Assembly (NCBI GenBank): GCA_020633725.1 | Contig: JACKDC010000004.1 | Coordinates: forward strand, 261,085-325,084 | Length of the DNA: 64,000 bases | DNA from: Candidatus Latescibacterota bacterium | Lineage (GTDB): Bacteria > Krumholzibacteriota > Krumholzibacteriia > JACNKJ01 | Direction of reading: 5' to 3' | In this document: in pieces, positions 1 to 64,000 of the stretch | Position numbering within the stretch: the first letter of the stretch is position 1 | Layout: the number at the start of each line of letters is the position of its first letter | Program-made: the position numbers and the translations under genes | Notes under the pieces: model-generated | The model's database searches: none | Told to the model about the DNA's origin: nothing | What the model saw: only the letters and a program-made list of their open reading frames with translations

Positions 1-1
1 C

Positions 2-1669
2 TACACGCCCACCCTGCGCGTGGTGGACGCCCAGGGCCGCGAGGCGCGCCGCGCGCTGGAGGGCGGCGTGGAGATCGTCTTCGATGGCCCGCTCTGGACC
101 GTGGACGCCGCGGCCGGCGCCCCCGACGGCGACGGCAGCCCCGCGCGCCCCTTCGCCGACATCCAGCAGGCCATCAACGCCGCGGCGCCGGGCGACACGG
201 TGCGCGTGCTGCCGGGCGTCTACCGCGGCGCGATGAACACGGCCCTCGACAACGCCGGCAAGGCGCTGCTGCTGCTGGCCGCCGGCGAGCCGGGCGACGT
301 GCGCATCGACGGCGAGGGCGAGCATCGCCTGCTCCGACTCGACGCCGCCGGCACGCCGGTGGGCAGCGCGTCGCCGCTCGTACGCCTCGAGGGCTTCACG
401 CTGGAGCGCGGCGCCGATCCGCTGCGAGGCGGGGGCATCCTCGCCGAGGGCGTGAGCCTCGAACTCGTCGACTGCACTGTCGAGAACTGCCAGACGCTCA
501 AGGACGTCGGCGCCGGCGGCGCGATCTGGTGCGACCGCGATCTGCGCCTCGAGCGGTGCAGCTTCCTCGAGAACCGCAGCGGCGGCGACGGCGGCGCGAT
601 TTTCGCCGCCGGCGGCAGCGTGCAGCTCGACGGCTGCCGCTTCGACGCCAACGCCGCGGGCGCCGAGGGCGGCGCGCTCTGGCAGGGCGGCGGCGTGCTG
701 GCCGCGGCGCGCAGCGCCTTCGTGGACAACGCGGCGCTCCTGCGCGGCGGCGCGCTGGGTCTGCTCGGCGTGAACGCGGGCCTCGACGCCCTGCGCTTCA
801 CCGGCAACGTGGTCACGGCCCCCGCCGGCGACCTCCGCGGCGGCGGCGCGGTGGCCTGGGAGGCGCCCGGCGCCGACCTGCTCGTCACCAACTGCCTCTT
901 CACGGGCAACGAAGCCCCGGAGGGCGGCGCGCTGCGCGCCGACGGCGGACGCCTCAGCGGCGCACAGCTCACCTTCTGGGGCAACCGCGCCCTGCGCCGC
1001 GGCGGCGCCCTGGCGCTCATGGGGACGGGCGAGGCCGACCCCGTGATCGCGAACAGCATCCTCTGGGGCGACGCGGCGCCCGAGGGGTCGGAGTTCGCGG
1101 CGCCCGGCGGCGCGGAGTTCCGTCACTGCGTGCTGGCCGGCGGCGCCGGCGGCAAGCTCGTAATCGACCTCGACCCGCGCTTCCGCGACCCCGACGGCGG
1201 CGACTTCTCCCTCGACGACGACAGCCCCTGCCTCGGCGCTGGCGCCCGCGAGGGCGTGCCCGCCCTCGACCTCGACGGCGAACCCCGCCCGCAGCCCGCC
1301 GGCAGCCTGCCCGACCTGGGCGCGCTCGAGTCGCCGCTCACGGGGTCCACCGCCGCGCCCGAGACCGCGCCGAGCGGCCTCGTCTTCGGCGGCGCCTATC
1401 CCAACCCCTTCAATCCGCGCACGACCTTCAGCTTCTCGCTGCCCGCGCCCGGCGACGTGACGCTCCAGGTCTTCCAGTCCTCCGGCCGCCAGGTGGCCGA
1501 GGTGCTGGAGCCGCAGCCCCTGGCCGCCGGCGACCACAGCGTGCCCTGGGTCGCGCGCGACGAGGCCGGCCAGCCCCTGGCCAGCGGGATCTACCTCGCG
1601 CGGCTCTCGGTGCACTACGCCGACGGCGGCGAGGACCGCGCGATGCAGAAGGTGCTGCTGGTCAAATAG
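2..1669 (+). CDS. secreted right-handed beta-helix repeat protein with T9SS-type C-terminal sorting domain; 5' end probably lies outside the window
   Basis: Frame open to window edge (track M at 20 may be internal); repetitive Gly/Ala-rich beta-helix-like segments; C-terminus YPNPFNPRTTFSFSLP...GIYLARL...KVLLVK matches CTD of 7 other proteins in window. Confidence 0.6.
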   Translation, partial: YTPTLRVVDAQGREARRALEGGVEIVFDGPLWTVDAAAGAPDGDGSPARPFADIQQAINAAAPGDTVRVLPGVYRGAMNTALDNAGKALLLLAAGEPGDVRIDGEGEHRLLRLDAAGTPVGSASPLVRLEGFTLERGADPLRGGGILAEGVSLELVDCTVENCQTLKDVGAGGAIWCDRDLRLERCSFLENRSGGDGGAIFAAGGSVQLDGCRFDANAAGAEGGALWQGGGVLAAARSAFVDNAALLRGGALGLLGVNAGLDALRFTGNVVTAPAGDLRGGGAVAWEAPGADLLVTNCLFTGNEAPEGGALRADGGRLSGAQLTFWGNRALRRGGALALMGTGEADPVIANSILWGDAAPEGSEFAAPGGAEFRHCVLAGGAGGKLVIDLDPRFRDPDGGDFSLDDDSPCLGAGAREGVPALDLDGEPRPQPAGSLPDLGALESPLTGSTAAPETAPSGLVFGGAYPNPFNPRTTFSFSLPAPGDVTLQVFQSSGRQVAEVLEPQPLAAGDHSVPWVARDEAGQPLASGIYLARLSVHYADGGEDRAMQKVLLVK

Positions 1670-1677
1670 CCGCGCTC

Positions 1678-1732
1678 GCGAGTGCTTTGCCTCGCTTCGC
1701 ACGGACGTGAGGCGCTCGGCCAAAGCACTCGC
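1678..1732 (+). terminator. long stem-loop (14-bp stem 1678-1691/1719-1732) downstream of first CDS; no T-tract
   Basis: Inverted repeat gcgagtgctttgcc ... ggcaaagcactcgc read directly from sequence. Confidence 0.3.
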
Positions 1733-1773
1733 TCGCTGGCGTGGCACTCAAACTTGACTCGCCTGTCCTGAAA

Positions 1774-1791
1774 CCCGCCCCCGGGGGCGGG
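1774..1791. repeat. REP-like perfect palindrome CCCGCCCCCGGGGGCGGG (copy 1 of 7)
   Basis: Exact 18-nt self-complementary sequence; intergenic. Confidence 0.6.
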
Positions 1792-1830
1792 AGGCTGGGG
1801 CGCGCCGTGCGATTCCGTGCACTTGCCCCC

Positions 1831-1859
1831 TTGCCCCGCGAAGAAGAATACTATACATT
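1831..1859 (+). promoter_or_regulatory. sigma70-like promoter TTGCCC-N17-TACATT, part of duplicated conserved element (copy 1)
   Basis: AT-rich hexamer in 70% GC background; near-identical block atactatacatt and downstream leader conserved with copy at 18739-18790. Confidence 0.45.
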
Positions 1860-1950
1860 GGTATCCATGACAAGGGGTGGGATGCAGTTTCTTTCGAAGT
1901 CGGACGGAAGTTGCGACGGGACTGGCGGCCCTGCACGCGGGAGCTCTCCA

Positions 1951-1968
1951 CCCGCCCCCGGGGGCGGG
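1951..1968. repeat. REP-like palindrome CCCGCCCCCGGGGGCGGG (copy 2)
   Basis: Exact match; lies in leader between element promoter and CDS 1990. Confidence 0.6.
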
Positions 1969-1989
1969 TGGCCATGCTACAATTGGAGA

Positions 1990-3189
1990 ATGAAGCCGAC
2001 GATTGCCTCTGTTGGGAGTGCCTGGCTAGTCGTGATTGCCGTGCTGGGGGCGGGACCCGCGCGCTCTGCGACGCACCTGGTACCAGAGGGGCACTCGACG
2101 ATCCAGGGGGCACTGGCTGCTGCGGCGTCCGGCGACACGGTCAGCATCGCGCCGGGCACCTACTACGAGCACGACCTTGTGTGGCCGCCGGGGGTCCTGA
2201 TACTTGGCAGAGCAAGCAGCCCAGAACAGGTCGTGATCGATGGCCAGTTTCAAGGGCAGATCGTAGGTGGCGAGAACCTCGTCGGCGGGTCCGAGATCGG
2301 CTTTCTGACTCTCAGAGGTGGACTCGGGGCGGGGCTCTACGGCAGCGGGCTTCTGGCCAGCGGCGAAGCCTTCATCCATGACATCACGATCGAAGATTGT
2401 TCGGCCTCTCATGCGATCTACGGCATTGGCCTCTGTTCACTCGGCAAGATCACGATCTCGGACTGCACGCTGCGCCGAAACACCTCGACGGCTGCTGGTA
2501 CCCATGGCGGGGGGGCCTATCTGGCCAGCACAGGGCTAGGACTGACCTTCAGCATTTCGAATCTGGAAGTACATGAGAATGACGCGGAGCACGGGGCTGG
2601 AGTCTATGTGAACGGTTCACAGGGGACCATCTCCGGCCTGTACGCGCACGACAATCTTGGCTCCGGGCTCTCGGTATACGATGGGGACTGGGGGACCGGG
2701 CCCAGGGTCGAGAACTCCCTGTTCATCTCGAATGAGGGGTCGGGGGTCACCTTTGACGCAAGCCTGATCATGCAAAGTTGTACCGTGGTCGACAATGGTC
2801 CCGCGGGTTCCTGGATCGGCGGCATCAGTTGCGGTTCCACCTGGGACCATCCGCACAACCCGAGCATCACTCAGTGCATCGTGTTCGACAACAGAGGGTC
2901 GGGGATCAGCTGGTTGGATCCAACTTCGTTCGCGCTCAGCTGCAACGACGTCTACGGCAACGCCTACGCGAACTACGTCAACCTCGCCGACCAGACGGGG
3001 CTGAACGGCAACCTCTCCGAGGACCCGCGATTCTGCGGCCGCGGCGGCAGCCCCTACGCGCTCGCGGCCGACTCCCCCTGCGCGCCGGATAACAACGGCT
3101 GCGGCGTGCTGATGGGCGCCTTCCCGGTGGCCTGCGAGGGCACGGCCACGGAATCTCGCAACTGGAGCTCGATCAAGGCGCTGTACTGA
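1990..3189 (+). CDS. secreted right-handed beta-helix repeat protein (no CTD)
   Basis: ATG 1990 with GGAG 1985-1988 and/or TGCTACAAT 1973-1981 (possible leaderless start); signal peptide MKPTIASVGSAWLVVIAVLGAGPARSA; C-terminal NGNLSEDPRFC...DSPC..NNGCGV motif shared with CDS 60232. Confidence 0.7.
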   Translation: MKPTIASVGSAWLVVIAVLGAGPARSATHLVPEGHSTIQGALAAAASGDTVSIAPGTYYEHDLVWPPGVLILGRASSPEQVVIDGQFQGQIVGGENLVGGSEIGFLTLRGGLGAGLYGSGLLASGEAFIHDITIEDCSASHAIYGIGLCSLGKITISDCTLRRNTSTAAGTHGGGAYLASTGLGLTFSISNLEVHENDAEHGAGVYVNGSQGTISGLYAHDNLGSGLSVYDGDWGTGPRVENSLFISNEGSGVTFDASLIMQSCTVVDNGPAGSWIGGISCGSTWDHPHNPSITQCIVFDNRGSGISWLDPTSFALSCNDVYGNAYANYVNLADQTGLNGNLSEDPRFCGRGGSPYALAADSPCAPDNNGCGVLMGAFPVACEGTATESRNWSSIKALY

Positions 3190-3220
3190 TCCGCCGCCCG
3201 TGGCGCGCGAGCCGACGCAA

Positions 3221-3238
3221 CCCGCCCCCGGGGGCGGG
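3221..3238. repeat. REP-like palindrome (copy 3), 32 nt after stop of CDS 1990..3189
   Basis: Exact CCCGCCCCCGGGGGCGGG. Confidence 0.6.
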
Positions 3239-3252
3239 TGCGGCTCTACCCG

Positions 3253-3873
3253 CTAGCCCAGCGCCTCGCTGATCGCGCCGATGCCGCTGAACATCTCGCG
3301 GGCGGCGGCGACGAGCACGTCGGCGTCGGCCGGGGCGAAGCCGACGGCGTCCATGTCCCGCTTGAACTGCGCCCACTTGGCCGGCTGTTCGGCGCCGTAG
3401 GGGTCGAGGTAGCGCTGGCCGTGGCCGTTCAGTCCCAGGGCCGGGGCGAGCTGCCGCACGATGTAGCGGTTGCCGTTGTTGCTGCCCTCGAGGACGTAGT
3501 GGTAGCCGAGCAGGGCGAGGGGCGTCTCCGCGGCCGCGCGCTCGATGGACGCCACCAGGGCGGCCGTGGCGGGCAGGGGCGTCACGGCGGCGGGATCCTG
3601 ACCGAGGGCGTCCAGGTCCTCCAGCAGGTAGGGCTCCTGTAGCTGCTCCTCGCGGAGGGCGGCGAAGGCCGGGCTGCCCATCAGCGCGCGCAGCGGGGCC
3701 TCGAGCGCGCGGTGGACCAGGAGCATCTGGCCGAGCCAGCGGGCGTAGTCGTCGCGGGTGAGTTCGCCCTTCACCATGCGGCGCTGGAAGTCCTTGCCCT
3801 CGGCGCTGCTGTGCAGGTCGGCGGTCTCGGCGCGCAGGCGCTCCATGACGGTGGGTGCGGCGGACGCGGACAT
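3253..3873 (-). CDS. heme oxygenase-like protein (biliverdin-producing HO family)
   Basis: N-terminal pattern LRxETxxxHxxxE...F..G.LTRDDY..L..M..V and GSNNGNRYIVRQL resemble HO-1/HmuO signature regions; GGGAGG RBS 4 nt upstream of ATG 3873. Confidence 0.55.
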   Translation of the reverse strand: MSASAAPTVMERLRAETADLHSSAEGKDFQRRMVKGELTRDDYARWLGQMLLVHRALEAPLRALMGSPAFAALREEQLQEPYLLEDLDALGQDPAAVTPLPATAALVASIERAAAETPLALLGYHYVLEGSNNGNRYIVRQLAPALGLNGHGQRYLDPYGAEQPAKWAQFKRDMDAVGFAPADADVLVAAAREMFSGIGAISEALG

Positions 3874-3883
3874 CGATCCTCCC

Positions 3884-4024
3884 TCAGAAGCCCAGAAAGC
3901 CCCAGAACATGATCGCCAGGGGCACCAGCAGCCAGAGCAGACCCTTGATCAGGAAGAAGAGAAAGCCCAGTGCACCCAGGCGCTTGAGCCAGCGGCGGCC
4001 GTTGCGACGAGGCGTGGGTTCCAT
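3884..4024 (-). CDS. small hydrophobic membrane peptide (46 aa)
   Basis: ATG 4024 preceded by GGGGAG; sequence MEPTPRRNGRRWLKRLGALGFLFFLIKGLLWLLVPLAIMFWGFLGF; sits between pcm and heme-oxygenase genes on same strand. Confidence 0.4.
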   Translation of the reverse strand: MEPTPRRNGRRWLKRLGALGFLFFLIKGLLWLLVPLAIMFWGFLGF

Positions 4025-4083
4025 GGCATCTCCCCGGGGTGAGGCCGCCCTCGTGGCGGCGTCGGCGCAGAAGTTAGTCCAGC

Positions 4084-4749
4084 CTAAGCGCGGCTGCCAG
4101 GGTTTTCTTCCCCGCGCAGGGGGACGAAACGCACGGGCAGCAAGCGGCGTTCCCGCAGGCGGTGGCCGTCGCGCTCCACAAGCAGCAGCGACTGCACTTC
4201 GTCCACCGGGCCCACCGGGATGAGCAGGCGGCCGCCGTCGGCGAGCTGGTCGGTCAGCGCCGGCGGGACGCTTGCGGCCGCGGCCGTCACCAGGATCGCC
4301 GCGAAGGGGGCGGCCTCGGGCCAGCCGGCGCGGCCGTCGCCCACGCGCAGGTGGACGTCCCCGCAGCCGGCCTGGCGCAGGGTCTCGGCGGCGCGCGCGG
4401 CCAGAACCGGGTCCAGCTCCACGCTGTAGGTCTCCGCCCCCAGCTGCGCCAGCAGCGCCGCCTGGTAGCCCGAACCGGTGCCGATCTCGAGCACCCGGTC
4501 GCCGGCGTGCAGCGCGGCGGCCTCCAGCATGAGCGCCACGATGTAGGGCTGGCTGATCGTCTGGTCCGGCCCCAGGGGCAGGGGGCTGTCGGCGTAGGCG
4601 CGGTCGGCCCACTCGCGGGGGACGAAACGCTCCCGAGGCAACTCGCCCATGGCGGCGAGCACCCGGGGATCGGCGATGCCCCGGCCCGCTAGCTGCCGCG
4701 TGACCATGAGCGCCCGCGCGCGGTCGAAATCGGTGAACTTCTTGCCCAT
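4084..4749 (-). CDS. pcm: protein-L-isoaspartate O-methyltransferase
   Basis: TISQPYIVALMLE and VLEIGTGSGYQAALLA SAM-binding motifs typical of PIMT; start re-placed at ATG 4749 (MGKKFTDF). Confidence 0.85.
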   Translation of the reverse strand: MGKKFTDFDRARALMVTRQLAGRGIADPRVLAAMGELPRERFVPREWADRAYADSPLPLGPDQTISQPYIVALMLEAAALHAGDRVLEIGTGSGYQAALLAQLGAETYSVELDPVLAARAAETLRQAGCGDVHLRVGDGRAGWPEAAPFAAILVTAAAASVPPALTDQLADGGRLLIPVGPVDEVQSLLLVERDGHRLRERRLLPVRFVPLRGEENPGSRA

Positions 4750-4795
4750 AGTTGCGTAGACCCGGATGAATCCGCCACTTAGGCGCCGGGGCCAT

Positions 4796-4824
4796 TTGAC
4801 CTTCACCCCGGCATCCGGTAGATT
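4796..4824 (+). promoter_or_regulatory. sigma70-like promoter TTGACC-N17-TAGATT upstream of ABC operon
   Basis: Hexamers read from sequence; AGGAGG RBS at 4844-4849 precedes ATG 4861. Confidence 0.4.
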
Positions 4825-4860
4825 CTCCCTTTCCGCATCCTAGCAGGAGGTACCACGACG

Positions 4861-6723
4861 ATGAAGTTGGGACTGCGCGGCCTCGCCGTCACGCTGGTGT
4901 TGTTCTTCGCGGTGCAGGCGCAGGCCGAGCCCGGTGTCCCGGGCGTACCCCCCGAACTGGGCGGTCCCGGCTTCGAGGAGTGGGTGGCGGCGCACCCCGA
5001 GGAGGGGTGGGAGACCCGTGAGGCCACGGTGTCCGGCAACCCGAACGCGGTGAAGGGCGGCCGGCTGCGGATGTCCATCCCCGAGTTCCCCGCCACGCTG
5101 CGCACCGAGGGCAAGGACTCCAACAGCGTCTTCATCACCTCCGTGGCCGGACTGCTCTACGAACCCCTGCTCACCCTGGATTCGAACACGCTGGAGATCG
5201 TGCCCGTGCTGGCCACGCACTGGAAGACCTCCGAGGACAAGATGACCTTCAGCTTCCGCATCAACCCGGAGGCGCGCTGGTCCGACGGCGCCGCGGTGAC
5301 CGCCGACGACGTCACCGCCACCTGGCGGCTGCTCACCGACGAGGGCATTCTCATGCCCTACACGAACATCCTCTACGGCAAGTACGCGGAGCCGGTGGCG
5401 GTGAGCCCCTACCTCTTCAGCGTGACCACCACCGAGGAGAACTGGCGGCACTTCCTCTACTTCGCCATCTCCATGCGCATCCTGCCGGCGCACATCATCG
5501 GCGGACTCGACGGCAGCGAGTACCTCGAGGAGTTCCAGTTCAAGATGGTGCCCGGCACCGGCCCCTACCTGCTGAAGCAGGAGAACATCGACACGGGCCG
5601 CAGCCTCATGCTCACCCGGCGCACCGACTGGTGGGGCGCGAACCTGCCCGAGAACGCCGGCCTCTACAACTTCGACGAGATCGAGTGGCTCACGATCATG
5701 GACGAGCGCCTCGACCTGGAGAAGTTCAAGAAGGGCGAGCTGGACGTCTACGTGGTCAGCCGCGCGAGCTGGTGGGTGAACGAGTTCAACTACGACGAGG
5801 TGGAGCGCGGCGTCTGCCTCAAGCGGAAGGTCTACAACGAGAAGGTGCAGGGCATCGCCGGGCTGGCGTTCAACATGCGCGAGTGGCCCTTCGACGACAT
5901 CCGCATCCGCAAGGCCTTCGCCCACCTCTACGACCGCGACAAGCTCATCGACAAGCTCTTCTACAACGAGTACGAGAAGCTCTACTCCTACTTCCCGGCC
6001 AGCGTGTACGAGAATCCGAACAACGTGCACTACGAGTACGATCCCGAGCTGGCCAAGCAGCTCCTCGCCGAGGCCGGCTACAAGACCCGCAACGCGGACG
6101 GCTGGTTGCAGAACGACAAGGGCGAGATCATCGAGCTCACGCTCACCTTCGACACGCCGAGCTGGGAGCGCATCCACACGGTGCTGCAGGAGGATCTGCA
6201 GAAGGCCGGCATCAAGCTGAACCTGAAGCAGCTCACGTCGATCACGCAGTTCCAGAACAACATGGACCACAACTTCAAGCTGGCCTTCCAGAGCTGGGGC
6301 GGCCTCTTCTGGCCCAACCCGAACAGCTCCTTCCACTCCACCACGGCCGACCAGACGCCCTCGACGAACATCACCGGCGTGAAGGACGCCATGATCGACT
6401 CGCTGGCAACGCTCTACGACGAGGAGTACGACCCGGCCCTGCGCGTGGACTACATCAAGCAGATCGATCGCCGCCTCTCCGAGATCTGCCCCTACGGGCT
6501 CGCCTGGTACGGTCCCTTCCAGCGCGTGGTGTTCTGGAACAAGTTCGGCTACCCGGACGGCTACCTCGGCCGCACGGGCGACTACCTGGCCATCCAGACC
6601 TACTGGTACGTGGATCCCGCGAAGGAGAAGGCCATGGAAGAGGCCATCGCGGATCCGTCGAAGCGGCTGCCGACGGGCGAGGTCGAGGACAAGTACTGGC
6701 TGCGCAAGCTGGGCAAGCTCTAG
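4861..6723 (+). CDS. ABC transporter substrate-binding protein, family 5 (oligopeptide/dipeptide-type)
   Basis: Signal peptide MKLGLRGLAVTLVLFFAVQAQA; length and overall sequence resemble OppA/DppA/YejA-type SBPs; first of 5-gene operon. Confidence 0.8.
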   Translation: MKLGLRGLAVTLVLFFAVQAQAEPGVPGVPPELGGPGFEEWVAAHPEEGWETREATVSGNPNAVKGGRLRMSIPEFPATLRTEGKDSNSVFITSVAGLLYEPLLTLDSNTLEIVPVLATHWKTSEDKMTFSFRINPEARWSDGAAVTADDVTATWRLLTDEGILMPYTNILYGKYAEPVAVSPYLFSVTTTEENWRHFLYFAISMRILPAHIIGGLDGSEYLEEFQFKMVPGTGPYLLKQENIDTGRSLMLTRRTDWWGANLPENAGLYNFDEIEWLTIMDERLDLEKFKKGELDVYVVSRASWWVNEFNYDEVERGVCLKRKVYNEKVQGIAGLAFNMREWPFDDIRIRKAFAHLYDRDKLIDKLFYNEYEKLYSYFPASVYENPNNVHYEYDPELAKQLLAEAGYKTRNADGWLQNDKGEIIELTLTFDTPSWERIHTVLQEDLQKAGIKLNLKQLTSITQFQNNMDHNFKLAFQSWGGLFWPNPNSSFHSTTADQTPSTNITGVKDAMIDSLATLYDEEYDPALRVDYIKQIDRRLSEICPYGLAWYGPFQRVVFWNKFGYPDGYLGRTGDYLAIQTYWYVDPAKEKAMEEAIADPSKRLPTGEVEDKYWLRKLGKL

Positions 6724-6738
6724 TCCCGGCCGCGTACG

Positions 6739-8232
6739 ATGACCAGCTACTTCATCCGGCGCTTTCTGCTCATCATCCCCACCTTCCTGGGGATCACCGT
6801 GCTGGTGTTCACCATCATGCAGCTCGTGCCCGGCGGTCCGCTGGAGCAGGAGCTGCTGAAGCTGCAGGCCGGCATGATGATGGGCGGCGAGGCGGCGGGC
6901 GGCGGGGACATGAACCAGGTGGGCGGGATCGAGATCCCGCCGGCCGCGCTCGAGGAGATGCGGCGCTTCTACGGCTTCGACAAGCCGATCCACATCCGCT
7001 ATCTGCGCTGGCTCGGTCTCTGGCCACGGGAGATGGACGGCGTCACGCTCACCCCGAACGAGTGGAAGAAGATCAGCAAGGGCGTGCGGGCGCGCGCCGT
7101 GCCCACGGGCGCCGGCGATGGCGCCGACGCCTACCAGCTCGAGTGGGACTACAGCGACCTGCTCGAGCGCTGGCAGGTGGCCGAGGTCCTGCCGCCGGCG
7201 GAGGGCGCGAGCGACTCGACCGTGATCGTCGCCTGGCTCAAGTTCAAGGGTGCCTGGGTGCGCAAGATGGAGGACAGCACCGCCGTCCAGCCCGGCCACT
7301 GGACCACGCTGCCGGGCGAGGTCCGCGCCCGCGTGGATCGCGGCGACGAGGGCTGGAAGGTGACCCTCGACACCGACGCGGTGAACGCGAAGTGGAAGAT
7401 CACCGAGGTCACTCCCCCCGATGACAGCAATCCCGCACCGCGCATCGTCGTCGCCTGGACGCGCTTCAGCGGCCTGCTCACCGGCGACCTGGGCCGCAGC
7501 TACGTCTACGCGGAGCCGGTGGGGGCGGTCATCAAGAAGCGCTTCCCGGTGTCGATCTACTTCGGGCTGACGGGCTTCCTGCTCTCCTACCTCGTCTGCA
7601 TTCCCCTCGGCGTCTTCAAGGCCATCAAGCACACCAGCCGCTTCGACGTGGCCACCAGCGCCGTGGTCTTCCTCGGCTACTCCATCCCCGGCTGGGCGCT
7701 CGGCGCGGTGCTGCTGGTGCTCTTCGGCGGTGGAAGCTTCTGGAACGTCTTCCCGCTCGGCGAATTCCGCAGCGCGGGCTGGGAGACCTTCAGCACCTGG
7801 CACAAGATCACCGACCAGCTGCACCACACCATCCTGCCGGTGGTGGCCTACATGGTGGGCAGCTTCGCCACGCTGACCGTGGTGATGAAGAACTCGCTCC
7901 TGGAGAACCTGGGTCAGGACTACGTGCGCACGGCCTTCGCGAAGGGCCTGCACGAGCGGCGCGTGGTCTTCGTGCACGCCCTGCGCAACAGCCTCATCCC
8001 CATCGCCACGGGCCTGGGCCATCTGCTCAGCCTGATCCTGGCGGGGAGCTACCTCATCGAGAAGGTCTTCAACATCCAGGGCTTCGGCCTGCTGGGCTTC
8101 ACCAGCATCATCAAGCGCGACTATCCGGTGGTGCTGGGCATCCTCGTCATCGGCTCGCTGCTCAGGCTCTTCGGCAACATCTTCAGCGACATTCTCTACG
8201 CGGTCATCGACCCGCGCATCCGCTTCAAGTAG
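6739..8232 (+). CDS. ABC transporter permease (OppB/YejB-like with large periplasmic insertion)
   Basis: N-terminus MTSYFIRRFLLIIPTFLGITVLVFTIMQLVPGGP typical of OppB/DppB family; multiple TM segments. Confidence 0.85.
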   Translation: MTSYFIRRFLLIIPTFLGITVLVFTIMQLVPGGPLEQELLKLQAGMMMGGEAAGGGDMNQVGGIEIPPAALEEMRRFYGFDKPIHIRYLRWLGLWPREMDGVTLTPNEWKKISKGVRARAVPTGAGDGADAYQLEWDYSDLLERWQVAEVLPPAEGASDSTVIVAWLKFKGAWVRKMEDSTAVQPGHWTTLPGEVRARVDRGDEGWKVTLDTDAVNAKWKITEVTPPDDSNPAPRIVVAWTRFSGLLTGDLGRSYVYAEPVGAVIKKRFPVSIYFGLTGFLLSYLVCIPLGVFKAIKHTSRFDVATSAVVFLGYSIPGWALGAVLLVLFGGGSFWNVFPLGEFRSAGWETFSTWHKITDQLHHTILPVVAYMVGSFATLTVVMKNSLLENLGQDYVRTAFAKGLHERRVVFVHALRNSLIPIATGLGHLLSLILAGSYLIEKVFNIQGFGLLGFTSIIKRDYPVVLGILVIGSLLRLFGNIFSDILYAVIDPRIRFK

Positions 8233-8239
8233 GGGAGTG

Positions 8240-9301
8240 ATGGCCACGCGCACCGACGACAGGCAGCAGGTCAGCGTCTCGATCTTCCGGAAGCGCCTGC
8301 GCAAGTTCCGCAAGATCAAGCGGGGCTACTACTCCTTCGTGATCCTGCTCACGCTCTACGCCGTGAGCTTCCTGCTGCCCGTGCTCGTGAACAACAAGGC
8401 CATCGTGGTGCGCTACGAGGGCAAGACCTACTGGCCGCTGCTGCACTTCTACCCGTCGACGACCTTCGGTCTCGACAGCGGCGAAGAGCCGGACTACCGC
8501 GAACTGCGGGCGACCCTGGCAGAGAACGGCCGCGGCTTCGCGCTGATGCCGCCCTATCCGTTCCATCCCAACGAATCGCTGCTCGACCTGCCCGGCGAGC
8601 CGCCGCACCACCCCAGCCGCGCGCACTGGTGCGGCACGGACAACCGCGGCCGCGACGTCTTCGCGCGCCTGCTCTACGGCTTCCGCATCTCCATCAGCTT
8701 CGCGCTGATCACCACGCTGGTGGCCTACGCGGTGGGCATCTCGATCGGCGCCATGCTGGGCTACTTCGGCGGGCGCTTCGACATCACCGTGCAGCGCTTC
8801 ATCGAGATCTGGAGCTCGATGCCCTTCCTCTACACGATGATCATCATCAGCTCGATCCTGCAGCCCAACTTCGCGCTGCTGGTGCTGGTGCTGACGCTCT
8901 TCGGCTGGATGGGCATGACCTACTACGTGCGCGGCGAGTTCTATCGGGAGAAGGCGAAGGACTACGTGGCCGCGGCCATCGCCATGGGCGCGAGCAGCCG
9001 GCAGGTGATCTTCCGGCACATCCTGCCCAACGCGTTGACGCCGGTGGTGAGCTTCGCGCCCTTCGCGGTGGTGGGCTACATCGGCTCGCTGGTGAGCCTC
9101 GACTACCTGGGCTTCGGCCTGGCGCCGCCCACCCCGAGCTGGGGCCAGCTCGTGCAACAGGGCATGGACGACGTCACCACCGCCTGGTGGCTGGTCCTCA
9201 CGCCCCTGGCCGCGCTCTTCTTCACCCTGCTCATGGTGACCTTCATCGGCGAGGCCGTGCGCGAGGCCTTCGACCCCAAGGTCTTCTCGAGGTTGCGCTA
9301 G
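8240..9301 (+). CDS. ABC transporter permease (OppC/YejE-like)
   Basis: Binding-protein-dependent transport permease features; 7 nt after upstream stop (track start 8237 is GTG; ATG at 8240). Confidence 0.8.
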   Translation: MATRTDDRQQVSVSIFRKRLRKFRKIKRGYYSFVILLTLYAVSFLLPVLVNNKAIVVRYEGKTYWPLLHFYPSTTFGLDSGEEPDYRELRATLAENGRGFALMPPYPFHPNESLLDLPGEPPHHPSRAHWCGTDNRGRDVFARLLYGFRISISFALITTLVAYAVGISIGAMLGYFGGRFDITVQRFIEIWSSMPFLYTMIIISSILQPNFALLVLVLTLFGWMGMTYYVRGEFYREKAKDYVAAAIAMGASSRQVIFRHILPNALTPVVSFAPFAVVGYIGSLVSLDYLGFGLAPPTPSWGQLVQQGMDDVTTAWWLVLTPLAALFFTLLMVTFIGEAVREAFDPKVFSRLR

Positions 9302-9302
9302 C

Positions 9303-10306
<1,004 letters not shown>

Positions 10307-10310
<4 letters not shown>

Positions 10311-11347
10311 GCCGGGGCAAGCCTCAGGTCGCGACGTCGGGCGAGCTGCTGCGGGTGGAGAACCTGGACGTCCGCTATCCCATCTTCGGCGGCGTGATGC
10401 TGCGCAAGGTGGCCGAGGTCCACGCGGTGGACGACGTGAGCTTCGCCGTTCGACCGGGCGAGACGCTCGGTCTGGTGGGGGAGTCCGGCTGCGGCAAGAG
10501 CACGGTGGGGCGCGCGCTGCTGAACATCCTGTGGACGACGGCGCCGGACGTGGAGATCAAGGGCCACGCCTACTTCAACGCGGACGGCCGCGCGGTGGAC
10601 CTACTGCCGCTGAACCGACGGCAGATGCGGCCCTACCGCAGCGAGCTGCAGATGATCTTCCAGGACCCCTACAGCTCGCTGAATCCGCGCCTCACCGTTG
10701 GACAGATCATCGAGGAACCCCTGACCCTACACAGGTCCGGCATGGGGCGCGCCGAGCGCATCGAGCGCGTGGGCTGGCTGCTGGACAAGGTGGGCCTCAG
10801 CGCCGAGCAGAGCCACCGCTACCCGCACGAGTTCTCGGGCGGACAGCGCCAGCGCATCGGGTTTGCGCGCGCGCTGGCCACCAACCCCAAGCTCATCATC
10901 GCCGACGAGCCCGTCAGCGCCCTGGACGTGTCCATCCAGGCGCAGGTCATCAACCTGCTCATGGACCTGCAGCAGGAGTTCGGGCTCACCTACGTCTTCA
11001 TCGCGCACGACCTCAGCGTCGTGGTGCACATCAGCACGCGCATCGCGGTGATGTACCTGGGCTGCATCGTCGAGATCGGCGACGCGAAGGACGTCTACCA
11101 CCGCCCGCTGCATCCCTACAGCAAGGCGCTGCTCAGCGCCGTGCCGCGGCCGGATCCCAGCAAGGCGGGCAAGGCGAAGCGGATCATCCTCAAGGGCGAC
11201 GTGCCTACGCCCATCAACAAGCCCAGCGGCTGTGCCTTCCGCACGCGCTGTCCGATCGCGAAGCCCGACTGCGCCGCGGCGCGCCCGCCGCTGGTGGAGG
11301 TCAATCCCGGGCATTTCGCGGCGTGTCCGTACCACGCGGAGATGTAG
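10307..11347 (+). CDS. ABC transporter ATP-binding protein (OppF-like)
   Basis: Walker [10 protein letters not shown], signature FSGGQRQR, Walker [13 protein letters not shown]; GTG start overlapping upstream stop (GTGA). Confidence 0.9.
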
Positions 11348-11513
11348 GCGTAGGTACTACCAAGCAGTCGTCTTTGACCGTCTCCACGTCGGTAGGCAAC
11401 TCAGATGGCCCCAGCGATTGAATGATGGTCGAGCTTGCCAGCTCACTTTTGCGGTCTCGGCATGTGACGGAAGAAGGTCCAGGAGTAGCGGTAGACCCGG
11501 AGGCACCAGTGAG

Positions 11514-12335
11514 GTGACCACCCACGAACTCCATTTCGTGGCTCAACTTATTCTCTGCCTCTGCTGGACTGCAAGCACGGGCGCCGTCGCCCCATTGAGG
11601 GCCGCGGAGCAGAGCCGGCCCGTTCAAGCAGACACTTTGGCATTGAATACGTCTGGGTCAGGATTCGAGGCGACGGGCCTGAGGAACTACCGTGTCTTCC
11701 GGTGCGGCACAGCAGTCGATAGCGTGAAGAGCATCTTTCCTGGCTTGCTCAACCCTCAGAATGCCGACGCAGAAGGAAGCTACAGGCCGCTGAACGCCAT
11801 GATGGACATCAGGGTACCTGAGTTGGACTACATGCTGGATGGGTTCGATCCGGATTCGATTCTTCCTGGAACGAAAGCCTATCAAAGCATCCGCGGAGTG
11901 ATCATGGCGAGTCCCGAGATGCAGAACATCCTCGACGGAAACAGCCTCTTCTACCAGGTGTCGCTTGACCCGAACGCGATTTCATTCCAGGCATTCGAGG
12001 TGAGCTTCCCTTGGACGAGAAGTACTGTTAGTGCCAAGGGTGAAGCGTCCAATTGCGAGGAAAGTGTGCGGTTCACAAAGGCTGCATATGAAGCGGGTTG
12101 CGAGTTCGCGAAGACGATGAACCGTCGGGCGTGGTCCCCGGGGACGACTCTGGACTACAAACTCGCCAACGATGTGGATTTCTATTCGGTGTCGGCGCTC
12201 ACCAGGACCAGCAAGGACACTGCCGCCGGGACCGTATCCCTCTTGGTGTTACTCTACAGCGTAGAGGACGAGGCACTCGTTGCTGAGTCCATGCCAGCGG
12301 TTAGCTACCGGCGCCGTGCTTTCAGCCGCCCCTGA
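11514..12335 (+). CDS. hypothetical secreted protein encoded in a lower-GC island
   Basis: Long stop-free frame through a visibly AT-richer stretch (~11.4-12.3 kb); proposed GTG start 11514 with GGAGG 11499-11503; signal-peptide-like FVAQLILCLCWTASTGAVAPLRA; no family recognised. Confidence 0.4.
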   Translation: MTTHELHFVAQLILCLCWTASTGAVAPLRAAEQSRPVQADTLALNTSGSGFEATGLRNYRVFRCGTAVDSVKSIFPGLLNPQNADAEGSYRPLNAMMDIRVPELDYMLDGFDPDSILPGTKAYQSIRGVIMASPEMQNILDGNSLFYQVSLDPNAISFQAFEVSFPWTRSTVSAKGEASNCEESVRFTKAAYEAGCEFAKTMNRRAWSPGTTLDYKLANDVDFYSVSALTRTSKDTAAGTVSLLVLLYSVEDEALVAESMPAVSYRRRAFSRP

Positions 12336-12393
12336 GTTCGGCGGGCCAGATCGAGTGTCTTCAGCCCTGGGATCCCAGAACAACAGGCGCTCT

Positions 12394-12891
12394 CTACTCC
12401 CAGAACGTCACGACGCCCGCCGGCAGGCTGTCGGCGAAGGCCTCGAGGCGGAACTTGCCGCCGGGGCCGTCGGTGGCGCTCAGCCTGAGGCCGTAGACCA
12501 TGGGCTCGAGGCGGCCGAGGGCGAAGACGTCCTGCAGCGAGTCGTTCTCCGCGTAGATCTTGATCTCCAGCGCGCAGGTGTCGCGCACGAAGGCGAAGAC
12601 CGTGGGCATGCTGGAGAAGGGCGACGGGATCGTCTGGTAGCAGACCCGCGCCTTGGCCTCGAGGTCGTAGCCCTCGCAGGGAGGGTCGTAGTTGTGCAGC
12701 GCGGGGACCATGTTCACCGAGCCGAGGGTGACGTGGTGGGCGGCGCCGGTCGTGTCCACGAGCGTCGGGCCGAACATCGGGCCGCGGGGCTGGGCGAAGT
12801 CCCAGATGTCCGTGGAGTCCGGCGCCACCTCCGCGCCGGCCGCAGGCGACAGCAGGAGCAGGGGAAGCAGCGCGAGTAGCAGAGCCTTCAC
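12394..12891 (-). CDS. hypothetical secreted protein
   Basis: Signal peptide MKALLLALLPLLLLSPAAGA; 165 aa; no family recognised. Confidence 0.5.
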   Translation of the reverse strand: MKALLLALLPLLLLSPAAGAEVAPDSTDIWDFAQPRGPMFGPTLVDTTGAAHHVTLGSVNMVPALHNYDPPCEGYDLEAKARVCYQTIPSPFSSMPTVFAFVRDTCALEIKIYAENDSLQDVFALGRLEPMVYGLRLSATDGPGGKFRLEAFADSLPAGVVTFWE

Positions 12892-13049
12892 TGCGTGTCC
12901 TCCGGGTGTGGGCCTTCGAAGCCCCGCTGGCGTGGGATCCTAGGGACCGGGACTCCCGCGGTCAAGCGCCCTCGGCGCCGTCTGTCCAGGTCCATCCCAG
13001 CAAGGACTGTGCTACAATTGTGGCGAACCGCCGGACAGGGGGGACCACG

Positions 13050-15017
13050 ATGAAGCTCGGGCCGGCCATTCTCACGCTCTTGCTGGCAACCTCCGTGGCC
13101 ACCGCCGAGGCCCAGACCTGGGAGGCGGACGACGGGATCTTCAACCCCAGCGGCATTCCCTCGCTGACCTTCTCGCAGCCCCGGCTGGCGGATCTCGACG
13201 GCGACGGCGACCTCGACCTGATCCTCGGCAGCTCCGTCGACGCGCCGCTCTACTTCGAGAACGTCGGCACGCCCACCAGTCCGGCGTTCGCGCGCGGGGA
13301 CGACATCCTCGCTCCCATCGATCCCCTGGACGCCGAGATGGTCGTTGCGGGAGACCTCGACGGGGACGCCGACCTCGACCTCGTCACCGGGGGCTACCTG
13401 GGCCTGCAGCTCTTCACCAATGTCGGCGACCTGCACGCGCCAGCCTTCACGCGGGTCGACGGCTTCTTCGCCGGCCTCGCGGCGGGTTCGCTCCCCGTGC
13501 CGACCCTCGCCGATCTCGACGACGACGGCGACCTGGACCTGCTGGTCGGTCTCAGCGAGGATGGTCGCCTCAAGTTCTATCCCAACCTCGGGACGCCCGT
13601 CGCCGCCGTCTTCACCGAGGCCTCGGCCACGATCTGGTACGACGTCGGCCTCTACGCGTATCCCTGGTTCGCCGATCTCGACGGCGACGGGGACGTCGAC
13701 CTGCTCTCCGGTCGCGACCAGCACGGCTTCGTCTACTATCGCAACATCGGCAACCCGACCACGCCGATCTGGCAAAGCGCCGACGCGCTCTTCACGGGCC
13801 TCGGCGCCGCCACCTACTGGAACTCGCCCTGCCTGGTGGATCTCACGGGCGACGGCCGGCTCGACCTCATCCACGGCACCGACGCGGGGCCCCTGCAGTA
13901 CTACGTCAACACGGGCAGTCTCGAAGTGCCCGCCTGGACCGCGAACACGAGTCTCTTTGGCGGCGTGCTCGACGTCGGCGCGGCCAGCTCGCCGTTCTTC
14001 TTCGACTTCGACGGCGACGGCGACCTGGATCTGGCGAGCGGCAGCCAGCTCGGTGACATCAAGTACTTCGAGAACACCGGCACGGCGGCGGCGCCAGCCT
14101 GGCGCGCCGACCACGCCTACTTCGCCGGCATCGACCACTCGATCTACTCGGCAATCACCCTGGGGGACGTGAACGACGACGGCCTCGCCGACGCGGTTGC
14201 GGGCGACCTGAACGGCCAGCTGTTCTTCCACCCCAACACCGGCAGCGGCTTCGACTATGACGGCGCGGTCTTCACGGGAATCAACCTCGGCGGCTGGTCG
14301 GTGCCGCGCTTCGTGGACATGGACGGCGACCTCGACCTCGACCTGGTGGCCGGCAACGAGGCGGGACAGCTGACCTATCTCGAGAACCAGGGGACCGTCG
14401 CCGCGCCAGCGTGGGTTGTCATCCCCGGCTTCTTCGGCGGGCTCGACGTGGGCAGCAACTGCTCGCCGACCCTCGGCGACTTCGACGGCGACGGCGACCA
14501 GGATCTGATCACGGGGAACCTCTCGCACGCCGTGCGCTACTTCGCGCACGAGGGAGCAAGCTGGGTGGAGGACGCGAGCGTCCTGGCGGGGATCACCGCC
14601 GGCCAGAACGCGGCGCCGGCGCTCGCGGATCTCGACGGCGACGGGGACCTCGACCTCACGATCGGCAACTACGGCGGCACCTTCAACTACTACCGGAACC
14701 CGGGGCCCCCGACCTCCGTGCCGGAGGAGAGCGTGCCGGCCAAGGGGCTCGCGCTCGCCGCCTACCCCAACCCGTTCAACCCCACGACCGTCCTGCGCTT
14801 CCGCCTGAACGTGCCGGCGGCGGTGGAGCTCGCGATCTATGACCTGGCCGGACGCCAGGTCCGAACGCTGTCGACCGGCCCCCTGAGCGCGGGCGATCAC
14901 GAGGCGAAGTGGGACGGCCGCGACGCGCAGGGCACGCCCCTGAGTTCCGGCCTCTACTTTGCGCGCCTGCGCGCCGGCGGCGACCAGAGCGCGACGAAGC
15001 TCGTCCTCCTCAAGTAG
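13050..15017 (+). CDS. FG-GAP/VCBS-repeat protein with T9SS-type C-terminal sorting domain
   Basis: ATG 13050 with AGGGGGG RBS and upstream TGCTACAAT; signal peptide; >8 repeats of DLDGDGDLDL; C-terminus YPNPFNPTTVLRFRL...SGLYFARL...KLVLLK. Confidence 0.75.
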   Translation: MKLGPAILTLLLATSVATAEAQTWEADDGIFNPSGIPSLTFSQPRLADLDGDGDLDLILGSSVDAPLYFENVGTPTSPAFARGDDILAPIDPLDAEMVVAGDLDGDADLDLVTGGYLGLQLFTNVGDLHAPAFTRVDGFFAGLAAGSLPVPTLADLDDDGDLDLLVGLSEDGRLKFYPNLGTPVAAVFTEASATIWYDVGLYAYPWFADLDGDGDVDLLSGRDQHGFVYYRNIGNPTTPIWQSADALFTGLGAATYWNSPCLVDLTGDGRLDLIHGTDAGPLQYYVNTGSLEVPAWTANTSLFGGVLDVGAASSPFFFDFDGDGDLDLASGSQLGDIKYFENTGTAAAPAWRADHAYFAGIDHSIYSAITLGDVNDDGLADAVAGDLNGQLFFHPNTGSGFDYDGAVFTGINLGGWSVPRFVDMDGDLDLDLVAGNEAGQLTYLENQGTVAAPAWVVIPGFFGGLDVGSNCSPTLGDFDGDGDQDLITGNLSHAVRYFAHEGASWVEDASVLAGITAGQNAAPALADLDGDGDLDLTIGNYGGTFNYYRNPGPPTSVPEESVPAKGLALAAYPNPFNPTTVLRFRLNVPAAVELAIYDLAGRQVRTLSTGPLSAGDHEAKWDGRDAQGTPLSSGLYFARLRAGGDQSATKLVLLK

Positions 15018-15024
15018 ACTTGCC

Positions 15025-16416
15025 TCAGCGGCGCCGGACCATGCGCGTTGCGAGCGTCGCGATCCGCACCTTCGCGTACTGCTGCAGCGTGTAGAGCGCC
15101 TCGGCCGTGGACGGCACCTCGGGCTCGGCGATCCACAGCAGCGGGACCAGCGCCGTCCAGCGCAGCAGCCCGGTGAGCCCAAAGAGCACCTGCTCGCTCT
15201 GTAGCTGCAGCGAGCCCAGCGCGAGCGGCGGCGGCAGGAAGGCGCCCGACAGCAGCATGGTTGCCATCATGGCGAGCCCCGCGCACGCGCCGTAGACGCC
15301 CGAGTAGGCCTGCCGCCGTTCGGGCGGCGCGATGGCGAGCACGAAGTTCGTCCCCACCAGGCCCGCGCCCGCCCACATCGCCCCCGAGAAGAAGGCCTCC
15401 ACGAAGAGGATCCCGTAGCTCCCCGCGCTCACGAAGAGCCAGGCCTGGGGGATGAACCCGCCCATCACGATCGAGATCGCCATGGCCGTGCGGTTGCCCA
15501 GGCGGTCGACGATGCGTCCCCAGGCGTGCAGCGAGAGCAGCGCTGCCACCGTGCTGATGGTCGCGTAGATCTGTATCTGCACCAGCGGCATGGCGAGGTT
15601 GGCGATCATGAAGGGCTGCCAGAAGGGCGCGCCCACGCCGATGGCGAGCATCCACCACACGGTGAAGAGGATCAGCCGCCGAAAGTTGGGGTCGCCGAAG
15701 GGTGCGAGCAGCAGAGTGGCGGCGTTGTCGGTCTCGATCGCCTTGGGCAGCTCCGGCTGCCGCCAGAGCAGGAACTGGCCGACGACGCCGATCAGCGACG
15801 CGCCGGCGAATAGCGCGGCGAAGATCGGCAGCAGGTTGGCCTGCGTCGCCCAACCCGGCCGCGCGACGAGCGGCCAGTCGCCGGATGCCTGCACGCCGTC
15901 GAGCAGCAGGCCGAGCAGCGTGCCCGTGGCCGTGCCGGCGAGCAGCAGCCACTGCGAGCGCCGGGCGAAGAAACGCCCGCGGATCTCGCGCGGGATGAGA
16001 TCGCTGATCCACGCCACCCAGACGTTCGCGCTCACCGCCTGCGTCACCGCGCTGCCGAGGAGCAGCACGAGGAAGAGCGCCAGCGCCGCGCGGGCGGGCA
16101 GCAGCAGGGCCAGCACGCCGAAGCCGCCCACGAGCACGCGGCTCGCCAGCGCCCAGCCGACCACGGTGCCCTTGCGCGCCGTGCGCCGCCGCGTGAGCAA
16201 CGCACCGAGCGGCTGAAAGAGCAGCGCGAACTGGCCGATGGCCGCCAGCAGTCCGAACTGCAGCGGACTGGCGCCCAGCAAGACCGCGAACTTGGTGAGA
16301 AAGACGCTGCCCGGCGCCGCCACCGTGAAATGGATCTGCGCGAGCAGCCCCTCGGTGGTGGAGATGCGCGTGGTCCGGACGACCAGGGGATCGCGGCGTG
16401 GATCGTCCTGCTGCAA
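15025..16416 (-). CDS. MFS transporter
   Basis: About 12 hydrophobic segments, MFS-like composition; proposed TTG start 16416 with GGGAG 7 nt upstream (GTG at 16422 alternative); the upstream 780 codons of the track ORF are antisense shadow of CDS 16771..18627. Confidence 0.6.
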   Translation of the reverse strand: MQQDDPRRDPLVVRTTRISTTEGLLAQIHFTVAAPGSVFLTKFAVLLGASPLQFGLLAAIGQFALLFQPLGALLTRRRTARKGTVVGWALASRVLVGGFGVLALLLPARAALALFLVLLLGSAVTQAVSANVWVAWISDLIPREIRGRFFARRSQWLLLAGTATGTLLGLLLDGVQASGDWPLVARPGWATQANLLPIFAALFAGASLIGVVGQFLLWRQPELPKAIETDNAATLLLAPFGDPNFRRLILFTVWWMLAIGVGAPFWQPFMIANLAMPLVQIQIYATISTVAALLSLHAWGRIVDRLGNRTAMAISIVMGGFIPQAWLFVSAGSYGILFVEAFFSGAMWAGAGLVGTNFVLAIAPPERRQAYSGVYGACAGLAMMATMLLSGAFLPPPLALGSLQLQSEQVLFGLTGLLRWTALVPLLWIAEPEVPSTAEALYTLQQYAKVRIATLATRMVRRR

Positions 16417-16466
16417 GTTCACGCTCCCTGGCGCCAGGCCGCCGCCAGCGTCCTGCGGGGGACGGC

Positions 16467-16515
16467 GATGGCCATCCGAAGGCGAGCTTAGTATGAGAGC
16501 CTGAAGATGGCCATC
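16467..16515. promoter_or_regulatory. two copies of the 10-bp palindrome GATGGCCATC (16467-16476, 16506-16515) flanking an AT-richer core in the MFS/16771 divergent intergenic region; operator-like
   Basis: Read directly: ggcGATGGCCATCcgaaggcgagcttagtatgagagcctgaaGATGGCCATCgcc. Confidence 0.35.
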
Positions 16516-16770
16516 GCCGTCCTCGGCACGCTGCGGCGCGCGAGCTTCGAAGCGCGAGCGTAAAGGGGGGCGTCTGCCGCCGCAAGCACGCCCCTTGCAT
16601 GACCGGAGTCGTCCGTGGCGGCGCAAGACGGGCCCCCTTCCCAAGTGCAAGCCATCCAGCAGCTTGCCGGAAGCGCCCGCCGCCGGGGCGGAAGCCGGCG
16701 ATCGGTCCCACACCGCCGGCTGGACGAAAAGCGTCCACCGCCCTCGCCGCCCGCGCCAGGGGGTTCTCCG

Positions 16771-18627
16771 GTGCCGGCTCGCCAGCGACTCACCCGCCTC
16801 GCCGTCCTCGTCCTCTTCGCGCTCGTTCCGCTGCTCGGGATGAGCCCGACCGTCGACGCCAGCGCCGAATCCCCGTCGGGGGAGGCCGCCACGCCCGCCG
16901 TGAAGGCGCCCGACAGCGCCGCGCTGCTGGCGACGCAGCTCCAGGCGGAGCTCACGCGCCTCGGCGAGAACACCGCGGCCTTCGCGCGCAATCCGGTCTT
17001 CCGCCAGCAGGAGCACTGGTACCGCCCCTGGCAGGAGAATGCGATCGTCCTGCTCATGGATCGCGCGCTGGACAACTTCGACAACCTGCTGCTCACCGAG
17101 CTGGTGGATCTGCGCGGGCAGCTGGTGGCCGTCAATGCGCACGACGGCCAGGAAGCGCCGCTGTCCACGCACCTCCTCTATCTCGAGGACTACGGCCGCC
17201 GCCCCTGGTTCACCGCCATGGCCGGCGCCGGTCCCGACGCCGCGCCGCGTCTTGATGGCCCGCTGGCCGACCCGGACGTCTCGCGCATCTACCCGGGCGC
17301 CGCGCCCTGCCTGCGCGTCACGGTGCCCGTGACCGTGGACGGCGAGGTCGTCGCCCTGCTCAGCCACTGCCTGCGCTTCGCGCCGCTCAGCGAGAAGCTG
17401 TCGGCGGCCATGGCGGCGCCGGGCGCCGCACCGGGCCTCACGCTGGCCCTGCTCGCCGCCGACGGTCACCTGCTCGCCGGCACCGTGCCCGGCCTCGGCG
17501 TCAGCGAGAGCGCGCTGCACGAGTATCCCGTCGAGGCGCCGGGCATGAGCCCCTGGGTGCTGCGCGCCTACCTGCCGCAGACGGCGGGCTGGCGCAACAA
17601 GCTGGCCGGCATGCTGCCGCCCCTGCCCGACACCGCCACGCTGCTGCGCTGGCCGGGCCGCATCTTCGCGATCACGGGGACGCTGATCCTGCTGCTGCTC
17701 GGCGCCGGCCTGCTGCGCGCGCGGCGTGCGGCGGTTCGTCCGGCGAGTCCGGGCCGTCCGCCCATGGCCGTGCCCCGCGGTCCGCTGACGCCCGCCGAGA
17801 AGGCCCTCGAACTGCTCAACGCCTCCTTGGGCGCCATGCTCGGCACGCTGCACGCGCTGGCCGGCGGCAGCCAGGACCTGGCCGAGCGTCGCCTCGATCC
17901 CGCCATCGCCAGCGGGCCGGGCTCCACGCGCGGCGCCCTGCGCCGGGTGGCCGGCCTGCGCGAGCTGCTGGGCGGGCTGGACAAGCACGTGACGGGCTGC
18001 CGCGAGGGCGGTCTCGCCGCGCCGATGCGTCAGGCCGTGGACATCTTCGGCCGCGTGGGTCGCCAGATGGAGGCGCTGGTCGAGCCGCTGCTCGAGACCG
18101 AGCGCCGCCTGGCGAGCCTTCCGCGTCACGGCCTCCGGTCCGGCGCGGAGCTGGACAACTACCACGCGCTCAGCGCATCGGTGCACCGCACCCTCGGCGT
18201 GATGAGCGCGCTGCAGGGCGCGCTGGGACGTCTCCCGCGCAAGGTCCTGCGCGGCGAGTGGTCGCCCGGCGAGGCCGGCGCCAGCGACTGGCAGCGCGTC
18301 GTCGACGAACTCCACGAACTGCTGCTGCTGCTCGCCCGCCAGGTGGGCGCCACGCTCAAGCTCCTCGAGCTGATGCCCGCGAGCGCGGGATCGGTGATCG
18401 AGGTGCGCGACGTGAGCGCGGCCGTCCTGGCCGGCCGGTCGGCGCTGGCCGCGTCGGCGAGCGTCGGCGGGGCGGCGACCGTCGTCCTGGGCGGCGATGG
18501 GGACGGTGACTCCGCGGCGGCGGCCGAAGCGACCGCCGAGCCCGAGCCCCGCTATCACGAGGCGGCCGCCAGCGCGGCGGCGCCTTCCACCCCACGCTTC
18601 GAGGTGCTCGGCGGCAGCCGCAACTAG
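16771..18627 (+). CDS. hypothetical two-TM membrane protein with periplasmic sensor-like domain, no recognisable output domain
   Basis: Proposed GTG 16771 with AGGGGG RBS; N-terminal TM/signal LTRLAVLVLFALVPLLG, second TM IFAITGTLILLLLGAGLL, helical C-terminal region; no kinase/MCP motifs seen. Confidence 0.45.
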   Translation: MPARQRLTRLAVLVLFALVPLLGMSPTVDASAESPSGEAATPAVKAPDSAALLATQLQAELTRLGENTAAFARNPVFRQQEHWYRPWQENAIVLLMDRALDNFDNLLLTELVDLRGQLVAVNAHDGQEAPLSTHLLYLEDYGRRPWFTAMAGAGPDAAPRLDGPLADPDVSRIYPGAAPCLRVTVPVTVDGEVVALLSHCLRFAPLSEKLSAAMAAPGAAPGLTLALLAADGHLLAGTVPGLGVSESALHEYPVEAPGMSPWVLRAYLPQTAGWRNKLAGMLPPLPDTATLLRWPGRIFAITGTLILLLLGAGLLRARRAAVRPASPGRPPMAVPRGPLTPAEKALELLNASLGAMLGTLHALAGGSQDLAERRLDPAIASGPGSTRGALRRVAGLRELLGGLDKHVTGCREGGLAAPMRQAVDIFGRVGRQMEALVEPLLETERRLASLPRHGLRSGAELDNYHALSASVHRTLGVMSALQGALGRLPRKVLRGEWSPGEAGASDWQRVVDELHELLLLLARQVGATLKLLELMPASAGSVIEVRDVSAAVLAGRSALAASASVGGAATVVLGGDGDGDSAAAAEATAEPEPRYHEAAASAAAPSTPRFEVLGGSRN

Positions 18628-18647
18628 AGCTTCATGTTCCTCCCAAG

Positions 18648-18665
18648 CCCGCCCCCGGGGGCGAG
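18648..18665. repeat. REP-like palindrome CCCGCCCCCGGGGGCGAG (copy 4), 21 nt after stop of CDS 16771..18627; extra GGGGGCGGG half-site at 18694-18702
   Basis: Read from sequence. Confidence 0.55.
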
Positions 18666-18738
18666 TCGGATCTCCAGGGTCCGAGTCGCAGTCGGGGGCG
18701 GGTTCTCGCTTGCCTGCCGTTTTCTCCGCACTCGCCTC

Positions 18739-18767
18739 TTGACCTAGCCTCAATGATACTATACATT
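18739..18767 (+). promoter_or_regulatory. sigma70-like promoter TTGACC-N17-TACATT of duplicated element (copy 2)
   Basis: Same architecture and conserved atactatacatt block as 1831-1859. Confidence 0.45.
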
Positions 18768-18774
18768 AGCATCC

Positions 18775-18875
18775 TATGCAAGGGGTAAAGTCCCGGTTTT
18801 GTGGAGGTTGCACGGCAGCGCCTGGCCCGCACCTCCCGCCCCCGGGGGCGAGCAGGACCACCGGGTCCGGTTTTT
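18775..18875 (+). ncRNA. candidate small RNA (~100 nt): conserved 5' leader, REP palindrome, intrinsic terminator
   Basis: Starts ~7 nt after -10; conserved blocks shared with 1860-1968; ends in hairpin GGACCaccgGGTCC followed by TTTTT (18855-18875); no downstream + strand gene (convergent bat operon end). Confidence 0.3.
18835..18852. repeat. REP-like palindrome (copy 5) inside candidate sRNA
   Basis: CCCGCCCCCGGGGGCGAG. Confidence 0.55.
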
Positions 18876-18896
18876 CGATGGGGACGTCCGCGAGCG

Positions 18897-21539
18897 CTAG
18901 AGCGACGCGAAGCTGCCCTGGGGGATCCAGCCCTCGAGCTCGTCGCCGAGGTGGACGCGGACCCAGTTGCCGCGGGTCTCGTCGATGCGCAGTTCCGCGC
19001 CGGCGTGGATCTCGAAGAGTGTGAGGAAGTCCGTGCCGGGTCCGCTGGTCACGGACACCGTGGGCGAGAGGAGCACGGCCTCGCGGCCGCTCCAGTCGGT
19101 CCACTCCACGGCCCAGGCGGCGACGGACACCAGCGGCAGCAGCACGGCCAGTGCGATCAGCACGACGCGCAGCCGTCGCCAGGCGACGATCCGCAGCAGG
19201 CCCAGCAGCAGCAGCGCCGTGCCCAGCCAGAGCAGCACGAGCCCCAGCGCGGCGAGCTCGCCCGGCGAAACGTGCTGGCGCAACCAGCGCCACGCGCCGC
19301 TCCAGGCGCCGCCGCCGGTGCTGCGCGTGTCGCCGTCGGGTCGGCGAGAGCGCGCGAGGGCGAGGTTGTCGCGGACTTCGCTGTCGCGTGGGGCGAGGCG
19401 CTGCGCGCGACGGTAGTCGAGGATCGCGCGGCCCAGGTCGCCCTGCTGGTAGTAGGCGTTGCCGAGGTTGTACCAGAGATGGCTGTCCTCCACGCCTTCC
19501 CGCGCGAGGGACTCCCAGATGCCCGCCGCGGCCTGGAAGTCGCCGGCCTCGTAGCGCGCGGCGGCGTCGGCCATGCGCTGCAGCGTGTCGTCGGCGGCGT
19601 GGGCGGGCCGAGGCGCCAGCGCCAGCGCGAGCAGGAGGAGCGGCAGCAGGCCGCCCAGCAGGCCGGCGCCCTTGCGCGCCGGGCGCGTCTCGCGGTCGAG
19701 ACGCGGCAGCAGCGCGCGGGCCTGCTCGAGCAGCGTCGCCATGCGCGCGCCGCTGTGCTCGGCTGCGCCCGGAGCGTAGCGCGCGAAGTCGCAGGCGTCG
19801 AGCAGTCGGCGCGTCTCGGTGCAGGCCTCGTCGGAGGCGCCCGCGCGGCGCAGCGCGCCCTCGGCGACGTCCCCGGTCAGGCCCGCCGCCGACAGCTTCA
19901 GCCGGTCGGCCAGGTAGCCGCGCAGGCCGCTGGCCAGCTCGGCGCAGAAGCCGCCGAAGTCGCCCGCGGCGTGAGCCTTCTCCGCGGCGCGGAGACGTTC
20001 CTCGGCGCTCTTGCGCGCGCCGCGCGCACGGAAGCCCGCCGCGTCGGAGAGCTGCGCGTCGCGGCGGCGACGCCAGAACCAGGTGCCCGCCAGCAGCGGC
20101 CAGGGCAGCGCCAGCGCGGTCCAGAAGCCGGCCGAGCGGGGGAAGCGGGCGCCGTCGCCGGCGAGCGGCGGGTCGGTCTTGATGTGGTGGATGTCCCTGC
20201 CCAGCAGCTCCACGCGGTCGGGCGTGAGGTCGCTGAAGACCACGGGTTCGCTGGCCTCCGTCTTGCCCGGCGCCACCTGCAGCGTGACGCCCTTCGTCTC
20301 CACGCTGCGATAGCGGCGCTGATCGGGGTCGAACCAGGAGTAGCTCACGCCGGGCAGCGAGAGCTCGCCCTCGCGGCGCGGCACCACGACGCGGGTGTAG
20401 CGCTTCTGGACCTGGATGGCGTCGCCGTCCACCTGCGTGTCGCTCTGCAGCTCGGCGTCGTAGGCCTTGAAGTCGACGCCGGGATCGTAGTCCGGCTCGG
20501 CGAAGGCGCGCGGATTGCCGAAGCCGCTGAGCGTGAGCGTCACCGTGATCGGCTGGCCGACGGCGTAGGGGCCGGGGTCCGTCTTCAGGGACACGCTGAA
20601 CTGCTGCGCCACGGTGCCCTTGAAGCCGGCGGGGCGGCCCGCGTCGGGCAGGGGCAGCACCGTCACCGGCACGGGCGGCGTGCGCAGCACCTTCTCGGGG
20701 CCGGCGTCGAAGGCGAAGAACTCGAAGCGGCTGCGGTCGCGCAGGCGCAGCTGGATCTGCGCGGGGCCGATCTCCAGCTGGCCCGGCTCGCTGGGGAAGA
20801 GCGCCGCGCGCAGCTCGGTGGCGGCGTAGTTGACGCCGTCCACCTGGCGGTAGCCGCTGATCTCGTCGCCGAGGGGTTCGGACCAGAAGCCGGTGAAGTC
20901 GGGGGCGCCGTACTGCGGCTGGCCGATGAAGCTCACGGTCGGCCGGCGATAGAGCGCGAAGTGATGCGTGAGCTGCTGGCCCACGTAGACGGAATCCGCG
21001 TCCACCCAGGAGCGGATGAAGACGTCGCGGTTGCCCGCCGTGGCGCTCTCCTGCTGCACTGGCGGCGCGCTCGGCTGGCCGGCCGGCGGCACGCCCGCCT
21101 GCGGGGCGCCGGAGGTCGCGGGGCGCACGTTGACGCGCATCGCGCGCGTCTCGTAGATCTGCCCCTTCACGCGCACGGGGACGGCCGGAATCGTGAGCTC
21201 GCCGCTGCGCAGCGGCACCAGCGTGTAGCGGTAGGTCTTGCTGCTGCTCGCCTGGCCGTTGACCCAGGAGAAGTTACTGGAGCTGGAGCTGCCCACGAGG
21301 CCGAAGTCGTCGAGTTCGGGCAGCTCGGGCGCATCGCTGCCGCGCATCGCGCCGGAGACGACGATGGTATAGTTGAAGGACTCGCCCTCGCGGATGATGC
21401 CGCCGTCCAGGGTGGCCTCCACCTGGACGTCGTCGGCGAGGGCGCGCACGGGCCAGGCGCCTGCCACGGCGGTGGCGAACAGGACGGCGAGGCAGAGCGC
21501 CGGCGCCCTCCGCGTGATCCGCTCCAGCGTCGACATCAC
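18897..21539 (-). CDS. batD: BatD-like protein continuous with BatE-like TPR + SH3b region (apparent BatD-BatE fusion, ~880 aa)
   Basis: ATG overlaps batC stop (ATGA); N-terminal signal MSTLERITRRAPALCLAVLFATAVA, large periplasmic domain, TM FWTALALPWPLLAGTWFWRRRR; same frame continues without stop into TPR segment and C-terminal SH3b-like domain (…WVRVHLGDELEGWIPQGSF). Confidence 0.65.
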   Translation of the reverse strand: MMSTLERITRRAPALCLAVLFATAVAGAWPVRALADDVQVEATLDGGIIREGESFNYTIVVSGAMRGSDAPELPELDDFGLVGSSSSSNFSWVNGQASSSKTYRYTLVPLRSGELTIPAVPVRVKGQIYETRAMRVNVRPATSGAPQAGVPPAGQPSAPPVQQESATAGNRDVFIRSWVDADSVYVGQQLTHHFALYRRPTVSFIGQPQYGAPDFTGFWSEPLGDEISGYRQVDGVNYAATELRAALFPSEPGQLEIGPAQIQLRLRDRSRFEFFAFDAGPEKVLRTPPVPVTVLPLPDAGRPAGFKGTVAQQFSVSLKTDPGPYAVGQPITVTLTLSGFGNPRAFAEPDYDPGVDFKAYDAELQSDTQVDGDAIQVQKRYTRVVVPRREGELSLPGVSYSWFDPDQRRYRSVETKGVTLQVAPGKTEASEPVVFSDLTPDRVELLGRDIHHIKTDPPLAGDGARFPRSAGFWTALALPWPLLAGTWFWRRRRDAQLSDAAGFRARGARKSAEERLRAAEKAHAAGDFGGFCAELASGLRGYLADRLKLSAAGLTGDVAEGALRRAGASDEACTETRRLLDACDFARYAPGAAEHSGARMATLLEQARALLPRLDRETRPARKGAGLLGGLLPLLLLALALAPRPAHAADDTLQRMADAAARYEAGDFQAAAGIWESLAREGVEDSHLWYNLGNAYYQQGDLGRAILDYRRAQRLAPRDSEVRDNLALARSRRPDGDTRSTGGGAWSGAWRWLRQHVSPGELAALGLVLLWLGTALLLLGLLRIVAWRRLRVVLIALAVLLPLVSVAAWAVEWTDWSGREAVLLSPTVSVTSGPGTDFLTLFEIHAGAELRIDETRGNWVRVHLGDELEGWIPQGSFASL

Positions 21540-22327
21540 CAGTCCTTCTCCACGTCCGGGTTGCGCGGCTTCAGTTCCTTGCTGCGCTCGGCCTGCAGCT
21601 CCTTCTCCTCCTCGAGCATGGCGTCGAGGAGGCGCTGGGCGTCCTCGGGGCTCATCTGCTCGGTGTCGTCGGGCGCGGCCTGTTCGAGCTGATCCTGCTG
21701 CTGCTGCTCCTGCTCCTGCGGCTGCTGTTGATCCTGGGGCTGATCCTGCGAGTCGGGCTGCGGCTGCTGATCCTGCTGGCTCTGATCCTGCTGCTGCTGC
21801 TGATCCTGATCCTGGTCGCCCTCGCTCTGGTCCGGTTTCTCGCTCTGTTGCTGCTGCTCCTGCTGCTGCTCCTGCATCTGCTTGAGGACGATCTCGTAGT
21901 TGTGCCGCAGCTCCATGTCCTCGGGGTCGAGCAGCATGCCGGCCATGTAGGTCTGCAGCGCGGGCTCGAGCTGTCCCGAGGTCGCCAGCGCGTTGCCCAG
22001 ATCGTAGAGCGCGCCGGCGCGCGCCTGGGGCGTCTCGGCGAAGCGCACGGCCTGGCTGTAGGCGGCGAGGCCTTCCTCCATCTGGTTCGAGCGGGCGAGC
22101 GCCCCGGCGAGATTCTGCTGGAGGACCGGGTTCTCGGGCCGCTTCAGGGCCTCCTCGCGGTAGATCTTCGCCGCCTCGCCGTAGTCGCCCTTCTCCACCA
22201 GGGCGTTGCCCTTGGCGTTGGCGCGCACGGTGGCCAGCGGCGCCTTGGGGACGGCGGCGTCCTCGGCGTGGACCGCGCTCGCCCCCGCGAGCGCGAGCGC
22301 AGCCGCGACTAGAAGCGGCCGGACCAT
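21536..22327 (-). CDS. batC: BatC-like TPR protein with Gln/Glu/Asp-rich low-complexity tail
   Basis: Signal peptide, TPR-like helices, long QQQEQQ.. tail; position between batB and batD. Confidence 0.65.
   Translation of the reverse strand: MVRPLLVAAALALAGASAVHAEDAAVPKAPLATVRANAKGNALVEKGDYGEAAKIYREEALKRPENPVLQQNLAGALARSNQMEEGLAAYSQAVRFAETPQARAGALYDLGNALATSGQLEPALQTYMAGMLLDPEDMELRHNYEIVLKQMQEQQQEQQQQSEKPDQSEGDQDQDQQQQQDQSQQDQQPQPDSQDQPQDQQQPQEQEQQQQDQLEQAAPDDTEQMSPEDAQRLLDAMLEEEKELQAERSKELKPRNPDVEKDW
21655..21895 (-). repeat. CAG/CAA/GAG-rich low-complexity coding repeat (poly-Q/E/D tail of BatC)
   Basis: ctgctgctgctcctg... tracts on plus strand. Confidence 0.6.
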
Positions 22328-23361
22328 GTCTCGTCCTCCTTGCGGCGCTCGGACAGCGCGAAGTCCAGGCCCAGCGCGGCCAGGGCCAGGGCCACCACGA
22401 TCGGGTAGCGCTCGATGGGCTTGCGCGCCTGGCGGCCGGTGAGCTCGCGCGTCTCCATGCCGGAGATCGTCTCCTTGAGATGGTCGAGCTGCAGATCGCC
22501 GCCGCCGGACTCATAGTAAGCGCCGCCGGTCGCGGCGGCCACCTTCTGCAGCGTGGTGCGCGCGAGGCGCGTGAAGACGGGCTTCCCCGCACGGTCGCGC
22601 AGGTTCTCCTTGAGCACGCCGGTGTCCGGGTCGCGCAGCGGCACCGTGAAGCCCTCGGGCGTGCCGACGCCGATCGTGAAGATCACGACGCCCTCGTCTG
22701 CCGCCTCCTTGGCCGCCGCGAGCGCGTCGCCCTCGTGGCTCTCGCCATCGGTGACCAGGATCAGCACCTTGAAGCGCTTCTCGCGCGTGCCGAAGGCGGC
22801 CAGCGCGCGGCGGATGGCCTTGTCCAGGTTCGTGCCCGGCACCGGGACGCTGTTGACGGTGATGCCGTCGAGAAAGATCGAGGCCGCCGAGGCGTCCAGG
22901 GTCAGCGGGCAGCTGGTGATGCTCTCGCCGGCGAAGGTCACCAACCCCAGCCGGTTGCCGCGCAGAAGGCGGAAGAGGTCCTCCACCTCGCGCTTGGCCG
23001 CCTCGAGCCGGTTGGGCTTGAGGTCCTCGGCCAGCATGCTCTGGCTGGTGTCGAGGGCGACGATGACGTCCAGCCCGCGCCGCTTGACCTCCTGCAGCGT
23101 GGAGCCGATCTGCGGCCGCGGCAGCGCGAGGAGCACGAGCCCGAAGCCCAGGGCGAAGAGGAACACCTTCCAGCGCAGCCGCGCCGGATCGAAGCCGGGC
23201 ACGAGTCGCGCCAGCAGGCCGGCGTCCGCCAGGCGCCGCCGCGCCTTTGCCCGCGCGCGCCCGGCGACCCAGAGCAGCAGGGCCGCCACGGGCAACAGCC
23301 AGAGCAGCGCCAGCAGGCGCGGTTCACCGAAGCTCAGGGCGAGCAGGGGCAGCCGGGTCAT
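22309..23361 (-). CDS. batB: VWA domain protein BatB
   Basis: Start re-placed at ATG 23361 (MTRLPLLALSFGEPRLLALLWLL); MIDAS motif DVIVALDTSQSM, VTDGESH; two N-terminal TMs. Confidence 0.85.
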   Translation of the reverse strand: MTRLPLLALSFGEPRLLALLWLLPVAALLLWVAGRARAKARRRLADAGLLARLVPGFDPARLRWKVFLFALGFGLVLLALPRPQIGSTLQEVKRRGLDVIVALDTSQSMLAEDLKPNRLEAAKREVEDLFRLLRGNRLGLVTFAGESITSCPLTLDASAASIFLDGITVNSVPVPGTNLDKAIRRALAAFGTREKRFKVLILVTDGESHEGDALAAAKEAADEGVVIFTIGVGTPEGFTVPLRDPDTGVLKENLRDRAGKPVFTRLARTTLQKVAAATGGAYYESGGGDLQLDHLKETISGMETRELTGRQARKPIERYPIVVALALAALGLDFALSERRKEDETWSGRF

Positions 23362-24353
23362 GGCGCCCCCCGCAGGACGAAGCGCGCGATCAGCATCTCC
23401 AGCAAGAGCAGCAGCGCGGCCGGCAGGAGGAAGGGCAAGCTGGCCTCGTGGTAGTCCACGCGCTCGATGCTGCTCACCTCGGTGCGCTCGAGCTGGTCGA
23501 TCTCGTCGTAGATGCGCGCCAGCGACTCGGTGCTCTGGGCGCGGAAGTAGCGCCCCTTGGTGAGCGAGGCGATCTCGCGGAGGGTCTTCTCGTCGAGGTT
23601 GCTGGTCACGTACTGGTAGCGCTTGCCGAAGAGCATGTCGTTGACGGGATAGGGCACCTGCCCGTCCTTGCCCACGCCGATGGTGTAGATCTTGATGCCC
23701 ATCGCCGCCGCCGCCCGCGCGGCGGTCACCGGGTCGACGCTGCCCGCGTTGTTGTCGCCGTCGGTGAGCAGGACGATCACCTTGCTCTTGGCCTCGGTCT
23801 CCCGCAGGCGGTTGGTGGCCGTGGCGATGGCGCTGCCGATGGCGGTGCCGTCCTCCACCACGCCCATCTTCACCTGGACGAGGAACTGGTCGAGCAGAGC
23901 GTGATCCAGGGTCAGCGGACACTGGGTGAAGGCCTGGCCCGCGAAGACCACCAGGCCGATGCGGTCGTTCTCGCGTTTCGCGATGAACTCCGCCGCCTGC
24001 GCCTTCGCCTCCTCGAGCCGGTTGCGCGGGCGGAAGTCCTCGCCCTTCATCGAGGTGGAGACGTCCAGCGTCAGCACGATGTCCACGCCCTCGCTGGTGA
24101 CCTCGCGCGTGTGCGTGCCGGACTGGGGCCGCGCCAGCGCCAGCACCAGCAGCACCAGCGCGGCCACGCGCAGCACCGGCGGCAGAAAGCGCAGGTGGAC
24201 CCGACCGCGCCCGGCCTGCCGACGGTGAAGTCCGGCGTCGGACACCGTGAAGACGAGATTCTGCCGGCCCCGCTGCCGCCAGCGCCACAGCACGAGCAGC
24301 GCGGGGATGACGAGCGCGGTCAGCGCCCAGGGGTAGACGAAGCGCTCGATCAT
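23358..24353 (-). CDS. batA: VWA domain protein BatA
   Basis: Start at ATG 24353 (MIERFVYPWALTALVIPALLVLW); MIDAS DIVLTLDVSTSM, LLTDGDNN; C-terminal TM. Confidence 0.85.
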   Translation of the reverse strand: MIERFVYPWALTALVIPALLVLWRWRQRGRQNLVFTVSDAGLHRRQAGRGRVHLRFLPPVLRVAALVLLVLALARPQSGTHTREVTSEGVDIVLTLDVSTSMKGEDFRPRNRLEEAKAQAAEFIAKRENDRIGLVVFAGQAFTQCPLTLDHALLDQFLVQVKMGVVEDGTAIGSAIATATNRLRETEAKSKVIVLLTDGDNNAGSVDPVTAARAAAAMGIKIYTIGVGKDGQVPYPVNDMLFGKRYQYVTSNLDEKTLREIASLTKGRYFRAQSTESLARIYDEIDQLERTEVSSIERVDYHEASLPFLLPAALLLLLEMLIARFVLRGAP

Positions 24354-26509
24354 GCCGGCGCCTCCGCGGGGCGGGGGGCGGCGGGGTCGTCGCCGGGCGC
24401 GTGCTCGGCCGCGGGCGGCCGCGTCGCCATGACCAGTCGCTTGGCCGCCTGCATCGAGGCCTGGCACTCCGCGCGCGTGGGCTCGCGGCGCGCGAACTTC
24501 ACCAGGTCGCCGCGCTCGAGGTCGTCCATCAGCGGCTCCACGAGGGTGGGGTCCAGCTGCAGGCGCCGGGGCGCGAAGGGCGAGCCCTCGAGGGCGTCGC
24601 GGATCTCGTCGGTGGTCCAGTCGGCGAAGGGCAGCGCGTAGTGGCGGGTGAGATAGCGGCGCACGATCTGCGAGAGCTGGAAGTAGTACTCGGCCCAGGC
24701 GCCCTGCCCCGGGAGGTCGGCCTGCGCCAGCGCGTCGAGGGCGGCGAGGGCCTCCACGTCGGCGGGCGTCGGCGGGACTTCCGGCGCGAGGCGGCGCGCG
24801 CGACGCCGCAGCCACCACCACAGCGAGAGTGCGGCGGCCAGCAACAGCAGCAGCCCGGGCAGTCCCCAGCGCGCGAGCACGGGTGCCCAGTCGGCGCGCA
24901 GTGCGCCGGGCGCCTTCCAGTCGTGGAGCGCGCTGCTGTCGGGGCCCGCCGCGAGGGAGCTCACGCAGGCGAGCTCCAGCGGGTGCGTGACGAGCGCGCG
25001 CGGGGCGTCGTCGCCGGCGAGCCGGTAGCGGAAGGTCTGGCCGGGGATCTCGAAGGTGTCGGGGACGGTCACCGTGAAGGGCAGCTGGTAGACGAGCGTG
25101 TCGGCCCCGGCGCCGCGCAGCGTGTCCGCCTGCACGAAGTCGTGCAGGGCGAGGCGCTCGCCGGCGGCCTGCCGGGCGGCCAGCGCCTCGGCCTGGTCGA
25201 CGTCGCCGGTGCGGGGCAGCGGCAGGATCCGTCCCGGCGCGCCGAGGTCGAAGGCTAGGCTGTCGAGCGCGGCGCCCTCGGGGAGCACGACGCGCCAGCG
25301 CAGCGCGTTGGGCTGCCCGATCGCCTGCAGGTCGCGCTCGAGGCGGGTGTCGATGCGGAGGCCGTCCGCGTCCACCTGATCGAGACGCGGACGCCCCGCC
25401 CCGGTGAGCTGCGCCAGCGAGGGCAGCGCGAGGGAGTCGAGCGCCGCGCGCGGAATGATCGTGAAGGACGGCGCCTGCGCTTGCCCCGCCGGCCCCGGCT
25501 GTCCCTGCGGCATCGGCGGCGCCTGCTGGATCTGCGCGCGGGTCGGGCTCGTGCCCGCGGCCAGGGACGCCGCCAGCAGGGCCGGCAGCAGCCAGCCGCG
25601 CGCGCGGCCGATGCCCTTGGCGAGACGTTTCGCGCGCTTGCGGAAGAACTGCACCAGCGGGCGGGCGCAGTCCTCGGCGGGGTCGAGGCGGATTTCGTCC
25701 ACGCCGTTCTTGCCGCAGAGCTGGCTGAAGCGCGCGTCGCGCGCGGCGGCCTCCTCGGCGAAGTGCTTGCGCACCCAGCGATTGCTCGTGTCGAGCCAGA
25801 CGCGCTCGCCGCTCTCGGCGTCGCGGACCTGGAGCAGGCCCACGTCGGGCAGCTCGCCCTCCAGACGGTCGCGGATGTTCAGCGCCACCAGGTCGTGGCG
25901 GCGCGCCGCCAGGCGCAGGGGCGTCTCGAAGTCGGGGGCCATGAAGTCGCTCACCAGGAAGACCACGGCCTTGCGCTTGAGCAGGCGGCGCACGGTTTCC
26001 AGCGCGCCGCCGAGGTCGGTGCCGCTGCCCTCGGGCTTCACGTAGAGCAGCTCGCGGATGATGCGCAGGACGTGGCGGTGGCCCTTCTCCGGCGGGATGT
26101 ACTGCTCCACGCGATCGGTGAAGATCAGGCAGCCCACCTTGTCCTGGTTGCGGATGGCGCTGAAGGCCAGCACGCTGGCCACCTCGGCGATGACCTCGCT
26201 CTTGAGGCGCTCGCGGCTGCCGAAGAGGCCGCTGGCGCTGGCGTCCACTACCAGCAGCACGGTGAGTTCTCGCTCTTCGCGATAGCGCTTGATGAAGGGC
26301 CGGCCCATGCGCGCGGTGACGTTCCAGTCGATCGAGCGCACCTCGTCGCCCGCGGCGTACTCGCGGACCTCGTCGAACTCCATGCCGGTGCCCTTGAAGA
26401 CCGAGTGGTACGCGCCGCCGAAGAGGTCGTCCACCCGGTGGCGGGTGGCCAGCTCGATCTTCCGGACCTTGCGCAGGATCTCGGGGGGTATGCGCTCTTG
26501 CTCGGCCAT
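24350..26509 (-). CDS. DUF58 family protein whose frame continues without stop through a signal/TM + periplasmic region and a DUF4381-like TM segment (719-codon ORF; possible fusion or unresolved internal non-ATG starts)
   Basis: ATG 26509 (MAEQERIPPEILRKV) 5 nt after moxR stop; DUF58-like GDEVRSIDWNVTAR...LLVVDASASG; then WLLPALLAASLAAGTSPTRA and later LLLLAAALSLWWWLRRRARR + C-terminal helical domain; ATGA overlap with batA. Confidence 0.6.
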   Translation of the reverse strand: MAEQERIPPEILRKVRKIELATRHRVDDLFGGAYHSVFKGTGMEFDEVREYAAGDEVRSIDWNVTARMGRPFIKRYREERELTVLLVVDASASGLFGSRERLKSEVIAEVASVLAFSAIRNQDKVGCLIFTDRVEQYIPPEKGHRHVLRIIRELLYVKPEGSGTDLGGALETVRRLLKRKAVVFLVSDFMAPDFETPLRLAARRHDLVALNIRDRLEGELPDVGLLQVRDAESGERVWLDTSNRWVRKHFAEEAAARDARFSQLCGKNGVDEIRLDPAEDCARPLVQFFRKRAKRLAKGIGRARGWLLPALLAASLAAGTSPTRAQIQQAPPMPQGQPGPAGQAQAPSFTIIPRAALDSLALPSLAQLTGAGRPRLDQVDADGLRIDTRLERDLQAIGQPNALRWRVVLPEGAALDSLAFDLGAPGRILPLPRTGDVDQAEALAARQAAGERLALHDFVQADTLRGAGADTLVYQLPFTVTVPDTFEIPGQTFRYRLAGDDAPRALVTHPLELACVSSLAAGPDSSALHDWKAPGALRADWAPVLARWGLPGLLLLLAAALSLWWWLRRRARRLAPEVPPTPADVEALAALDALAQADLPGQGAWAEYYFQLSQIVRRYLTRHYALPFADWTTDEIRDALEGSPFAPRRLQLDPTLVEPLMDDLERGDLVKFARREPTRAECQASMQAAKRLVMATRPPAAEHAPGDDPAAPRPAEAPA

Positions 26510-26514
26510 GGAGC

Positions 26515-27498
26515 CTAGGGAACCTCGACTGTGTCGAAGATGCGGCGGATGACGGCGTCGCTGTCCAGCTCCTCCGCCTCGGCCTCGTAGCTGACGATGA
26601 TGCGGTGGCGGAGCACGTCCAGGCCCACCTTCTTCACGTCCTCGGGCGTGACGTAGCCGCGTCCGCGCAGGAAGGCGTGCGCGCGGCTCGCCGCGGCGAG
26701 GAAGAGCGTGGCGCGCGGGCTCGCGCCGTAGCTGATCAGCGGCTTGAGCGCGCGCGACGGCTCGCGCGTGGCGAAGACGAGCTCGATGATGTAGTCCTTC
26801 ACCTTCTCGTCCATGAAGATCTCGCTGACGAGCTTGCGCGCCTCGAAGATGCGCGACAGTTCGATCACGGGCGTGACGCGGGGCTGCTCCATCCCGCCCA
26901 TGCGCGCCAGGATCTCCTTCTCCTCGCCGCGGTTCGGGTAGTCCACCTTGACCTTGAGCATGAAGCGGTCGACCTGCGCCTCGGGCAGGGGGTAGGTGCC
27001 CTCCTGCTCGATGGGGTTCTGGGTGGCCAGCACGAGGAAGGGCTCCGGCAGCGGGTGGCTCTCCGCCCCCAGCGTGACCTGCCGCTCCTGCATCGCCTCG
27101 AGCAGCGCGCTCTGAACCTTGGCGGGGGCGCGGTTGATCTCGTCGGCCAGGATCAGGTTGGCGAAGATGGGCCCCTTGCGCGTGCTGAAGTCCCCGCTGC
27201 GGGGGTCGTAGATCTGGGTGCCGAGCAGGTCCGCGGGAAGGAGATCGGGCGTGAACTGGAGCCGCCGGAACTGGGCGCGGATGGCGCCGGCGAGACTGCT
27301 CACGGCCAGGGTCTTGGCCAGGCCGGGCAGGCCCTCGAGCAGGACGTGCCCGTTGCAGAGCAGGCCGATGAGCAGACGCTCCACGAGGTAGCGCTGGCCG
27401 ACGATCACCTTGCCCAGCTCGTCGCCGATCTCCCTGAGGAAGCGGCTTTCCCGCTCGACCCGTTCGTTCAGCACGTCGATGTCGTAGTTGCTCTCCAT
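26515..27498 (-). CDS. moxR: MoxR-family AAA+ ATPase
   Basis: Walker A GLPGLAKT, Walker B ILADEINRAP, ATQNP sensor motif; first gene of bat operon. Confidence 0.9.
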   Translation of the reverse strand: MESNYDIDVLNERVERESRFLREIGDELGKVIVGQRYLVERLLIGLLCNGHVLLEGLPGLAKTLAVSSLAGAIRAQFRRLQFTPDLLPADLLGTQIYDPRSGDFSTRKGPIFANLILADEINRAPAKVQSALLEAMQERQVTLGAESHPLPEPFLVLATQNPIEQEGTYPLPEAQVDRFMLKVKVDYPNRGEEKEILARMGGMEQPRVTPVIELSRIFEARKLVSEIFMDEKVKDYIIELVFATREPSRALKPLISYGASPRATLFLAAASRAHAFLRGRGYVTPEDVKKVGLDVLRHRIIVSYEAEAEELDSDAVIRRIFDTVEVP

Positions 27499-27889
27499 GA
27501 CGGCGCAGTCCCCTGTCTGAGCTTAAGTGTTTGCCATTTCGCGGATTGGATGTGAGGCACGGCGAGGAACTCAACGCCGGACCGGCGGCGAAGTTCCGGA
27601 AGATATATCACGGCGGGTGGGTGCGGACAAGTGATTCACCGTCAAGGGATTGGACGTCGCGGCGTGGGGGTCGGCGGTCGCATATGAGTTATTGAGCCTG
27701 TAACATGCGGAAGACCTTTTGCGGCGGCCTGTTTGCCGGCGCTAAGCCGGCCCGACGCTTGGACTTGTCCGGGGCCATTGGTGATGAAGCCGGGATGAAT
27801 TTTCCTCCCAAAATCCCCTTGTGCTGACCGCGGGGGGCGGGGCTATTGTGGCGATCGTGACAGCACCCCAGCGCAGAGAGGTTTCGTGC

Positions 27890-28213
27890 ATGGCCAGCAT
27901 CCAGGACGTGAGCAGTCAGCACTTCGATGCGGTGATCCAGGATTCGCAAGTCCCTGTCCTGGTTGACTTTTGGGCGGATTGGTGCGCTCCCTGCAAGGCG
28001 ATGGAGCCCATGCTCGAAGAGATGAGCACGCTCCTGGGCGGCCGGGTTCGCTTCGTGAAGGTGAACGTGGACGAGGCGCGTCAGATCGCCATCCGCTACC
28101 GCATTCAGAGCGTCCCCACGCTGCTGGTCTTCAACGAGGGGCGGCCCGTGGACTCGATCACGGGAGTTCCGCCTCGCATGAACCTGCAGGATCGCATCGA
28201 AAAACACTTGTGA
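27890..28213 (+). CDS. trxA: thioredoxin
   Basis: ATG 27890 with AGAGAGG RBS; active site WCAPC (variant of WCGPCK), VDFWADWCAPCK, 107 aa. Confidence 0.85.
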   Translation: MASIQDVSSQHFDAVIQDSQVPVLVDFWADWCAPCKAMEPMLEEMSTLLGGRVRFVKVNVDEARQIAIRYRIQSVPTLLVFNEGRPVDSITGVPPRMNLQDRIEKHL

Positions 28214-28253
28214 CCTCCTTGTCTCTCGGGATTGCATAAGGAAAGCGGAAGAA

Positions 28254-28284
28254 CGGGCGGCCTCAGCCGGGCCGCCCGTTTGCT
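28254..28284 (+). terminator. intrinsic terminator after trxA
   Basis: cgggcggcc-tcagccg-ggccgcccg hairpin followed by TTTGCTTG. Confidence 0.55.
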
Positions 28285-28357
28285 TGCGCGGCACAGAGGC
28301 GGGTGATAGGGTCCCGGCGATCCGCGCCCGGGCCGGGCGCCGACCCCAGGGACCGCC

Positions 28358-30241
28358 ATGCTCCGGATCTACACGCGCCTCCTCGGCTACCTGCGCCCCT
28401 ACTGGCGGCGGGTGGTGCTCGCCTTCGGCGCCATCGTCCTCTACGCCGTGCTCAGCGGGGCCTCCCTGACCCTGCTGGTGCCCTTCCTCGACAACCTCTT
28501 CCAGTCCGGCGGCGCGCCGCCGTCCACCGAGCAGATGGAGGCGCAGCCGGGCGGCGGCGACCTGGACGAGGTCCTGGCCGGCCGGCTGCCCTTCCTGGCC
28601 CGCGCCAAGGCCGGGATCGAGCGGAGGGTGGACGCGACCCGCGCCTGGCTGGACCGGGGCGACCCCTTCACGCGGCTGCGGCGGATCGTCGTGCTGATCG
28701 TGCTGGTCTTCCTGGCCAAGAACCTCTTCGGCTACCTCGATCCCTACCTGGTCAACTGGCTCGAGCAGCGCTGTCTCTTCGACCTGCGCCAGGACCTCTG
28801 CCGCGTCCTCCAGCAGCAGCCGCTGGGGTGGATCACCCGCCAGAAGACGGGCGAGCTGATCAGCCGCGTGGTGAACGACGTGAACATGCTCCGCGGCGCC
28901 ATCATCGGCGCCACGGCGACGCTGCTGCGCGAGGGGCTGCTGCTGGTGATCTTCCTGGGCTTCCTGCTGGTGCTCAACTGGCGGCTGGCGCTGGCTGCGC
29001 TGTTGGTGGTGCCGATCAACGCCTGGCTCATGCGCCGCCTGGGGCAGCTGCTGCAGCGCGACAGCACGCGCATCCAGGTGCGCATGGGCGACATGGCCGG
29101 TCACCTGCAGGAGACGCTGAGCGGCGCGCGCGTGGTGAAGGCCTTCGGTCGCGAACAGGACGAGATCGAGCGCTTCCGCCACTACAACTGGGACTACTTC
29201 CGCGGCTTCGTGCGCCTGCGCGGCCTGGGCGCGCTCAACGCCCCGGCCAGCGAGATGCTCTCCACGCTCTCGGTGGTCTTCATCGTCGGCTACGGCGGGC
29301 ACCAGGTGCTGCAGGGGAACATGAGCGCCAGCGCGCTGATCCTCTTCCTGGTGGCGGCCGTGTCGCTGGTGGGGCCCCTGCGCAAGATCTCCGAGTTGAA
29401 TCAGGTGCTCCAGGAGGGCCTGTCCGCCGGCCGGCGCGTCTTCGGTCTGCTCGACGAGGAGGGCGAGGCCGCGCTACTCACGGGCGGGGTCGCGCCGGGG
29501 CCGCTTGCCGAGGCAATCCGCTTCGAGCACGTGGGTTTCGCCTACGAGCCCGGCCGGCCGGTGCTGGCGGACGTCACCCTGGAGATTCCCAAGGGACAGG
29601 TGGTGGCCCTGGTGGGCCCGAGCGGCGGCGGCAAGAGCACCCTGGCGGACCTGCTGGCGCGCTTCCACGAGCCCGGCGAAGGCGCGATCCGCATGGACGG
29701 CCGCGACCTGCGCGAGTTCAGCCTGCGCGACTGGCGCGCGAAGCTGGGGATCGTCACGCAGGACGTGCTGCTCTTCAACGACTCGATCCGCAACAACATC
29801 GCCTACGGCCGACCGGACGCCACCGACGCGCAGGTGGAGGCGGCGGCGCGCGCGGCGCGGGCGCACGGCTTCATCGCGGCCACGGCCCAGGGCTACGACA
29901 CGGTGATCGGCGAACGCGGGCTGCAGCTCTCCGGCGGCGAGCGCCAGCGCCTGGCCATCGCGCGCGCCATCCTGCGCGATCCGGAGATCCTCATCTTCGA
30001 CGAGGCCACCAGCGCCCTGGACACCGAGAGCGAGCGACTCGTCCAGGAGGCCATCGAGCGGCTCATGAGCGGGCGCACCACGCTGGTGATCGCCCACCGG
30101 CTGTCCACGGTGCAGGGCGCGCATCGGATCGTCGCGCTGGCCGAGGGGCGCATCGTCGAGCAGGGCCGGCACGAGGAGCTGCTCGCGGCCGGCGGGCTCT
30201 ACAAGCAGCTCCACGAGCTCCAGTTCGCCGGCGGCGCCTAG
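28358..30241 (+). CDS. ABC exporter, fused permease/ATPase (MsbA-like)
   Basis: 6 TM N-terminal domain; Walker A GPSGGGKST, signature LSGGERQRLAIARA, Walker B ILIFDEATSALD. Confidence 0.9.
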   Translation: MLRIYTRLLGYLRPYWRRVVLAFGAIVLYAVLSGASLTLLVPFLDNLFQSGGAPPSTEQMEAQPGGGDLDEVLAGRLPFLARAKAGIERRVDATRAWLDRGDPFTRLRRIVVLIVLVFLAKNLFGYLDPYLVNWLEQRCLFDLRQDLCRVLQQQPLGWITRQKTGELISRVVNDVNMLRGAIIGATATLLREGLLLVIFLGFLLVLNWRLALAALLVVPINAWLMRRLGQLLQRDSTRIQVRMGDMAGHLQETLSGARVVKAFGREQDEIERFRHYNWDYFRGFVRLRGLGALNAPASEMLSTLSVVFIVGYGGHQVLQGNMSASALILFLVAAVSLVGPLRKISELNQVLQEGLSAGRRVFGLLDEEGEAALLTGGVAPGPLAEAIRFEHVGFAYEPGRPVLADVTLEIPKGQVVALVGPSGGGKSTLADLLARFHEPGEGAIRMDGRDLREFSLRDWRAKLGIVTQDVLLFNDSIRNNIAYGRPDATDAQVEAAARAARAHGFIAATAQGYDTVIGERGLQLSGGERQRLAIARAILRDPEILIFDEATSALDTESERLVQEAIERLMSGRTTLVIAHRLSTVQGAHRIVALAEGRIVEQGRHEELLAAGGLYKQLHELQFAGGA

Positions 30242-30247
30242 CGCGGC

Positions 30248-31798
30248 TCAGGGTTCGATCGTCAGCGTGGTGCTGATGTACACGTAGCCCGGCTCGCCGG
30301 GGCAGGAGTCGATGACGTAGCACTCCAGCGGGAACGTGCCGCTCGCGAAGGGCGTGCCGACGATCCTGCCATCCACGAACTCCATCGCCGGCGCGGCGAA
30401 CTCCAGCAGCGTCCAGGAGCGCTGCCCCTCGCCGCCCGTGACCGGCAGCGTGTAGTCGTAGGGCGCGTCGACGTGGGCCACCGGCAGCGGGGTGTCGGCG
30501 TAGACCAGCGGCGCGCAGCCGCCCCCCGGGTCGGTCACCGTGAGCGTCAGCGTCACGGGGAGCTCCTGATCGCCGTAGGGGCAGAAGTCCCTGACCGTGC
30601 CCGCGATGTCGTACACGCCGGCGAAGACCGGGCGGCCGACCAGATGATTGCCGCCGGAGCTGTCCTGGGTGATTCCCAGCGGCAACTGACCCACCCCGAA
30701 GCTCACGCGATAGGGCGGGGTGCCGCCGCTGATGGGGAAGCTGCCCGCGTAGGGTTCGCCCCGCACGGCCGTGGCGACGTCCAGCGCGCCGGCCTGCAAT
30801 GGCTCGCACTCTCCCGCGGCCGGCAGCACCGTGATCGTGCAGGGCTGATCCAGGACCTGCGCTCCGAGGGGGCAGCCGTCGGTGACGCGCATGACGTAGG
30901 TGTAGACGCCGGCCTGGGTCGGCGTCCCATGGACGACGTTCGAATTCACCTCGCTCTGGGCGAGCCCCGGCGGCAGGTTCTCCGGATCGAGCAACTCGAA
31001 GGTGAAGGGCTCGACGCCCAGCCCGATGAAGAGCGACACGCCGAACGGCTCGCCGACCACGGCGACGTCGGGCACCAGGGGCCGCGTCGTCAGGGGTTCG
31101 CAGAAGTCGGCCGACACCTCGATCGAGATGTCCGCCTCGACGGAGGAGCCCCCGTCGGGGCAGTCGTCCGAGAACCGCAGGCGGAAGTCGTAGACGCCCA
31201 CCGCGGACGGCGTGCCGAGCAGCAGGTCGCCCCCCGCGAGCCCGAGTCCGGGCGGCAGCATGCCGCTCACGACCTCGGCGTCGCGATGGCCGAACCCGCC
31301 TTCGAGCTGGAAGTGCACCCCGACGTAGGCGCCGAGGGTCAGGATGCTCCTGTCCAGGCCGAGGTAGGCGAGCGGGGGGCAGCTGCCGGGATAGATGACC
31401 GTCAGCTTGACGGTGACGTCGTCCGGGCGGGACCCCGCGCAGCTGTCCGTGACCCGCAGCGTGGCCTGGAAGATGCCGTCCTCGAGCGGGCTCCCGCTCA
31501 AGCGCAGCGTGTCCCCTTCCACGGTGACCTGGACACCCTCGGGCAGGGCGCCGGCGGCGACCGCGGCGGAGAAGGGCGGCAGGCCATCTTGGATGTGCCA
31601 CGCCGCGCTCCAGGCGCCCCCCGTGCTGACGATGGCACTGGCCCCAAAGCCGTCGATGTAAACGTCGTCGCAGTCCTCGGTATCGTCGGGAGGCGGCTGG
31701 CTGCCCTCGTCGTTGGCCAGCGGGCAGTTGGACCCGGAAAGGGCGAGGACGAGCAGCAGCAGCAGCGGCAGGGCGGGAAGGCGGCGAAGCCAGGACAT
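30248..31798 (-). CDS. lipoprotein/secreted protein with tandem Ig-like (cadherin-like) domains
   Basis: Signal + Cys (LALSGSNC); repeated GTP..AGVY.F...V.D modules; GGAGG RBS. Confidence 0.6.
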   Translation of the reverse strand: MSWLRRLPALPLLLLLVLALSGSNCPLANDEGSQPPPDDTEDCDDVYIDGFGASAIVSTGGAWSAAWHIQDGLPPFSAAVAAGALPEGVQVTVEGDTLRLSGSPLEDGIFQATLRVTDSCAGSRPDDVTVKLTVIYPGSCPPLAYLGLDRSILTLGAYVGVHFQLEGGFGHRDAEVVSGMLPPGLGLAGGDLLLGTPSAVGVYDFRLRFSDDCPDGGSSVEADISIEVSADFCEPLTTRPLVPDVAVVGEPFGVSLFIGLGVEPFTFELLDPENLPPGLAQSEVNSNVVHGTPTQAGVYTYVMRVTDGCPLGAQVLDQPCTITVLPAAGECEPLQAGALDVATAVRGEPYAGSFPISGGTPPYRVSFGVGQLPLGITQDSSGGNHLVGRPVFAGVYDIAGTVRDFCPYGDQELPVTLTLTVTDPGGGCAPLVYADTPLPVAHVDAPYDYTLPVTGGEGQRSWTLLEFAAPAMEFVDGRIVGTPFASGTFPLECYVIDSCPGEPGYVYISTTLTIEP

Positions 31799-31916
31799 CG
31801 GGATCCTCCGGGGACGGGGCGCCGAGGCGCCGTTACATGGAGCTGGGACGCGCCACGGCCGCGGAGAATCACGACAAAGCGTCGAATCTGTGAAAAACCG
31901 GCAACGCCGCCTCGGC

Positions 31917-31946
31917 TTGACAGGCGGGCGCGGGGAGGCGTATCAG
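31917..31946 (+). promoter_or_regulatory. sigma70-like promoter TTGACA-N18-TATCAG upstream of small CDS 32015
   Basis: Perfect -35 hexamer read from sequence. Confidence 0.35.
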
Positions 31947-32014
31947 GGTGAAAGCCGGATGAAGGCGCCGCCCGGCGCCGGGCGGCCGGCGTGTTGGCGA
32001 GGAGGTGCGACCGC

Positions 32015-32260
32015 ATGCCGAAGGCCAGGCCCTTTCAGCCGTCCGAGGAGGCGGTGCAGTCCCTGATCCGCCGCGCGGACGGGCACCCCCTGGGGCGGGG
32101 CTTCCTGCTCAAGGGCTCACTGGACGCCGTCGCCGCCACCTTCGGGGTTCACGCCTTCGTGGTGGATCGGGCGCGGGAATCGCTGGCCGCCGCCGACGCC
32201 GGCCCGGCGCGCCCCCCGGACGCGACGAAGACCCTCCACGTGCGGCGCAAGGGCGCCTGA
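32015..32260 (+). CDS. small hypothetical protein (81 aa)
   Basis: ATG 32015 with GAGGAGG 9 nt upstream; MPKARPFQPSEEAVQSLIRR...; no family recognised. Confidence 0.35.
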   Translation: MPKARPFQPSEEAVQSLIRRADGHPLGRGFLLKGSLDAVAATFGVHAFVVDRARESLAAADAGPARPPDATKTLHVRRKGA

Positions 32261-32296
32261 CCCCCTACCTGAGCGTCTGGCTGAATGCGACTGCGT

Positions 32297-34588
32297 TCAG
32301 CGCAGCAGGACCAGCTTCACGGCCTCGCTCACGCCGCCGCCCTCGAAGCGCGCGAAGTAGACGCCCGAGGCCAGCGCGGCGCCGTGCTCGTCGCGGCCGT
32401 CCCACTGCACGTTTCGCTCACCGGCCGGCAGGCTCCCCGCGAGGAGCTGGCGCACGCGGCGACCGTTGACGTCGTGGATGGCCAGGCTTCCCGCACCCGC
32501 CGACGGCATGCGCAAGGTCAGCGTGACCGTGGGGTTGAAGGGGTTGGGGTGTGGCGCGAGCAGGTGCCGCGCGGCGAGCACGGGCGTGTCCGGCGCCGCC
32601 GTCAGCCAGCAGGGCAGCGGTCCCAGCCGCATCGATCCGCCGCTGCTCCCCACGGCGATGAGGCAGTTGTCCGCGACGTGGACGAGGTCAAAGTGGCCCC
32701 GCAGCGTGGCGGCGATCCGCGGGTGTAGGGGCAGGCTCAGGTCCAGCAGGTAGAGCAGGTCGGGGTCGTAGCCGCCGCCCACGAGACCGAGCACGCCCCG
32801 GGCGTCGAAGGACTGCATTTCGCCGACCAGCCGGAGGCTGTCGGCTGGGATGGGCGCAGCCGGCTGGGCCAGGTCGACGGCGGCCAGCTCCGTGGCCCCG
32901 TAGGGCCCGCTCCAGTACATGTAGCCCGTACCGCCGAGGAGGCCGAGACCATTGAAGTTGTACTCCGCGTCGGGGTGCTCCCAGACCGCCGGGGCGGGGA
33001 TCGCCTGCGGATCGCTGACGTCGTAGGCGTAGAGCTCGGCGCGGGACATCACGAAGGCCGTGTCGCCGCGCAGGTCGACGTCGTTGCTGAAGTGGTCGAA
33101 GTGCGCGACCAGCGCCGGCTGCGCGGGATCGCTCACGTCGTAGACTTCGAAGCCGCGGGTGCCGGCGGCCAGGTAGGCGTAGCCATCGCGCAGCGCGCAG
33201 GCGAAGACGTGGCCGGAGTAGCCCCAGTCCGCCTGATGGACGATCTCCCAGTTCACCAGGTCGATCAGCGCGAAGCCCTGCCCGGAGCTGAGGGGGTCGA
33301 CGCCCACGCAGGCCAGGGAGCCGTCCACCGCCAGCGCTTCGCTGTAGTCGAGGGGCAGCTCGCGCAGCACGGAGACGGCGGCGGGGTCGCTGATGTCGAG
33401 CTCGACGAATCCGGTCGGGCCCACCGCGTAGTACAGCCCCGGTGTGGCGCCGGCGCAGATCGCGTTGGGCGAGACGGGGGCGGTCCAGGGCAGCGTGGCG
33501 TCCTGGAGATCCCCCAGCTGCAGCACCTGGACCTGAGAGACGGGCCACTCGGTGGGGGGGATGTCCCAGCCATCCGTGCCGCCGAGGACGATGGCGCAGG
33601 AGCCGTCGTCCAGGTTGAGGCAGCGGGGCAGCAGTGCATCGGTGTAGGACAGCGGCAGGTCGACGAGGCGCTGCGGATCTGCGGCGACGCTGACGTCCTC
33701 GACGTAGACGCCCCACTCGTTGCACATCGCCGCCAGATTCCCGTTCAGCTCGAGACTGCGGACGCGGACTCCGTAGCTGCTCAGCGGCACGCCGCCACGG
33801 ACTTCGAGCTGGCCGCCGCCCTGCCAGAGAAAGATCTTGAGGCCGTCGCCCGCCACGTAGACGTACCCGCCCTCCGCCTCCACCTCGGGGTAGCTGTCGC
33901 CCAGCGGCAGCGTGCCGACCAGCACCGGCGCGGACGGATCGGCGAGGTCGAGGATGCGGAGGTTGTCGATCTCGTCGCTCACGAAGGCGTAGCCCCAGGC
34001 CGCCGCCACGTCGAGCGGGGTTGAGGGCAAGGTCGCCGTGCCGAGGAGCTGGGGATCGGTGGGCGTGCTCACGTCGACCACGAGCATGGCGTTTGCGGCG
34101 CAGGTCACGAGGATGCGGTCACCGTCCGCGTCGAGGCAGAGCCGCCGCGCGTCCCCGGGCAGATCGATCCCGCCGGCGAGGAACTGCGGCGCGCCGGGAT
34201 CGCTGAGGTCGAGCACCATCAGCCGCGCCGGCGTGCTGTAGTACTCGCTGCGCAGGACGTAGGCCACGGTGCCGTGCAGGCGAACGTCGCGCGGCATGTG
34301 GACGTCGACGCTGCTCAGAAGGACCGGCGCGTCGGGGTCGGCGAGGGAGAAGACGTCCACGCCGTCCCAGAGCGGTCCGTGGCCGTCGTCCAGGCCGTTC
34401 ACCACCACCGCCAGATCGCCCGCGCGGTCCATGCGGAAGGGGACGCCGGTGCTGAAGATGCGGCCCGCGCCGAGGCGGAGGTGCTCGTCGTAGTCGCCGC
34501 AGTCCTGAGCACGCGCGCCGGCGGCCAGGGTCAGGCAAATCGCCGCCGTCAGGACGGCGCGGTGGACACGGAGCTTCCTTGCGAACAT
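32297..34588 (-). CDS. LVIVD-repeat beta-propeller protein with T9SS-type CTD
   Basis: GGGGAGG RBS; signal peptide; repeated ...YA(Y/F)(L/V)A.G..G(L/F).(I/V).D(V/L)S.P motifs; C-terminus HPNPFNPTVTLTLRMP...SGVYFARF...KLVLLR. Confidence 0.75.
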   Translation of the reverse strand: MFARKLRVHRAVLTAAICLTLAAGARAQDCGDYDEHLRLGAGRIFSTGVPFRMDRAGDLAVVVNGLDDGHGPLWDGVDVFSLADPDAPVLLSSVDVHMPRDVRLHGTVAYVLRSEYYSTPARLMVLDLSDPGAPQFLAGGIDLPGDARRLCLDADGDRILVTCAANAMLVVDVSTPTDPQLLGTATLPSTPLDVAAAWGYAFVSDEIDNLRILDLADPSAPVLVGTLPLGDSYPEVEAEGGYVYVAGDGLKIFLWQGGGQLEVRGGVPLSSYGVRVRSLELNGNLAAMCNEWGVYVEDVSVAADPQRLVDLPLSYTDALLPRCLNLDDGSCAIVLGGTDGWDIPPTEWPVSQVQVLQLGDLQDATLPWTAPVSPNAICAGATPGLYYAVGPTGFVELDISDPAAVSVLRELPLDYSEALAVDGSLACVGVDPLSSGQGFALIDLVNWEIVHQADWGYSGHVFACALRDGYAYLAAGTRGFEVYDVSDPAQPALVAHFDHFSNDVDLRGDTAFVMSRAELYAYDVSDPQAIPAPAVWEHPDAEYNFNGLGLLGGTGYMYWSGPYGATELAAVDLAQPAAPIPADSLRLVGEMQSFDARGVLGLVGGGYDPDLLYLLDLSLPLHPRIAATLRGHFDLVHVADNCLIAVGSSGGSMRLGPLPCWLTAAPDTPVLAARHLLAPHPNPFNPTVTLTLRMPSAGAGSLAIHDVNGRRVRQLLAGSLPAGERNVQWDGRDEHGAALASGVYFARFEGGGVSEAVKLVLLR

Positions 34589-34614
34589 CGCGAGACCTCC
34601 CCGGTGAGCGACGG

Positions 34615-36885
34615 TCAGCGAATCAGCGCGAGCTTGCAGGACGCGTGGAGCGTCCCCGCCTCCAGGCGGGCGAAGTACAGCCCCGAGGCGAGCGGGCGGC
34701 CGCGGTCGTCGGCGCCGTCCCAGTCGAGCTGGTTGAGCCCCGCGGGCAGCATCGCCCGTGTGAGCGTGCGCAGGTGGCGTCCCGTGACGTCATGGATGCT
34801 CACCGTGGCGAAGGCCGCCTCGGGCAGCGCGAAGCTCACGCGCGTCTTGGGGTTGAAGGGGTTGGGATGGGCGACGAGGAGCGGCGCGGCGAGCGGCGTG
34901 TCCTCGACCGCCGTGGGCTGGCACTGCACGGGGCCGACCTCGAGTCCGTCCACGAACGCGCCCCAGAGCCCCACGAAGAGTCGATCGCCCAGCGTGCGCA
35001 GGGAACTGGGGATGTTCAGGCAGTCGAGCTGCCCCACGCGCAGGGGGGCCGCCGGTTCCGTGGCGTCCAGCACCTCCACCTTGTTCATGAAGTAGCGGTT
35101 GTAGCCCGCGTAGACGATGTCGCCGTCCACCGCGAAGCAGCTCGGCGACGCCGGCAGCTCGATGCTGCTGGCCAGGGCCGGGGCGTCGGGATCGGCGAGG
35201 GAGTAGCAGCTCAGGCCGTAGCCGTCCTCGAGCCCGCCGACGTAGAGGTAGTCGCCGACGATCGCGAGCTCGCCGATGCGATCGAAGGGCATCGTGAGGT
35301 CGTCGAGCAGCACAGGCGCATCGGGGTCGCTCACGTCCACGGTCCAGAGGTGGTCGTTGGCGCTCAGGAAGTACTGCTGGATGTAGAGCCGGTCGCCGCG
35401 CTGAACGGCCTGGAAGATGCCCTCGCCGGCGAGGACGCCCCGCTGCACGGGCGCGAGCGGGTCGCTGTAGTCGTAGATCTGCAGCCCCGCGTCGTTGACC
35501 GAGAGGTAGGCCAGGTCGCCGTCCATGACGATGCCCTCGACGTAATCGCCCGGGTCGAAGTCGTGGACCGGCTCGAAGGGATCGAGCCCCACCGTGTAGA
35601 TGCCCACGTCGACGGTGGACGCCAGCAGGAAGCCGTTGCCGGCGGCCAGGGCGATGCCGTTGCCGTAGAGATCGACCAGGCCGGCCTGCGCGGTGGCGCC
35701 CGGTGCGCTCACGTCGAAGCGGACGACGTTGCCGCCGGACTGCGTGAGCAGGTAGAGATAGCCGTCGCTGCCCAGCGCCATCGCGCGCACGTTGCCCGAC
35801 GTCGGCAGGTACTCGCTCGTGGGCACCATGCTGCCGTCCGCGGGATCGAGAGTGAAGAAGGCCGAGTAGTAGCTGTCGAGCTGCGACTCGTGGGACACTC
35901 CCCAGACGAGGCCGTCCCGCAGCGCGACGCTCCGCAGCCCGCGGGTCGTGTTGGTGACGCCGAGCACGACCGGCGCCGCGGGATCGCTCAGGTCGAGGAG
36001 GTAGAGCTGGCCGCCGCCGCTGACGACGCCGCGGTTCCCCTCCACGCTCACGCTGAAGATCGTGTCGACGCCCGCCGGCGCGAAGCTGCCCAGCACCGTC
36101 AGCGCGCCGCCGCCGGCCGGCGCGCAGATCCGCAGGCCCTCGGTGCCGGCCGTGTAGACGAGACCGCCGGCCACGGTGACGTCGAGAATGTCGCCGGGCA
36201 CGGCGGGGTCGAGCAGGTGCACGGGCGCGGCGGGATTGCTCACGTCCACCACCTGCAGCCCCACGAAGGGTCCCGCGGCGAGGTAGGCGTAGTCGCCCAG
36301 GAGAGCGAGGGCGCGAGCGTCGCCGTAGCTGTCCGCGTAGCCGACGAGCGCGGGGGCGAGCGGATCGACGGCGTCGAGGATCTGCAGCCCCGCCTCGGAG
36401 ACGGCCGCGTAGACCAGATCGCCCACCTTCACGAAGTCCCGCGGCACGCCGGGCAGATCGAGCGTGGATAGCGGGACGATGGCGGCGGGGTCCGTCACGT
36501 CCAGCACCACCAGGTCCTGCCCGGTGATGCCCGCCCAGAGGACGTCGCCCAGGGGCAGGAGGCCGTTGACGTGGTCGAGGCCGTAGATGTCGGCGTCCGT
36601 GCCGGCCCAGGCGCCGAGTTCGCCGAGGTGCGCGGGATCGCTGGTGTCCACGACCATGATTCCGGCGCCCCACTCGTAGTAGGTGTTGGCGCGTCTGGCG
36701 ACGTAGGCGCGCCCGGCGACCGGGTCGAAGGCGAAGCCCTCGGACAGCCCGCTCGTGGCCTCCAGGGAGAGCAGGTCCATGTGGCCGTGGTAGTCGGCGC
36801 AGTTCTGGGCCATGGCAGCGCCCGTCCCGAGAGTGATCAGACCGCCCAGTACGAGCGACAGCATCCGCTTGCGAGCAGTAGTCAT
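34615..36885 (-). CDS. LVIVD-repeat beta-propeller protein with T9SS-type CTD (tandem paralog)
   Basis: ATG 36885 with GGGGGG RBS (track start 36903 is TTG); same repeat architecture and CTD HPNPFNPKTRVSFALP...SGLYFARL...KLALIR. Confidence 0.75.
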   Translation of the reverse strand: MTTARKRMLSLVLGGLITLGTGAAMAQNCADYHGHMDLLSLEATSGLSEGFAFDPVAGRAYVARRANTYYEWGAGIMVVDTSDPAHLGELGAWAGTDADIYGLDHVNGLLPLGDVLWAGITGQDLVVLDVTDPAAIVPLSTLDLPGVPRDFVKVGDLVYAAVSEAGLQILDAVDPLAPALVGYADSYGDARALALLGDYAYLAAGPFVGLQVVDVSNPAAPVHLLDPAVPGDILDVTVAGGLVYTAGTEGLRICAPAGGGALTVLGSFAPAGVDTIFSVSVEGNRGVVSGGGQLYLLDLSDPAAPVVLGVTNTTRGLRSVALRDGLVWGVSHESQLDSYYSAFFTLDPADGSMVPTSEYLPTSGNVRAMALGSDGYLYLLTQSGGNVVRFDVSAPGATAQAGLVDLYGNGIALAAGNGFLLASTVDVGIYTVGLDPFEPVHDFDPGDYVEGIVMDGDLAYLSVNDAGLQIYDYSDPLAPVQRGVLAGEGIFQAVQRGDRLYIQQYFLSANDHLWTVDVSDPDAPVLLDDLTMPFDRIGELAIVGDYLYVGGLEDGYGLSCYSLADPDAPALASSIELPASPSCFAVDGDIVYAGYNRYFMNKVEVLDATEPAAPLRVGQLDCLNIPSSLRTLGDRLFVGLWGAFVDGLEVGPVQCQPTAVEDTPLAAPLLVAHPNPFNPKTRVSFALPEAAFATVSIHDVTGRHLRTLTRAMLPAGLNQLDWDGADDRGRPLASGLYFARLEAGTLHASCKLALIR

Positions 36886-36936
36886 GTCATTCCCCCCCTG
36901 CAATGGCTTTCGGTGAGCGACAGCCGAGTCTAGTTA

Positions 36937-36966
36937 ATTATAGGGGAAGGGCGCGGGGCGGGGCAA
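36937..36966 (-). promoter_or_regulatory. sigma70-like promoter TTGCCC-N18-TATAAT for CDS 36885 (minus strand)
   Basis: Reverse complement of gggcaa ... attata read from sequence. Confidence 0.4.
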
Positions 36967-37079
36967 AGAACCCGCGGGGCAGCGGGCCGTGGAGGCGTGA
37001 CAAACGACGGCGGGGGGGCTATCTTGGTCTCGCCCGGACCCCTGCCCACCCGGCCGATTCCATCCAAGGGAGCCCTTCC

Positions 37080-38300
37080 ATGAGCGCGAGCAAGCACCCC
37101 GATCACGAGAGCATGGACACCCGCTGCGTGCACGCCGGCGTGGGCGACAACGAGCACCGGGCGGTGGTGCCGCCCATCTACCAGACCTCCACCTTCAAGT
37201 TCGACAGCGTGGAGCACGGCGCCGGGCTCTTCGCCGGGGGGAACGACCGGGGCGAGGGGTTCATCTACACGCGCCTGGGCAACCCCACGGTGCGGGCGCT
37301 CGAGCAGGCGCTGGCCGAGCTCGAGGGCGGCTTCATGGGCCTGGCCTGCGCCAGCGGCATGGCCGCCATCCACACGACTTTTGCGGCATTTCTCAAGACC
37401 GGCGACCACGTGGTCTGTAGCGAGTCCGTCTACGGCCCGGTGACGAGCCTGCTGAACGGCATGTTCGCCAAGCTGGGCGTCGAGACGACCTTCGTGGACA
37501 GCTCGGACCTCGCCGCGCTGAAGGCGGCGATCCGCAAAGACACAGCCGTGGTTCACATTGAGACGCCGGGCAATCCGACGCTGGCGGTCACCGACCTCGC
37601 CGCCGCGGCGGAGCTGGCCCACGCGGCCGGCGCGCGCCTGACCGTGGACAACACCTTCCTGAGCCCCGTGCTGCAGCGTCCGCTGGAGCTGGGGGCGGAC
37701 GTGGTCGTCCACAGCCTGACGAAGTTCCTCAACGGCCACGCCGACGTGGTGGGCGGCGCGATCATCCCGAGGACCGAGGCCGACTGGAAGCTGCTGCGCC
37801 CGGCGCTGAACCTGGCCGGCGGCACGCTGGCGCCCCACGACGCCTTCCTGGTGCACCGCGGCCTCAAGACCCTCAGCCTGCGCATGGCGCGGCACTGCGA
37901 GACCGCGCAGCGCGTGGCCGAGCGGCTCGAGCAGCACCCGGCGGTGGCCTGGGTGCGCTACCCCGGTCTCGCCAGCGATCCCGGCTACGCCGTGTCCAGG
38001 AAGCAGGCGAGCGGGGGCGGCGGGGTGATCAGCTTCGAGCTCAAGGGCGGCCTCGAGGCCGGCCGCGCGCTCATGGAGGGCGTGACGCTGGCCCAGCTCG
38101 CGGTGAGCCTGGGCGGCGTGGAGACCCTGATCCAGCACCCGGCCAGCATGACCCACGCCAGCATGAAGCCGGAACTGCGGCGGCAGGCGGGCATCACCGA
38201 CGGCCTCGTGCGCCTCAGCGTGGGCATCGAGGACGGCGACGAGATCCTCGCGGACCTGGAGACGGCGCTGGCGGCCCTGCCGGCGACCCAGACGGCCTAG
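37080..38300 (+). CDS. PLP-dependent Cys/Met-metabolism enzyme (methionine gamma-lyase / cystathionine gamma-synthase family)
   Basis: ATG 37080 with AAGGGAG RBS; YTRLGNPT, SLTKFLNGHADVVGG (PLP-Lys region) typical of the family. Confidence 0.8.
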   Translation: MSASKHPDHESMDTRCVHAGVGDNEHRAVVPPIYQTSTFKFDSVEHGAGLFAGGNDRGEGFIYTRLGNPTVRALEQALAELEGGFMGLACASGMAAIHTTFAAFLKTGDHVVCSESVYGPVTSLLNGMFAKLGVETTFVDSSDLAALKAAIRKDTAVVHIETPGNPTLAVTDLAAAAELAHAAGARLTVDNTFLSPVLQRPLELGADVVVHSLTKFLNGHADVVGGAIIPRTEADWKLLRPALNLAGGTLAPHDAFLVHRGLKTLSLRMARHCETAQRVAERLEQHPAVAWVRYPGLASDPGYAVSRKQASGGGGVISFELKGGLEAGRALMEGVTLAQLAVSLGGVETLIQHPASMTHASMKPELRRQAGITDGLVRLSVGIEDGDEILADLETALAALPATQTA

Positions 38301-38339
38301 ACCTTTCGCCCGGGCGCGCCCGGCAGAGTGAGGTGTGCG

Positions 38340-38579
38340 ATGACGGAGGCAACGCTGAACGATCGCGTCGAGGCGGCCCTGGACATCATCCGGCCGGCGC
38401 TGATGATGGACGGCGGCAACGTGGACCTGGTGGACGTGACCGAGGACGGCGTCGTCCTCGTCCGCCTGGTCGGCGCCTGCGACGGCTGCCCGGCCAGCAC
38501 CATGACCCTGCGCGCGGGCATCGAGGCCACGCTCAAGCAGCAGATCCCCGAGGTCACGCGGGTCGAGAGCGTCTACTAG
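38340..38579 (+). CDS. NifU-like Fe-S cluster assembly domain protein (Nfu-type)
   Basis: DGGNVDLVDV...VRLVGACDGCPAS CxxC motif of NifU C-terminal domain. Confidence 0.75.
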   Translation: MTEATLNDRVEAALDIIRPALMMDGGNVDLVDVTEDGVVLVRLVGACDGCPASTMTLRAGIEATLKQQIPEVTRVESVY

Positions 38580-38597
38580 CCCGCCCCCGGGGGCGGG
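38580..38597. repeat. REP-like palindrome (copy 6) immediately after NifU-like stop
   Basis: Exact CCCGCCCCCGGGGGCGGG. Confidence 0.6.
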
Positions 38598-38637
38598 TCG
38601 CATTGCCCGCGGCGATCGCTCCCGCTATGCTTGCGGC

Positions 38638-40419
38638 ATGGGCCGCCCACTCTTCCTTGTGCTGACGCTGCTCGCTGGTCTTGCCCAGAGAGCGACGCCG
38701 GCCACCGTGCTCGACGTGCAATGCCTGAGCCTGGTGCACGTCGCCGAGTCTGCGCCCCCTGATTCAATTGCGGTCGACGTCTACATCGCCGGCGGGGGAC
38801 TCGGCGGCTGCGCGGCCGCGCTTGCGGCCTGCGACGCCGGCTTGCGGGTCCTGCTCAGCGAGGAGACCCGGTGGCTGGGGGGACAAGCGACTGCCGAGGG
38901 CGTCTCCGCGTTGGACGAGAACTACTGGGTCGAAACTAGCGGCGCAACTCGCAGCTACCAGCGCTTCCGCGCGCTCATACGCGATCACTACCGCCCGCTC
39001 TGCCGCGCGACGCCGCCGCCCGCGCGACTGAACCCCGGCAACTGCTGGGCCAGTGCGCTGGCCTTCGAGCCTGCCGTGGGCGTTGCGGCCCTGGACAGCC
39101 TTCTGGCCCCGCACTGCGCAAGTGGAGCGCTGAGCATCCTCCGCCGCTGGAAGCCCTATCGCGCCGAGGTCGCGGGCGCGCGGGTCGTCGCGGTGGACCT
39201 GGTACAACTCGACTCCGCCGCCCGCTGTCGCGTTCGCTCGGCCTACTATCTCGACGCCACCGCCCTCGGCGACCTGCTGCCGCTGGTCGGCGCGCACTAC
39301 ACGGTTGGCGCGGAGTCCCGCAACGTCACCGGGGAGCCGAGCGCTCCAGCGCTGGCTGACTCGCGCTGCGAGGCGGCGTTCACCTACCCGTTCGTCGTCG
39401 AGGCGCGTCCGGGCGAAAGCCGCCCCTGGCCTGCGCCGCCCGACTACGCGCGCGTCGTGGCTGACGCCGGCTTCGACGACCCCTGGCCTCTGCCTCTCGG
39501 GAGCGCGTCTGGCGACGCCGGTCCCCCGACGCTGCACGCCACGCTCCCCGGCGCGCCGGGATCCCTCTGGACCTACCGTCGCCTGATTGACGCCACGCAG
39601 TTCGATCCCGCCGCCCACGCCTGCGCGCTGACTCTCGTCAACTGGCCGACCATGGACTACCGCGGGGGCGGACTGCTCAGCGCGGATCCCGAGCAGCAGT
39701 TGGCCGCCCTTCGTGAGGCGAAGGCGCTGAGCCTTGCCTTCTTCCACTGGATGCAGACCGCGATGCCCCGCGCCGACGGCGGTGTCGGCCATCCCGAGCT
39801 GCGCCTGCTCATCGCCGCCATGGGCTCCGACGACGGCCTCGCCCTCCACCCCTATGTCCGCGAGTCCAGGCGGCTTGCCGCCTGGACCACCCTGCGTGAG
39901 CAGGATGTCGCCAAGGCCCTGCTTCCCGGGCGACGCCGGGGCCGCTTCTTTCGGGACGCGGTCGCCATCGGGCACTACGGGCTGGACCTTCACCCCGGGC
40001 CCTGCGCCGAGACCATATCCTCCGAGGCCACGCGCCCCTTCCAGATCCCCCTGGTAGCGCTGGTCCCCGAGCGGATTGAGAACCTCCTCGCCGCGGGGCG
40101 CTGTCTCGGCGTCACGCACATCACGGCGAGTTGCACGCGCCTCCATCCCATCGAGTGGGCTATCGGTGAAGCGGCGGGGGCCGCCGCGGCCGAGTGCGTC
40201 GCCTCCGACCTGGCGCCGCGAGCGCTCCTGGCCGACCCTGCGGCCCTGCTGAGGATGCAGCGGCGTCTGGTGTCGCGAGGAGCGCCCATCGTCTGGTATG
40301 CCGATCTGGCCACTGACGACCCCCGCTTCCAGGAAGCCCAGCTCGCCCCCTTCGTGGGCGCGGACGGCGACTCCCTCCTCGAACTCAGCTCCAACTACGA
40401 CTCGGAGGCCTGGCAGTGA
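38638..40419 (+). CDS. secreted FAD-dependent oxidoreductase (PF12831-like)
   Basis: Signal peptide; Rossmann GxGxxG VDVYIAGGGLGGCAAALAA; 593 aa. Confidence 0.65.
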   Translation: MGRPLFLVLTLLAGLAQRATPATVLDVQCLSLVHVAESAPPDSIAVDVYIAGGGLGGCAAALAACDAGLRVLLSEETRWLGGQATAEGVSALDENYWVETSGATRSYQRFRALIRDHYRPLCRATPPPARLNPGNCWASALAFEPAVGVAALDSLLAPHCASGALSILRRWKPYRAEVAGARVVAVDLVQLDSAARCRVRSAYYLDATALGDLLPLVGAHYTVGAESRNVTGEPSAPALADSRCEAAFTYPFVVEARPGESRPWPAPPDYARVVADAGFDDPWPLPLGSASGDAGPPTLHATLPGAPGSLWTYRRLIDATQFDPAAHACALTLVNWPTMDYRGGGLLSADPEQQLAALREAKALSLAFFHWMQTAMPRADGGVGHPELRLLIAAMGSDDGLALHPYVRESRRLAAWTTLREQDVAKALLPGRRRGRFFRDAVAIGHYGLDLHPGPCAETISSEATRPFQIPLVALVPERIENLLAAGRCLGVTHITASCTRLHPIEWAIGEAAGAAAAECVASDLAPRALLADPAALLRMQRRLVSRGAPIVWYADLATDDPRFQEAQLAPFVGADGDSLLELSSNYDSEAWQ

Positions 40420-42377
40420 CCCGCACCGCGCGCCTTTGGTTGTGGGCTGGTCTCGTTGGACTCTCCCTCGGCCTGCGGCTGTACCTGCTGAACTGGGGTC
40501 TGCCCTTCGTCTTCGAGGAAGCCGTTCCTCTCAAGAAGGCCTGGTACATGTGGCGGTGGGGGCAGAGCACGCTCCACCTCGACCCCGAGTTCTTCAACTA
40601 CCCCAGCCTCACGCTCTACCTGCACCTCGCGCTCCAGGGCGCGGTCTTCGGCGTCCAGCGCCTCGCCGGCATGGTGGACTCGGCGACGGACTTCGCCGCC
40701 CACTACGTCGTGGATCCCAGTGCCGTCATGCTGGCGGGCCGCGCGCTGCAGGCGCTCTTCGGCGCGGCGACGGTCGCCCTCGCCTGGCCGCTGGGCCGCC
40801 GCCTCGGCGGGGCGCTCACTGCCGCGGGCGGCGCGGCGCTGCTGGCGCTGAGCACCACGCACATCGCGCGCTCGCAGATGATCGAGGTGGACGTTCCGCT
40901 CACCTGCTTCACGCTGCTCACCCTGCTCGCCCTGCTGCGGGCCGCCGAGCGGCCGAGCCTGCGCGCCTGGCTCGCGGCCGGCGCGGCGATGGGCCTGGCT
41001 GCCTCCACGAAGTACACGGGCGCGCTGCTGGCGCTGCCGCTGGGGGCGGCGGCGATCGTCGCGCGGCGCGAACACGGCGCGGCCCTGCGCGCGTGGTGGC
41101 CGGTGGCCGCGCTCGCTGCCGCGGCGCTGGTGTTCGCGGCAACTAGCCCCTACGTGCTCATCGACTTCGGCACCTTCCGCGAGCACTTCGGTTACGAGCA
41201 GCAGCATCTGAGCCTGGGGCAGTTCGGGCTGGCGGGGACGTCGAGCCTGGCCTACTACGGCCGCGTGCTGGCCGGCAGCTTCCTCGGCTGGCCGGCCGCG
41301 CTGCTCGCGCTCGCCGGCTTGACGCACGGCATTGCGCGGCGGCGCCCCGCGGCGCTGATCCTCGCCGCCTTCTTGCTGCCTTACCTGCTCGTAGTGAACA
41401 CCTGGACGCTCCACGCCGAACGGTACCTGCTGCCGGCGCTGCCCTTGCTGCTGCTCTTCGCGGCGGCGGGGGCGAAGGCGTTGCTGGATCTCCCCCGGCT
41501 CCGCGCCTTCGCCGCGCCCGCACGGGCGGGCCTGGCCGCGGCGCTACTCCTCGCAGCCGCGGCGCCCTCGCTCCTCGCCTACCCCGGCTACCTGCGGAGC
41601 ATCGGCAGCGACACGCGGGCCACGTCCACGCGCTGGATCGAGGCCAACGTGCCGCGCGGTTCGCTGGTGGTCAGCGAGCTCTACGGGCCCGAGCTGTCGG
41701 GACCGCAGCAGACGCTCTCGCTGCCCAGGGCCATCGGCGCGCGCGCCGAGGCGCTCGAAACGCGGCCCGACTTCGGCGCGCTCTTGATCCCCATGTACCA
41801 GGTCTACCCCGAGCGCACGGCCCCGCTCTACGACCTCGACCTCTACGCCATGGCCGACCTGCTCGTCACCTCGGACGCAGTGCGCGGCCGCTACGCGCGC
41901 GACCCGGCGCAGTTCGCCGCGCAGTGCGCGTTCTACGCGCGACTCGATCGCGACTGGGAGCGCGTGGCGGACTTCGCGCCCACGGGCGGCGGGCCGGAGA
42001 TCGTCGTCTACCGCAATCCGCGCTGGCAGACGCCCTTCGCCGAACGCGACGCGATTCCCGAACCTCCGGCGCTGCAACTGGGGCCGGCGGGACCCACGGG
42101 CTCCGAGGCGACCTTCTACTACGAGTGGGGGACGGTCTGCGAGGTCTACGGGCAGCTCGTCCCCGCCGTGGACTGCTACGGCCTCGGCCTGCGCTACCCC
42201 GTGCCGCGGGACTCGCTCTACCGCGCGCTGGTGCTGCGACGGGCCGCCTGCCTCATCGACCTGGGCCGCGGCCAGGACGCGCTGCTCTGGCTGGAGGGGC
42301 TGGCCCGCGCGGAGCAAGAGCCTGCGCGCGCCGACTACCTGCGCTGGCTGCGGGGGCAGGTGGAGTCGAACCTCTAG
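40416..42377 (+). CDS. glycosyltransferase family 39 (ArnT/PMT-like) polytopic membrane protein with C-terminal soluble domain
   Basis: GTG start overlapping upstream stop (GTGA); N-terminal GT-C fold TM topology resembling ArnT/dolichyl-phosphate-mannose transferases. Confidence 0.6.
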   Translation: MTRTARLWLWAGLVGLSLGLRLYLLNWGLPFVFEEAVPLKKAWYMWRWGQSTLHLDPEFFNYPSLTLYLHLALQGAVFGVQRLAGMVDSATDFAAHYVVDPSAVMLAGRALQALFGAATVALAWPLGRRLGGALTAAGGAALLALSTTHIARSQMIEVDVPLTCFTLLTLLALLRAAERPSLRAWLAAGAAMGLAASTKYTGALLALPLGAAAIVARREHGAALRAWWPVAALAAAALVFAATSPYVLIDFGTFREHFGYEQQHLSLGQFGLAGTSSLAYYGRVLAGSFLGWPAALLALAGLTHGIARRRPAALILAAFLLPYLLVVNTWTLHAERYLLPALPLLLLFAAAGAKALLDLPRLRAFAAPARAGLAAALLLAAAAPSLLAYPGYLRSIGSDTRATSTRWIEANVPRGSLVVSELYGPELSGPQQTLSLPRAIGARAEALETRPDFGALLIPMYQVYPERTAPLYDLDLYAMADLLVTSDAVRGRYARDPAQFAAQCAFYARLDRDWERVADFAPTGGGPEIVVYRNPRWQTPFAERDAIPEPPALQLGPAGPTGSEATFYYEWGTVCEVYGQLVPAVDCYGLGLRYPVPRDSLYRALVLRRAACLIDLGRGQDALLWLEGLARAEQEPARADYLRWLRGQVESNL

Positions 42378-42904
42378 GTCGCGGGATACTTCGCCACGAG
42401 TCGCCGCAGCGTGTTCAGCCCGCGGAAGGTGGCGCGCTGGCCGAGCGTCTTCTCGAAGACCGCGTTGGAGAACGTCGAGTCGCTCTGCTCTGCATCGCAG
42501 AGCCAGTGCAGCTCATGGCCGTGCAGGTGGAAGCGGTCGATGGCGGTCTCCAGGCCCGCGAGCGCGCGGCGCTGGGGCGCGGTGAGCGGCGCCTTGAGAA
42601 AGCCCACGTTGTGGGCCGTGGCCGCGGGCAGCGCGTCCGCATGCGCGACGATCGCCGCCAGCTCCACGTCGGTGCGCAGGAAGGTGGCCACGGCGTAGCC
42701 GAGGGCGGCCTCGAGGTGGCGTTCGATCTTCGTCTCCAGCGCGGGCAGCGAGCGCGCGCGGGTGGTGAAGATCACGTTGCCGCTGGCGATGAAGGTCTCA
42801 GGGGCGGCGATGCCCAGGTCGACGAAGTGGCCGCGCAGGGCGTCCATGGTGACGGTGTGACCGCCGACGTTGATGGCGCGGAGAAAGGCGATGCAGCGGG
42901 GCAT
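42374..42904 (-). CDS. DUF1697 family protein
   Basis: N-terminal AFLRAINVGG signature. Confidence 0.7.
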   Translation of the reverse strand: MPRCIAFLRAINVGGHTVTMDALRGHFVDLGIAAPETFIASGNVIFTTRARSLPALETKIERHLEAALGYAVATFLRTDVELAAIVAHADALPAATAHNVGFLKAPLTAPQRRALAGLETAIDRFHLHGHELHWLCDAEQSDSTFSNAVFEKTLGQRATFRGLNTLRRLVAKYPAT

Positions 42905-42950
42905 GGTCCTGCGGGTCCTTCGGCGCGGACGGTGGGTGTCCGGCGCGAGC

Positions 42951-43688
42951 TCAGTACAGCGACTTTACTGCAGAGAAGCTCGTGGGCTCTACGACGACGA
43001 TCCCGTCGCTCTCGATCTCCATCCCGAGGAGAATCTCGCCCATCCCGTAGTCGCTGAAGTAGATGCCTAGCGTATAGAGGTCGCGGTCCCCCGGAGGCTC
43101 GGGGGCAGGGGCGGTGTCTCGGCCAAACCATGTGTTTAGTATGGCAGACAGGTGCACATGGTCCGAGGATTGGTCTCGCCAAAGCATGGGATGGTGGCCG
43201 TCGGCACCTCCACCGGCGAGGGGCCGGATGAACACCCCGAAGGTCTCCTCCTCGTTCGAACCACCCAGCGCGAACCAGTGAAATACATCAAGCTCCTCCC
43301 AGCAGTAGTTGCAAGTGGTCGTATACTCGTTGAGTCGCTGAAAGGAAAAGCCCTCTGATCCGTCGCTGTAGCGAATCCGGTAGATCAGATGTACCTCATA
43401 GGGGATGCCAGACTCGGCGTAGTCGCCGCCATGGTAGAACCAGATCCGCTGAACGATGAAACCCTCGTCAAAGGTGTCGTCCGGCCAGGTCATGAAGTTC
43501 CCCACCACTGTAGTGCTGGTTGGCCCCCAGATCGGCGAGTAAGGGACGCCATCGTGGATGTCAATCGACAGAAAACCGCGTTCTGTCGGCGCGGCCGTGG
43601 CGCTGGAAGGAACTCCTAGGCCAAGGGCAGCAAGCATGGCCGAAAGCAAGATGGCGTAGCTAAAACTGAACGATCTGCAGATTCGCAT
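42951..43688 (-). CDS. hypothetical secreted protein (lower-GC island)
   Basis: ATG 43688 with GGAGG RBS; signal peptide MRICRSFSFSYAILLSAMLAALGLGVPSSATA; no family recognised. Confidence 0.45.
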   Translation of the reverse strand: MRICRSFSFSYAILLSAMLAALGLGVPSSATAAPTERGFLSIDIHDGVPYSPIWGPTSTTVVGNFMTWPDDTFDEGFIVQRIWFYHGGDYAESGIPYEVHLIYRIRYSDGSEGFSFQRLNEYTTTCNYCWEELDVFHWFALGGSNEEETFGVFIRPLAGGGADGHHPMLWRDQSSDHVHLSAILNTWFGRDTAPAPEPPGDRDLYTLGIYFSDYGMGEILLGMEIESDGIVVVEPTSFSAVKSLY

Positions 43689-44163
43689 TAGGGGCCTCCA
43701 CATCGACCGTGAGGACAACCGATTCCTCCTGTGGCGCAAGCCGAAGAAGCAGGCTGTCCCCAGGACACGGCAAGGAATCCAGCATCGCCAAAGGGCTCAA
43801 GTCGAATAGAATCTCTCGGTGTTCGCCGTCCTCCTTGGCGGGGAACAGGTCGAGGAGCTGGAGCATGGACACTTCGTCATCTCCGCTACGGCAAAGGACC
43901 TCAAGGCCGAGAAGGACATCGTCGTCACTCAGAGAAACCGGAGTGACGAGTAACCATTCTAGCACGATCTGCCGACCAGTCGCCACGATGCCTGCGCCGC
44001 CTACGACAGTCACGAACCCCCCGCTGCTGGCGTCCGCAGCAAAGGCAAGGGCCGTCTCCTCGATCTCGAGTGCTCTGCAGTGTGAGGAGTGAATGGAAGC
44101 TGTGGCAACGGCGACCACAAGAACGACCTTGCCCAACCTCAAGCTTCTGGGATTACTTGACAT
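43660..44163 (-). CDS. hypothetical secreted protein (lower-GC island)
   Basis: ATG 44163; signal-like MSSNPRSLRLGKVVLVVAVATASIHS; overlaps neighbours by 11 and 29 nt. Confidence 0.4.
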   Translation of the reverse strand: MSSNPRSLRLGKVVLVVAVATASIHSSHCRALEIEETALAFAADASSGGFVTVVGGAGIVATGRQIVLEWLLVTPVSLSDDDVLLGLEVLCRSGDDEVSMLQLLDLFPAKEDGEHREILFDLSPLAMLDSLPCPGDSLLLRLAPQEESVVLTVDVEAPNANLQIVQF

Positions 44164-47100
44164 AGATCACCTTCCCCTTGAGTGTCTTGGCTTCTCCGAC
44201 GATGCGGTACAGGTAGACTCCCGAGCTGACAGGCTGGCCCTGTTCGGAGTCGCCCCTCCAAATGAAGAGCTGATCACCGTTCTCGCCAATCGTTGCCGAG
44301 AGCCTCCGGACTTCCCGGCCAAGGATGTCAAAGACCTGGAGTCTTGCCGGAGCGCCGGGTGCCCTATAGCGGAAGTGAATCTGCCCGTTGAACGGGTTCG
44401 GCCAAGCGCCCTCAGGTGGTGGAGCCGCGGACTCTATACCGATGTAGAAACCGGGGTCAGTAGGACTCGTCCCGCAGGCGAAGAGAGAGTTCTGAGCGGT
44501 CCAGGGTCCGAAATCGACGCGCGTTGAATCGGGCTTGAAGAACGCGTCAGGGCACATGCAGTCAATCCCATAGTCCTCCCCAAAGCCCTCGCAGGTCCCC
44601 CAGGCATTGCCCTCCGCCGGAATGACGTTGGTCGTGGCGTTGTAGATGCGCACCATCTCAACTTCGGCAGCGTCCTCGTAGCAGGAAGCTGGTGTTCCCT
44701 GCACGTACGTCCAGCAGTCCGCACTGGTGGTTAGCGGCGCGATGAAGTTTCCGCCCGCGCTCTGACCCGGCGCGCCAAGGTCAACGGTACCGCTCCAGGC
44801 GTAGTTGATAACGCCGTAGTCACACAAGTGGATGTCGACGTGGTCCAGGCTGAGCTGGGCGGAGTCCCAGTTCTTAGCCCCGACCCGTGGACCCGCAATG
44901 TCGCAGTACTGGGCGTAGACTCTAGAACTCCCCCTGCATTGGATCCCGGTTTCAGGAGCAACTGCAGCTGAGTGCGGTTCGATCGTTAGGTTTGGCCCAA
45001 GGTACGCCATCGGCTGGTGCGGCATGAACTTCTCACCGATCTGAATGCCCGTCCTAAGGAAGTACATCTCCGTGTTGGATACACTGAGGGTACCCCTCAT
45101 GCAGTAGACCAGGGGAGGAGGCAGGGAGAGGAGAGACTGGAAGTTCTCCCGCTGAGAGATCGTACAATTCGCGATCTCAGCCGACCTGCCGACTCCCGAG
45201 TCGATCCAGATTCGATTGACACTCGGGATCTCGCAGTACTCCAGCGCGGGCTCCCGCGGGCCATTCTGAAGATCAAGGACGATTGCGTTGTCGTTGGTGT
45301 CGGCCAGATAGAGCGTGGAGTAGCTTATTCTCACGAGGGCGCTGTCGGCGACGATCTGCTCCGCGTCATTCAGCCGGCAGTAGTCGAGGTCCAATAGCCC
45401 GAGATTCTCTGCGAAAAGCCCTGCGTAGTCTGTGTTCGTGTCCCCCGGAAGAATCGACGGGAGAAACTCCACTGGCGCTTCGGCGGTGCCTCTCACCAGG
45501 AGGGAGCCTCCATCGGCCACGATTTTGGACGTAGCGTTTCGGAAGTAGACCCTGGCTCCCTCTTCAACCGTGAGGTCGCAACCCGGCAGGATCCGTACCT
45601 CACCGTCGACCCAGGCCGTTTCACCAGCTTCGACGACGACATGGCAGTCGGTACCACCAATCGTGTCGGGGAGGCTCACGACTGTGTCCGGAACGGTCTG
45701 AAAGCGGTACTCGTAGGGCAGCATGATGGGATTGAGGTTCCCCGCGACCCCTTCCTTGGGAACAAGCGTGAGCACTAGCGCAACAGCATCGCTATTCCCC
45801 TTGCCGAAGTCCGTCACGTTGAAATCAACGACCTGCCCTGGCGCAGGCTCGATCCAGTGGGTCTCGATGCTGCGCTTCCGTTCGCCGTACACATCCAGGC
45901 CATTGTCGCGTGGATCTAGGTCGTCCGGTGCGAAGGGCAGGTCATAGCCAATCAGATCCACGGCGAGTCGGACTTTGCCTTCGTACGCCGCCGTCACCGA
46001 TTGCAGTGCATAGGCGCTGTCTGGATCGGTGGGGCAGATCATGCAAGGATACTCATCGAGGAAGCGGAAGCTGACACTGAGGTCCACCCCAGAAGTGTCC
46101 GGGGGCTGGAACACAAGGTAGTTGCTAGCGAAGGTCTGGACCCCTACCAAGCGTCGCTTGTTCCACTCCGGAACGAACCAGCTGTAGTCATCCGCGTCGC
46201 AGTCCGTGGGCCAGTAATCTGAGCTGAACTGCCACCCGGACACCACCTGACGATCGGACGAGCACGTGTGGTAGGGAGGAAACGCCTGGATGTTGTCGTA
46301 GCAAACCCCGTTCGAGTCCTGAAGGAAGTTGTACAGCGCCTGAGGCTGGTAGCCATCGGGATCGTCGCCCTCTCCGAGCCACTGGTAGATTTCCTCATCC
46401 GATGTGGGACTCTGAAGGTTGAGAAACTTCGCGAGGCCATAGGCGCGGAAGACCTCGTTGACACGCTGGTGCGGGCTCGCACTGGAAGACGAGAAAAAGG
46501 CATCGAGGTCTGGGACATCCAGCGCAATCCCCAGTCCCGGGAAATTGTGCAAGTAGGTCCGATGGCCCTCATCTTCCGTGTAGGTGCGGATCCAGCGGTA
46601 GACCAGGCTGTCCTCTAGCGCTTCGCCGGGCAACGTGAATACGTTGTCCAGGTAGATCGCGAACATCGCCCAGTCATTGTAGACGTTGCCAAACCTCGAA
46701 AGGCACCCCGACCCGAGGAGGCTGTCCTGGGTCACGGGTACCGCGTTCTGGCAGGCCGAGGCGTAGTGAGAGCCGCTTCCGTTATTGCTGACCGGGGTAT
46801 CATAGGGAGACGTGTGCGTATCGGAGCCATCCAGGCCGTACTTGGATGCGGAAAGCACAGAGCACATTTCGTCGAAGCTCTCGAATATCGATGTGCTCCG
46901 ATCCACACGTTGCCAGCTGTGGTGGCAAACATGCTGCCACTCGTGTGCGAAGGCGTCGCGCGCGACCTCCCAAGGTGTCAAGAACTGCCCGTCTTGGCCC
47001 TCGATGTGGGCTGTCACGTACTCATGTGTCGCATTGATAACCCGGCAGGTGTCGAAGATGTAGATTCCGAAGTGGGTGTAGGTCGTGTCCTGCCCCGCGG

Positions 47101-47548
47101 GGGCACCAGTCTTGGTCTGGATTCCGAAGAGCGTATCGACGGAAGCGAACGCGTCCTCGCCGAAGTAGTCGAGGATCGACTTCGCCATTCCACTCACATC
47201 ACCCGCCAGCGAGTCGACGACGATGTTGGCAAACTCGCGCAAGTCGTCTTCGTCCCATCGGGAGCCAGGGGCCCCAGTGGCCCCAGGGGCGCCCGGCTCC
47301 CAGCAGAGGAAGACCGTGAAGTGCTTGTTGAAGATGGGGTTCCCGGCAAAGACCGTCGAGTCGACGGGCGCGAGAGAATCTCCATCGGCGCAAATCAGCT
47401 GGAGGCCATCATCGCAATCTCGGAACTGGGTCGCGTGGACCAGCGAAGAGAGGGAGAGCAGCGCTACCAAGCTCAAAGCGCGCAGGAGCCAAACAAAAAG
47501 CGCCAGCAGTTGCCGGCGCGAATTGGCGGGATTCGGTCCATTCGTCAT
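44153..47548 (-). CDS. large secreted protein with single HExxH zinc-metallopeptidase-like motif and T9SS-type CTD (lower-GC island)
   Basis: ATG 47548 with AGGAGGG RBS; signal peptide; FAHEWQHVCHH motif with downstream FESFDE; C-terminus WPNPFNGQIHFRYRAP...SGVYLYRI...KVIYVK; 1131 aa. Confidence 0.65.
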   Translation of the reverse strand: MTNGPNPANSRRQLLALFVWLLRALSLVALLSLSSLVHATQFRDCDDGLQLICADGDSLAPVDSTVFAGNPIFNKHFTVFLCWEPGAPGATGAPGSRWDEDDLREFANIVVDSLAGDVSGMAKSILDYFGEDAFASVDTLFGIQTKTGAPAGQDTTYTHFGIYIFDTCRVINATHEYVTAHIEGQDGQFLTPWEVARDAFAHEWQHVCHHSWQRVDRSTSIFESFDEMCSVLSASKYGLDGSDTHTSPYDTPVSNNGSGSHYASACQNAVPVTQDSLLGSGCLSRFGNVYNDWAMFAIYLDNVFTLPGEALEDSLVYRWIRTYTEDEGHRTYLHNFPGLGIALDVPDLDAFFSSSSASPHQRVNEVFRAYGLAKFLNLQSPTSDEEIYQWLGEGDDPDGYQPQALYNFLQDSNGVCYDNIQAFPPYHTCSSDRQVVSGWQFSSDYWPTDCDADDYSWFVPEWNKRRLVGVQTFASNYLVFQPPDTSGVDLSVSFRFLDEYPCMICPTDPDSAYALQSVTAAYEGKVRLAVDLIGYDLPFAPDDLDPRDNGLDVYGERKRSIETHWIEPAPGQVVDFNVTDFGKGNSDAVALVLTLVPKEGVAGNLNPIMLPYEYRFQTVPDTVVSLPDTIGGTDCHVVVEAGETAWVDGEVRILPGCDLTVEEGARVYFRNATSKIVADGGSLLVRGTAEAPVEFLPSILPGDTNTDYAGLFAENLGLLDLDYCRLNDAEQIVADSALVRISYSTLYLADTNDNAIVLDLQNGPREPALEYCEIPSVNRIWIDSGVGRSAEIANCTISQRENFQSLLSLPPPLVYCMRGTLSVSNTEMYFLRTGIQIGEKFMPHQPMAYLGPNLTIEPHSAAVAPETGIQCRGSSRVYAQYCDIAGPRVGAKNWDSAQLSLDHVDIHLCDYGVINYAWSGTVDLGAPGQSAGGNFIAPLTTSADCWTYVQGTPASCYEDAAEVEMVRIYNATTNVIPAEGNAWGTCEGFGEDYGIDCMCPDAFFKPDSTRVDFGPWTAQNSLFACGTSPTDPGFYIGIESAAPPPEGAWPNPFNGQIHFRYRAPGAPARLQVFDILGREVRRLSATIGENGDQLFIWRGDSEQGQPVSSGVYLYRIVGEAKTLKGKVIYVK

Positions 47549-47701
47549 ATCGGCCCTCCTGGCTAGTGGTAATCATAGCTCAGGAATCAGCACCTGTACA
47601 GGGGGGGGGCGGCGATTTGGCAATGAAAACATGCCGAGGCAGGCGGCCTGGTGGGCACGGGCGGTGTCGGCCTCGGGGGCGGACACCGGAATCGCCGGAC
47701 G

Positions 47702-49183
47702 CTATTCGCCGTCGATGATCCGCCGCACGGTGGCCACCAGCTCGCCGCGCGGGATCGTCACCTGCGCGGGGCGTTCTTCCTGCCACTGCTTGCGGTCGCT
47801 CATGCCCTGCGCGAGCTTGCGGCCCACGGCGAGGTCCTTCACCGACACCTCGTTCGACGCGAACTCGTTCTCGCCGCAGATCACCACGGCGGGCAGGCCG
47901 CGCCGGTCCGCGTAGCGCAGCTGGGCGCCCACGCGGCCTTCGCCCATGTAGAGCTCGGCGGCGACGCCCGCGGCGCGCAGCTCGGCGGCGAGGCCCATGT
48001 ACTCGGCCATGAAGTTCGGGTCCATCACGACGACGAGCACGGAGTCGGGGCCGCCGCCCGCCTCGGGACGCGCGAGTTCGAGCGCGGCGAGCAGGCGGTC
48101 CACGCCCATGGACGCGCCCGTGGCCGGCACGACCTTGCCGAGGAAGCGGTCGACGAGGTCGTCGTAGCGCCCGCCGCCGGCCACGCTGCCGAAGCGGGTG
48201 ACCTCGCCCTTCTCGTCCTTCACCTCGAAGGTGAGTTCGGCCTCGTAAACAGGGCCCGTGTAGTAGGCCAGGCCGCGCACGACCGTGGGGTCGAAGGTGA
48301 TGCGCTCGTCGCCCGCGCCCGCGGCCGTGAGCAGGCGGTCGATCTCGGCGAGTTCGGCCACGCCCTCCTCGCCCACCTTGGAGCCCGCGGTGAGCGCGCC
48401 CAGCGCGGTCACGAGCGCGCCGCGCTCCTGACCGACGAGCTGCAGGTAGCCGAGGATCGTGTCGATCTGGCCCGTGGCCAGCGCGGCGCCCTTGGTGAAG
48501 TCGCCGGACTCGTCCATGCGGCCCTTGCCGAGGAGCTGGGCGACGCCGTCAAGGCCCACGCGGTCGAGCTTGTCGATGGCGCGCAGCACGGTGAGCCAGG
48601 GGCCGGCCACGTCCTCGCGGGAGTCCGCGACGTTCAGCCCCGCCTTCTCCAGCACGCCGTTCAGCACCTTGCGGTTGTTCACGCGGATGCGGTAGTCGCC
48701 GGGCTGGAAGCCGAGGGCCTCCATCACGTCGCCCAGCACGCTGCAGACCTCGGCGTCGGCAAGCATGGAGGCCGTGCCCACCGTGTCGAAGTCGCACTGG
48801 ATGAACTCGCAGAAGCGGCCCGGGCCGGGCTTCTCGTCGCGAAAGACGGAACCCACCTGGTAGCGGCGGAAGGGCAGCGGCAGGTCGGGGTACTGCGCCA
48901 TGACCCGCGACAGCGGCGCGGTGAGGTCGTAGCGCAGGGCCAGCCACTCGTCGCGCTCGTCGCGGAAGGCGAAGACGCCGCCTTCGGGACGATCCGTGTC
49001 GGGGAGATACTTGCCCAGCGTCTCGAGGTACTCGACGATGGGCGTCTCGAGCGCGGTGAACCCGTAGCGGCGATAGACCGCGACGATGCGCTCGATCATC
49101 CGCTGGCGCTGCACCAGGGCGTCGCCGAAGACGTCGCGAAACCCACGGGGCAGGCGCGGTGTGGGACGTTCGGGCGCAGCCAT
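47702..49183 (-). CDS. hisS: histidine--tRNA ligase
   Basis: Class II aaRS motifs incl. LPRGFRD (motif 1), FRDEKPGPGRFCEF, GGGRYD (motif 3). Confidence 0.9.
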   Translation of the reverse strand: MAAPERPTPRLPRGFRDVFGDALVQRQRMIERIVAVYRRYGFTALETPIVEYLETLGKYLPDTDRPEGGVFAFRDERDEWLALRYDLTAPLSRVMAQYPDLPLPFRRYQVGSVFRDEKPGPGRFCEFIQCDFDTVGTASMLADAEVCSVLGDVMEALGFQPGDYRIRVNNRKVLNGVLEKAGLNVADSREDVAGPWLTVLRAIDKLDRVGLDGVAQLLGKGRMDESGDFTKGAALATGQIDTILGYLQLVGQERGALVTALGALTAGSKVGEEGVAELAEIDRLLTAAGAGDERITFDPTVVRGLAYYTGPVYEAELTFEVKDEKGEVTRFGSVAGGGRYDDLVDRFLGKVVPATGASMGVDRLLAALELARPEAGGGPDSVLVVVMDPNFMAEYMGLAAELRAAGVAAELYMGEGRVGAQLRYADRRGLPAVVICGENEFASNEVSVKDLAVGRKLAQGMSDRKQWQEERPAQVTIPRGELVATVRRIIDGE

Positions 49184-49230
49184 GACGGGAATCCTAGTTC
49201 ACTGTGGTCAGCGTGGCGCTCGCCACGAGG

Positions 49231-49304
49231 TACCGCCGACGGGACTTGAACCCATGACCTCCTGGGCCACAACCAGGCACTCTAGCCAACTGAGCTACGG
49301 CGGC
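49231..49304 (-). tRNA. tRNA-His (anticodon GTG)
   Basis: Reverse complement GCCGCCGTAGCTCAGTTGGCTAGAGTGCCTGGTTGTGGCCCAGGAGGTCATGGGTTCAAGTCCCGTCGGCGGTA folds as cloverleaf; anticodon loop TTGTGGC. Confidence 0.85.
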
Positions 49305-49438
49305 ATGTTTCAGTCACTTACGCACACGCAGTGACATCGAGGGCATAGTAAGCAAAAACCCGGGGCCGGTGTCAAGACGGCCGCAAGTCGCGGCCCGCCA
49401 GGGGTTTCGCGCCGCGCCCGCGCCTGCTAGGCTGGGGC

Positions 49439-50134
49439 ATGGCCACGATCCTCCTCGACATCGGCAACGTGCTCTGGAGCGACGACGACGGCGACGCCTT
49501 CACGCTGACCAACATCGGACGCGTGCTCGCCGCGCGCGGGCAGGCCGTGAGCGAGGGGGTGATCGCGGCGGCCCAGGCCCAGGCCGTGGCCGACTGGGCG
49601 CCCAGCGCCTGGCGCGCGGTGATCCACGGCCTGGCGCGCGACCCCGTCGAGGCGGCGGCCGTGACGCGCGAGGTCCGCGCCCGCTGGGACGCCCTCAGCG
49701 ACGACGACTACGCCGCCTTCACCACACCCTTTCCCTCCACCGCGCCGCTGCTGGAGTCACTCGCCGAGGGAGGCCACACACTCGTCCTCGCCAGCAACAA
49801 CTCGCCGCGGGCGCTCGCGCGCCTGGAGACGCTGGGTCTCTTGCGCCACTTCGCGGTGAAGGAGGTCTCCGAGACGCTGGACCTGGCCAAGCCCGATCCG
49901 CGCTTCTTCGAGGCGCTTCTCGCGGCGGCGGGCAACCCCGCGCGCGCGATCATGGTGGGGGACCGCATCGACAACGACGTCGCGCCGGCGCGTGCGCTCG
50001 GCCTCGCCACCGTGCGCCTGCGCCATGGCTCGCACATCGCTCAGGAGCCGCGGGGGCCGGAGTCCACGCCGGATCTCACCGTCGACGATCCCGCGGAGCT
50101 CTCGGTCGCGCTCGCGCGCTTTGTGGGCGTGTGA
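49439..50134 (+). CDS. HAD-superfamily hydrolase
   Basis: N-terminal DIGNVLW (motif I DxG/D-type), LASNNS (motif II), MVGDRIDNDV (motif IV). Confidence 0.7.
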   Translation: MATILLDIGNVLWSDDDGDAFTLTNIGRVLAARGQAVSEGVIAAAQAQAVADWAPSAWRAVIHGLARDPVEAAAVTREVRARWDALSDDDYAAFTTPFPSTAPLLESLAEGGHTLVLASNNSPRALARLETLGLLRHFAVKEVSETLDLAKPDPRFFEALLAAAGNPARAIMVGDRIDNDVAPARALGLATVRLRHGSHIAQEPRGPESTPDLTVDDPAELSVALARFVGV

Positions 50135-50287
50135 GGCCAGGACGTAGCCAGACGACTCGATCGACCCGATCCCGGATCCAGATAGCGGCTATAGGTTTTC
50201 TCCTTTGACGTCCCCGCGCCGTGCTAGGCTTCTGCCGGCCACAACAGCGACCAGGACCCGCTACCCCGCCACCAGGAGCCTCTCATC

Positions 50288-51520
50288 ATGAAGCTCTGCT
50301 CCCCCTCACTGCCAGTGCTCCTCGTCCTTCTCATGGCCGCCGCCGCTTTCGCCCAAGACTGGACGCCGGTACCACTGGGATCCGTGGGGGACATTCTCGC
50401 CATTCAGCAGACAACGTCCCCTGAGCATTGGCTGACCGGGCGCGCGGGACTCGTTGCTCGCTCCAACGCTGACCACACCGTCTGGACTCTCGTCGACGTC
50501 GGCACGAGCGCGGATCTGTTCTCGGTCGTCGAACCTGCCGTCAGTCAAGTCTGGGTCGGCGCCGGCGGTGGGGTCGTGCGGTATCTTGACAATGGAGTAT
50601 GGGCGCAGCGGGACATTCCCGATGCACAGGACTTCGTCCTTCACACGCGCGTCGTTGGTGAGGCTCTGGCAGTCGGTAGCCAGGGGGCGATCTACCATGG
50701 CACCGACTACGGCCAAACCTGGACGCCCGAGAGCAGCGGCACGCAGGCGGCTCTGCATGGTGCGACCGGTGTCACGACGGGCCCCGCCTGGGCGGTGGGA
50801 GACGACGGGCTGATCCTCAAGCTCGAGAGCGGTGCGACACAGTGGATCCCGCGGGTCAGCGGCACGACCGCCGACCTGCTTGCCATCGCCGAGAACCTGA
50901 ACCTCCTCTTCGTCGTTGGACAGGGGGGGACGATCCTGCGCAGCGCGGATGGTGGAGCGAGCTGGTCGCCGCGTATGAGCGCTACGGAGGCCACTCTACG
51001 CGCGATCAGCGTCAGCAAGAACGACTTCAACGTGATGGTCGCGGTCGGCGACGAGGGCGTGATCTTGAAGTCCGTTGATCGAGGTGAGACCTGGTGCCGT
51101 CTCTCGTCGATGACTACGGCGCGATTCAACGCAGTGGAGGCCGTCAGCACGATGGAATACCTCGTGGCCGGCGAGGGCGGTCTCCTGCTGCGAACAACCA
51201 CAGGCGGCGGCGACTGCCAGGATCCCCTCGCCGCGCTACCCCTTGCGATTCCGGGTGGCCTCAGGCTCTCGGCGCCGTCGCCCCAGCCGGCAACCGCACG
51301 CGTCGCGTTCGAACTGGACCTCGATCGGGATGGAAGCTACGCGGCGAGTCTAATCGACATGCAGGGGCGCGTCCTGCGCGAGGTCTTTCGTGGCCGATCT
51401 CTGGCCGCTGGGCGGCATCCGCTGCAGGTGGACACCTCGGAGCTCCCCGCGGGAGTCTATCTGCTCCAGGTGCGTACCGGCGACGCCAGCGCGGCGCGGA
51501 GGTTCGTCGTGCTCCATTGA
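50288..51520 (+). CDS. BNR/Asp-box repeat beta-propeller protein (Ycf48/sortilin-like) with T9SS-type CTD
   Basis: Signal peptide; Asp-box SxDxGxxW repeats (HGTDYGQTW, LRSADGGASW, LKSVDRGETW); C-terminal sorting-domain-like tail. Confidence 0.65.
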   Translation: MKLCSPSLPVLLVLLMAAAAFAQDWTPVPLGSVGDILAIQQTTSPEHWLTGRAGLVARSNADHTVWTLVDVGTSADLFSVVEPAVSQVWVGAGGGVVRYLDNGVWAQRDIPDAQDFVLHTRVVGEALAVGSQGAIYHGTDYGQTWTPESSGTQAALHGATGVTTGPAWAVGDDGLILKLESGATQWIPRVSGTTADLLAIAENLNLLFVVGQGGTILRSADGGASWSPRMSATEATLRAISVSKNDFNVMVAVGDEGVILKSVDRGETWCRLSSMTTARFNAVEAVSTMEYLVAGEGGLLLRTTTGGGDCQDPLAALPLAIPGGLRLSAPSPQPATARVAFELDLDRDGSYAASLIDMQGRVLREVFRGRSLAAGRHPLQVDTSELPAGVYLLQVRTGDASAARRFVVLH

Positions 51521-51544
51521 GCGAGCCGCTCGCAAGTTCACGCG

Positions 51545-52207
51545 CTACTCCAACCCCGTGAACCAGCGGTTCCAGCGCGGCAGGTAGTGGCGCTCGGGAT
51601 CGAGCGATCCCACCACGGCCTTCACCTGGCCCATGATCGCGTCGCGCTCCACGACGCCGAAGACGCGCGAGTCGGCGCTGTTGTCGCGGTTGTCGCCCAT
51701 CACGAAGTAGTGGCCCTCGGGCACCCGCACGGGGCCGAACTCGCGCAGGAAGGGCCGACGGTCGTCGCGCCGCACGGTGTGCGGATGGCCGGGCAGGTCC
51801 TCGCGCCAGAAGCTCCCCTCGATCGGGCTGTACTCCACCGCCGCGCCGTTGATGGACAGATGCCCGTCGCGCTGCTGCAGCAGGTCGCCCGGCAGCCCGA
51901 TGACGCGCTTCACCAGCCGCGTGCCGTCGGTGGGCGACTGCAGGATCACGATGTCCCCGCGCGCCGGCTCCGCCCAGCGGGCCAGGCGCACGCGCGTGAA
52001 GGGCACCTTGAGGTCGTAGGCCAGGCGGTTCACGGCGATGCGCTCGCCTTCGAGGATGGTGGGGCGCATGGAGCCGCTGGGGACGTCGTTCCAGTCGGCC
52101 ACGGCCGAGCGCACCGAGCCCAGGATCGCGGCCATGACGAGGAAGGTCAGCACCCACTCGCGCCCGGCGCGAAGCCAGCGGACGCGGCGGGAGGGCGTGC
52201 TGTTCAT
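51545..52207 (-). CDS. lepB: signal peptidase I
   Basis: SGSMRPTIL (catalytic Ser), KRVIGLPGD (Lys box), GDNRDNSADSR. Confidence 0.85.
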   Translation of the reverse strand: MNSTPSRRVRWLRAGREWVLTFLVMAAILGSVRSAVADWNDVPSGSMRPTILEGERIAVNRLAYDLKVPFTRVRLARWAEPARGDIVILQSPTDGTRLVKRVIGLPGDLLQQRDGHLSINGAAVEYSPIEGSFWREDLPGHPHTVRRDDRRPFLREFGPVRVPEGHYFVMGDNRDNSADSRVFGVVERDAIMGQVKAVVGSLDPERHYLPRWNRWFTGLE

Positions 52208-52324
52208 CGGGGCCTCCAGGTGGGGGACGCCAGGACTACGCCGGCCACCGCAGGGGGTTCCCGCCGGGCCCCGGCTGCGCTAGACTGGGCGCGCCGAAGG
52301 GAGTCCCCTCCGAAGGGAGCACAA

Positions 52325-53614
52325 TTGTTTCGCCGCGCCCTGCTGCTCGTCATCCTGGCCTTGCCGCTTCCAGCCCACGCCGCCGCCGACCTCGATGCAA
52401 GCACCCACGCGGTGGAAAGCCAGCTCATCGCCGACCGCCGCTGGCTGCACGCCCACGCCGAACTGTCCCTGCGCGAGGTCGAGACCCAGGCCTACCTGCG
52501 CGAACAGCTCGCGGCGCTCCCCGGCCTCGAACTCGTCGACGGCGACTGGGGCACCGGCCTCGTGGCCCTGATCCGCGGCGCGAAGCCGGGCCCGCTGGTG
52601 GCCTGGCGCGCCGACATGGACGGCCTGCCGCTGACCGAAGCCACCGGCCTGCCCTTCGCCTGCGAGCGCGTTGACACGCTGAGCGGCGGCCGCACGGCCG
52701 GCGTGATGCACGCCTGCGGGCACGATCTGCACATGGCCATCGGGCTCGGCGTGGCGCGGGTCTTCAGCGCGCTGCGCGCGGAGATGCCGGGCAGCCTGCT
52801 GCTCCTCTTCGAACCGGGCGAGGAGATCGGCGCGGGCGCGACGCAGCTGCTCGACGCCGGCGTCTTCGCAGACGGCCGCAAGCCCGACTGCATCCTCGCC
52901 CTGCACGATCACCCCACGCTGCCGCTGGGCGCCATCGGCTACTGCCCGGGCTGGGCCACGGCGAACGTCGACGGTTTCGTCCTCACGGTGAAGGGCGACG
53001 GCGGCCACGGCGCCTATCCGCACCGTGGCGTGGATCCGGTGACGCTCGCGGCGCGCATGGTGCTGGCCTTTCAGAGCATCGTCGCGCGCGAGATCGACGT
53101 GAACAGCCACGCCGTGATCTCCGTCGGCCGCATCGACGGCGGCGCGAAGAGCAACGTCATTCCCAGCGAGGTTGTAATCGAGGCCACCGTCCGCAGCCAG
53201 GACGACGCCACGCGCCAGGCCCTGGCCGAGAAGGTGAAACGCACCGTGGACGGCCTCGCCGCCGCGGCCGGCGCGCCCGAGCCCGTGCTCGAGTACTACT
53301 TCGGCACCGCGGCCGGCTACAACGACCCGGCGCTGGTGGAGCGCGTGGGGGGCGTGGTGCGTCGCCTGCTGGGCGACGCGGCCTGGGTGCAGTATCCGCC
53401 GGGCATGGGCGGCGAGGACTTCGGCTATTTCGGGCAGCAGGTGCCGGGCTTCCAGTTCCGCCTTGGCGTCGCGCCGCCGGGCGCCACCGATCCGCCCAGC
53501 CTGCACAGCTCCGGCTTCGACCCCGACGAGCGCGCCCTGCCCATCGGCCTGCGCGTGGCCGTGTCCGCGCTCTGGGATCTGCTGGAGCGCGGCGGCCCCA
53601 CCGGCGCGAAGTAG
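52325..53614 (+). CDS. M20D-family amidohydrolase (aminoacylase/hippurate hydrolase-like), secreted
   Basis: Proposed TTG 52325 with AAGGGAG RBS 5 nt upstream; signal peptide; MHACGHD metal-binding motif. Confidence 0.7.
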   Translation: MFRRALLLVILALPLPAHAAADLDASTHAVESQLIADRRWLHAHAELSLREVETQAYLREQLAALPGLELVDGDWGTGLVALIRGAKPGPLVAWRADMDGLPLTEATGLPFACERVDTLSGGRTAGVMHACGHDLHMAIGLGVARVFSALRAEMPGSLLLLFEPGEEIGAGATQLLDAGVFADGRKPDCILALHDHPTLPLGAIGYCPGWATANVDGFVLTVKGDGGHGAYPHRGVDPVTLAARMVLAFQSIVAREIDVNSHAVISVGRIDGGAKSNVIPSEVVIEATVRSQDDATRQALAEKVKRTVDGLAAAAGAPEPVLEYYFGTAAGYNDPALVERVGGVVRRLLGDAAWVQYPPGMGGEDFGYFGQQVPGFQFRLGVAPPGATDPPSLHSSGFDPDERALPIGLRVAVSALWDLLERGGPTGAK

Positions 53615-53625
53615 GAGGAGACGCC

Positions 53626-54117
53626 GTGCGCATGCTGCGCATGGATCACACGCGGCTGGGCGACGTCCAGCCCGCCGCCCCGCCCGCGGGCTATCACCTG
53701 CGCGACTTCGCGCCGTCCGACTGGGACGCCTGCGTCGCCCTGATGCTCGCCTGCCCCGATCCCGGCTACACGGCCGGTCCCTGGGACCGCGGGCTCTGCG
53801 AGCGCTGCATGGCCTTCGGCGCCGATCTCAACGGCGACTTTCCCGAGGGGCGCGGGCAGCTCGTCTACGCCGGCGACACGCTGGTGGCCCTCGCGCTCTG
53901 CTCCAGCGCGGGCTATCTGAACCAGGTCTACACGCTGGAGGCGCACCGGCGGCGCGGCCTGGCGCGCGCCGCGGTGACCCGGGTGCTCGCCGCGCTCCAT
54001 GCGCAGGGCATCGACCGCTGTTTCCTCATGGTCTTCGAGGAGAATCCCGCCGCGCGCCGCTGCTACGAAGCGCTGGGCTTCGAGCAGGTCTTTCCGCCGC
54101 TGGACCTGTGGGTCTAG
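53626..54117 (+). CDS. GNAT family N-acetyltransferase
   Basis: GGAGGAG RBS; Q/R-x-x-G-x-A motif region VYTLEAHRRRGLARAAV and C-terminal YEALGF. Confidence 0.7.
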   Translation: MRMLRMDHTRLGDVQPAAPPAGYHLRDFAPSDWDACVALMLACPDPGYTAGPWDRGLCERCMAFGADLNGDFPEGRGQLVYAGDTLVALALCSSAGYLNQVYTLEAHRRRGLARAAVTRVLAALHAQGIDRCFLMVFEENPAARRCYEALGFEQVFPPLDLWV

Positions 54118-54485
54118 GCGGACGCTTCCAGCGAGAACGCGTTGCCTTCGGGGTCGCGGCCCTTGGCGACGAGCGTCCCCGGCGCCGCCTCGAAGGGCTC
54201 GGCCAGCCGCGCGCCGGCGGCGCTGAGCGCCGCGCCGGCGGTGGCGAGGTCGTCGCAGCGGAAGACCAGGCTCGGCGCGTCCTCGCCGAAGCGCCGCCTG
54301 CCGCCGCCGTGCAGGGCGAGCGCGCAACCGCAGCCGAGGTCGAGCGTCACCCAGACTTCCCTGGCCAGCTCCGCGATGCCCGTGGGATAGGTGAGGGTGA
54401 GGCCGAGCGCGTCGCGGTAGAAGGCGACCATACGCTCCATGTCCTCGACGTAGAGGATCACCTTGTCGAAGCGGGCGACTACCAT
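54114..54485 (-). CDS. VOC/glyoxalase-bleomycin resistance family protein
   Basis: ATG 54485 (MVVARFDKVILYVEDMERMVAFYRDALGL) typical VOC N-terminal beta-alpha-beta. Confidence 0.65.
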   Translation of the reverse strand: MVVARFDKVILYVEDMERMVAFYRDALGLTLTYPTGIAELAREVWVTLDLGCGCALALHGGGRRRFGEDAPSLVFRCDDLATAGAALSAAGARLAEPFEAAPGTLVAKGRDPEGNAFSLEASA

Positions 54486-55018
54486 CCGACCAGCCCCTGG
54501 GCATGCGGTGGGGGAGTGTTCGCCCACCAGCGGGTCTGAACGCCGAGGGGCATGGGCTTGTGCTGCTCGGCCATCCAGGCGATCGGCAGTTCGACGTCGA
54601 GGCCGCCCGAGTCGCCGAGCCCCCAGCGCAGCCCGGGTGAGAAGAGCGGGAGCGTCAGCGTGCGCCAGTGGCCGGGGTTCTCGCGGGCGAGGAGCCCGAG
54701 CGCGCCCACGCTGAAGAGTCCCCAGCGGCCGGTGGGAGCGTCCTCCGATTGCGACGCGCCGTCGATGCGGAAGCGGTAGCTGCCGCCGGCTTGCAGGCCG
54801 AAGGCGGGGACGTCCGCGATGGCCCAGAGGAGCTCAGCGCGCAACGACAGGTGTTCCGTGGCGAGGCGCTCGATGCCCGCGCTCAGCATGACGTGCCCGC
54901 TCACGGTCACGCCGAGCACGAGGCGGGATCGGCCGTCGTAGTCGCTTCGAGGCGCCACGGTGGCGGCGGCGGTGTTCGCGATCAGCAGTGCCAAGAGCAG
55001 GCCAGCGACCCTTCTCAT
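54479..55018 (-). CDS. hypothetical secreted protein (179 aa)
   Basis: ATG 55018; signal peptide MRRVAGLLLALLIANTAAA; beta-rich composition. Confidence 0.45.
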   Translation of the reverse strand: MRRVAGLLLALLIANTAAATVAPRSDYDGRSRLVLGVTVSGHVMLSAGIERLATEHLSLRAELLWAIADVPAFGLQAGGSYRFRIDGASQSEDAPTGRWGLFSVGALGLLARENPGHWRTLTLPLFSPGLRWGLGDSGGLDVELPIAWMAEQHKPMPLGVQTRWWANTPPPHAQGLVGW

Positions 55019-55740
55019 TCCGATCCTCCTTCGCGCAGCAGCGCTACGCCGGTGATGATCGGGGGCGTGAGCAGGAGTGCGCCCCAGGAGAGGCGGAGCG
55101 AGGGCTCCGCCGTGCGGAGATTCAGCAGGGTCAGCAGGGCGAGCACCAGGAGCAGTGCGCCTGCCACCTGAGGATAGCGCCTTCCCACCAGCAGGGCAAG
55201 CAGCAGGCCCGCGCTGAAGCGCAGGTCGACGAGCACGCCGAGCCAGTCGGGGGCTTCGTCGAGGATCGCGCCCAGCGCGAAGAGCGCCGCCAGGGCCAGG
55301 AGAATCGAGGCGGCGCCGCGCCGCGCGCCCCAGTAGTCCTGGAGCGTGCTGCAGACGTAGGTGAGCAGCATCACCAGCAGCGCGGCGTTCAGCGGGAGCT
55401 TCGGCAGCTCGCGGCCGAAGGCCGGTGGCTGGGGCCAGGGCATGAAGTGCGCGAGGACCAGGAGCACAACACCCCCGGCGAGAAAGGCGCGCCAGCCGGC
55501 GCGCTGCGCCACCTGGCGCTGGAACTCGTCCTGATCGCGCAGGAGCCCTAGCTCGCGCAAGAGCCCCGGGCCGAAGAGGCCCGCCAGGATCAGCGCGCCG
55601 GCAAGGTGGTACAGGGGACGCTCGAGCGCCGGCTGGAGGAGGGTTCGCGTCACCGCCACCGCCGCGGCCAGCACGAGCAGCGCGAAGCCCACCCACGCCG
55701 ATCGCGGCAGGCCGGCCAGCAAGCGTGGATCACGACTCAT
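55015..55740 (-). CDS. hypothetical polytopic membrane protein (tandem paralog B)
   Basis: About 7 hydrophobic segments; shares GPGLLRELG(L/W)LRDQDEFQR motif with upstream paralog. Confidence 0.5.
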   Translation of the reverse strand: MSRDPRLLAGLPRSAWVGFALLVLAAAVAVTRTLLQPALERPLYHLAGALILAGLFGPGLLRELGLLRDQDEFQRQVAQRAGWRAFLAGGVVLLVLAHFMPWPQPPAFGRELPKLPLNAALLVMLLTYVCSTLQDYWGARRGAASILLALAALFALGAILDEAPDWLGVLVDLRFSAGLLLALLVGRRYPQVAGALLLVLALLTLLNLRTAEPSLRLSWGALLLTPPIITGVALLREGGSE

Positions 55741-56440
55741 CGGACACCTCCCGTCCCGTCAGGAGCGCCAGGCCGCCGGCGAGGAGTGGCCCGATGAAGA
55801 GCACCAGCACCGTGAGACGTCCCTTGGTCAGCGGATCGGGACCGAGCAACGCGCCCATGTCGAAGAACCAGCCCAGCCAGACGGCCACGCCCACCAGCAG
55901 CGCGCCCGCGAGGCGGGGCCAGCGCCGCGCGAGCCAGGCCAGCGCGAAGAAGGGCAGCGCCAGCAGGGACTGCATGAGCAGGGCCATCGCGCTGTCCAGG
56001 TTGCCGACGACGTTGAAGATCAGCCACACCACGCCGAAGGCGATGAGCAGGGTCTGCGCGCCGCGCCGCGGCCCCCAGTAGGCCAGCAGCCAGCTGAGGA
56101 ACCAGGTGAACCAGAGCAGCGAGAGGATGCCGTTCACCAGGGCGTCGTAGTGGGTCTCTGTGACCTCCGGAGTGCGGAAGGCGATCACCAGCAGGAAGAC
56201 GAGGAAGCCCGTCGCCAGGAAGGCGTGGTAGCCGGCGCGGTGGGCGGCGCGGCGCTGGAACTCGTCCTGGTCCCGCAGCCAGCCCAGCTCGCGCAGCAGG
56301 CCGGGGCCGAAGGTCCCGAGCGCGGCGAGCAGGAGGAAGGCGGAGTGGACCTGCATCAGCGCGAAGCCCAGCACGACCATGCCGCCGGCGACGAGAGTGG
56401 CCGGCGTGGGCCGGCGCCAGCGATCAGTCCAGGTGCTCAT
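55730..56440 (-). CDS. hypothetical polytopic membrane protein (tandem paralog A)
   Basis: ATG 56440 (MSTWTDRWRRPTPATLVAGGMVVLGFALMQ); overlaps XRE gene stop by 17 nt. Confidence 0.5.
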   Translation of the reverse strand: MSTWTDRWRRPTPATLVAGGMVVLGFALMQVHSAFLLLAALGTFGPGLLRELGWLRDQDEFQRRAAHRAGYHAFLATGFLVFLLVIAFRTPEVTETHYDALVNGILSLLWFTWFLSWLLAYWGPRRGAQTLLIAFGVVWLIFNVVGNLDSAMALLMQSLLALPFFALAWLARRWPRLAGALLVGVAVWLGWFFDMGALLGPDPLTKGRLTVLVLFIGPLLAGGLALLTGREVSDES

Positions 56441-56663
56441 CGTTGGGCGCTCCTTCCTCGAGGGAGAACAGCGACTCCACCGGCAGGCGGAACACCCTTG
56501 CCAGCTCGAGCGCCAGTTCAATCGAGGGCCGATAGCGCCCCCGCTCGATGCTGATGATGGTCTGCCGCGTCACGCCCACCCGGTCGGCGAGCTCCTGCTG
56601 CGTGAGCTCCGCCGCCTGCCGGTGGCGCTTGAGGTGAACCGTGATGCCCTTGCCCGGTGACAT
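56424..56663 (-). CDS. XRE-family helix-turn-helix transcriptional regulator (79 aa)
   Basis: LTQQELADRVGVTRQTIISIERGRYRPSIELALELARVF is a canonical Cro/C1-type HTH. Confidence 0.8.
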   Translation of the reverse strand: MSPGKGITVHLKRHRQAAELTQQELADRVGVTRQTIISIERGRYRPSIELALELARVFRLPVESLFSLEEGAPNDEHLD

Positions 56664-56764
56664 GCCAGGAGTGTACAGCGTGCTTTACAAAATGTCAAGG
56701 ACGCTTTTCACTGGCCAGTCCGGCCCGCCGGCGCTAGACTCCGCGGACCCGCGAAAGGAGCGCC

Positions 56765-57463
56765 ATGCGCAGCGTCCTCATCCTCGCCCTGCTCGGTGCG
56801 CTGGCCCTGGCCGACACGGCCGCCGCCCGCTGCAAGCCCGACACCAGCTACGCGCCGGTCATCGATCCCGCGCGTTTCGTGGACCAGGTGGACAACCCGC
56901 TCTGGCCCCTCGTGCCGGGCACGACGACCGTGCTGCGCGGCGGCGGTGAGGTCGTGACGATCACGGTGACCGACGAGACCCGAACCATCCTGGGCGTCCG
57001 CTGCGTCGTGGTGCGCGACGTGGTGACCGTGGACGGGGAGGTGGAAGAAGACACCGCCGACTGGTTCGCGCAGGACGTGGACGGCAACGTCTGGTACTTC
57101 GGCGAGGACAGCCGCGAGCTGCGCCACGGTCGCGTGGTGGGCCGCGAGGGCTCGTGGGAGGCCGGCGTCGACGGCGCCCAGCCCGGCATCGTGATGCACG
57201 CCGTCCAGCCGGAGCCCGGCGTGGCCTACCGCCAAGAGTACTACGCCTGCGAGGCCGAGGACATGGCAGAGGTCGTGGGCCTCGGCCGCAGTGTCACCGT
57301 GCCGGCCGGCAGCTACGAAAACTGCCTCGAGACGCGAGAGTACTCGCCGCTCGAGGCAGGGGTGTCGGAACACAAGTTCTACGCGCCGGGCGTCGGCCTC
57401 GTGCTCGAGGTGAACGCGCGCACCGGCGCCCGCACGGAGCTGGTGGAGCGCACCCAGCCCTAG
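56765..57463 (+). CDS. hypothetical secreted protein
   Basis: GAAAGGAG RBS; signal peptide MRSVLILALLGALALADTAAA. Confidence 0.5.
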   Translation: MRSVLILALLGALALADTAAARCKPDTSYAPVIDPARFVDQVDNPLWPLVPGTTTVLRGGGEVVTITVTDETRTILGVRCVVVRDVVTVDGEVEEDTADWFAQDVDGNVWYFGEDSRELRHGRVVGREGSWEAGVDGAQPGIVMHAVQPEPGVAYRQEYYACEAEDMAEVVGLGRSVTVPAGSYENCLETREYSPLEAGVSEHKFYAPGVGLVLEVNARTGARTELVERTQP

Positions 57464-58908
57464 CGGATCAGCGTGAGCCGCTGGCCGCTGGTCTCCTTCT
57501 CCGTCTCGGCGCGCAGCAGGTAGACGCCGGCCGGGAGCTTGCGGCCCGCGTCGTCGCGGCCGTCCCAGCTCAGATCCAGCGTGCCGGCCGCGGCGGGACC
57601 GGCGCGCAGCGTGCGCAGACGGCGGCCGTCGACGGCGTAGATGCCCACGTCCAGCCGCGCGCGCGGCGCGTCGAGGCTCAGCGCGACGCGGCTGCGCTCG
57701 GTGAACGGGTTCGGCGTCGCCGGGGCGAAGCGCAGGCCGTTCGGCAGCAGGTCGACGCCGGTCTGATCGCCGGTGTCGAGACGCCACAGCGAGCCGCCGG
57801 TGAGGATGTAGACCTCGCCCGCCGTGTCCTCGCCGAAGGAGAGCACGTTGCCCACGCTCTGATCCGTGAGGATGCGCTGGGCGATGTCGGTGTCGGGATC
57901 ATATGCCCAGACGAAGCCGGTGCAGTAGTCGCCGAAGAGGTACTTGCCCTGCAGCTCGGGCACGCTGCCGCGATAGAGATAGCCGCCCGTGATCGAGCAG
58001 TTGCCGCCGGAGTGGTTGTACTCGTGGACGGGCAGGGTGAGGCCGGTCTGGTCGCAGCCGCTGGGGGGATCGTAGCAGTGCGTCCCCTCCATGGTGTTCC
58101 AGCCGTAGTTCACGCCGCCGGCCGCGCCGGCGAGCTGGTGGTCGATCTCCTCCCAGTTGCCCTGGCCCACGTCGGCGATCCAGAGGTCGCCGGTGCCGCG
58201 GTCGAAGCTGAAGCGCCAGGGGTTGCGGAGGCCGTAGGCCCAGATCTCGTCGAGGCCGGCCGTGCCCACGAAGGGGTTGCTGGCGGGAACCGTGTAGGGC
58301 ATGGCGCCGTCCACGTCCAGGCGCAGGATCGAGCCCAGCGGCGTGTTGATGTTCTGGCCGTTCTCGTTGGGGTCGCCGCTGCCGCCGCCGTCGCCGAGGC
58401 CGGCGTAGAGGTAGCCGTCGGGCCCGAAGGCCAGCATGCCGCCGTTGTGGTTCGAGGCGGGCTGGGTGACCTCCAGCAGCTCCATCCGGCTGCCGGGATC
58501 GGCCACGTCGGGGTTCGCGCTCACGGAGTAGCGCGCGATCCAGCTGCAGCGGTTGCTGAGATCGCAGTCCGCGTTGTCCGCGCTGTGGTAGACGTAGAAG
58601 TAGCCATTGCTCGCGTAGTCGGGATGGAAGGCCAGGCCCAGGAGGCCCTGCTCCCCGCCGTAGTTGACGATGGCGCTGATGTCGAGGAAGGGCGAGGGCA
58701 GCAGGGTCTCCGTCGCCATGTCCATGACGCGGATCACGCCGCCCTGCTGGACGATGAAGAGCCGCTGGTCGTCACCTGCGGGCGCCGTGGCGAAGACGGC
58801 CGCGTTCAGGCCGTTCAGCACCTGGGTCGCTTCGTAGGCCTGAACGCCATTCACGGCGCCCAGGCTGAGCGCCAGTCCAAGGATCGTCGTCGCTGTCAAT
58901 CGAGTCAT
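57460..58908 (-). CDS. PQQ-dependent soluble sugar (glucose/sorbosone) dehydrogenase-like beta-propeller with T9SS-type CTD
   Basis: ATG 58908 (MTRLTATTILGLALSLGAVNG); ...GLLGLAFHPDY..., NHNGG, YGLRNPWRFSFD motifs of YliI/sGDH family; C-terminal sorting tail ...GVYLLRAETE...LTLIR. Confidence 0.75.
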   Translation of the reverse strand: MTRLTATTILGLALSLGAVNGVQAYEATQVLNGLNAAVFATAPAGDDQRLFIVQQGGVIRVMDMATETLLPSPFLDISAIVNYGGEQGLLGLAFHPDYASNGYFYVYHSADNADCDLSNRCSWIARYSVSANPDVADPGSRMELLEVTQPASNHNGGMLAFGPDGYLYAGLGDGGGSGDPNENGQNINTPLGSILRLDVDGAMPYTVPASNPFVGTAGLDEIWAYGLRNPWRFSFDRGTGDLWIADVGQGNWEEIDHQLAGAAGGVNYGWNTMEGTHCYDPPSGCDQTGLTLPVHEYNHSGGNCSITGGYLYRGSVPELQGKYLFGDYCTGFVWAYDPDTDIAQRILTDQSVGNVLSFGEDTAGEVYILTGGSLWRLDTGDQTGVDLLPNGLRFAPATPNPFTERSRVALSLDAPRARLDVGIYAVDGRRLRTLRAGPAAAGTLDLSWDGRDDAGRKLPAGVYLLRAETEKETSGQRLTLIR

Positions 58909-58976
58909 CGCGGGCCTCCTTGTCTGGAAAATCTTACTTCCACCAAGATAGCCGATCGCGAATCCCGTGCCAGGGG

Positions 58977-60113
58977 TCAGATCCCTCGAACGATGCGCCA
59001 GACCTTCCCGCCCCCCTCCATGACGTAGAGCTCCCCCCTGTGGTCGCGGCCGAAGGACGTCACCGGCCCCAAGTCCTTGAGAATCTCCAGAGTAGCTCCC
59101 GAAACGGGGTCGAAGGCCCACACCTTCCCCGCGCACCAGTCGGAGTAGAAGTAGTGCCCGGCCAGCTCCGGCAGCGCCGCGCCCCGGTAGACGTGCCCAC
59201 CGGTGATCGAGCAGCCCATCCGGTGCGAGTACTCGTGGACGGGGTCCACCAGGCCCGGGCGCTCGCAATCCTCGGGCGGGTCGTAGCAGTGGGCGCCCTC
59301 GCGCAGGCGCCAGCCGTAGTTGAGGCCGCCGGCGCCCGCGGGCTGGCGGTCGATCTCCTCCCAGGCCTTTTGACCCACGTCGGCGATCCAGAGCTCGTCC
59401 GTGGCCGGATCGAAGCTGAAGCGCCAGGGGTTCCGCAGCCCATACGCCCAGATCTCGGGCCGCGCGCCCGCGGTCTCCACGAAGGGGTTGTCCGGCGGGA
59501 TGCCGTAGGCCGCCCCCGGGGGCGGGTTGTCGACGTCCAGGCGCAGGATCTTGCCCAGCAGGCTGCCGAGGTCCTGCGCCCGGTTGCCGGGGTCGCCGGC
59601 GCCGCCGCCGTCGCCCATGCCGATGTAGAGGTAGCCGTCGGGGCCGAACTCCACCATGCCGCCGTTGTGGTTCGTGTTGGGCTGCTCGATGCTGAGGATC
59701 GTCCGCGCGCTGGCCGGGTCGGCGGCGCCCGGGCTCGCGGCCCGGAACTCGACGATCTGCGTGGTCCCGCGGCGGTCGGTGTAGTCCACCACGAAGCGCC
59801 GGTTGTCGGCGAAGCCCGGGTGGAAGGCGAGGCCGAGCAGGCCGCGCTCGCCGCCGCCCCGGGCGTCGGGGTCGAAGACCTCGCCGCTCAGGTCGAGGAA
59901 GGGCGCCTCGCGCAGGGCGTCGCCGACCATGACGCGGATCCGCCCGCTCTGCTCCACGATGAAGCTGCGCACGCTGTCGCCCGGGGCCTGGACCAGGTAG
60001 AGCGGCTTGTGGAGCGCGTCGGAGAGCAGTTCCGCGCGGTAGTCGCTGGCGGGGCTCGAGCAGGCGGCGGCGAGGGCGCAGCTCGCGGTCAGCAGGAGCG
60101 GGAGTCGTCGCAT
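58977..60113 (-). CDS. PQQ-dependent soluble sugar dehydrogenase-like protein (paralog without CTD)
   Basis: ATG 60113 (MRRLPLLLTASCALAAACSS); same GLLGLAFHP, NHNGG, YGLRNPWRFSFD motifs. Confidence 0.75.
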   Translation of the reverse strand: MRRLPLLLTASCALAAACSSPASDYRAELLSDALHKPLYLVQAPGDSVRSFIVEQSGRIRVMVGDALREAPFLDLSGEVFDPDARGGGERGLLGLAFHPGFADNRRFVVDYTDRRGTTQIVEFRAASPGAADPASARTILSIEQPNTNHNGGMVEFGPDGYLYIGMGDGGGAGDPGNRAQDLGSLLGKILRLDVDNPPPGAAYGIPPDNPFVETAGARPEIWAYGLRNPWRFSFDPATDELWIADVGQKAWEEIDRQPAGAGGLNYGWRLREGAHCYDPPEDCERPGLVDPVHEYSHRMGCSITGGHVYRGAALPELAGHYFYSDWCAGKVWAFDPVSGATLEILKDLGPVTSFGRDHRGELYVMEGGGKVWRIVRGI

Positions 60114-60177
60114 GGCTTCCTCCGGGTGGGGGACGACCGGAGGCAAGCATGTCGGCGGGCGCTTGCCAAGGGGACGT

Positions 60178-60206
60178 TTGGCGCTGGCCGCCGGCGCTGG
60201 TATAAT
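60178..60206 (+). promoter_or_regulatory. sigma70-like promoter TTGGCG-N17-TATAAT upstream of CDS 60232
   Basis: Perfect TATAAT 60201-60206 in GC-rich context; GGAGG RBS 60221-60225. Confidence 0.45.
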
Positions 60207-60231
60207 GATTTGCGATCCTGGGAGGTGCGTG

Positions 60232-63200
60232 ATGAGAACTGGCGCCGCGTTCTGCTGCCTGACCCTGGCTCTGGTGAGTCGCGCGCTTTCCGTGAACGCC
60301 ACCGTTCTGCGGGTCCCCGAGGATTTCACCTCGATCCAGTCAGCCATCACGGCCGCAACGGATGGGGACACGATCTCGGTCGCGCCCGGCAACTACAACC
60401 AGGTGAGCTTCTCGTTCGGCGGCCGGCAGATCGTCGTCAGAGGACGTTACGGCGGCGTCTGGCGTCCGATCCTCGATGGCCAGGACAGTCTGGGCAACGC
60501 GGTGTACTTCGGGTCGGGCGAAGGCCCGGCGGCTGTGCTCGAGAACTTCGTCATCCGCCGCTATCGCGCCTGGGATGCGAGCGCGGTGAGGTGCAGCGGA
60601 ACTTCGCCCACCCTCCGCGGCCTGCTGATCGAGGATTGCGGGGCCGATCCCATCGGCGACATCGTTTCCGGTGGCGGGGCGATCCGGTGCACGGACGGTG
60701 CCTCCCCTCGGCTGGAGGACTCGGTCATCCAGCGCTGCGAACAGGTATTCGGCGGCGCTGTCTACCTCGAGGATGACTCCTCGTTCACCTGTGTCGGCAC
60801 CACCTTCGAGGACTGCCGCGCGGAGCATGGAGGGGCCATCTGTGGCTACCTCCCGGACTACGTCAGCGCTCAGGTCACGCTACAGGGTTGCAGTTTCCAT
60901 CTGTGCAGGGCGATCGGCAGCGTGGACTTCCACAACAACTGGTACGGCGGCAACGGTGGGGCCCTCTACACCTATGCGGTGACCACGGTCAGCGGATGCA
61001 CTTTCGACACGTGCGGGGCGGCTTTCGACCCGGCTCAATCGGGAGCCGGCCGGGGAGGGGCCCTCTATCTCCTCGGCGAGAGCAGTGGGGTCGCCGACTG
61101 CGAGTTCAGGGGCTGTAGCGGCCGTTCCGGCGCCGCCATCTACGGTTGGTCTGTCGCATCCATCGAACGTGTCTCGATAGACGGTGGTTCGAACGTGAAC
61201 GGAGCGATCCATCTCGCGTCGGGCAGCTGCGCCATCGAGACCACGATCGTGTCCGACTGCGATGGCGAGGGGATCCATCTCGCGGGCGGGACAGTCACGG
61301 TCGCCTGCTCCGACGTCTTCGGCAACCTCGATGGCAACTACGCTGGCTTGTTGGAAGACCAGACGGGCATCAATGGCAACCTCAGCGAGGACCCGCTCTT
61401 CTGCACCGACGTGTTCAACCCAGATCAGCCCCTCGGCCTGGATGATGACTCGCCATGCGCTGCGGCCAACAACGGCTGCGGCGTGACCATCGGCCGGCAC
61501 GACGTGGGCTGCGACATCCTCTGGTTGCAGGTCTCCGGCCGTGTCGTCGACTTCTTCGGCGCGCCGGTTGAACTCGTCGAGCTCCTGGGCGCCTACGAGC
61601 CGGCGCAAACCGCCGCGGACGGAACCTACAGCTTCTCGGCGCCAGTTCATTGGTCGGGCACTGTCACTCCGATGCGCGAGGACCTTGGGTTCACACCCGC
61701 GTCGCGCACATACAACAATCTCGGCGACGATCACGCCGATCAGGACTACCAGGCCTACGATCACTTCACGATCAGCGGCGCCGTGTCATCCGCCACCGGC
61801 GTACCGCTCGCCAATGTTTCGCTCCTCGGTGGCCCCGAAGACTGCCTGACGGCAGTCGACGGCAGCTACTCCCTCGTGGTGGACCAAGGCTGGAGCGGCA
61901 CGCTCACGCCGGAGCGTGAGGGCCTCGCCTTCGATCCGCCGTCGCGAGACTACGTCGATGCACAGGTCGACTTTCTCGGGCAGGACTATCTCGGCACCGG
62001 CCGTGGCGTGTTGCATGTTCCCGGGGACTACCTCACGCTGGCGGCCGCGTTCGCGGCCTACGCACCCGGCGATACGATCCTGGTGGCGCCCGGCACCTAT
62101 GCCGGTCCGGGCTTCCGCAACCTCGAGTGGGGTGACCTCGACCTCGTGTTGATCTCCGAGGCCGGCGCGGCCCAGACGATCATCGACCTCGAGAACGACG
62201 GCCGCTTTGTGCGTATGGTTGACGCAGGTGACGACGAGACTCTGCGCGGCTTCACCCTCCGCAACGGCCGAGTCAACGGCGCGTACCCTGGCAATGGCCG
62301 CGGCGGCGCACTCTGCATGATCGACTCGTCCCCACGCTTGCAGGATCTGGTACTCGAGTCCTGCCGTTCCCTCAGCGCCGAGGGTGGTGCGATCTTCGGA
62401 GGAGGATCGAGCTTCACGCTCGAGGACGCCTGGCTCGAGAACAACGAAACTCTTGCGGGCGCAGGGGGGGCCATCTGCTGTCTCCAGTCCAGCGCGCCCA
62501 CGCTACGCCGCGTCGTGTGCGTCGGCAACGTGTCCGCGGATGCCGGCGGCGCTTTGGCCTTTGCTGACGGCGCGGTTGCCCTCCTGGAACAGGTGACCCT
62601 CCACCAGAACAGGGCCGAGGGAGCTGGCGGTGCCCTCCATGCCGGCAGCGGCAGCCTCGTGCAACTCGACGGCGTGCTGGCGACGCTGAACGTCGCGAGC
62701 GGGGGGGCTGGCGGGATCCACGCCGAGGATGCGGTGAGTCTGCCGGGGGTCTCGTGCAGCAACGTGTTCGGCAACACGCCGGGCAACTACGGCGGCGAGC
62801 TGGCGGACCAGACCGGGCTGAACGGCAACATCAGCGCCTGGCCGGCCTACTGCGACCTCGCTCTGCCCGACCTGCACCTCCTCGGAGAGTCCCCCTGCCT
62901 GCCCGGGAACAACAGCTGCGGCGTGCTCATGGGGGCACTCGGCAGCTGCGAGCCCACCGATGCTGCGCCCGCGACGTCTGCGGCGCTCACCTTGCAGGCA
63001 CATCCCAATCCCTTCAATCCCGCGACCACGCTGCGCCTGAATCTGCCCGCGGCAGGCAGCGTCACCCTGCGCGTGCTGGACGTGGCGGGGCGCCGCGTGG
63101 TCTCGATCCTCGACGGGGTGTCGCTCCCGGCCGGCGAGACGCGGCTGCAATGGCAGGCGGAGAACGACCACGGCCACGCCCTGCCCAGCGGTGTCTACTT

Positions 63201-63258
63201 CGCGGACTTGCAGGTCGCTGGAGAAAGCCGCAAGCTGAAGCTGCTGCTGCTGAAGTAG
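60232..63258 (+). CDS. secreted protein with two right-handed beta-helix modules, two CarboxypepD_reg-like domains and T9SS-type CTD
   Basis: ATG 60232; signal MRTGAAFCCLTLALVSRALS; each module ends in NGN(L/I)S..P.(F/Y)C...SPC..NN(G/S)CGV; C-terminus HPNPFNPATTLRLNLP...SGVYFADL...KLLLLK. Confidence 0.75.
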   Translation: MRTGAAFCCLTLALVSRALSVNATVLRVPEDFTSIQSAITAATDGDTISVAPGNYNQVSFSFGGRQIVVRGRYGGVWRPILDGQDSLGNAVYFGSGEGPAAVLENFVIRRYRAWDASAVRCSGTSPTLRGLLIEDCGADPIGDIVSGGGAIRCTDGASPRLEDSVIQRCEQVFGGAVYLEDDSSFTCVGTTFEDCRAEHGGAICGYLPDYVSAQVTLQGCSFHLCRAIGSVDFHNNWYGGNGGALYTYAVTTVSGCTFDTCGAAFDPAQSGAGRGGALYLLGESSGVADCEFRGCSGRSGAAIYGWSVASIERVSIDGGSNVNGAIHLASGSCAIETTIVSDCDGEGIHLAGGTVTVACSDVFGNLDGNYAGLLEDQTGINGNLSEDPLFCTDVFNPDQPLGLDDDSPCAAANNGCGVTIGRHDVGCDILWLQVSGRVVDFFGAPVELVELLGAYEPAQTAADGTYSFSAPVHWSGTVTPMREDLGFTPASRTYNNLGDDHADQDYQAYDHFTISGAVSSATGVPLANVSLLGGPEDCLTAVDGSYSLVVDQGWSGTLTPEREGLAFDPPSRDYVDAQVDFLGQDYLGTGRGVLHVPGDYLTLAAAFAAYAPGDTILVAPGTYAGPGFRNLEWGDLDLVLISEAGAAQTIIDLENDGRFVRMVDAGDDETLRGFTLRNGRVNGAYPGNGRGGALCMIDSSPRLQDLVLESCRSLSAEGGAIFGGGSSFTLEDAWLENNETLAGAGGAICCLQSSAPTLRRVVCVGNVSADAGGALAFADGAVALLEQVTLHQNRAEGAGGALHAGSGSLVQLDGVLATLNVASGGAGGIHAEDAVSLPGVSCSNVFGNTPGNYGGELADQTGLNGNISAWPAYCDLALPDLHLLGESPCLPGNNSCGVLMGALGSCEPTDAAPATSAALTLQAHPNPFNPATTLRLNLPAAGSVTLRVLDVAGRRVVSILDGVSLPAGETRLQWQAENDHGHALPSGVYFADLQVAGESRKLKLLLLK

Positions 63259-63293
63259 CCGCCCCCGGGGGCGAGTAGGACCGCTTGGTCCGG
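63259..63293 (+). terminator. REP-like palindrome (copy 7, CCGCCCCCGGGGGCGAG) followed by hairpin GGACCgcttGGTCC; terminator-like module after CDS 60232..63258
   Basis: Same two-hairpin arrangement as 18835-18875 but without T-tract. Confidence 0.4.
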
Positions 63294-63395
63294 ATTCTGC
63301 GCTTGCGGCGGGTTCGAGGTTTACGTCCACGCCGGGAAGCCGATAGACTCCCTTTCGCCATCCCAGTCCGGCGGTGGCGAAGGGGGGAGAGCGGC

Positions 63396-64000
63396 ATGCG
63401 CCAGCCGGCGCGACTCTGGAGACAGCGTCTGGGACTCCTCGCGGGACTGCTGCTCGCGGCGCAGGGCTGCGACAAGGGCGGCACGCCGTCCGCGCCGGTC
63501 ATCCCGCCGGTCGACCCCATCAGCTTCGGGGCGGGCCCCGAGGTCACGCCGCTGGGCCTCTTCGTCGACCAGAGCACCACGCTCACCTTCCGGGTGCAGC
63601 CGGAGCTGCTCGACGACTGGACGCTCACCGAGCTCCGCCTCTACACGGTGACCGCCGGGGGCGACAGCCTCGCCTACCTCGGCGGGCTCTACGACGACGG
63701 CGATCTCATCCACGGCGACGAGATCGAGGCCGACGGCGTCTACACGGGCCGCCTCTACGACGTGATCCACCACACGCCGCAGACCCTGCGCCTGCGCGTG
63801 CTGGCCTCGGCCGAGGGCGTCAACGGTGGCCGCGCGACCCTGTGGTCGGAGCTGCTGCAGATCCCTGTGGCCACGCAGCCCGACGCGACCGACCTGGACG
63901 CGATCCTCGCCCTGCTCGACCAGGCCGAGAGCGATTACACGGGCCTCGTCGAGGCCGGGACCGCGGACCACGTGGCCAAGGCGCAGCTCGCGAGCTGGCT
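63396..64000 (+). CDS. putative lipoprotein, 3' partial (runs out of window)
   Basis: ATG 63396 with AGGGGGGAG RBS; MRQPARLWRQRLGLLAGLLLAAQGC signal + Cys; frame open to window end. Confidence 0.45.
   Translation, partial: MRQPARLWRQRLGLLAGLLLAAQGCDKGGTPSAPVIPPVDPISFGAGPEVTPLGLFVDQSTTLTFRVQPELLDDWTLTELRLYTVTAGGDSLAYLGGLYDDGDLIHGDEIEADGVYTGRLYDVIHHTPQTLRLRVLASAEGVNGGRATLWSELLQIPVATQPDATDLDAILALLDQAESDYTGLVEAGTADHVAKAQLASW

Follow-up and report, generated by a model that had tools for sequence, protein, structure and literature searches.

Probable type-A-like C-terminal sorting domains on eight proteins encoded in a 64-kb region of a high-GC Krumholzibacteriia genome

Eight proteins encoded in the 64-kb stretch of DNA analysed here (the window) end in a common domain, and they probably travel as cargo through a type IX (Por)-like pathway for secretion and surface attachment, with the shared tail serving as a type-A-like C-terminal domain (CTD) of a FlgD-Ig-like subtype. 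The window has a GC content of 69.6% and derives from a population of metagenome-assembled genomes (MAGs) of ~70% GC labelled Ca. Latescibacterota/Krumholzibacteriia. The initial annotation had placed the DNA in a high-GC FCB lineage, in part on the strength of a bat operon. The operon is present (Table 1), but to our knowledge it is not diagnostic of the FCB superphylum. The placement itself agrees with the source of the DNA, as the Krumholzibacteriota lineage belongs to the FCB superphylum and has a GC content of 69-71% (PMC10936416). [quoted passage not shown] Here, in a member of an uncultured high-GC phylum, genes for proteins with such a CTD take up about one quarter of the 64 kb analysed.

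The gene set consisted of 51 genes called by dynamic programming with a codon model, calling on GC3 alone having been too crude. A profile HMM built from window sequences only detected the tail, ~85-90 amino acids long, in exactly eight open reading frames with i-Evalues from 1e-27 to 3e-39, and the same HMM found no ninth tail-bearing open reading frame in the window even at E<5. The HMM was iterated and was used in place of a strict regular expression of the motif first described, which caught three of the eight tails. Each carrier has a single copy that ends at the stop codon. The alignment of the eight gave the consensus PNPFNPxT...IxDVxGRxVRxL...WDGRDxxGxPLxSGVYFARL...KLVLLK, which matches the motif in the initial annotation; pairwise identity ranged from 13 to 51% (mean 35%). 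Eight was also the total given in that annotation. It had itemised nine carriers, however, and the third of its beta-helix proteins (1990-3189) has no tail, leaving two beta-helix carriers. A contig junction at ~50.2 kb was suspected, where the contig of one assembly ends, and was rejected: the genes lie on contigs of 329-336 kb in sister assemblies and the sequence is continuous.

Table 1. Tail-bearing proteins and other features of the window. Coordinates of tail carriers include the stop codon.
Feature	Position	Strand	Length (aa)	Export signal	Tail	Basis or remark
Beta-helix/PMP-repeat protein	2..1669	+		5' end cut by window edge	~1403-1666	Pfam Beta_helix, Chlam_PMP, FlgD_ig 28.6 bits; NCBIfam choice_anch_Q; tail HMM
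Beta-helix protein	1990..3189	+	399	signal peptide	none	ends ...ATESRNWSSIKALY (second motif); not in tail set
FG-GAP repeat protein	13050..15017	+	655	signal peptide MKLGPAILTLLLATSVATAEA, then Q	14751-15014	FlgD_ig 48.4 bits, TIGR04183 33.8 bits
bat-type operon (MoxR AAA, DUF58, BatA, BatB, TPR protein, BatD-TPR-SH3)	18897..27498	-				context
LVIVD beta-propeller protein b	32297..34588	-	763	signal peptide	32300-32563	tail HMM, Pfam, NCBIfam
LVIVD beta-propeller protein a	34615..36885	-	756	signal peptide	34618-34881	tail HMM, Pfam, NCBIfam
Small secreted protein, no assigned function	42951..43703	-			none	ends ...VEPTSFSAVKSLY (second motif); not in tail set
HExxH protein	44153..47548	-	1131	signal peptide	44156-44419	TIGR04183 28.2 bits; one HExxH, HEWQH at residue 202
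BNR/Asp-box, Ycf48-like propeller	50288..51520	+	410	signal peptide	51254-51517	TIGR04183 30.7 bits, PF18962 26.4 bits
Signal peptidase I (Peptidase_S26)	51545..52207	-				enzyme class that would cleave cargo signal peptides
Glucose/sorbosone dehydrogenase (GSDH/PQQ-type)	57460..58908	-	482	SPI-type signal peptide	57463-57726	Pfam; gene call
GSDH paralogue	58977..60113	-	378	lipoprotein signal, LAAAC lipobox	none	51% identical to tailed GSDH
Beta-helix + CarboxypepD_reg protein	60232..63258	+	1008	signal peptide	62992-63255	tail HMM, Pfam, NCBIfam

The tail is attached to seven unrelated folds, as judged by Pfam scan. A manual hydrophobicity scan found Sec signal peptides with n-, h- and c-regions and an AxA-type site at all seven intact N-termini, the eighth being cut by the window edge; a Sec signal peptide is expected of T9SS cargo because periplasmic export comes first. 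The two LVIVD proteins are tandem, distant paralogs (29% identity). The gene for the HExxH protein is atypical in composition (GC 60%, GC3 0.75), and a PDB search with its N-terminal 1040 amino acids found no relative. The 655-amino acid call for the FG-GAP protein recurs in related strains. The tailed GSDH appears as an 896-amino acid, over-extended frame in the mechanical list of open reading frames and as a 482-amino acid gene in a sister MAG. At NCBI, LVIVD protein b is named 'T9SS type A sorting domain-containing protein' or 'FlgD immunoglobulin-like domain containing protein' and the BNR/Ycf48-like carrier, whose tail is the most divergent of the eight, is named 'T9SS type A sorting domain-containing protein'. 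The finding is thus real but essentially ordinary for the group and changes no concept, since the NCBI pipeline already labels two of the carriers as T9SS type A. The predicted cargo, which includes a putative metalloprotease and a PQQ-type dehydrogenase, suggests, together with a PorV/PorQ-family barrel encoded in the genome (see below), a cell surface that is rich in protein and probably adhesive or degradative.

The initial annotation had called the tail a FlgD-Ig/Por-sorting-like domain, and curated family models and the predicted fold supported this. All eight tails passed the cutoff of either PF13860 (FlgD_ig) or TIGR04183 (T9SS type A). Six scored at or above the gathering score of PF13860 (at least 27 bits), and four passed TIGR04183 (cutoff 23 bits), including both tails that missed PF13860; of the other four, three scored 18.8-21.8 bits on TIGR04183 and one had no match. 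A third model that had been proposed as a check, PF18962, gave no tail at its gathering score of 27 bits (0/8; best 26.4). The better scores on PF13860 come from a pronounced 'PNPFNP' at the start of the tail and from its core, 'WDGRD..G..L.SGVYF'. An AlphaFold model of the tail (pLDDT 93.8) consisted of seven strands in an Ig-like sandwich, and its best PDB match by Foldseek was the CTD of Porphyromonas gingivalis PorU (TM 0.70); the CTDs of PorZ (0.65) and mirolase were further matches.

The type A CTD of T9SS is an Ig-like, antiparallel, seven-stranded 3+4 beta-sandwich, in which a beta3-beta4 loop with a conserved glycine and a C-terminal strand with a conserved lysine have been validated functionally; incompatibility of CTDs between species is known as well (PMC11285876). 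Both elements have counterparts in the window. G40 and R41 are invariant across the eight tails, and D-x-x-G-R aligns with F-D-M-N-G-R-R of RgpB; the terminal K-L-V-L-L-[KR], containing the beta7 lysine, is found in most tails, with R-R-F-V-V-L-H in the most divergent one. The tails therefore resemble the CTDs of RgpB, PPAD and mirolase in length (~85 amino acids), in their position at the extreme C-terminus, in Sec export and diversity of passengers, and in having a seven-stranded Ig-like sandwich with a glycine opening beta4 and a lysine in the last strand. They differ in that the host belongs to the Krumholzibacteriota rather than the Bacteroidota, in their scores on PF18962, in their local density (see below), and in that the core machinery is a prediction here.

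Of the 51 genes called, 8 are tail carriers, and together these occupy 27% of the window by length. A genome-wide tail frequency of 1-4%, the range of figures for Bacteroidota, served as comparison value. For frequencies of 1%, 4% and 9%, the binomial probability of eight or more carriers was 4e-8, 9e-4 and 0.08, respectively. In related loci, 178 tail open reading frames were present in 1.27 Mb, or about one per 7 kb, compared with about one per 8 kb in the window. These tails were counted from open reading frames because the codon-model caller sometimes picked the antisense strand on foreign loci. The density in the window, described as unusually high in the initial annotation, is thus higher than the genome-wide frequency of 1-4% yet in the usual range for loci of these lineages that contain tails. 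The labels of the 79 closest genomic matches to the tail were Krumholzibacteriota, Latescibacterota, Gemmatimonadota, Zixibacteria, KSB1, Eisenbacteria, Neomarinimicrobiota, Cloacimonadota, Caldithrix, Fibrobacteraceae, Bacteroidota or none, with one Alphaproteobacteria, in keeping with the view that such tails are typical of Bacteroidota and FCB candidate phyla.

A T9SS is considered possible outside the Bacteroidota within the FCB superphylum, to which this lineage belongs (PMC11285876). [quoted passage not shown] TXSScan reported T9SS in Bacteroidetes only (Abby 2016). Our literature search found no paper linking Krumholzibacteriota or Latescibacteria to type IX secretion, and a search on T9SS across sister phyla gave nothing useful; in a cited paper on Cloacimonadota, T9SS appears only in the reference list.

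As the initial annotation had stated, no T9SS machinery is encoded in the window, judged by Pfam and/or NCBIfam scans of genes of at least 100 amino acids. SprA/Sov, PorK/L/M/N and PorU were not found in the window or in ~46 kb of other DNA of the same species, which says little either way because ~110 kb was examined and the whole genome, if similar in size to that of a related MAG, measures ~4 Mb. A PDB search with 4,840 amino acids of concatenated unannotated proteins of the species gave no T9SS component, and a batch scan of 95 envelope proteins matched 551 families but, with singletons hidden, was uninformative. The initial annotation would have counted a genome without T9SS components against its reading, but a PorV/PorQ-family barrel is encoded in the assemblies GCA_020633715.1 and GCA_041390085.1 of the species. 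The barrel scored 118 bits on NF033709 (cutoff 90), its only PDB match by sequence was Flavobacterium johnsoniae PorV, and by fold its barrel part came closest to PorV chains from the T9SS translocon (TM 0.55-0.57).

The barrel gene adjoins further tail-bearing genes. One of these, 8 bp upstream, encodes an 811-amino acid protein whose C-terminus weakly matches the CTDs of PorZ and PorU and which contains thrombospondin-type/CglD-like repeats. A tail-bearing gene just upstream of a PorV/PorQ-family barrel recalls the PorU-PorV and PorZ-PorQ pairs of P. gingivalis, although the barrel here is fused to a C-terminal OmpA-like peptidoglycan-binding domain, PorV being a FadL-like barrel with no additional domain, and the upstream protein lacks the propellers of PorZ. 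Similar arrangements occur in other MAGs. A KSB1 MAG encodes a tailed PorU-type sortase (NF033707, 325 bits, E 9e-97) directly upstream of a PorV-like gene, and an unclassified bacterial MAG has a gene for a C25+FlgD_ig protein ahead of a PorV-like gene. A search with the core of the KSB1 PorU gave 45 word-index matches, none of them from the Krumholzibacteriia. An exhaustive PorU profile search (42,413 matches) was discarded since it had drifted, its best 150 matches being mostly without the tail and including Chloroflexota-type C25 peptidases.

These data suggest a route for the eight proteins. A Sec signal peptide would carry each across the inner membrane, where signal peptidase I would cleave it, often leaving an N-terminal glutamine that may cyclise. 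The passenger and CTD would then fold in the periplasm. An outer-membrane translocon and a PorV-family shuttle are predicted to recognise the CTD through the beta3-beta4 loop glycine and the C-terminal, lysine-containing strand, after which a PorU-type sortase would remove the CTD and the passenger would be freed or fixed to the cell surface. We infer a translocon with its motor and a PorU in this genome, as well as cleavage of the CTD and the place where the cargo ends up.

The tail could instead serve a reduced or alternative system, in which CTD proteins dock on dedicated PorV/PorQ-like barrels, here joined to a peptidoglycan-binding OmpA domain, that anchor them at the surface, and are translocated other than by SprA/PorKLMN. 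The sole machinery-type gene found for the species is compatible with such a system, as its PorV/PorQ-OmpA fusion product falls below both the PorV and PorQ equivalog cutoffs (41.7 bits on PorV NF033710, cutoff 250) and a search of 5.8 billion proteins gave only ~20 relatives of full length. In four of five loci the gene immediately downstream of a tail-bearing one is PorV-like, an arrangement that resembles the pairing of type B CTDs with PorP (PMC9143113). In addition, 1.27 Mb of related DNA gave no credible match to GldM/GldL motifs or to the FGE-sulfatase fold of GldK/PorK, and an operon-signature search found no gldKLMN-like gene runs. The motif screens are weak negatives, and a small fraction of each genome was sampled. 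Moreover, the tailed PorU-type sortases beside PorV-like genes in other MAGs follow the logic of a canonical attachment complex, and the CTD retains the presumed translocon-contacting motifs. We consider such an alternative system improbable and a type IX-like pathway the better account.

It is still less probable, in our estimation, that the tail is a structural, adhesive or carbohydrate-binding Ig module related to FlgD that has no sorting role, the proteins being periplasmic or exported otherwise, e.g., by a type II secretion system. By sequence profile, the best PDB matches to the tail were indeed FlgD Ig domains (E 1.7e-9), ahead of the P. gingivalis CTDs of PorU (5e-5) and RgpB (8e-3); the tails share the 'WDG.d..G..l..G.Y' core of the FlgD Ig domain and score higher on PF13860 than on PF18962, and many homologs are named 'flagellar hook assembly protein FlgD' by JGI. 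However, FlgD equivalog scores of the carriers were 16-35 bits against cutoffs of 230-383, none of the eight has the FlgD N-terminal region, and no flagellar genes are present in the window. A plain Ig module would be expected to be internal or repeated. In contrast to flagellar FlgD, the domain here is terminal and single-copy on enzymes, propellers or beta-helices, and 170 of the 178 homologous tail open reading frames in related loci end within three amino acids of the stop. The tails also add an N-terminal PNPF and a C-terminal K-x-x-L-L-K typical of T9SS CTDs, keep the beta3-beta4 glycine, occur on a PorU-type sortase and cluster with PorV-family genes. A C-terminal PF13860 domain on non-flagellar proteins of FCB MAGs should accordingly be annotated as a sorting domain and not as 'FlgD'.

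That the shared tail arose by chance or from base composition at high GC, or as an artefact of reading frames drawn too long, is refuted: high GC does yield many spurious long open reading frames, among them the over-extended 57460-60150, but the HMM i-Evalues (1e-27 to 1e-39), the matches to independent curated models, more than 6,600 database homologs, the confident fold prediction, and coding GC3 bias together with recognised N-terminal domains or signal peptides in all eight carrier genes speak against it.

Two further observations concern the targeting of exported proteins that lack the tail. The tailed GSDH and its tail-less, lipobox-containing paralog may represent alternative targeting of one enzyme, as their contrasting predicted signals suggest. 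A second, short and uncatalogued C-terminal motif, E-x-[ST]-[STN]-W-[SG]-x-[LIV]-K-[AS]-L-[YF]-(R)-COOH, is found on small, Sec-exported proteins whose passenger domains are unrelated, two of them in the window. Read-through from this motif into a FlgD_ig tail was ruled out, there being no tail within 600 nt downstream. It is conceivable, although somewhat doubtful, that these FCB lineages use two or more C-terminal sorting codes side by side, one being the FlgD-Ig-type CTD (expanded to ~5-15% of the genes at the loci sampled and served by lineage-specific PorV/PorQ-OmpA barrels encoded adjacently) and the other this second motif. Should the second motif truly act in sorting or anchoring, uncultured FCB phyla would have a new class of targeting for surface proteins.

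Mechanical ORF lists for the window were full of spurious frames because its GC content is 69.6%; genes were counted with a codon-model caller. The common C-terminal domain (the tail) was searched for with a hidden Markov model seeded with three tails from a strict regular expression and applied iteratively to the ORFs of all six frames. The domain was present in eight ORFs and no more (i-Evalues 1e-27 to 3e-39) and reached the stop codon in every one; no ninth ORF in the six frames matched even at E<5. The consensus of the eight-tail alignment agreed with the motif described in the initial annotation, with P12, P14, G40, R41, G54, G73 and Y75 invariant and pairwise identities of 13-51%. That annotation had counted eight tail proteins and listed nine; the count held, and the list did not, as two beta-helix proteins rather than three bear the tail and the supposed third (1990-3186) ends in another motif. 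The passengers were mutually unrelated (beta-helix, FG-GAP, LVIVD, BNR, glucose/sorbosone dehydrogenase [GSDH] and HExxH proteins), and each of the seven proteins whose N-terminus is complete had a Sec signal peptide.

Locations of tail genes, second-motif genes and associated features (window coordinates unless a locus, L, outside the window is named)
Feature	Location	Strand	Remarks
Tail gene	2-1669	+	beta-helix
Tail gene	13050-15017	+	AxA/Q signal peptide
Tail gene	32297-34588	-	AxA/Q signal peptide
Tail gene	34615-36885	-	AxA/Q signal peptide
Tail gene	44153-47548	-	HExxH; GC3 0.75; GC 60%
Tail gene	50288-51520	+	BNR; GC3 0.77; AxA/Q signal peptide
Tail gene	57460-58908	-	GSDH, 482 aa
Tail gene	60232-63258	+	beta-helix, 1008 aa; GC3 0.83
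Tail-less GSDH gene	58977-60113	-	lipoprotein
Second-motif gene	1990-3189	+	beta-helix
Second-motif gene	42951-43703	-	
Second-motif loci	L003, L006, L007, L015, L020, L021, L023-L025, L033, L036, L038, L043, L045, L046, L062, L069, L079		
P0147 gene with its module	L092 7557-11428, GCA_020633715.1 contig 5 (JACKDD010000005.1)		
P0147 gene	L085, GCA_041390085.1 contig 4		
Glutaminyl cyclase gene (PF05096)	L003 10107-10907		another contig of the window's species
Tandem array	L012 10296-17333		Ca. Krumholzibacteriia MAG CAXXKE01
PorV-barrel gene run	L044 11378-20251		Caldithrix MAG
PorV-barrel gene run	L063 644-10564		Bacteroidota MAG
Split beta-helix gene	L002 7384-10387		sister MAG GCA_041390085.1

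PF13860 (FlgD_ig) exceeded its gathering score in six of the eight tails, and all eight cleared one curated threshold because TIGR04183 (T9SS type A sorting domain), above cutoff in four, covered both that PF13860 missed; PF18962 fell just under threshold in all eight. The structure predicted with confidence from the eight-sequence alignment (pLDDT 93.8) has seven strands, and its top Foldseek match in the PDB was the PorU C-terminal domain (CTD) of P. gingivalis (TM 0.70), followed by FlgD Ig domains, the PorZ CTD (TM 0.65) and the mirolase CTD. The tail profile matched PDB sequences in the order FlgD (1.7e-9), PorU (4.9e-5), RgpB (8e-3) and PorZ (1.6e-2), and therefore the domain lies between the FlgD Ig and T9SS CTD families. 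T9SS CTDs are seven-stranded sandwiches (3+4) with a functionally essential beta3-beta4 loop containing a conserved Gly (F-D-M-N-G-R-R in RgpB) and a conserved Lys in the C-terminal strand, and cleaved CTDs are 67-88 aa long (PMC11285876). The window tails match these features in D-x-x-G-R, K-L-V-L-L-K, length (~85 aa) and predicted strand count, the comparison with the 3+4 sandwich being one of strand number. T9SS-type sorting is the best-supported reading of the tail, and we consider it likely; cargo would be exported by Sec, fold after export, be recognized through the CTD and be released or attached by a sortase.

No T9SS component was matched among the window genes, as the initial annotation had stated. 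A search elsewhere, prompted by its refuting condition of a genome lacking T9SS components, led to P0147, a PorV/PorQ-family protein of the window's species encoded in GCA_020633715.1 and GCA_041390085.1; PorU, SprA and PorKLMN of this species were not found in the ~110 kb of its genome read, which does not imply absence. A PorV/PorQ-family gene adjoins a tail gene in the 3.6-Mb MAG CAVOFT01 (local profile), and P0147 is a homologue of that barrel (73% identical), named 'PorV/PorQ family protein [Ca. Krumholzibacteriia]'. P0147 scored 118 bits with NF033709 (cutoff 90) and fell under the PorV and PorQ equivalog cutoffs. The sole PDB sequence match of its barrel was F. johnsoniae PorV, and the best barrel folds for its model (pLDDT 65, moderate confidence) were translocon PorV chains (TM 0.55-0.57; TodX 0.34). 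Its gene lies 8 bp downstream of that for an 811-aa protein with thrombospondin/CglD-like repeats and a tail, and further tail genes flank it; with about 20 full-length P0147 relatives in a 5.8-billion-protein collection, the pair looks like a lineage-specific cargo-barrel module. In the 475-aa P0147 the barrel is fused to a C-terminal OmpA-like peptidoglycan-binding domain, and the main rival to T9SS-type sorting, a reduced or alternative CTD-docking system around such PorV/Q-OmpA barrels, we judge unlikely.

A beta-barrel shortlist from the 79 tail loci described below contained PorV/PorQ-family proteins that exceeded the cutoff in two MAGs, one Caldithrix and one Bacteroidota, and a weaker one in a KSB1 MAG. 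A batch scan detected in the KSB1 MAG a true PorU-type sortase (NF033707, 325 bits, E 9e-97) with the same type of tail, encoded directly upstream of the PorV-like gene, and in an unclassified bacterial MAG a PorV-like gene follows the gene for a second C25+FlgD_ig protein. That the tail is a purely structural FlgD-like module is quite improbable, given its strictly terminal position, its T9SS-specific motifs and its linkage to PorU/PorV genes; chance likeness is excluded. The Caldithrix and Bacteroidota loci share one gene order (an outer-membrane protein of ~850-890 aa, a 700-1060-aa protein, the PorV-family barrel and two ~420-540-aa genes), possibly representing a PorV-associated module not yet characterised; in the Caldithrix locus the run is preceded upstream by four tail-protein genes.

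The eight tail genes make up 16% of the 51 genes called in the window and 27% of its DNA. A profile search of 5.8 billion proteins gave at least 6,657 matches at E<=1e-5 among 8,000 candidates scored, with named homologues from Krumholzibacteria, Latescibacteria, Calditrichaeota and Bacteroidetes; many JGI homologues are wrongly labelled 'FlgD'. The scan of one genome per species yielded the 79 loci, about one third with FCB-phylum labels, about half unlabelled and one labelled Alphaproteobacteria. This last locus (L052, CAYUIF010000001.1, 'uncultured Alphaproteobacteria bacterium') has five tail-bearing ORFs in 20 kb and is probably a taxonomic mislabel rather than a non-FCB occurrence. In these loci plus three of the window's species (1.27 Mb), 170 of 178 tail ORFs ended within 3 aa of the stop. 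Tail ORFs were spaced at one per ~7 kb across this set (~13 kb without index hits), and the window has one per 8 kb; other loci of its species held three to four tail genes in 14.6 kb and three in 21 kb. Eight of 51 is very unlikely (p<1e-3) at a genome-wide frequency of 1-4%, though not (p=0.08) at the ~9% of related flanks, a value that ascertainment and clustering make too high. In L012, a tandem array of six head-to-tail paralogues, all 386-391 aa long and bearing signal peptides, adjoins a tail gene.

NCBI MAGs that carry the labels Candidatus Latescibacterota (GCA_020633715.1 and another, sister MAG with a 329-kb contig) and Candidatus Krumholzibacteriia (GCA_041390085.1, 336-kb contig) encode proteins identical to the HisRS, MoxR, LVIVD and BNR proteins of the window; NCBI taxonomy places the class Krumholzibacteriia directly beneath Bacteria. 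Krumholzibacteriota belong to the FCB superphylum, with MAGs of 69-71% GC and ~4.2 Mb (PMC10936416), and the high-GC FCB lineage initially proposed is thus confirmed. Two tail proteins already bear one of these names in NCBI: 'T9SS type A sorting domain-containing protein', 'FlgD immunoglobulin-like domain containing protein'. The tail set, correctly found in the initial annotation and with its interpretation supported, adds a lineage to a known system and is already recognised in public annotation.

A second C-terminal motif, (V)(A)(T)-E-x-[ST]-[STN]-W-[SG]-x-[LIV]-K-[AS]-L-[YF]-(R)-stop, ended 29 of 7,331 ORFs from the window and loci (naive chance expectation <1), with conservation extending to positions free in the regular expression. 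Signal peptides for Sec were present in 26 of the 29, on unrelated passengers (beta-helix, ResA-like oxidoreductase, propeller, unknown). The motif contained no TM segment, was covered by no Pfam or NCBIfam model and had no hidden tail downstream; a sorting or anchoring tag not catalogued so far is one possible reading of it.

The predicted PQQ dehydrogenase does bear a tail, but its 896-aa ORF was over-extended: the gene encodes a GSDH that has a signal peptide of its own, and upstream of it is a distinct GSDH gene without a tail. The tandem paralogues are 51% identical; a LAAAC lipobox marks the tail-less one as a lipoprotein, the tailed one carries an SPI signal, and the enzyme is apparently directed to two compartments. 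An AxA/Q cleavage context (slash, cleavage site) occurs in four of the seven cargo signal peptides that could be read, which, with the glutaminyl cyclase of this species, is reminiscent of the 'Bacteroidetes Q-rule', here outside Bacteroidota, and suggests pyroglutamate N-termini. Three tail genes may be recently acquired because their GC3 (0.75-0.83) is lower than that of most neighbours (0.93-0.96); the HExxH protein had no Pfam, NCBIfam or PDB relative over its N-terminal 1,040 aa. Window positions 1-3251, which hold two beta-helix genes, differ in 99.5%-identical strains (metagenome contigs L094-L096): synteny stops exactly at 3252 and an amino-acid-kinase gene replaces both, making this a strain-variable end or possibly an assembly join. 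In the sister MAG GCA_041390085.1, the 1008-aa beta-helix gene is called as two ORFs (486 and 128 aa), a frameshift, pseudogene or assembly difference.

Follow-up and report, generated by a model that had tools for sequence, protein, structure and literature searches.

A short, all-G/C palindrome recurs exactly in the 64-kb stretch of DNA that was analysed (hereafter the window). It lies mostly just behind genes, is predicted to fold into a strong hairpin, occurs alone or in composite forms, varies between strains and, within the DNA examined, is restricted to this species. These sequence features suggest, with a probability of roughly 0.55, a species-specific REP-like hairpin family that would fold at transcript ends and act as a terminator or as a 3'-end stabiliser. 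The initial annotation had proposed either a REP/terminator-hairpin family or a protein-binding site. As a description, the REP-like family is appropriate: the copies are identical, almost all extragenic and distributed as REPs are. The protein-binding site is possible and is the weaker of the two options.

The repeat unit and its eight copies

The stretch common to all copies is a 14-nt core, CGCCCCCGGGGGCG, present exactly eight times in the window against about zero expected. The window holds no core copy with one mismatch, and the six with two mismatches are at about the chance level of 4.8. Among palindromes of at least 12 nt, no other recurs more than twice in the window. The complete unit reads (C/G)CCGCCCCCGGGGGCG(G/A)G and is found by itself, capping longer nested hairpins or closing 65-110-nt composite modules. 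Seven copies of an 18-nt perfect palindrome, CCCGCCCCCGGGGGCG(G/A)G, had initially been listed. Six of them match exactly (1774, 1951, 3221, 38580, 18648 and 18835), but only the four GGG forms (1774, 1951, 3221 and 38580) are perfect 18-nt palindromes, the GAG forms at 18648 and 18835 being exact matches to the 18-mer yet imperfect palindromes. The copy placed at 63259 is really GCCGCCCCCGGGGGCGAG at 63258-63275 and differs from the 18-mer at two positions; one further copy, the eighth (GCCGCCCCCGGGGGCGGG, 59509-59526), had been missed. That the recurrence is far above chance is borne out by dinucleotide shuffles, in which the 18-mer has 0.00 matches.

By itself, the 9-nt half-site shows no over-representation in the window. 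GGGGGCGGG occurs eight times and CCCGCCCCC seven times, and 11 of these 15 occurrences are arms of the palindrome; the solitary half-sites number four over both orientations, one of which belongs to a nested hairpin. The density of copies is uneven (five between 1.7 and 18.9 kb, and no copy from 19 to 38 kb or within the 8 kb that flank the window on the left) and their spacing ranges from 177 nt to 24 kb, with genes in between. About 75 kb of this species was read, and eight core copies in 64 kb would extrapolate to hundreds per genome. REP units usually number more than 100 copies per genome.

Copies 1 to 4 and 6 carry no strand assignment. Copy 1 (1774..1791, a perfect 18-nt palindrome, CCCGCCCCCGGGGGCGGG) lies 104 nt past the stop (1669) of a Peptidase_C1/beta-helix/FlgD_ig gene and ends a ~110-nt module on the + strand (1678..1791) composed of a long hairpin (~1678-1733), a spacer and the copy itself. 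Copy 2 (18-mer 1951-1968, within the 22-nt perfect palindrome CACCCGCCCCCGGGGGCGGGTG at 1949..1970) is located at the 3' end of an sRNA-like unit, A, and the ATG (1990) of a 399-aa beta-helix gene follows 21 nt on. Copy 3 (18-mer 3221-3238, within a 20-nt perfect palindrome at 3220..3239) separates two convergent genes, one with its stop at 3189, 31 nt before the copy, the other, encoding heme oxygenase, with its stop at 3253, 14 nt away; contigs of two assemblies end at this copy. Copy 4 (18-mer 18648-18665, GAG form), 20 nt past the stop at 18627, is part of a 58-nt nested hairpin (18646..18704). The half-site previously noticed at 18694 is real: the left arm of copy 4, CCCGCCCCC, pairs with this distal GGGGGCGGG (18694-18702), enclosing an inner hairpin, GGATCtccagGGTCC. 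Copy 5 (18835..18875, + strand) consists of the 18-mer (18835-18852, GAG form), a second hairpin GGACCaccgGGTCC (18855-18868) and TTTTT (18871-18875). It is located at the 3' end of a further sRNA-like unit, B, 44 nt from the BatD stop (18897). Copy 6 (38580..38597, a perfect 18-mer) starts directly after the TAG stop of NifU; a promoter-like TTGCCC-17-TATGCT, read by eye and scoring below the scanner threshold, lies 5 nt downstream, and the ATG of a FAD-oxidoreductase is 40 nt beyond the copy. The initial annotation suggested that this copy could act as an intra-operon attenuator. Copy 7 (GCCGCCCCCGGGGGCGGG, 59509..59526, - strand) lies within a GSDH-like CDS (58977-~60100, - strand). In copy 8 (63258..63315, + strand) the 18-mer (63258-63275, the GCCG..GAG form GCCGCCCCCGGGGGCGAG) is followed by the second hairpin, here GGACCgcttGGTCC (63278-63291), and by a tail ending GCGGCGGGTTC; the final base of the TAG stop of a 1008-aa beta-helix/FlgD_ig gene doubles as the first G of this 18-mer. 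The stop-codon positions initially quoted (3189, 18627, 38579 and 63258) and the distances from them are correct.

Placement, predicted folds and proposed role at transcript ends

Seven of the eight copies are non-coding although ~89% of the window is coding (binomial probability ~1e-6); counted by independent loci, the bias is 5/6 with a probability of ~7e-5. The placement had been described as exclusively intergenic, which is true of these seven but fails for the copy at 59509 and for another in the 909-aa gene of a different strain. The non-coding copies fall in five intergenic regions, two convergent and three tandem, and in each of them either a gene or a small promoter-driven unit has its 3' end. 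No copy is found in the seven divergent intergenic regions of 1-52 kb, nor in about three further ones read by eye in 52-64 kb (~10 in all). The distance from copy to nearest stop ranges from -1 to 104 nt, and two copies abut or overlap a TAG stop codon. A beta-helix paralog borders four of the five regions, and the copies are therefore possibly not independent of one another.

As RNA, the unit is predicted to form a stem of 7 G/C pairs closed by a CCGG loop. The predicted energy is -14.4 kcal/mol for the 18-mer alone, -18.7 for the 22-mer and -17 to -25 kcal/mol when ~10 nt of flank are included on each side, while the 83-nt stretch holding the nested element of copy 4 has an MFE of -51.2 kcal/mol (z = -3.8). 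No conservation of the 18-mer flanks is shared across all copies. The three ...GCGAG copies (4, 5 and 8) share ~45 nt extra, including the second hairpin GGACC-N4-GGTCC, and the 50 nt located 3' of the GAG copies are significantly alike (observed score reached in 3/2000 and 0/2000 shuffles). Only in strain L124 is the heme oxygenase gene followed by an inverted copy, 77% identical, of the module at 1684-1794.

The positions fit the terminator hairpin initially proposed. As in intrinsic terminators, a strong G/C stem-loop lies shortly downstream of transcription units, 0-104 nt past stops and also where two small promoter-driven units end, and it is predicted to work both ways between convergent genes. 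However, none of the palindromes is directly followed by a T-run. Only copy 5 has a U-tract (T5), located after its second hairpin rather than after the palindrome, and the tail after copy 4 is merely T-rich. Canonical intrinsic termination requires a U-tract and independent terminators normally do not share one exact sequence, whereas here most copies have no U-tract and a single exact sequence is used throughout. The lack of a U-tract at most copies indicates that this is not a canonical terminator. Between 1 and 20 kb there are 12 canonical hairpin-plus-T sites where 6.2 are expected, three of them within the spacer between copies 4 and 5; between 44 and 64 kb there are four where 6.5 are expected. 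This gives no convincing enrichment in this DNA. In a distant relative, the beta-helix gene is followed by a classic hairpin with a U7 tract.

We propose that the copies would be transcribed within the 3' ends of genes and of the two small promoter-driven units, where the RNA hairpin may bring RNA polymerase to a halt or a pause, or keep out 3'-to-5' exonucleases; in this way it would set the ends of transcripts and stabilise them. Since both strands of a perfect DNA palindrome read alike, they yield an identical hairpin, which can serve convergent genes. REPs lying no more than 15 nt from an ORF have been suggested to interfere with translation termination, and the copies that touch a stop codon may likewise disturb it.

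Such a role at transcript ends leaves the two coding copies unexplained. Two were observed against 0.004-0.05 expected from codon permutation, copy 7 and the one inside the 909-aa gene of another strain. The product of the CDS that holds copy 7 matches Pfam GSDH (glucose/sorbosone dehydrogenase) across the site, where the copy encodes N-P-P-P-G-A-A in a loop of family-variable length. This loop is as long as that of the aligned Hedgehog-interacting-protein structure and of 19/96 homolog loop matches, several with PG at the same place; copy 7 was therefore rejected as an insertion. Rickettsia palindromic elements (RPE) and intragenic REPs are likewise palindromic repeats found occasionally in frame inside genes. 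However, RPEs are 100-150-nt insertions, whereas the coding copies here are 14-17 nt and copy 7 is no insertion.

Distribution and relation to known repeats

At least 13 independent assemblies of the species, whose contig naming styles are those of several different assemblers, carry parts of the region and agree on every copy covered. The best covered copy, at 38580, is identical in 10 other assemblies. A 909-aa beta-helix/FlgD_ig gene present only in other strains served as a prospective check, which succeeded: it has the nested element 9 nt after its stop. Copy 5 is absent from the L202-type haplotype. The strain-variable cassettes are a swap between sRNA unit B and the 909-aa gene and a ~94-nt part of the module, present or absent depending on the strain. 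Taken together, the identical copies, their shared flanks and the differences between strains suggest that the family spread by copying or recombination rather than through separate origins.

Outside the species, the composite pattern has no match in JGI metagenomes, and 581 kb from the nearest available relatives (at most 46% protein identity) contain no repeated palindrome. At 120 loci of other taxa the 18-mer is found only as a single occurrence per 8 kb.

REP families are reported to lie between unidirectional or convergent ORFs, near ORF 3' ends and sometimes at a TAG stop, and fall into two super-families defined by an unpaired GTAG or CGTC tag (PMC3733652). Compared with the REP/BIME elements of Proteobacteria, namely the REPs of E. 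coli, the GTAG-REPs of Pseudomonas and Stenotrophomonas and the CGTC-REPs of alphaproteobacteria (PMC3733652, PMC2817692), the present family has much in common. Its members are short G/C-rich palindromes, repeated identically and mostly extragenic; they lie between unidirectional and convergent ORFs, near ORF 3' ends and often within ~20 nt of them; they sometimes supply or abut a TAG stop, occasionally occur inside genes and are sometimes joined into larger foldable structures. REP families can also be species-specific. The family differs in that the unit is a loopless perfect palindrome of 18-22 nt, whereas a REP is imperfect and 20-40 nt long. No consistent tag accompanies the copies: GTAG occurs only where a TAG stop happens to precede a copy, and CGTC lies near at most two copies, at differing distances. 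No RAYT (Y1 transposase, PF01797), IS or integrase was detected among the scanned ORFs of the window, and no transposase domain among the genes called in the flank. Having neither tag nor RAYT gene in the window, the family is not a typed REP.

Other repeat classes were rejected. The inverted uptake-sequence pairs of Neisseria and Pasteurellaceae are also short, repeated and able to form a hairpin after genes. However, uptake sequences are common within genes, whereas the half-site here is not over-represented alone, 11/15 occurrences being palindrome arms. The ends of the nested element, GAACCCGCC ... GGGTTCTCG, read by eye, do not fit the RYYYAAC ... GTTRRRY cores of integron attC sites, and the window has no integrase. 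A CRISPR array is incompatible with copies 177 nt to 24 kb apart and separated by genes, and the sole Rfam CRISPR-DR match, at 16 bits, falls below the gathering threshold of 45.

Alternative explanations and significance

The palindrome is perfect and without a spacer, the shape of a symmetric DNA-binding site, and no position of the 14-nt core varies, not even among the four 'loop' bases that an RNA stem would leave free. Both properties could reflect recognition at the DNA level by a dimeric protein, such as a regulator of the secreted beta-helix genes, a nucleoid/gyrase-type factor or a recombinase at cassette boundaries. Promoter-like sequences lie 5-75 nt downstream of five of the seven non-coding copies (that of copy 6 read by eye), each of the four beta-helix genes has a copy nearby, and two structural differences between strains start or stop at an element. 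However, most copies lie after genes rather than before them, and copies 3 and 5 are located between convergent gene ends with no promoter to regulate. The window contains no candidate regulator or recombinase gene and the half-site alone is not enriched. Moreover, on the BatD side the junction between strains coincides with the stop codon rather than with a palindrome, and the indel at 50101-51542 has no palindrome at its junctions. We consider a DNA site of this kind unlikely.

An active non-autonomous REP/MITE-like micro-element, depending on a transposase encoded elsewhere and inserting by stop codons and occasionally in genes, would account for the exactness of the copies, the two orientations of the composite modules, the ~94-nt presence/absence polymorphism, the excess of coding copies and the breaks of other assemblies' contigs at copies. 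It is nevertheless rather improbable. The L124 and window alleles differ by two separate gaps, of 15 and 63 nt, and the L124 junction shows neither terminal inverted repeats nor target-site duplication, so that the shorter allele resembles a two-part deletion instead of a clean empty site. A MITE was rejected on this comparison, which reveals no target-site duplication and no clean filled and empty alleles. In addition, the window has no transposase, coding copy 7 is not an insertion, and comparable copies within the species include no new insertions. We give little credence to a reading in which the 14-18-nt palindrome is more than a retained hairpin and a copying process keeps the copies exact, writes them into coding loops and marks the edges of strain-variable cassettes. 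If true, the palindrome would be a mobile or recombination element of minimal size, below that of every REP, RPE or MITE so far described.

It is very doubtful that the copies are relics of an ordinary terminator duplicated along with the 3' flank of the beta-helix paralogs, rather than a dispersed family. The beta-helix genes of 949, 399, 909 and 1008 aa all have a copy 0-104 nt past the stop, seven other FlgD_ig-tailed genes have none, and the paralogs share coding repeats near their 3' ends (families D9 and D13). However, these proteins are only ~30-40% identical, a distance at which neutral flanks would be expected to have decayed, whereas the core remains 100% identical and has no compensated variants. 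The spacing from stop to copy varies (0, 9, 31 and 104 nt), and the composite after the 909-aa gene is inverted relative to that after the 1008-aa gene, which argues against simple co-duplication with these genes. Furthermore, copy 6 at NifU, the heme oxygenase module of L124 and the sRNA-like units are unrelated to beta-helix genes. Finally, chance or an assembly artefact, which could be suspected because the 18-mer alone is found in over 120 unrelated GC-rich genomes, in some cases beside poly-G runs where a contig ends, is refuted for practical purposes by the same copies in at least 13 independent assemblies, shuffles expecting none and all window copies being internal to the sequence.

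The host is uncultured and is labelled Candidatus Latescibacterota by NCBI. We know of no repeat biology in this phylum and of no described REP family in Latescibacterota (FCB group). The general picture of bacterial repeats is unchanged. If the hairpin reading is correct, it would add a REP-like family to an uncultured FCB-group phylum, and the organism would mark many of its transcript ends by one exact hairpin rather than by classic hairpin-plus-U terminators. The family would then help to annotate operon ends in these metagenome-assembled genomes, to explain the breaks in short-read assemblies and to find strain-variable cassettes.

Palindrome copies and their placement

The all-G/C palindrome forms a real, statistically solid repeated family of a known general kind. 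Exact CCCGCCCCCGGGGGCG(G/A)G sites occur in the GGG form at 1774, 1951, 3221 and 38580 and in the GAG form at 18648 and 18835, against 0.00 matches in dinucleotide shuffles of the window. A mismatch-tolerant search identified two further copies, GCCGCCCCCGGGGGCGGG at 59509-59526 and GCCGCCCCCGGGGGCGAG at 63258-63275. All eight copies, numbered here along the window, contain the exact 14-mer CGCCCCCGGGGGCG. No site in the window differs from this core by one mismatch, and the six sites with two mismatches are close to the 4.8 expected by chance. The CGCCCCCGGGGGCG family is also the only palindrome of at least 12 nt recurring more than twice in the window. Four of the eight copies are perfect 18-nt palindromes, and the symmetry extends to 22 nt in the copy at 1951 and to 20 nt in that at 3221. 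The initial annotation listed seven perfect and exclusively intergenic copies. Its six exact sites stand, while the seventh, given at 63259, is the mismatched copy at 63258-63275 and the copy at 59509 was missed; perfect symmetry does not extend to four of the eight.

Copies were placed on a gene map combining the gene calls stored with same-species assemblies and Pfam results. Copy 1 (1774) lies 104 nt past the stop of a Peptidase_C1/beta-helix/FlgD_ig gene, and copy 2 (1951) ends a small promoter-driven unit, 21 nt upstream of the ATG of a 399-aa beta-helix gene. Copy 3 (3221) separates two convergent genes: the 399-aa gene stops 31 nt away on one side and a heme oxygenase gene 14 nt away on the other. 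Copy 4 (18648) is found 20 nt past the stop of a 618-aa hypothetical gene, and copy 5 (18835) at the end of the small unit's second copy, with the convergent BatD stop 44 nt away. Copy 6 (38580) is immediately 3' of the TAG stop of NifU, the FAD-oxidoreductase ATG following 40 nt on, and copy 8 (63258) begins on the last base of the TAG stop that closes a 1008-aa beta-helix/FlgD_ig gene. Only copy 7 (59509) departs from the intergenic location first proposed for all copies: it lies within a GSDH-domain CDS, where it codes for N-P-P-P-G-A-A.

With a coding share of about 89% in the window, the non-coding location of seven of eight copies has a probability of ~1e-6, or ~7e-5 when counted as five of six independent loci. 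The 3' end of a gene or of a small promoter-driven unit is present in all five intergenic regions bearing palindromes. None of the seven divergent regions in 1-52 kb carries a copy, nor do about three more in 52-64 kb, an absence that is weakly significant (~0.04 by length, 0.14 by count). Promoter-like hexamers directly follow copy 6, before the FAD oxidoreductase (TTGCCC-17-TATGCT-6-ATG, 38598-38640), and copy 2, before the 399-aa gene (TGCTACAAT-6-ATG, 1969-1992); both are by-eye readings below the scanner's threshold. The position of the -10 element, 6 nt before the ATG of these two genes, hints at leaderless or very-short-leader mRNAs.

Codon permutation of the window CDS set gave an expectation of 0.004 for the 14-mer and 0.047 for a 12-mer, with one observed. 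A second coding copy, encoding N-A-P-G-G-G, is found in a 909-aa gene of other strains. A role at transcript ends does not account for this excess of coding copies over expectation. Copy 7 shows a 9-nt gap relative to a tandem GSDH-like paralog. It was not retained as an in-frame insertion because its loop length is that of Hedgehog-interacting-protein (HHIP) structures and recurs in 19 of the 96 loop matches among homologs, several of them with PG at the same place. The tandem paralogs (57460-60100) share blocks at 79-82% nucleotide identity, and the downstream one alone carries a FlgD_ig sorting tail.

Composite forms and small units

No flank conservation beyond the 18-mer is common to all copies, but two sub-types can be distinguished. 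In the GAG sub-type, a second hairpin, GGA(C/T)C-N4-5-GGTCC, and then a tail come after each of the three copies. The 50 nt 3' of the 18-mer show significant similarity: the score observed between 18835 and 63258 was reached in none of 2000 shuffles, and that between 18648 and 63258 in three of 2000. The half-site at 18694 reported in the initial annotation pairs with the left arm of copy 4 in a predicted 58-nt nested hairpin; the surrounding 83-nt stretch has a folding energy of -51.2 kcal/mol (z = -3.8). In copy 5, TTTTT follows the second hairpin. In the other sub-type the GGG form is joined to a long hairpin: a module of about 110 nt, running from this hairpin through a spacer to the palindrome, has copy 1 as its 3' end. 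Predicted folding energies are -14.4 kcal/mol for the 18-mer alone, -9.3 for the GAG form and -18.7 for the 22-mer. A T-run directly after the palindrome is found in none of the eight copies, and this DNA shows no convincing enrichment of canonical hairpin-plus-T sites. A classic hairpin with U7 follows a beta-helix gene in a distant relative.

The small unit is present in two copies, A (1831-1970) and B (18739-18875). Both have TTG(C/A)CC-17-TACATT and then, conserved between them, the 5' segment G(T/C)ATCC(T)ATG(A/C)CAAGGGGT, continue with a variable stretch of about 60-90 nt and terminate in a palindrome copy, to which unit B adds a hairpin and TTTTT. They are candidates for a small RNA or leader. 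They fold no better than shuffled sequences do, and Rfam contains no family matching them or the palindromic elements. Upstream of the 1008-aa beta-helix gene, 60140-60231 (L137:1-112) carries CCAAGGGGAC, which resembles the CAAGGGGT of the small units; the word may be a regulatory one shared by beta-helix genes.

Variation within and beyond the species

The organism is listed at NCBI as Candidatus Latescibacterota. Exact-protein look-ups showed at least 13 assemblies of this region for the species, including NCBI MAGs (GCA_041390085.1, GCA_020633715.1 and GCA_020440725.1), ENA assemblies (WANG18-1_* and ERZ273092xx) and Logan assemblies (SRR6747743 and SRR6747744). The source samples are BioSamples SAMN08389219-46, with runs SRR6747743/44. 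Look-ups with window proteins gave about 11 kb of same-species DNA beyond the window. Identity between the window and these assemblies is 98.3-99.8%, none being an exact match. The palindromes are kept in every assembly covering them (the copy at 38580 is identical in 10) and are therefore not artefacts, and variation within copies between strains is too low to test compensatory changes. In several short-read assemblies, contigs end at or beside palindromes.

Two strain differences involve the composites. In the L202, L204 and L208 strains, the order after the BatD stop is a promoter, a gene for a 909-aa beta-helix/FlgD_ig protein, the nested hairpin 9 nt past the stop of this gene, and the 618-aa gene. 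A cassette of about 190 nt (small unit B and copy 5) takes the place of the 909-aa gene in the window and in GCA_041390085.1; the allele with the 909-aa gene is found in GCA_020633715.1 and several ENA/Logan assemblies. This haplotype swap (window 18628-18896 vs L202:14457-17389) has one junction at the BatD stop codon and the other at the half-site within the nested hairpin. Strain L124 has, between copy 3 and the stop of the heme oxygenase gene, a module 77% identical to that of copy 1 and inverted relative to it. The additional 80-94 nt or so, a long hairpin (L124:1331-1424 vs window 3239-3252), are homologous to window 1684-1773, inverted, and are found only in this strain; at this site the window and two further assemblies retain no more than a remnant. 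At the same place, L124 differs in the C-terminus of its heme oxygenase.

Other differences were recorded. A 1.4-kb segment (50101-51542) with a BNR/Por_Secre_tail gene (50288-51520) is missing from four other same-species assemblies, with no palindrome at either junction. At 11299-12397, the window sequence is replaced in an ENA contig (L001) by some 760 nt unrelated to it, and the many small indels and fragmented ABC-transporter genes of GCA_041390085.1 at 8-11 kb look like assembly errors. The region 42900-47600, encoding a 1131-aa FlgD_ig/Por_Secre_tail protein and two hypothetical genes, has a lower GC content (~60-65% vs ~70%) and may be foreign DNA.

The nearest proteins from other taxa share about 40-46% identity and are labelled Krumholzibacteria or Eisenbacteria. 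By itself the 18-mer is not lineage-specific: at least 120 GC-rich genomes of unrelated taxa contain it, once per 8-kb locus. Among the matches listed, 37 are in CDS, 71 outside CDS and 12 at contig edges, by a crude phase test. Such occurrences say little because about 1000 chance matches are expected, by estimate, in the 596 Gb scanned. In these public assemblies the 18-mer often lies at contig ends or beside long poly-G/poly-C runs (L008, L013, L014, L068, L070, L075, L078, L099 and L106); such occurrences are probably sequencing or assembly artefacts. The MAG CAVOFT, with three hits among the matches listed, was rejected as a relative sharing the family: 40 kb of its unselected DNA contain one copy, and most of its copies are in probable P/G-rich coding sequence. 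The composite pattern gave no hits in JGI metagenomes, 581 kb around FAD-oxidoreductase homologs (at most 46% identity) contained no repeated palindrome, and searches with the 1008-aa protein and a C-terminal sorting-domain profile returned only other taxa or short fragments. As far as sampled, the palindrome family is specific to this species.

A REP-like family at gene ends

In placement, exactness, composite forms, occasional coding copies and abutment of TAG stops, the family is comparable to REP families (PMC3733652). However, unlike the REP super-families, it has no GTAG or CGTC tag and no visible RAYT gene, and is therefore filed as REP-like, outside those super-families. To our knowledge, no REP-like family has been described before in this phylum. 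A literature search with the palindrome sequence string retrieved unrelated eukaryotic papers only.

The copies could be symmetric sites for protein binding or recombination, a rival reading favoured by the exact "loop" bases of the palindrome and by the association of copies with beta-helix genes. An actively mobile micro-element is another rival. Co-duplication with beta-helix paralogs is disfavoured by the inverted orientation of composites and by copies unrelated to such genes. The most likely role is that of an RNA hairpin, which would define or protect transcript 3' ends in both directions. Where a copy lies less than 15 nt from a stop codon, translation termination might be affected too, as has been proposed for E. 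coli REPs (PMC12306157).

Follow-up and report, generated by a model that had tools for sequence, protein, structure and literature searches.

The 64-kb window, that is, the whole stretch of DNA analyzed here, carries two copies of an element that is duplicated and non-coding, bears promoter-like and terminator-like signals, is absent from relatives and is bracketed by a palindrome that is generic in this species. We tentatively read it as a lineage-specific, hairpin-bracketed orphan promoter module that makes a short non-coding RNA, a reading we place first although we give it somewhat less than an even chance. On its sequence, the two-copy element is a modest, unproven candidate for a ∼100-nt non-coding RNA.

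Two homologous copies at unrelated intergenic sites

On the + strand the homologous segments span ∼1820–1971 (copy 1) and ∼18729–18877 (copy 2), and both are intergenic. An nhmmer alignment from which the palindromes were excluded pairs 1833–1910 with 18741–18818 (E ∼1e-4) and, together with the sequence itself, confirms the two + strand copies at the places given in the initial annotation. The 12-mer ATACTATACATT is exact in both and occurs exactly twice in the 64 kb, at 1848 and 18756, even when two mismatches are allowed, against a chance expectation of 0.06 matches in the window. Besides ATACTATACATT the copies have CTTGmCC, ATCC and CAAGGGGT in common, and the robust homology amounts to ∼50 nt, reading CTTGmCC-N11-ATACTATACATT-rGyATCC-N4/5-CAAGGGGT, with the 49-nt core ∼67% identical by our own count on the alignment of both copies. 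The promoter-like TTGCCC/TTGACC-N17-TACATT with its identical block and the conserved 5′ blocks ATCC and CAAGGGGT are present as first described. Only seven AT-rich islands (at least 10 of 12 A/T) occur in the high-GC window (69.6% GC), and the cores of copy 1 and copy 2 are the two longest of these. The features of both copies are as follows.

1773–1794, unstranded: left GC palindrome, a REP-like hairpin bracketing copy 1, ACCCGCCCCCGGGGGCGGGAGG, 95% complementary to 1948–1969.
1823–1836, + strand: tandem TTGCCC..TTGCCC of copy 1, the second of which (1831–1836) is the −35-like hexamer.
1826–1833: CCCCCTTG of copy 1, left arm of the dyad CC(C/T)CTTG-N37-CAAGGGG.
1848–1859, unstranded: shared exact 12-mer ATACTATACATT of copy 1, containing the + strand −10-like TACATT (1854–1859) and also overlapping the − strand −10-like TATTCT (1850–1845).
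1853–1864, unstranded: operator-like perfect dyad ATAC-ATTG-GTAT of copy 1, in the 17 nt between the two boxes of the promoter-like site on the − strand.
1863–1878, + strand: conserved block ATCC-N4-CAAGGGGT of copy 1, the putative RNA 5′ end if the + strand is transcribed; on the − strand it reads as the −35-like TTGTCA (1873–1868) with CCCC before it.
1905–1936, + strand: weakly conserved blocks GGAAGTTGCGACGG...GGCCCTGCAC of copy 1, p ∼0.05 versus dinucleotide shuffles.
1948–1971, unstranded: right GC palindrome of copy 1, perfect over 24 nt (CCACCCGCCCCCGGGGGCGGGTGG) and not followed by a U-tract.
1975–1992, + strand: extended −10-like box TGCTACAAT and beta-helix gene start, context outside the repeat, with a putative promoter role.
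18646–18702, unstranded: left hairpin block of copy 2, made up of a palindrome (18648–18665), GGATC..GGTCC and the half palindrome CGGGGGCGGG.
18739–18767, + strand: promoter-like TTGACC-N17-TACATT of copy 2, 9 of 12 matches.
18756–18767, unstranded: shared exact 12-mer ATACTATACATT of copy 2, overlapped by the − strand site TTGCAT (18781–18776)-N17-TATCAT (18758–18753).
18761–18772: dyad ATAC-ATTA-GCAT of copy 2, with one core mismatch.
18771–18786, + strand: conserved block ATCC-N5-CAAGGGGT of copy 2.
18803–18832, + strand: weakly conserved blocks GGAGGTTGCACGG...GGCCCGCAC of copy 2, from the same shuffle test.
18835–18877, + strand: two-hairpin terminator module of copy 2, in which the right palindrome (18835–18853) is followed by GGACCACCGGGTCC and then GGTTTTTCG.

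Conservation extends further on the + side of the core than on the − side. The downstream internal blocks that had been put forward as shared, GGA(A)GTTGC(G)ACGG and CTGGC..GCAC, can be aligned but rise only marginally above shuffled sequence, as their score is reached by 91–98 of 2000 dinucleotide shuffles (p ∼0.05), and the upstream similarity alone, reached by 849 of 2000 (p ∼0.4), is not significant. The conserved part is thus mostly the promoter region and the first ∼20 nt of the putative RNA, and neither the shuffle test nor the consensus fold shows a structured RNA body to be what is conserved between the copies. Pairwise comparison finds the flanks of both copies unrelated apart from the palindromes, so the element is not part of a larger duplication. 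The conservation is at the nucleotide level, since a six-frame comparison yields no conserved peptide in any frame and, as had been pointed out, the frame of the ATG relative to CAAGGGG differs between the copies. A small protein was rejected for the same lack of a conserved frame, and the element resembles an sRNA gene in having no conserved ORF. Searches for a third copy by nhmmer, a two-sequence HMM and fuzzy matching, which covered the window, locus L001 and the relatives' loci, found none in the window, in the 8 kb upstream or in ∼150 kb from relatives.

The bracketing palindrome and RNA folding

The palindrome CCGCCCCCGGGGGCG had been counted as part of the element, a view that no longer holds, as it is generic: the window contains 8 exact copies, 7 intergenic and one (59510) in a coding region, where it encodes NPPPGAA. 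A scan returns 20 strand-matches at 11 loci, including the 8 exact copies, versus 3.4 expected, and the relatives have 0–1 palindromes per 22 kb versus 8 per 64 kb in this species. It is thus a short palindrome over-represented in extragenic space, as REP sequences are, and because it has 8 copies in the window and is rare in relatives we regard it as a species-specific REP-like or terminator hairpin and not as a signature of the repeat. Five of the 7 intergenic palindromes (1775, 3222, 18649, 38581 and 63259) lie 1–106 nt beyond a stop codon, and that at 18836 is 46 nt past the stop codon of the BatD-like gene, which runs convergently. Three of the palindromes (18649, 18836 and 63259) are trailed in the same orientation by a second small hairpin, GGAyC..GGTCC. 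Palindrome doublets (177 and 187 nt apart) are found only around copies 1 and 2, the other intergenic palindromes being solo.

In one alternative, the element would be a selfish or neutral composite repeat of ∼200 nt (1773–1971 and 18646–18853), either a REP doublet (REPIN-like) or MITE-like, that reached its two intergenic sites by spreading and in which the promoter-like core plays no part or is used just now and then. We consider this unlikely. Both the enrichment of the palindrome and the restriction of the doublets to the two copies argue for it, as do the 22-nt inverted terminal arms of copy 1 (95% complementary), the finding that both copies are insertions relative to relatives, and the reshuffling of hairpin modules elsewhere between strains. 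Furthermore, when folded from one palindrome to the other, both units form long hairpins (z = −3.7 and −4.0). However, this fold is due to palindrome–palindrome pairing, as the inner arms are not significantly complementary (p ∼0.3), and a long-hairpin symmetry of the arms was accordingly rejected; because the palindrome is self-complementary, its "inverted" orientation is in addition meaningless. Only two copies are seen, the flanks of neither show a target-site duplication, no RAYT or transposase was identified in the DNA examined, and it is the center of the element and not its ends that is most conserved.

The putative RNAs give little sign of a fold of their own. Their folding energy is ordinary compared to shuffles (z = +0.6), and RNAalifold on the two sequences finds no shared helix besides the palindrome, so that folding the aligned copies gave nothing in favor of the proposed RNA. 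Compensatory changes across homologues, as expected of an sRNA gene, were not seen with n = 2 sequences and relatives that do not have the element. At the gathering threshold Rfam matches only a tRNA in the whole window, and at permissive settings the best local matches reach 18–19 bits versus thresholds of 43–49 and fall on the palindrome; the element itself therefore has no Rfam match. A structured RNA was rejected on the basis of the z-score and the missing consensus helices. The small RNA family proposed in the initial annotation survives in part: the element is duplicated, non-coding and promoter-like, and copy 2 is an orphan unit whose hairpin and U-tract are + oriented, but the family amounts to just two copies in one species, with no Rfam match and ordinary folding.

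Strand of the promoter-like core

Both strands of the core give an equally good reading as a sigma70-like promoter, and the strand is ambiguous. Compared to the sigma70 consensus, the + strand core matches at 8 of 12 positions in copy 1 (TTGCCC-N17-TACATT) and at 9 of 12 in copy 2 (TTGACC-N17-TACATT), and the − strand core at 9 of 12 in copy 1 (TTGTCA-N17-TATTCT) and 8 of 12 in copy 2 (TTGCAT-N17-TATCAT). A consensus scan flags copy 1 on the − strand only and copy 2 on the + strand only. Housekeeping promoters in the window likewise look sigma70-like, with TTGACA...TACTAT ahead of the tRNA and TTGGCG-N17-TATAAT at 60178–60206, which speaks for the orphan promoter module. The sister assembly GCA_020633715.1 carries the same locus with (GAA)3 shortened to (GAA)2 in the copy 1 spacer, and with this 3-nt deletion the + strand spacer of that copy is cut to 14 nt instead of 17, while the − strand site stays intact; after the deletion an alternative + strand pairing, TTGCCC (1823–1828)-TACTAT, reaches 17 nt.

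The + strand is favored by the longer + side conservation and by the terminator module with its U-tract at 18835–18877. Copy 2 ends in two hairpins plus U5, and copy 1 in a 12-bp GC palindrome with no U-tract. Because a like module trails the stop of a + strand gene at 63259, the module at 18836 can be argued to end a + strand transcript. The terminator of copy 2 had been called clean, and while the hairpin and its U-tract are there, the stem is only 5 bp.

Alternatively, the functional promoter would face the − strand and, with a dimer-binding dyad inside its spacer, would be controlled by a repressor, possibly of the LexA/SOS type, and its products would be short − strand RNAs terminated by the left palindrome. 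This we regard as doubtful. It is consistent with the flagging of copy 1 on the − strand only (9 of 12), with the strain deletion that spares the − strand site, and with the UUU that follows the left palindrome of copy 1 on the − strand. In ∼200 kb of the lineage, copy 1 is the only perfect ATAC-N4-GTAT and copy 2 the only 1-mismatch version with an AT-rich spacer. The wider dyad CC(C/T)CTTG-N37-CAAGGGG is also present in both copies. Comparison by eye led us to reject a dif/Xer site and a Fur box, since the resemblance is confined to the central TGTATA or AATGATA and does not extend to the arms. Against transcription of the − strand, there is no gene on the − side of either copy, and the − strand RNAs have no significant similarity to each other (p ∼0.4).

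The LexA connection comes from a metagenome scan with ATACTATACATTN{8,12}CAAGGGG, which returned 32 loci, all of 32–54% GC and without a single one from this lineage. Some 20 of these loci are promoters of lexA or umuD in other organisms, of an abundant, uncultured low-GC lineage, and read TTGACA-AC-TAAAC/TATAC-AAAT-GTATA-G-TATnnT, with downstream genes identified as LexA by Pfam (PF01726 and PF00717) and UmuD-like and CysE-like neighbors recognized by sequence motifs only. The − strand of the window copies matches this architecture position by position, including the 12-mer AATGTATAGTAT and the ATAC-N4-GTAT core, and from this likeness a LexA-type operator could be predicted at the copies. 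However, the search pattern was derived from the element itself and LexA promoters form a very large pool (7866 LexA homologues), and in an unbiased sample of the lexA promoter the box is kept and the CCCC is not. The outer dyad positions (CT..AG) are likewise not mirrored here, no lexA gene is present in either the window or the loci retrieved, and no SOS (DNA-damage) gene lies downstream of either copy. A scan of a genome collection with CTATACATTNNNATCCN{2,6}CAAGGGG gave one chance match in coding-like DNA of a Bacillota MAG, and a viral scan gave two matches, both due to chance.

Gain of both copies, and the neighbor of copy 1

The genes on either side of copy 2 converge on it: one is a + strand gene with its stop at 18627, the other a − strand BatD-TPR-SH3 gene with its stop at 18897, and copy 2 has no downstream gene, as was claimed. 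In loci from three relatives that carry BatD-TPR-SH3 orthologues (50–69% identity), the corresponding spacer measures 9 bp in L005 and 59 bp in L006, and in L007 it is made up of 270 bp of unrelated sequence. The beta-helix gene next to copy 1 has orthologues (52–58% identity) that sit in a tight operon in the order protease, 163–167 aa ORF, beta-helix. No remnant of the 163–167 aa ORF is detected by tblastn at the copy 1 locus, and the idea that copy 1 is such a remnant was rejected. The syntenic loci of the relatives do not have the element and, because these loci differ, both copies are gains in this lineage. The neighbors of the copies are a protease, a beta-helix protein, BatD and a protein of unassigned function.

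A second allele from the same MAG bin (L046) is 99.6–100% identical to the window in the flanks, copy 1 included, and only 40–60% identical in the body of the beta-helix gene between 1995 and ∼3200. Judged by this comparison, the beta-helix gene at 1990 is a strain-variable secreted protein. Other hairpin modules are likewise reshuffled between strains.

As a third possibility, the element might act in cis as the 5′ leader of the beta-helix gene, be it a riboswitch or an attenuator, with copy 2 as a decayed remnant. Copy 1 is found upstream of the ATG at 1990, at a distance of 124 nt, a strong hairpin precedes that ATG by 18 nt, and the order of promoter, hairpin and gene is the layout of an attenuator. 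We nevertheless hold this to be improbable. A structured aptamer upstream of a gene in each copy, as a riboswitch or cis leader would have, was not found: there is no Rfam riboswitch or leader match and no shared structured core, and copy 2 has a complete terminator yet no gene downstream. The orthologous beta-helix genes of the relatives are without such a leader, sitting in their operon behind the 163–167 aa ORF, and the promoter of a paralogue elsewhere in the window (start 60232) is a different one.

The initial annotation had offered a long 5′ leader as one account of copy 1, but none is required, because a hairpin separates copy 1 from the coding sequence, which has its own TGCTACAAT box. 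This box (1975–1983) ends 7 nt upstream of the ATG and GGAGA abuts the ATG, which suggests that the beta-helix gene may be transcribed from an extended −10 promoter of its own into a leaderless mRNA. Were this so, copy 1 would be a self-contained unit that ends at the palindrome at 1948–1971, like copy 2. The most elaborate scheme, a repressor-controlled (LexA-type ATAC-N4-GTAT) bidirectional promoter cassette that is carried between REP hairpins, moves within the Latescibacteria-like lineage, took the place of an operon-internal gene at one site, where it now precedes the strain-hypervariable secreted beta-helix gene, and fires a free-standing, stress-induced sRNA elsewhere, is very improbable.

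A proposed orphan promoter module

The orphan promoter module would consist of ∼50 nt with an AT-rich core and TTG-containing arms, set between two copies of the GC hairpin that is standard in this species. Transcription would begin in the AT-rich core and run for 60–105 nt until the hairpin halts RNA polymerase, producing a short non-coding RNA. For both copies we infer that transcription takes place, on which strand, where the RNA begins and ends, and whatever function it may have. For copy 2 the likeliest product would be a + strand RNA of ∼100 nt, roughly 18774–18877, that begins with AUCC..CAAGGGGU and ends with the palindrome, the GGACC/GGUCC hairpin and the U-tract; as this copy is flanked by convergent genes, there is nothing else there to transcribe. 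Copy 1 would be the paralogous unit, roughly 1866–1971, ending at the palindrome just upstream of the beta-helix gene. The latter is probably driven by its own extended −10, and transcripts that run past the end of copy 1 could contribute to its expression.

This reading is supported by the exact and unique 12-mer, the homology of the copies without their palindromes, the absence of a conserved ORF, and the 9 of 12 + strand promoter match of copy 2 together with its + oriented hairpin and U-tract. Gain at both sites is also the pattern shown by lineage-specific sRNA genes or portable promoters. On the other hand, there are just two copies, and the putative RNAs share no structure beyond the generic hairpin. 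Copy 1 fits less well, as it matches at 8 of 12 positions on the + strand, is flagged on the − strand, has a hairpin with no U-tract and, in the sister assembly, carries the deletion that shortens the + strand spacer and spares the − strand site.

If transcribed, the element would count as one of the earliest sRNA or promoter module candidates reported from an uncultured Latescibacteria-like lineage, and as an example of a promoter-bearing repeat inserted in a formerly operonic locus beside a strain-variable secreted-protein gene. For a two-copy, species-restricted candidate such as this, the present value is mainly that of a pointer for metatranscriptome mapping.

Comparison with known systems

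OmrA and OmrB of enterobacteria are encoded by paralogous intergenic sRNA genes whose ends are conserved and whose middle varies. Similar to sRNA genes of this type, the element has a sigma70-like promoter, a predicted length of ∼100 nt, no ORF and a terminator hairpin, and it occurs as two diverged paralogues in one genome with a conserved 5′ stretch of ∼20 nt. In contrast to them, it is absent from related genera, its conservation is mostly upstream of the putative start, and its RNA is a predicted one.

The Correia elements of Neisseria are MITEs that carry promoters, and the MITEs of Coxiella are reportedly grouped with those that carry promoters or spawn sRNAs. The element is like such MITEs in its size of ∼200 nt, its terminal inverted repeats, its internal promoter-like boxes and its intergenic position, and we count their ability to change the expression of neighbors as a further likeness. 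Unlike MITEs, it has no target-site duplication and two copies only, and its terminal repeats are the genome's common hairpin, so that we do not assign it to this class.

REP sequences and REPINs are built from short GC-rich extragenic palindromes (Bertels and Rainey 2011, PMC3116915). As in REPINs, which are defined by their RAYT link and their copy number, the palindrome is over-represented in one species, and the doublets with their spacer are predicted to form a long hairpin. However, the palindrome is perfectly self-complementary, the spacer is long (∼150–170 nt) with a conserved AT-rich center, the arms between palindrome and center are not complementary, and only two doublets are seen.

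LexA (SOS) boxes include the GAAC-N4-GTTC class, and ATAC-N4-GTAT is not among the motif classes summarized in PMC4951493. The element differs from LexA-controlled promoters in having no SOS gene downstream and an imperfect second half-site in copy 2, and the likeness arose from a biased search; what it does share with LexA boxes is a 4-N4-4 dyad in the spacer of a sigma70-type promoter.

Finally, putative mobile promoters have been defined as segments of 50–100 nt with at least 80% identity that lie ahead of non-homologous genes (Matus-Garcia et al. 2012, PMC3488235), compared to which the 49-nt core is ∼67% identical and falls outside the definition, and copy 2 has no downstream gene. Like mobile promoters, however, the element is a promoter-bearing non-coding segment at unrelated loci of one genome, with one copy upstream of a gene that relatives drive from an operon.

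Copy 1 and the beta-helix locus across strains and relatives

Between assemblies, the 320-nt spacer carrying copy 1, the promoter-like intergenic repeat module upstream of the secreted beta-helix gene, differs solely in having (GAA)3 (window 1840-1848) or (GAA)2 (L002, the compared stretch, 9851-9855); the difference falls precisely in the spacing that separates the -35-like box of copy 1 from its -10-like box. In relatives, the FlgD_ig protease and the beta-helix gene flank a conserved secreted ORF (163-167 aa); the window lacks this ORF and has copy 1 in its place.

Secreted ORF in the beta-helix loci of relatives
L041 611-1102
L043 9486-9989
L045 3583-4086

The beta-helix gene itself exists as two alleles, both binned in one MAG, with a nucleotide identity of 40-60% (window 1995-3200 vs L046, the second allele of the locus, 940-2170) and a protein identity of 44%; their flanks are 99.6-100% identical. 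The pattern has the look of a surface or secreted protein being replaced or diversifying at the strain level. At the start of the gene, GGAGA directly abuts the ATG and an extended -10-like box lies close by, suggesting that the beta-helix mRNA may be leaderless.

Start region of the beta-helix gene
1975-1992, stretch with the extended -10-like box TGCTACAAT, which ends 7 nt upstream of the ATG

Intergenic hairpin modules and the GC palindrome

Hairpin module and GC palindrome (window positions)
1678-1732, hairpin module with 12-bp arms GCGAGTGCTTTG/CAAAGCACTCGC, adjoining the GC palindrome
1775, 1952, 3222, 18649, 18836, 38581 and 63259, intergenic copies of the GC palindrome
59510, coding copy of the GC palindrome

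An inverted copy of the hairpin module (L046 2235-2300), 77% identical, is located 3' of the beta-helix gene in the other allele only, so reshuffling of the intergenic hairpin modules occurs from strain to strain. The perfect GC palindrome, CC(C)GCCCCCGGGGGCG(GG), occurs exactly eight times in the window; a stop codon precedes it by 1-106 nt in five of the seven intergenic copies, and at three sites it is followed by a second hairpin, GGAyC-N4/5-GGTCC. Its near-absence from relatives makes the palindrome a REP-like or terminator family specific to this species.

Other features of the window

The D-x-D-G-D motif abounds in nine tandem units, each about 160 nt long, at 13184-14714 within a gene that at L001, a further locus searched, has FG-GAP and FlgD_ig Pfam matches. 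A CTG-rich low-complexity stretch (21679-21899) lies immediately upstream of a BatD-like gene. A 4.6-kb island of 59-60% GC (about 42950-47550; surroundings roughly 71%), possibly horizontally acquired, adjoins hisS and a tRNA gene and encodes a 1131-aa FlgD_ig/T9SS-tail protein and two further proteins with no Pfam match.

A LexA-like box in a low-GC lineage

In an abundant uncultured low-GC lineage, where lexA is divergent from a cysE-like gene, the promoter spacers of lexA and umuD contain a palindromic box, (AC)TATAC-N4-GTATA(GT).

Metagenome loci with the palindromic box
lexA: L012, L017, L018, L024, L029, L031, L034, L037, L039, L040, L047-L056
umuD-like: L013, L020, L025

The box is absent from the motifs summarised in PMC4951493, and looks like a LexA-binding motif of the GAAC-N4-GTTC class.

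Follow-up and report, generated by a model that had tools for sequence, protein, structure and literature searches.

A strain-specific promoter-to-terminator-like unit at the end of a bat operon and its relation to the leader of a variable beta-helix gene

OmrA and OmrB are paralogous sRNAs of the Hfq type that have a conserved 5' seed, a variable centre and a terminator. The REP/BIME clusters of E. coli and the Correia MITEs of Neisseria, for their part, can carry promoters or terminators. Rearrangement of genomes can also create orphan units and sRNAs that are specific to one lineage, such as EcsR1 and SesR2 (Raghavan et al. 2015, PMC4350180). This origin of sRNAs, in intergenic regions that were reshaped by rearrangement, is the closest documented parallel to the locus described here, which occupies positions 18739-18875 of a stretch of 64,000 nt that was analysed as a whole (the window). 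The published cases and this locus are alike in being short units that run from a sigma-70 promoter to a Rho-independent-type end, in a rearranged intergenic region and in one lineage only. They differ in that the published cases were shown to be transcribed, one of them with a phenotype, whereas the unit at 18739-18875 is a predicted one, and in that its promoter, rather than having arisen de novo, is paralogous to another in the same genome.

The unit lies in a gap between convergent genes, as a preliminary description of this DNA had noted: a 618-aa gene with no Pfam match (16771-18627, + strand) and a fused batD/batE gene (18897-21536, - strand; Pfam BatD and TPR), which is the last gene of a bat operon ordered MoxR-DUF58-BatA-BatB-TPR-BatD/E. 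Its promoter is directed at the 3' end of batD/E, about 120 nt away; no + strand gene follows, and downstream of the unit the - strand is taken up by the bat operon. With the neighbouring genes converging in this way, the unit is not a 5' UTR, as that description had already concluded. The window has a GC content of 72%, and positions 18736-18792 form its longest AT-rich island; the second longest, at 1835-1879, coincides with a related sequence near the start of the window, which we refer to as copy 1 (the unit beside the bat operon being copy 2). Past the end of the 618-aa gene stands a composite GC hairpin of 60 nt (18646-18705), made up of a GC palindrome, an inner GGATC..GGTCC stem and an inverted half-palindrome. 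It has a folding energy of -51.2 kcal/mol (z -4.3), and none of 200 shuffled sequences was equally stable. The hairpin is common to the sister strains, with homology reaching 18706, and it is likely to act as a bidirectional terminator for the 618-aa gene and, in the sister strains, for a 909-aa cassette gene. Very stable long hairpins directly after convergent or neighbouring gene ends occur both here and at 1674-1735, where the Peptidase_C1 gene, with its stop at 1669, is followed by the long inverted repeat GCGAGTGCTTTGCC...GGCAAAGCACTCGC.

The promoter motif that had been proposed, TTGACC-N17-TACATT, is indeed present on the + strand, with the -35 hexamer at 18739-18744 and the -10 hexamer at 18762-18767. 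It agrees with the sigma-70 consensus at 9 of 12 positions, its near-consensus hexamers fall within the 16-18-nt spacing that defines this promoter type, and it is the sole sigma-70-like site in 18000-19600 (0.0 +/- 0.2 in shuffles). Both strands of the 64-kb window together contain only 12 such sites, this one included. That the organism uses sigma-70-type signals is shown by the tRNA promoter in the window (TTGACA ... TACTAT) and the bat promoter (TTGTCC-17-TATATC, with TGn ahead), which are of the same consensus type. Transcription from the motif would start at about 18774. The Bacteroidetes-type -7 box TAnnTTnG matches both copies of the core described below, but with 7 occurrences in the window versus 11 expected it shows no enrichment. 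Visual comparison with the consensus sequences gave only weak partial matches to sigma-54, sigma-32 and ECF promoters, to Fur/IdeR boxes and to a dif/Xer site. Promoter-like sites followed on the same strand, within 300 nt, by a terminator-like site number about 3 in the window against about 0.5 expected; the pairing at 18739-18875 is therefore suggestive, not unique. Other sigma-70-like sites paired with a hairpin and T-run within about 100 nt on the same strand were seen at 47501-47600 (- strand) and 4796-4899 (+ strand); the pair near 4884 falls within the start of an SBP_bac_5 gene and is probably noise.

The downstream end of the unit is built from repeated sequence. The GC palindrome that had been placed at 18835-18852 is there, as the 14-nt, REP-like and terminator-like repeat CGCCCCCGGGGGCG at 18837-18850, and it recurs in the window far beyond chance, with 8 copies (1776, 1953, 3223, 18650, 18837, 38582, 59511 and 63260) against 0.26 expected, often extended to 18-24 nt. 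Five of the eight lie 2-107 nt past stop codons, two within the copies of the element and one in a long ORF (59511). A further palindrome of this sequence is found inside the 909-aa cassette gene of the sister strains. It is either a dispersed repeat of the REP kind or a terminator of stereotyped sequence with no U-run. Behind it, about 100 nt after the promoter and on the same strand, comes the expected terminator-like structure: a hairpin, GGACC-accg-GGTCC (18855-18868), and TTTTT at 18871-18875, the whole (18855-18875) reading GGACCaccgGGTCC plus T5. The stem comprises 5 bp, four of them GC, and is followed by GGTTTTTCGA; this is the form of an intrinsic terminator with a weak stem (-8.4 kcal/mol; z -0.88 against shuffles). 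Like intrinsic terminators, this structure has five U in a row behind a GC-rich hairpin, here with a second strong hairpin ahead; the unlike features are a U-proximal stem of just 5 bp (-8.4 kcal/mol) and, in the related modules at 18650 and 63260, the lack of a U-run. These modules belong to a longer gene-end sequence, CGCCCCCGGGGGCGAG..GGAYC-N4-5-GGTCCG, which occurs at 18650, 18837 and 63260. Two of its copies, 18650-18684 and 63260-63295, stand directly after stop codons, and a clean U5 run is present only in the copy at 18837. The terminator half of the unit is a repeated gene-end module and not specific to the element. The promoter unit is also bracketed by a 25-nt, 76% inverted repeat (18678-18702 / 18835-18859); this repeat is itself composed of the generic GC-palindrome module, which occurs alone elsewhere.

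The preliminary description had further presented the unit as a stand-alone copy of an element found elsewhere in the window, and this holds in part. What the two copies share is a 31-nt core on the + strand, ATACTATACATTnGnATCCnnnnCAAGGGGT, at 18756-18786 in copy 2, where it covers the -10 together with some 13 nucleotides from the start of the transcript, and at 1848-1878 in copy 1, which lies 112 nt upstream of a beta-helix gene (1990-3189) and sits between the GC palindromes at 1776 and 1953. The cores are identical at 25 of 31 positions, with perfect blocks of 12 and 8 nt, and a strict local alignment of both regions returns the core only (score 40 versus 18.5 +/- 2.5 in shuffles). The core matches twice in the window and never in shuffled sequence. 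Upstream of it the similarity is weak but significant (z 3.6), comprising GGGGGCGGG, GCACTYGCC and the -35 sequence TTGNCC, and the GC palindrome is also common to the two. By contrast, the body between core and palindrome (50-74 nt) is not significantly similar between the copies (z 0.9), and in this respect the unit is no copy. The putative transcript body of copy 2 (18787-18836, + strand) is not conserved, and no similar sequence was found elsewhere in the window or in the compared loci. The overall geometry is shared: a GC palindrome or half-palindrome, 62-65 nt, the core, 57-81 nt, and a GC palindrome.

The core alone appears to be under constraint, because it has been kept and the adjoining body has become as unlike as random sequence. 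Both copies carry a TTGNCC -35 at 17 nt although their spacer sequences differ, copy 2 (TTGACC) having a better hexamer than copy 1 (TTGCCC). The core also holds a weak imperfect dyad, GATAC-N9-GYATC, and promoter-like hexamers on its - strand (TTGTCA-17-TATTCT in copy 1, TTGCAT-17-TATCAT in copy 2). A rightward promoter is nonetheless the favoured orientation, since a gene then lies downstream of copy 1 for it to drive, and the -35 stands at 17 nt in the two copies alike. Taken together, the sequence comparison argues that the core would be functional at both sites, most simply as the -10 and the operator or initial transcribed sequence of a rightward sigma-70 promoter. Two other readings of the core were considered and rejected. 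A small-protein gene does not fit, as the ATGs of the two copies (18776 and 1867) differ by 1 nt in their distance from the conserved CAAGGGG and no frame is shared; an ORF on the - strand, 18632-18832, passes through the hairpins. Nor do the two cores, as direct repeats 16.9 kb apart, represent the attL and attR of a genomic island, the intervening gene order being syntenic in a distant relative.

Comparison with related genomes indicated that the entire unit is strain-specific. Megablast alignments with sister strains (99.4-99.6% identity in the flanks) run exactly up to 18706 and resume at 18899, and the right border of the variable segment is the base that opens the batD/E stop codon. A contig from sample SRR12358675, which may contain the strain of the window, is 99.97% identical. 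The intervening 192 nt (18707-18898) hold the whole unit and were found only in the genome of the window among the compared assemblies. At the same site the sister strains carry 2.86 kb with a beta-helix/FlgD_ig gene of 909 aa, which has the same strand as the bat operon and its own TGnTATAAT promoter (L012:7937-10792), an allele present in at least 10 assemblies from several samples. In three contigs the sequence breaks off exactly at 18899, and two others contain nothing but the cassette; because of these contigs, the pattern reads as an assembly-bubble signature, with both alleles within one sample. The batD/E stop codon itself differs by allele, TAG versus TGA, with only the first T in common. 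In distant relatives, whose 618-like gene has about 44-53% amino acid identity, the site varies further: in GCA_016873475.1 a beta-helix gene of 1113 aa separates batD/E from the 618-like gene, another relative has a 437-aa FlgD_ig gene at the syntenic site, and a third has only 8 nt there. Because sister strains and a distant relative carry a gene at this position, the gene-containing state is probably ancestral, and the 192-nt allele would be derived and strain-specific. A simple internal deletion of the 909-aa cassette was rejected as its origin, since no homology links the ends of the one allele to those of the other; for the same reason the 192 nt are better described as a replacement. 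The junctions at 18706 and 18899 show no direct repeat or target-site duplication, and no donor locus was found. The core is absent from the distant relatives' loci examined, and a search for diverged cores with up to 7 mismatches, over 307 kb of loci and then the further loci L046-L054, returned none beyond the known copies. The core pattern gave 5 matches in GTDB species genomes, all in low-GC or unrelated taxa, and copy 1 itself was not returned, so that the source MAGs apparently lie outside this collection. It gave 20 matches in JGI metagenomes, all of them chance or coding occurrences, for example in topoisomerase genes.

Copy 1, in turn, precedes a gene that is itself variable. The secreted beta-helix gene at 1990-3189 (+ strand; Shine-Dalgarno sequence GGAGA, signal peptide) exists in at least three alleles, the others being represented by L039:939-2170 and L044:120-1346. 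Its central ~900 nt (2209-3109) have 44-50% amino acid identity between alleles, with breakpoints at 2208 and 3110 common to all of them. The promoter, the leader and the first ~220 nt of the gene are conserved across the three alleles; for promoter, leader, signal peptide, C-terminus and flanks the identity is 91-99.7%. On sequence grounds this looks like population-level cassette exchange within the gene. Since the 1990 gene and the 18706/18899 site both vary, each core copy adjoins a strain-variable beta-helix cassette. The -35/-10 spacer of copy 1 contains a (GAA)3 repeat (1839-1847). One haplotype of the sister MAG GCA_020633715.1 has (GAA)2 there (L014:5850-5858), which shortens the spacer from 17 to 14 nt; a change of this kind could switch the copy-1 promoter on and off or alter its strength. 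In distant relatives, a conserved gene for a secreted protein of ~165 aa (motifs CYAIIDVPE and FECGD.D; L040:611-1102, L041:2486-2989) stands ahead of the orthologous beta-helix gene. This gene is missing in the species of the window, where the copy-1 intergenic region takes its place, and the relatives have no core.

Searches for a known or unusually structured RNA gave little. At the gathering threshold, the only Rfam 15 match in the whole window was the tRNA at 49231-49304, and with E<=10 the best match in 18600-18950 reached 19.3 bits against a threshold of 49, an artefact of the palindrome. The folding energy of neither copy is better than that of shuffled sequence (z +0.48 for copy 2, -0.52 for copy 1), and a two-sequence alifold consensus, with too few sequences for covariation, contains the invariant pairs and the palindrome only. 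A cis-regulatory 5' leader or riboswitch was rejected, there being no + strand gene downstream, no conservation of the body and no folding signal (z +0.48). The preliminary description had singled out a conserved, single-stranded CAAGGGG as the target-pairing region. The minimum free energy (MFE) fold of copy 2 and the consensus fold of both sequences pair part of CAAGGGG with the 5' AUCC, which speaks against this; the stem, of 4 bp, is weak and is lost when the first 30 nt are folded alone. The complement of the seed (ACCCTTG, in full the octamer ACCCCTTG) occurs once elsewhere in the window against 1.2 expected and is uninformative.

The reading that we put first, with about even confidence, is that the unit is an orphan: a sigma-70-type promoter with the start of a leader, closed by a gene-end terminator and brought about by the loss or replacement of a cassette. 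Its -10 region and first ~13 transcribed bases would be paralogues of the sequence that forms the promoter and opens the leader at the 1990 gene, a generic gene-end module (GC palindrome, short hairpin, U5) would close the unit about 100 nt downstream, and the 192-nt allele would have replaced the 2.86-kb cassette at a recombination-prone, palindrome-rich junction. RNA polymerase may then start near 18774 and stop at 18875, yielding a non-coding RNA of about 100 nt that would amount to an 'empty' leader. A short non-coding transcript from 18739-18875 is, on this sequence evidence, probably made. The core most likely matters at the level of DNA, as a -10 and operator or initial transcribed region that would be co-regulated with the 1990 gene, and less likely as a structured RNA. 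Two observations sit uneasily with an orphan promoter: the ends of the 192-nt allele are unlike those of the cassette, so that it is not simply what an internal deletion leaves behind, and copy 2 has both the better -35 and a clean U5 run, as expected of a selected stand-alone unit. The latter would suit the proposal of the preliminary description, a trans-acting sRNA gene of ~100 nt, whose 5' seed AUCC....CAAGGGGU would pair with mRNAs and of which copy 1 would be a 5'-UTR-borne paralogue. Its promoter and terminator motifs are correctly ordered on one strand, of the related modules copy 2 alone has a clean U-run, and its -35 is the best of them, the 5' ~13 nt have been kept between copies while the body has diverged, and a rearranged intergenic region is a known route to new sRNAs (PMC4350180). 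Most of the comparative evidence nevertheless fails to bear the proposal out. The unit is absent from the ~99.5%-identical sister strains, which have the 909-aa gene instead, and from all relatives examined; its body is not conserved and its structure is neither conserved nor unusually stable (z +0.48); part of the proposed seed is base-paired in the MFE fold; ACCCCTTG is found once elsewhere in the window versus 1.2 expected; and no Rfam family matches. We therefore hold an sRNA gene to be unlikely. A conserved 5' part with a variable middle is compatible with an sRNA because the paralogous OmrA and OmrB show this pattern, and here, too, two copies share a promoter-proximal 5' end and a terminator hairpin and differ in the middle. 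OmrA and OmrB are, however, adjacent, both stand-alone and conserved across enterobacteria, whereas one copy here is the 5' leader of a gene and the other is strain-specific, the shared 5' part is ~13 nt long and the 3' hairpin is a generic dispersed repeat.

The palindromes that bound both cores raise the alternative of a repeat, MITE-like or BIME/REP-cluster-like, that has an internal promoter and moves or recombines between intergenic sites, the two copies being insertions of one family. Agreement with this comes from the same palindrome-core-palindrome geometry in both copies, the 25-nt, 76% inverted repeat around copy 2, the dispersal of the GC palindrome (8 copies) and the presence or absence of copy 2 between near-identical strains. 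As in REP/BIME clusters and Correia elements, GC-rich palindromes lie just past genes, and a unit of ~150-180 nt, with inverted palindromic sequences on either side and promoter-like hexamers within, varies between strains. The locus is unlike them in that homology is limited to the 31-nt core, and unlike a typical REP in that its GC palindrome is perfect and loop-less and has no conserved GTAG head. Only two interior copies occur in ~64 kb plus flanks, no target-site duplication is present at 18706/18899, the interior beyond the core is non-homologous, scans of public collections gave no match, and the bounding palindromes, which also stand alone as gene-end hairpins, need not be the ends of an element; such a mobile repeat seems to us quite unlikely. 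If it is the core alone that counts, its AT-rich sequence and weak dyad could mark an operator or a recombination-related site at a cassette junction, with no meaningful transcript. Conservation is indeed limited to a short block with an imperfect dyad, promoter-like hexamers occur on both of its strands, and both copies lie next to strain-variable cassettes. Yet the dyad arms are just 5-6 bp long and mismatched, the copy-1 breakpoints (2208/3110) lie away from the core, and a -35 fixed at 17 nt on the + strand in both copies better fits a promoter, all of which makes a purely DNA-level site improbable. The direction of the promoter suggests a further role, in which transcription that continues beyond the weak terminator (5 bp) and enters batD/E from its 3' end, on the opposite strand, would modulate termination or stability of the bat operon by transcriptional interference or RNA duplex formation. 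Such a cis-antisense effect would profit from the ~120 nt that separate the promoter from the 3' end at which it is directed, and from the short terminator hairpin (5 bp, -8.4 kcal/mol, z -0.88). Against it, two successive hairpins and a U5 run intervene, and the sister strains have the same bat operon without the unit; we consider this role very improbable indeed.

Should the unit be transcribed, an uncultured bacterium of the FCB group would have a non-coding RNA that is very young and specific to one strain. The union of a promoter module with a generic terminator through gene loss or replacement would then illustrate either the birth of an sRNA gene or the persistence of a promoter relic. 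The polymorphic cassette sites are more notable than the RNA unit, and the wider context that they provide may outweigh the RNA: two population-level cassette sites for secreted beta-helix proteins have identical GC palindromes and the same promoter core. This hints that the cassette sites could reflect recombination-driven diversification of surface or secreted proteins. On a more speculative view, to which we attach little probability, the core and its bounding GC palindromes would together form a portable, insulated expression site for hypervariable secreted beta-helix/FlgD_ig genes of this Latescibacteria-like lineage; the palindromes would serve as terminators and as recombination substrates, and copy 2 would be a site left empty or switched off after cassette exchange. 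Were this so, the RNA of the empty site could be co-regulated with the occupied site, or could titrate its regulator. Large secreted proteins with C-terminal FlgD_ig domains are abundant in the window; one FlgD_ig-tailed protein gene, at 12906-15017, contains nine FG-GAP/VCBS-type repeats of ~160 nt each, at 13184-14714.
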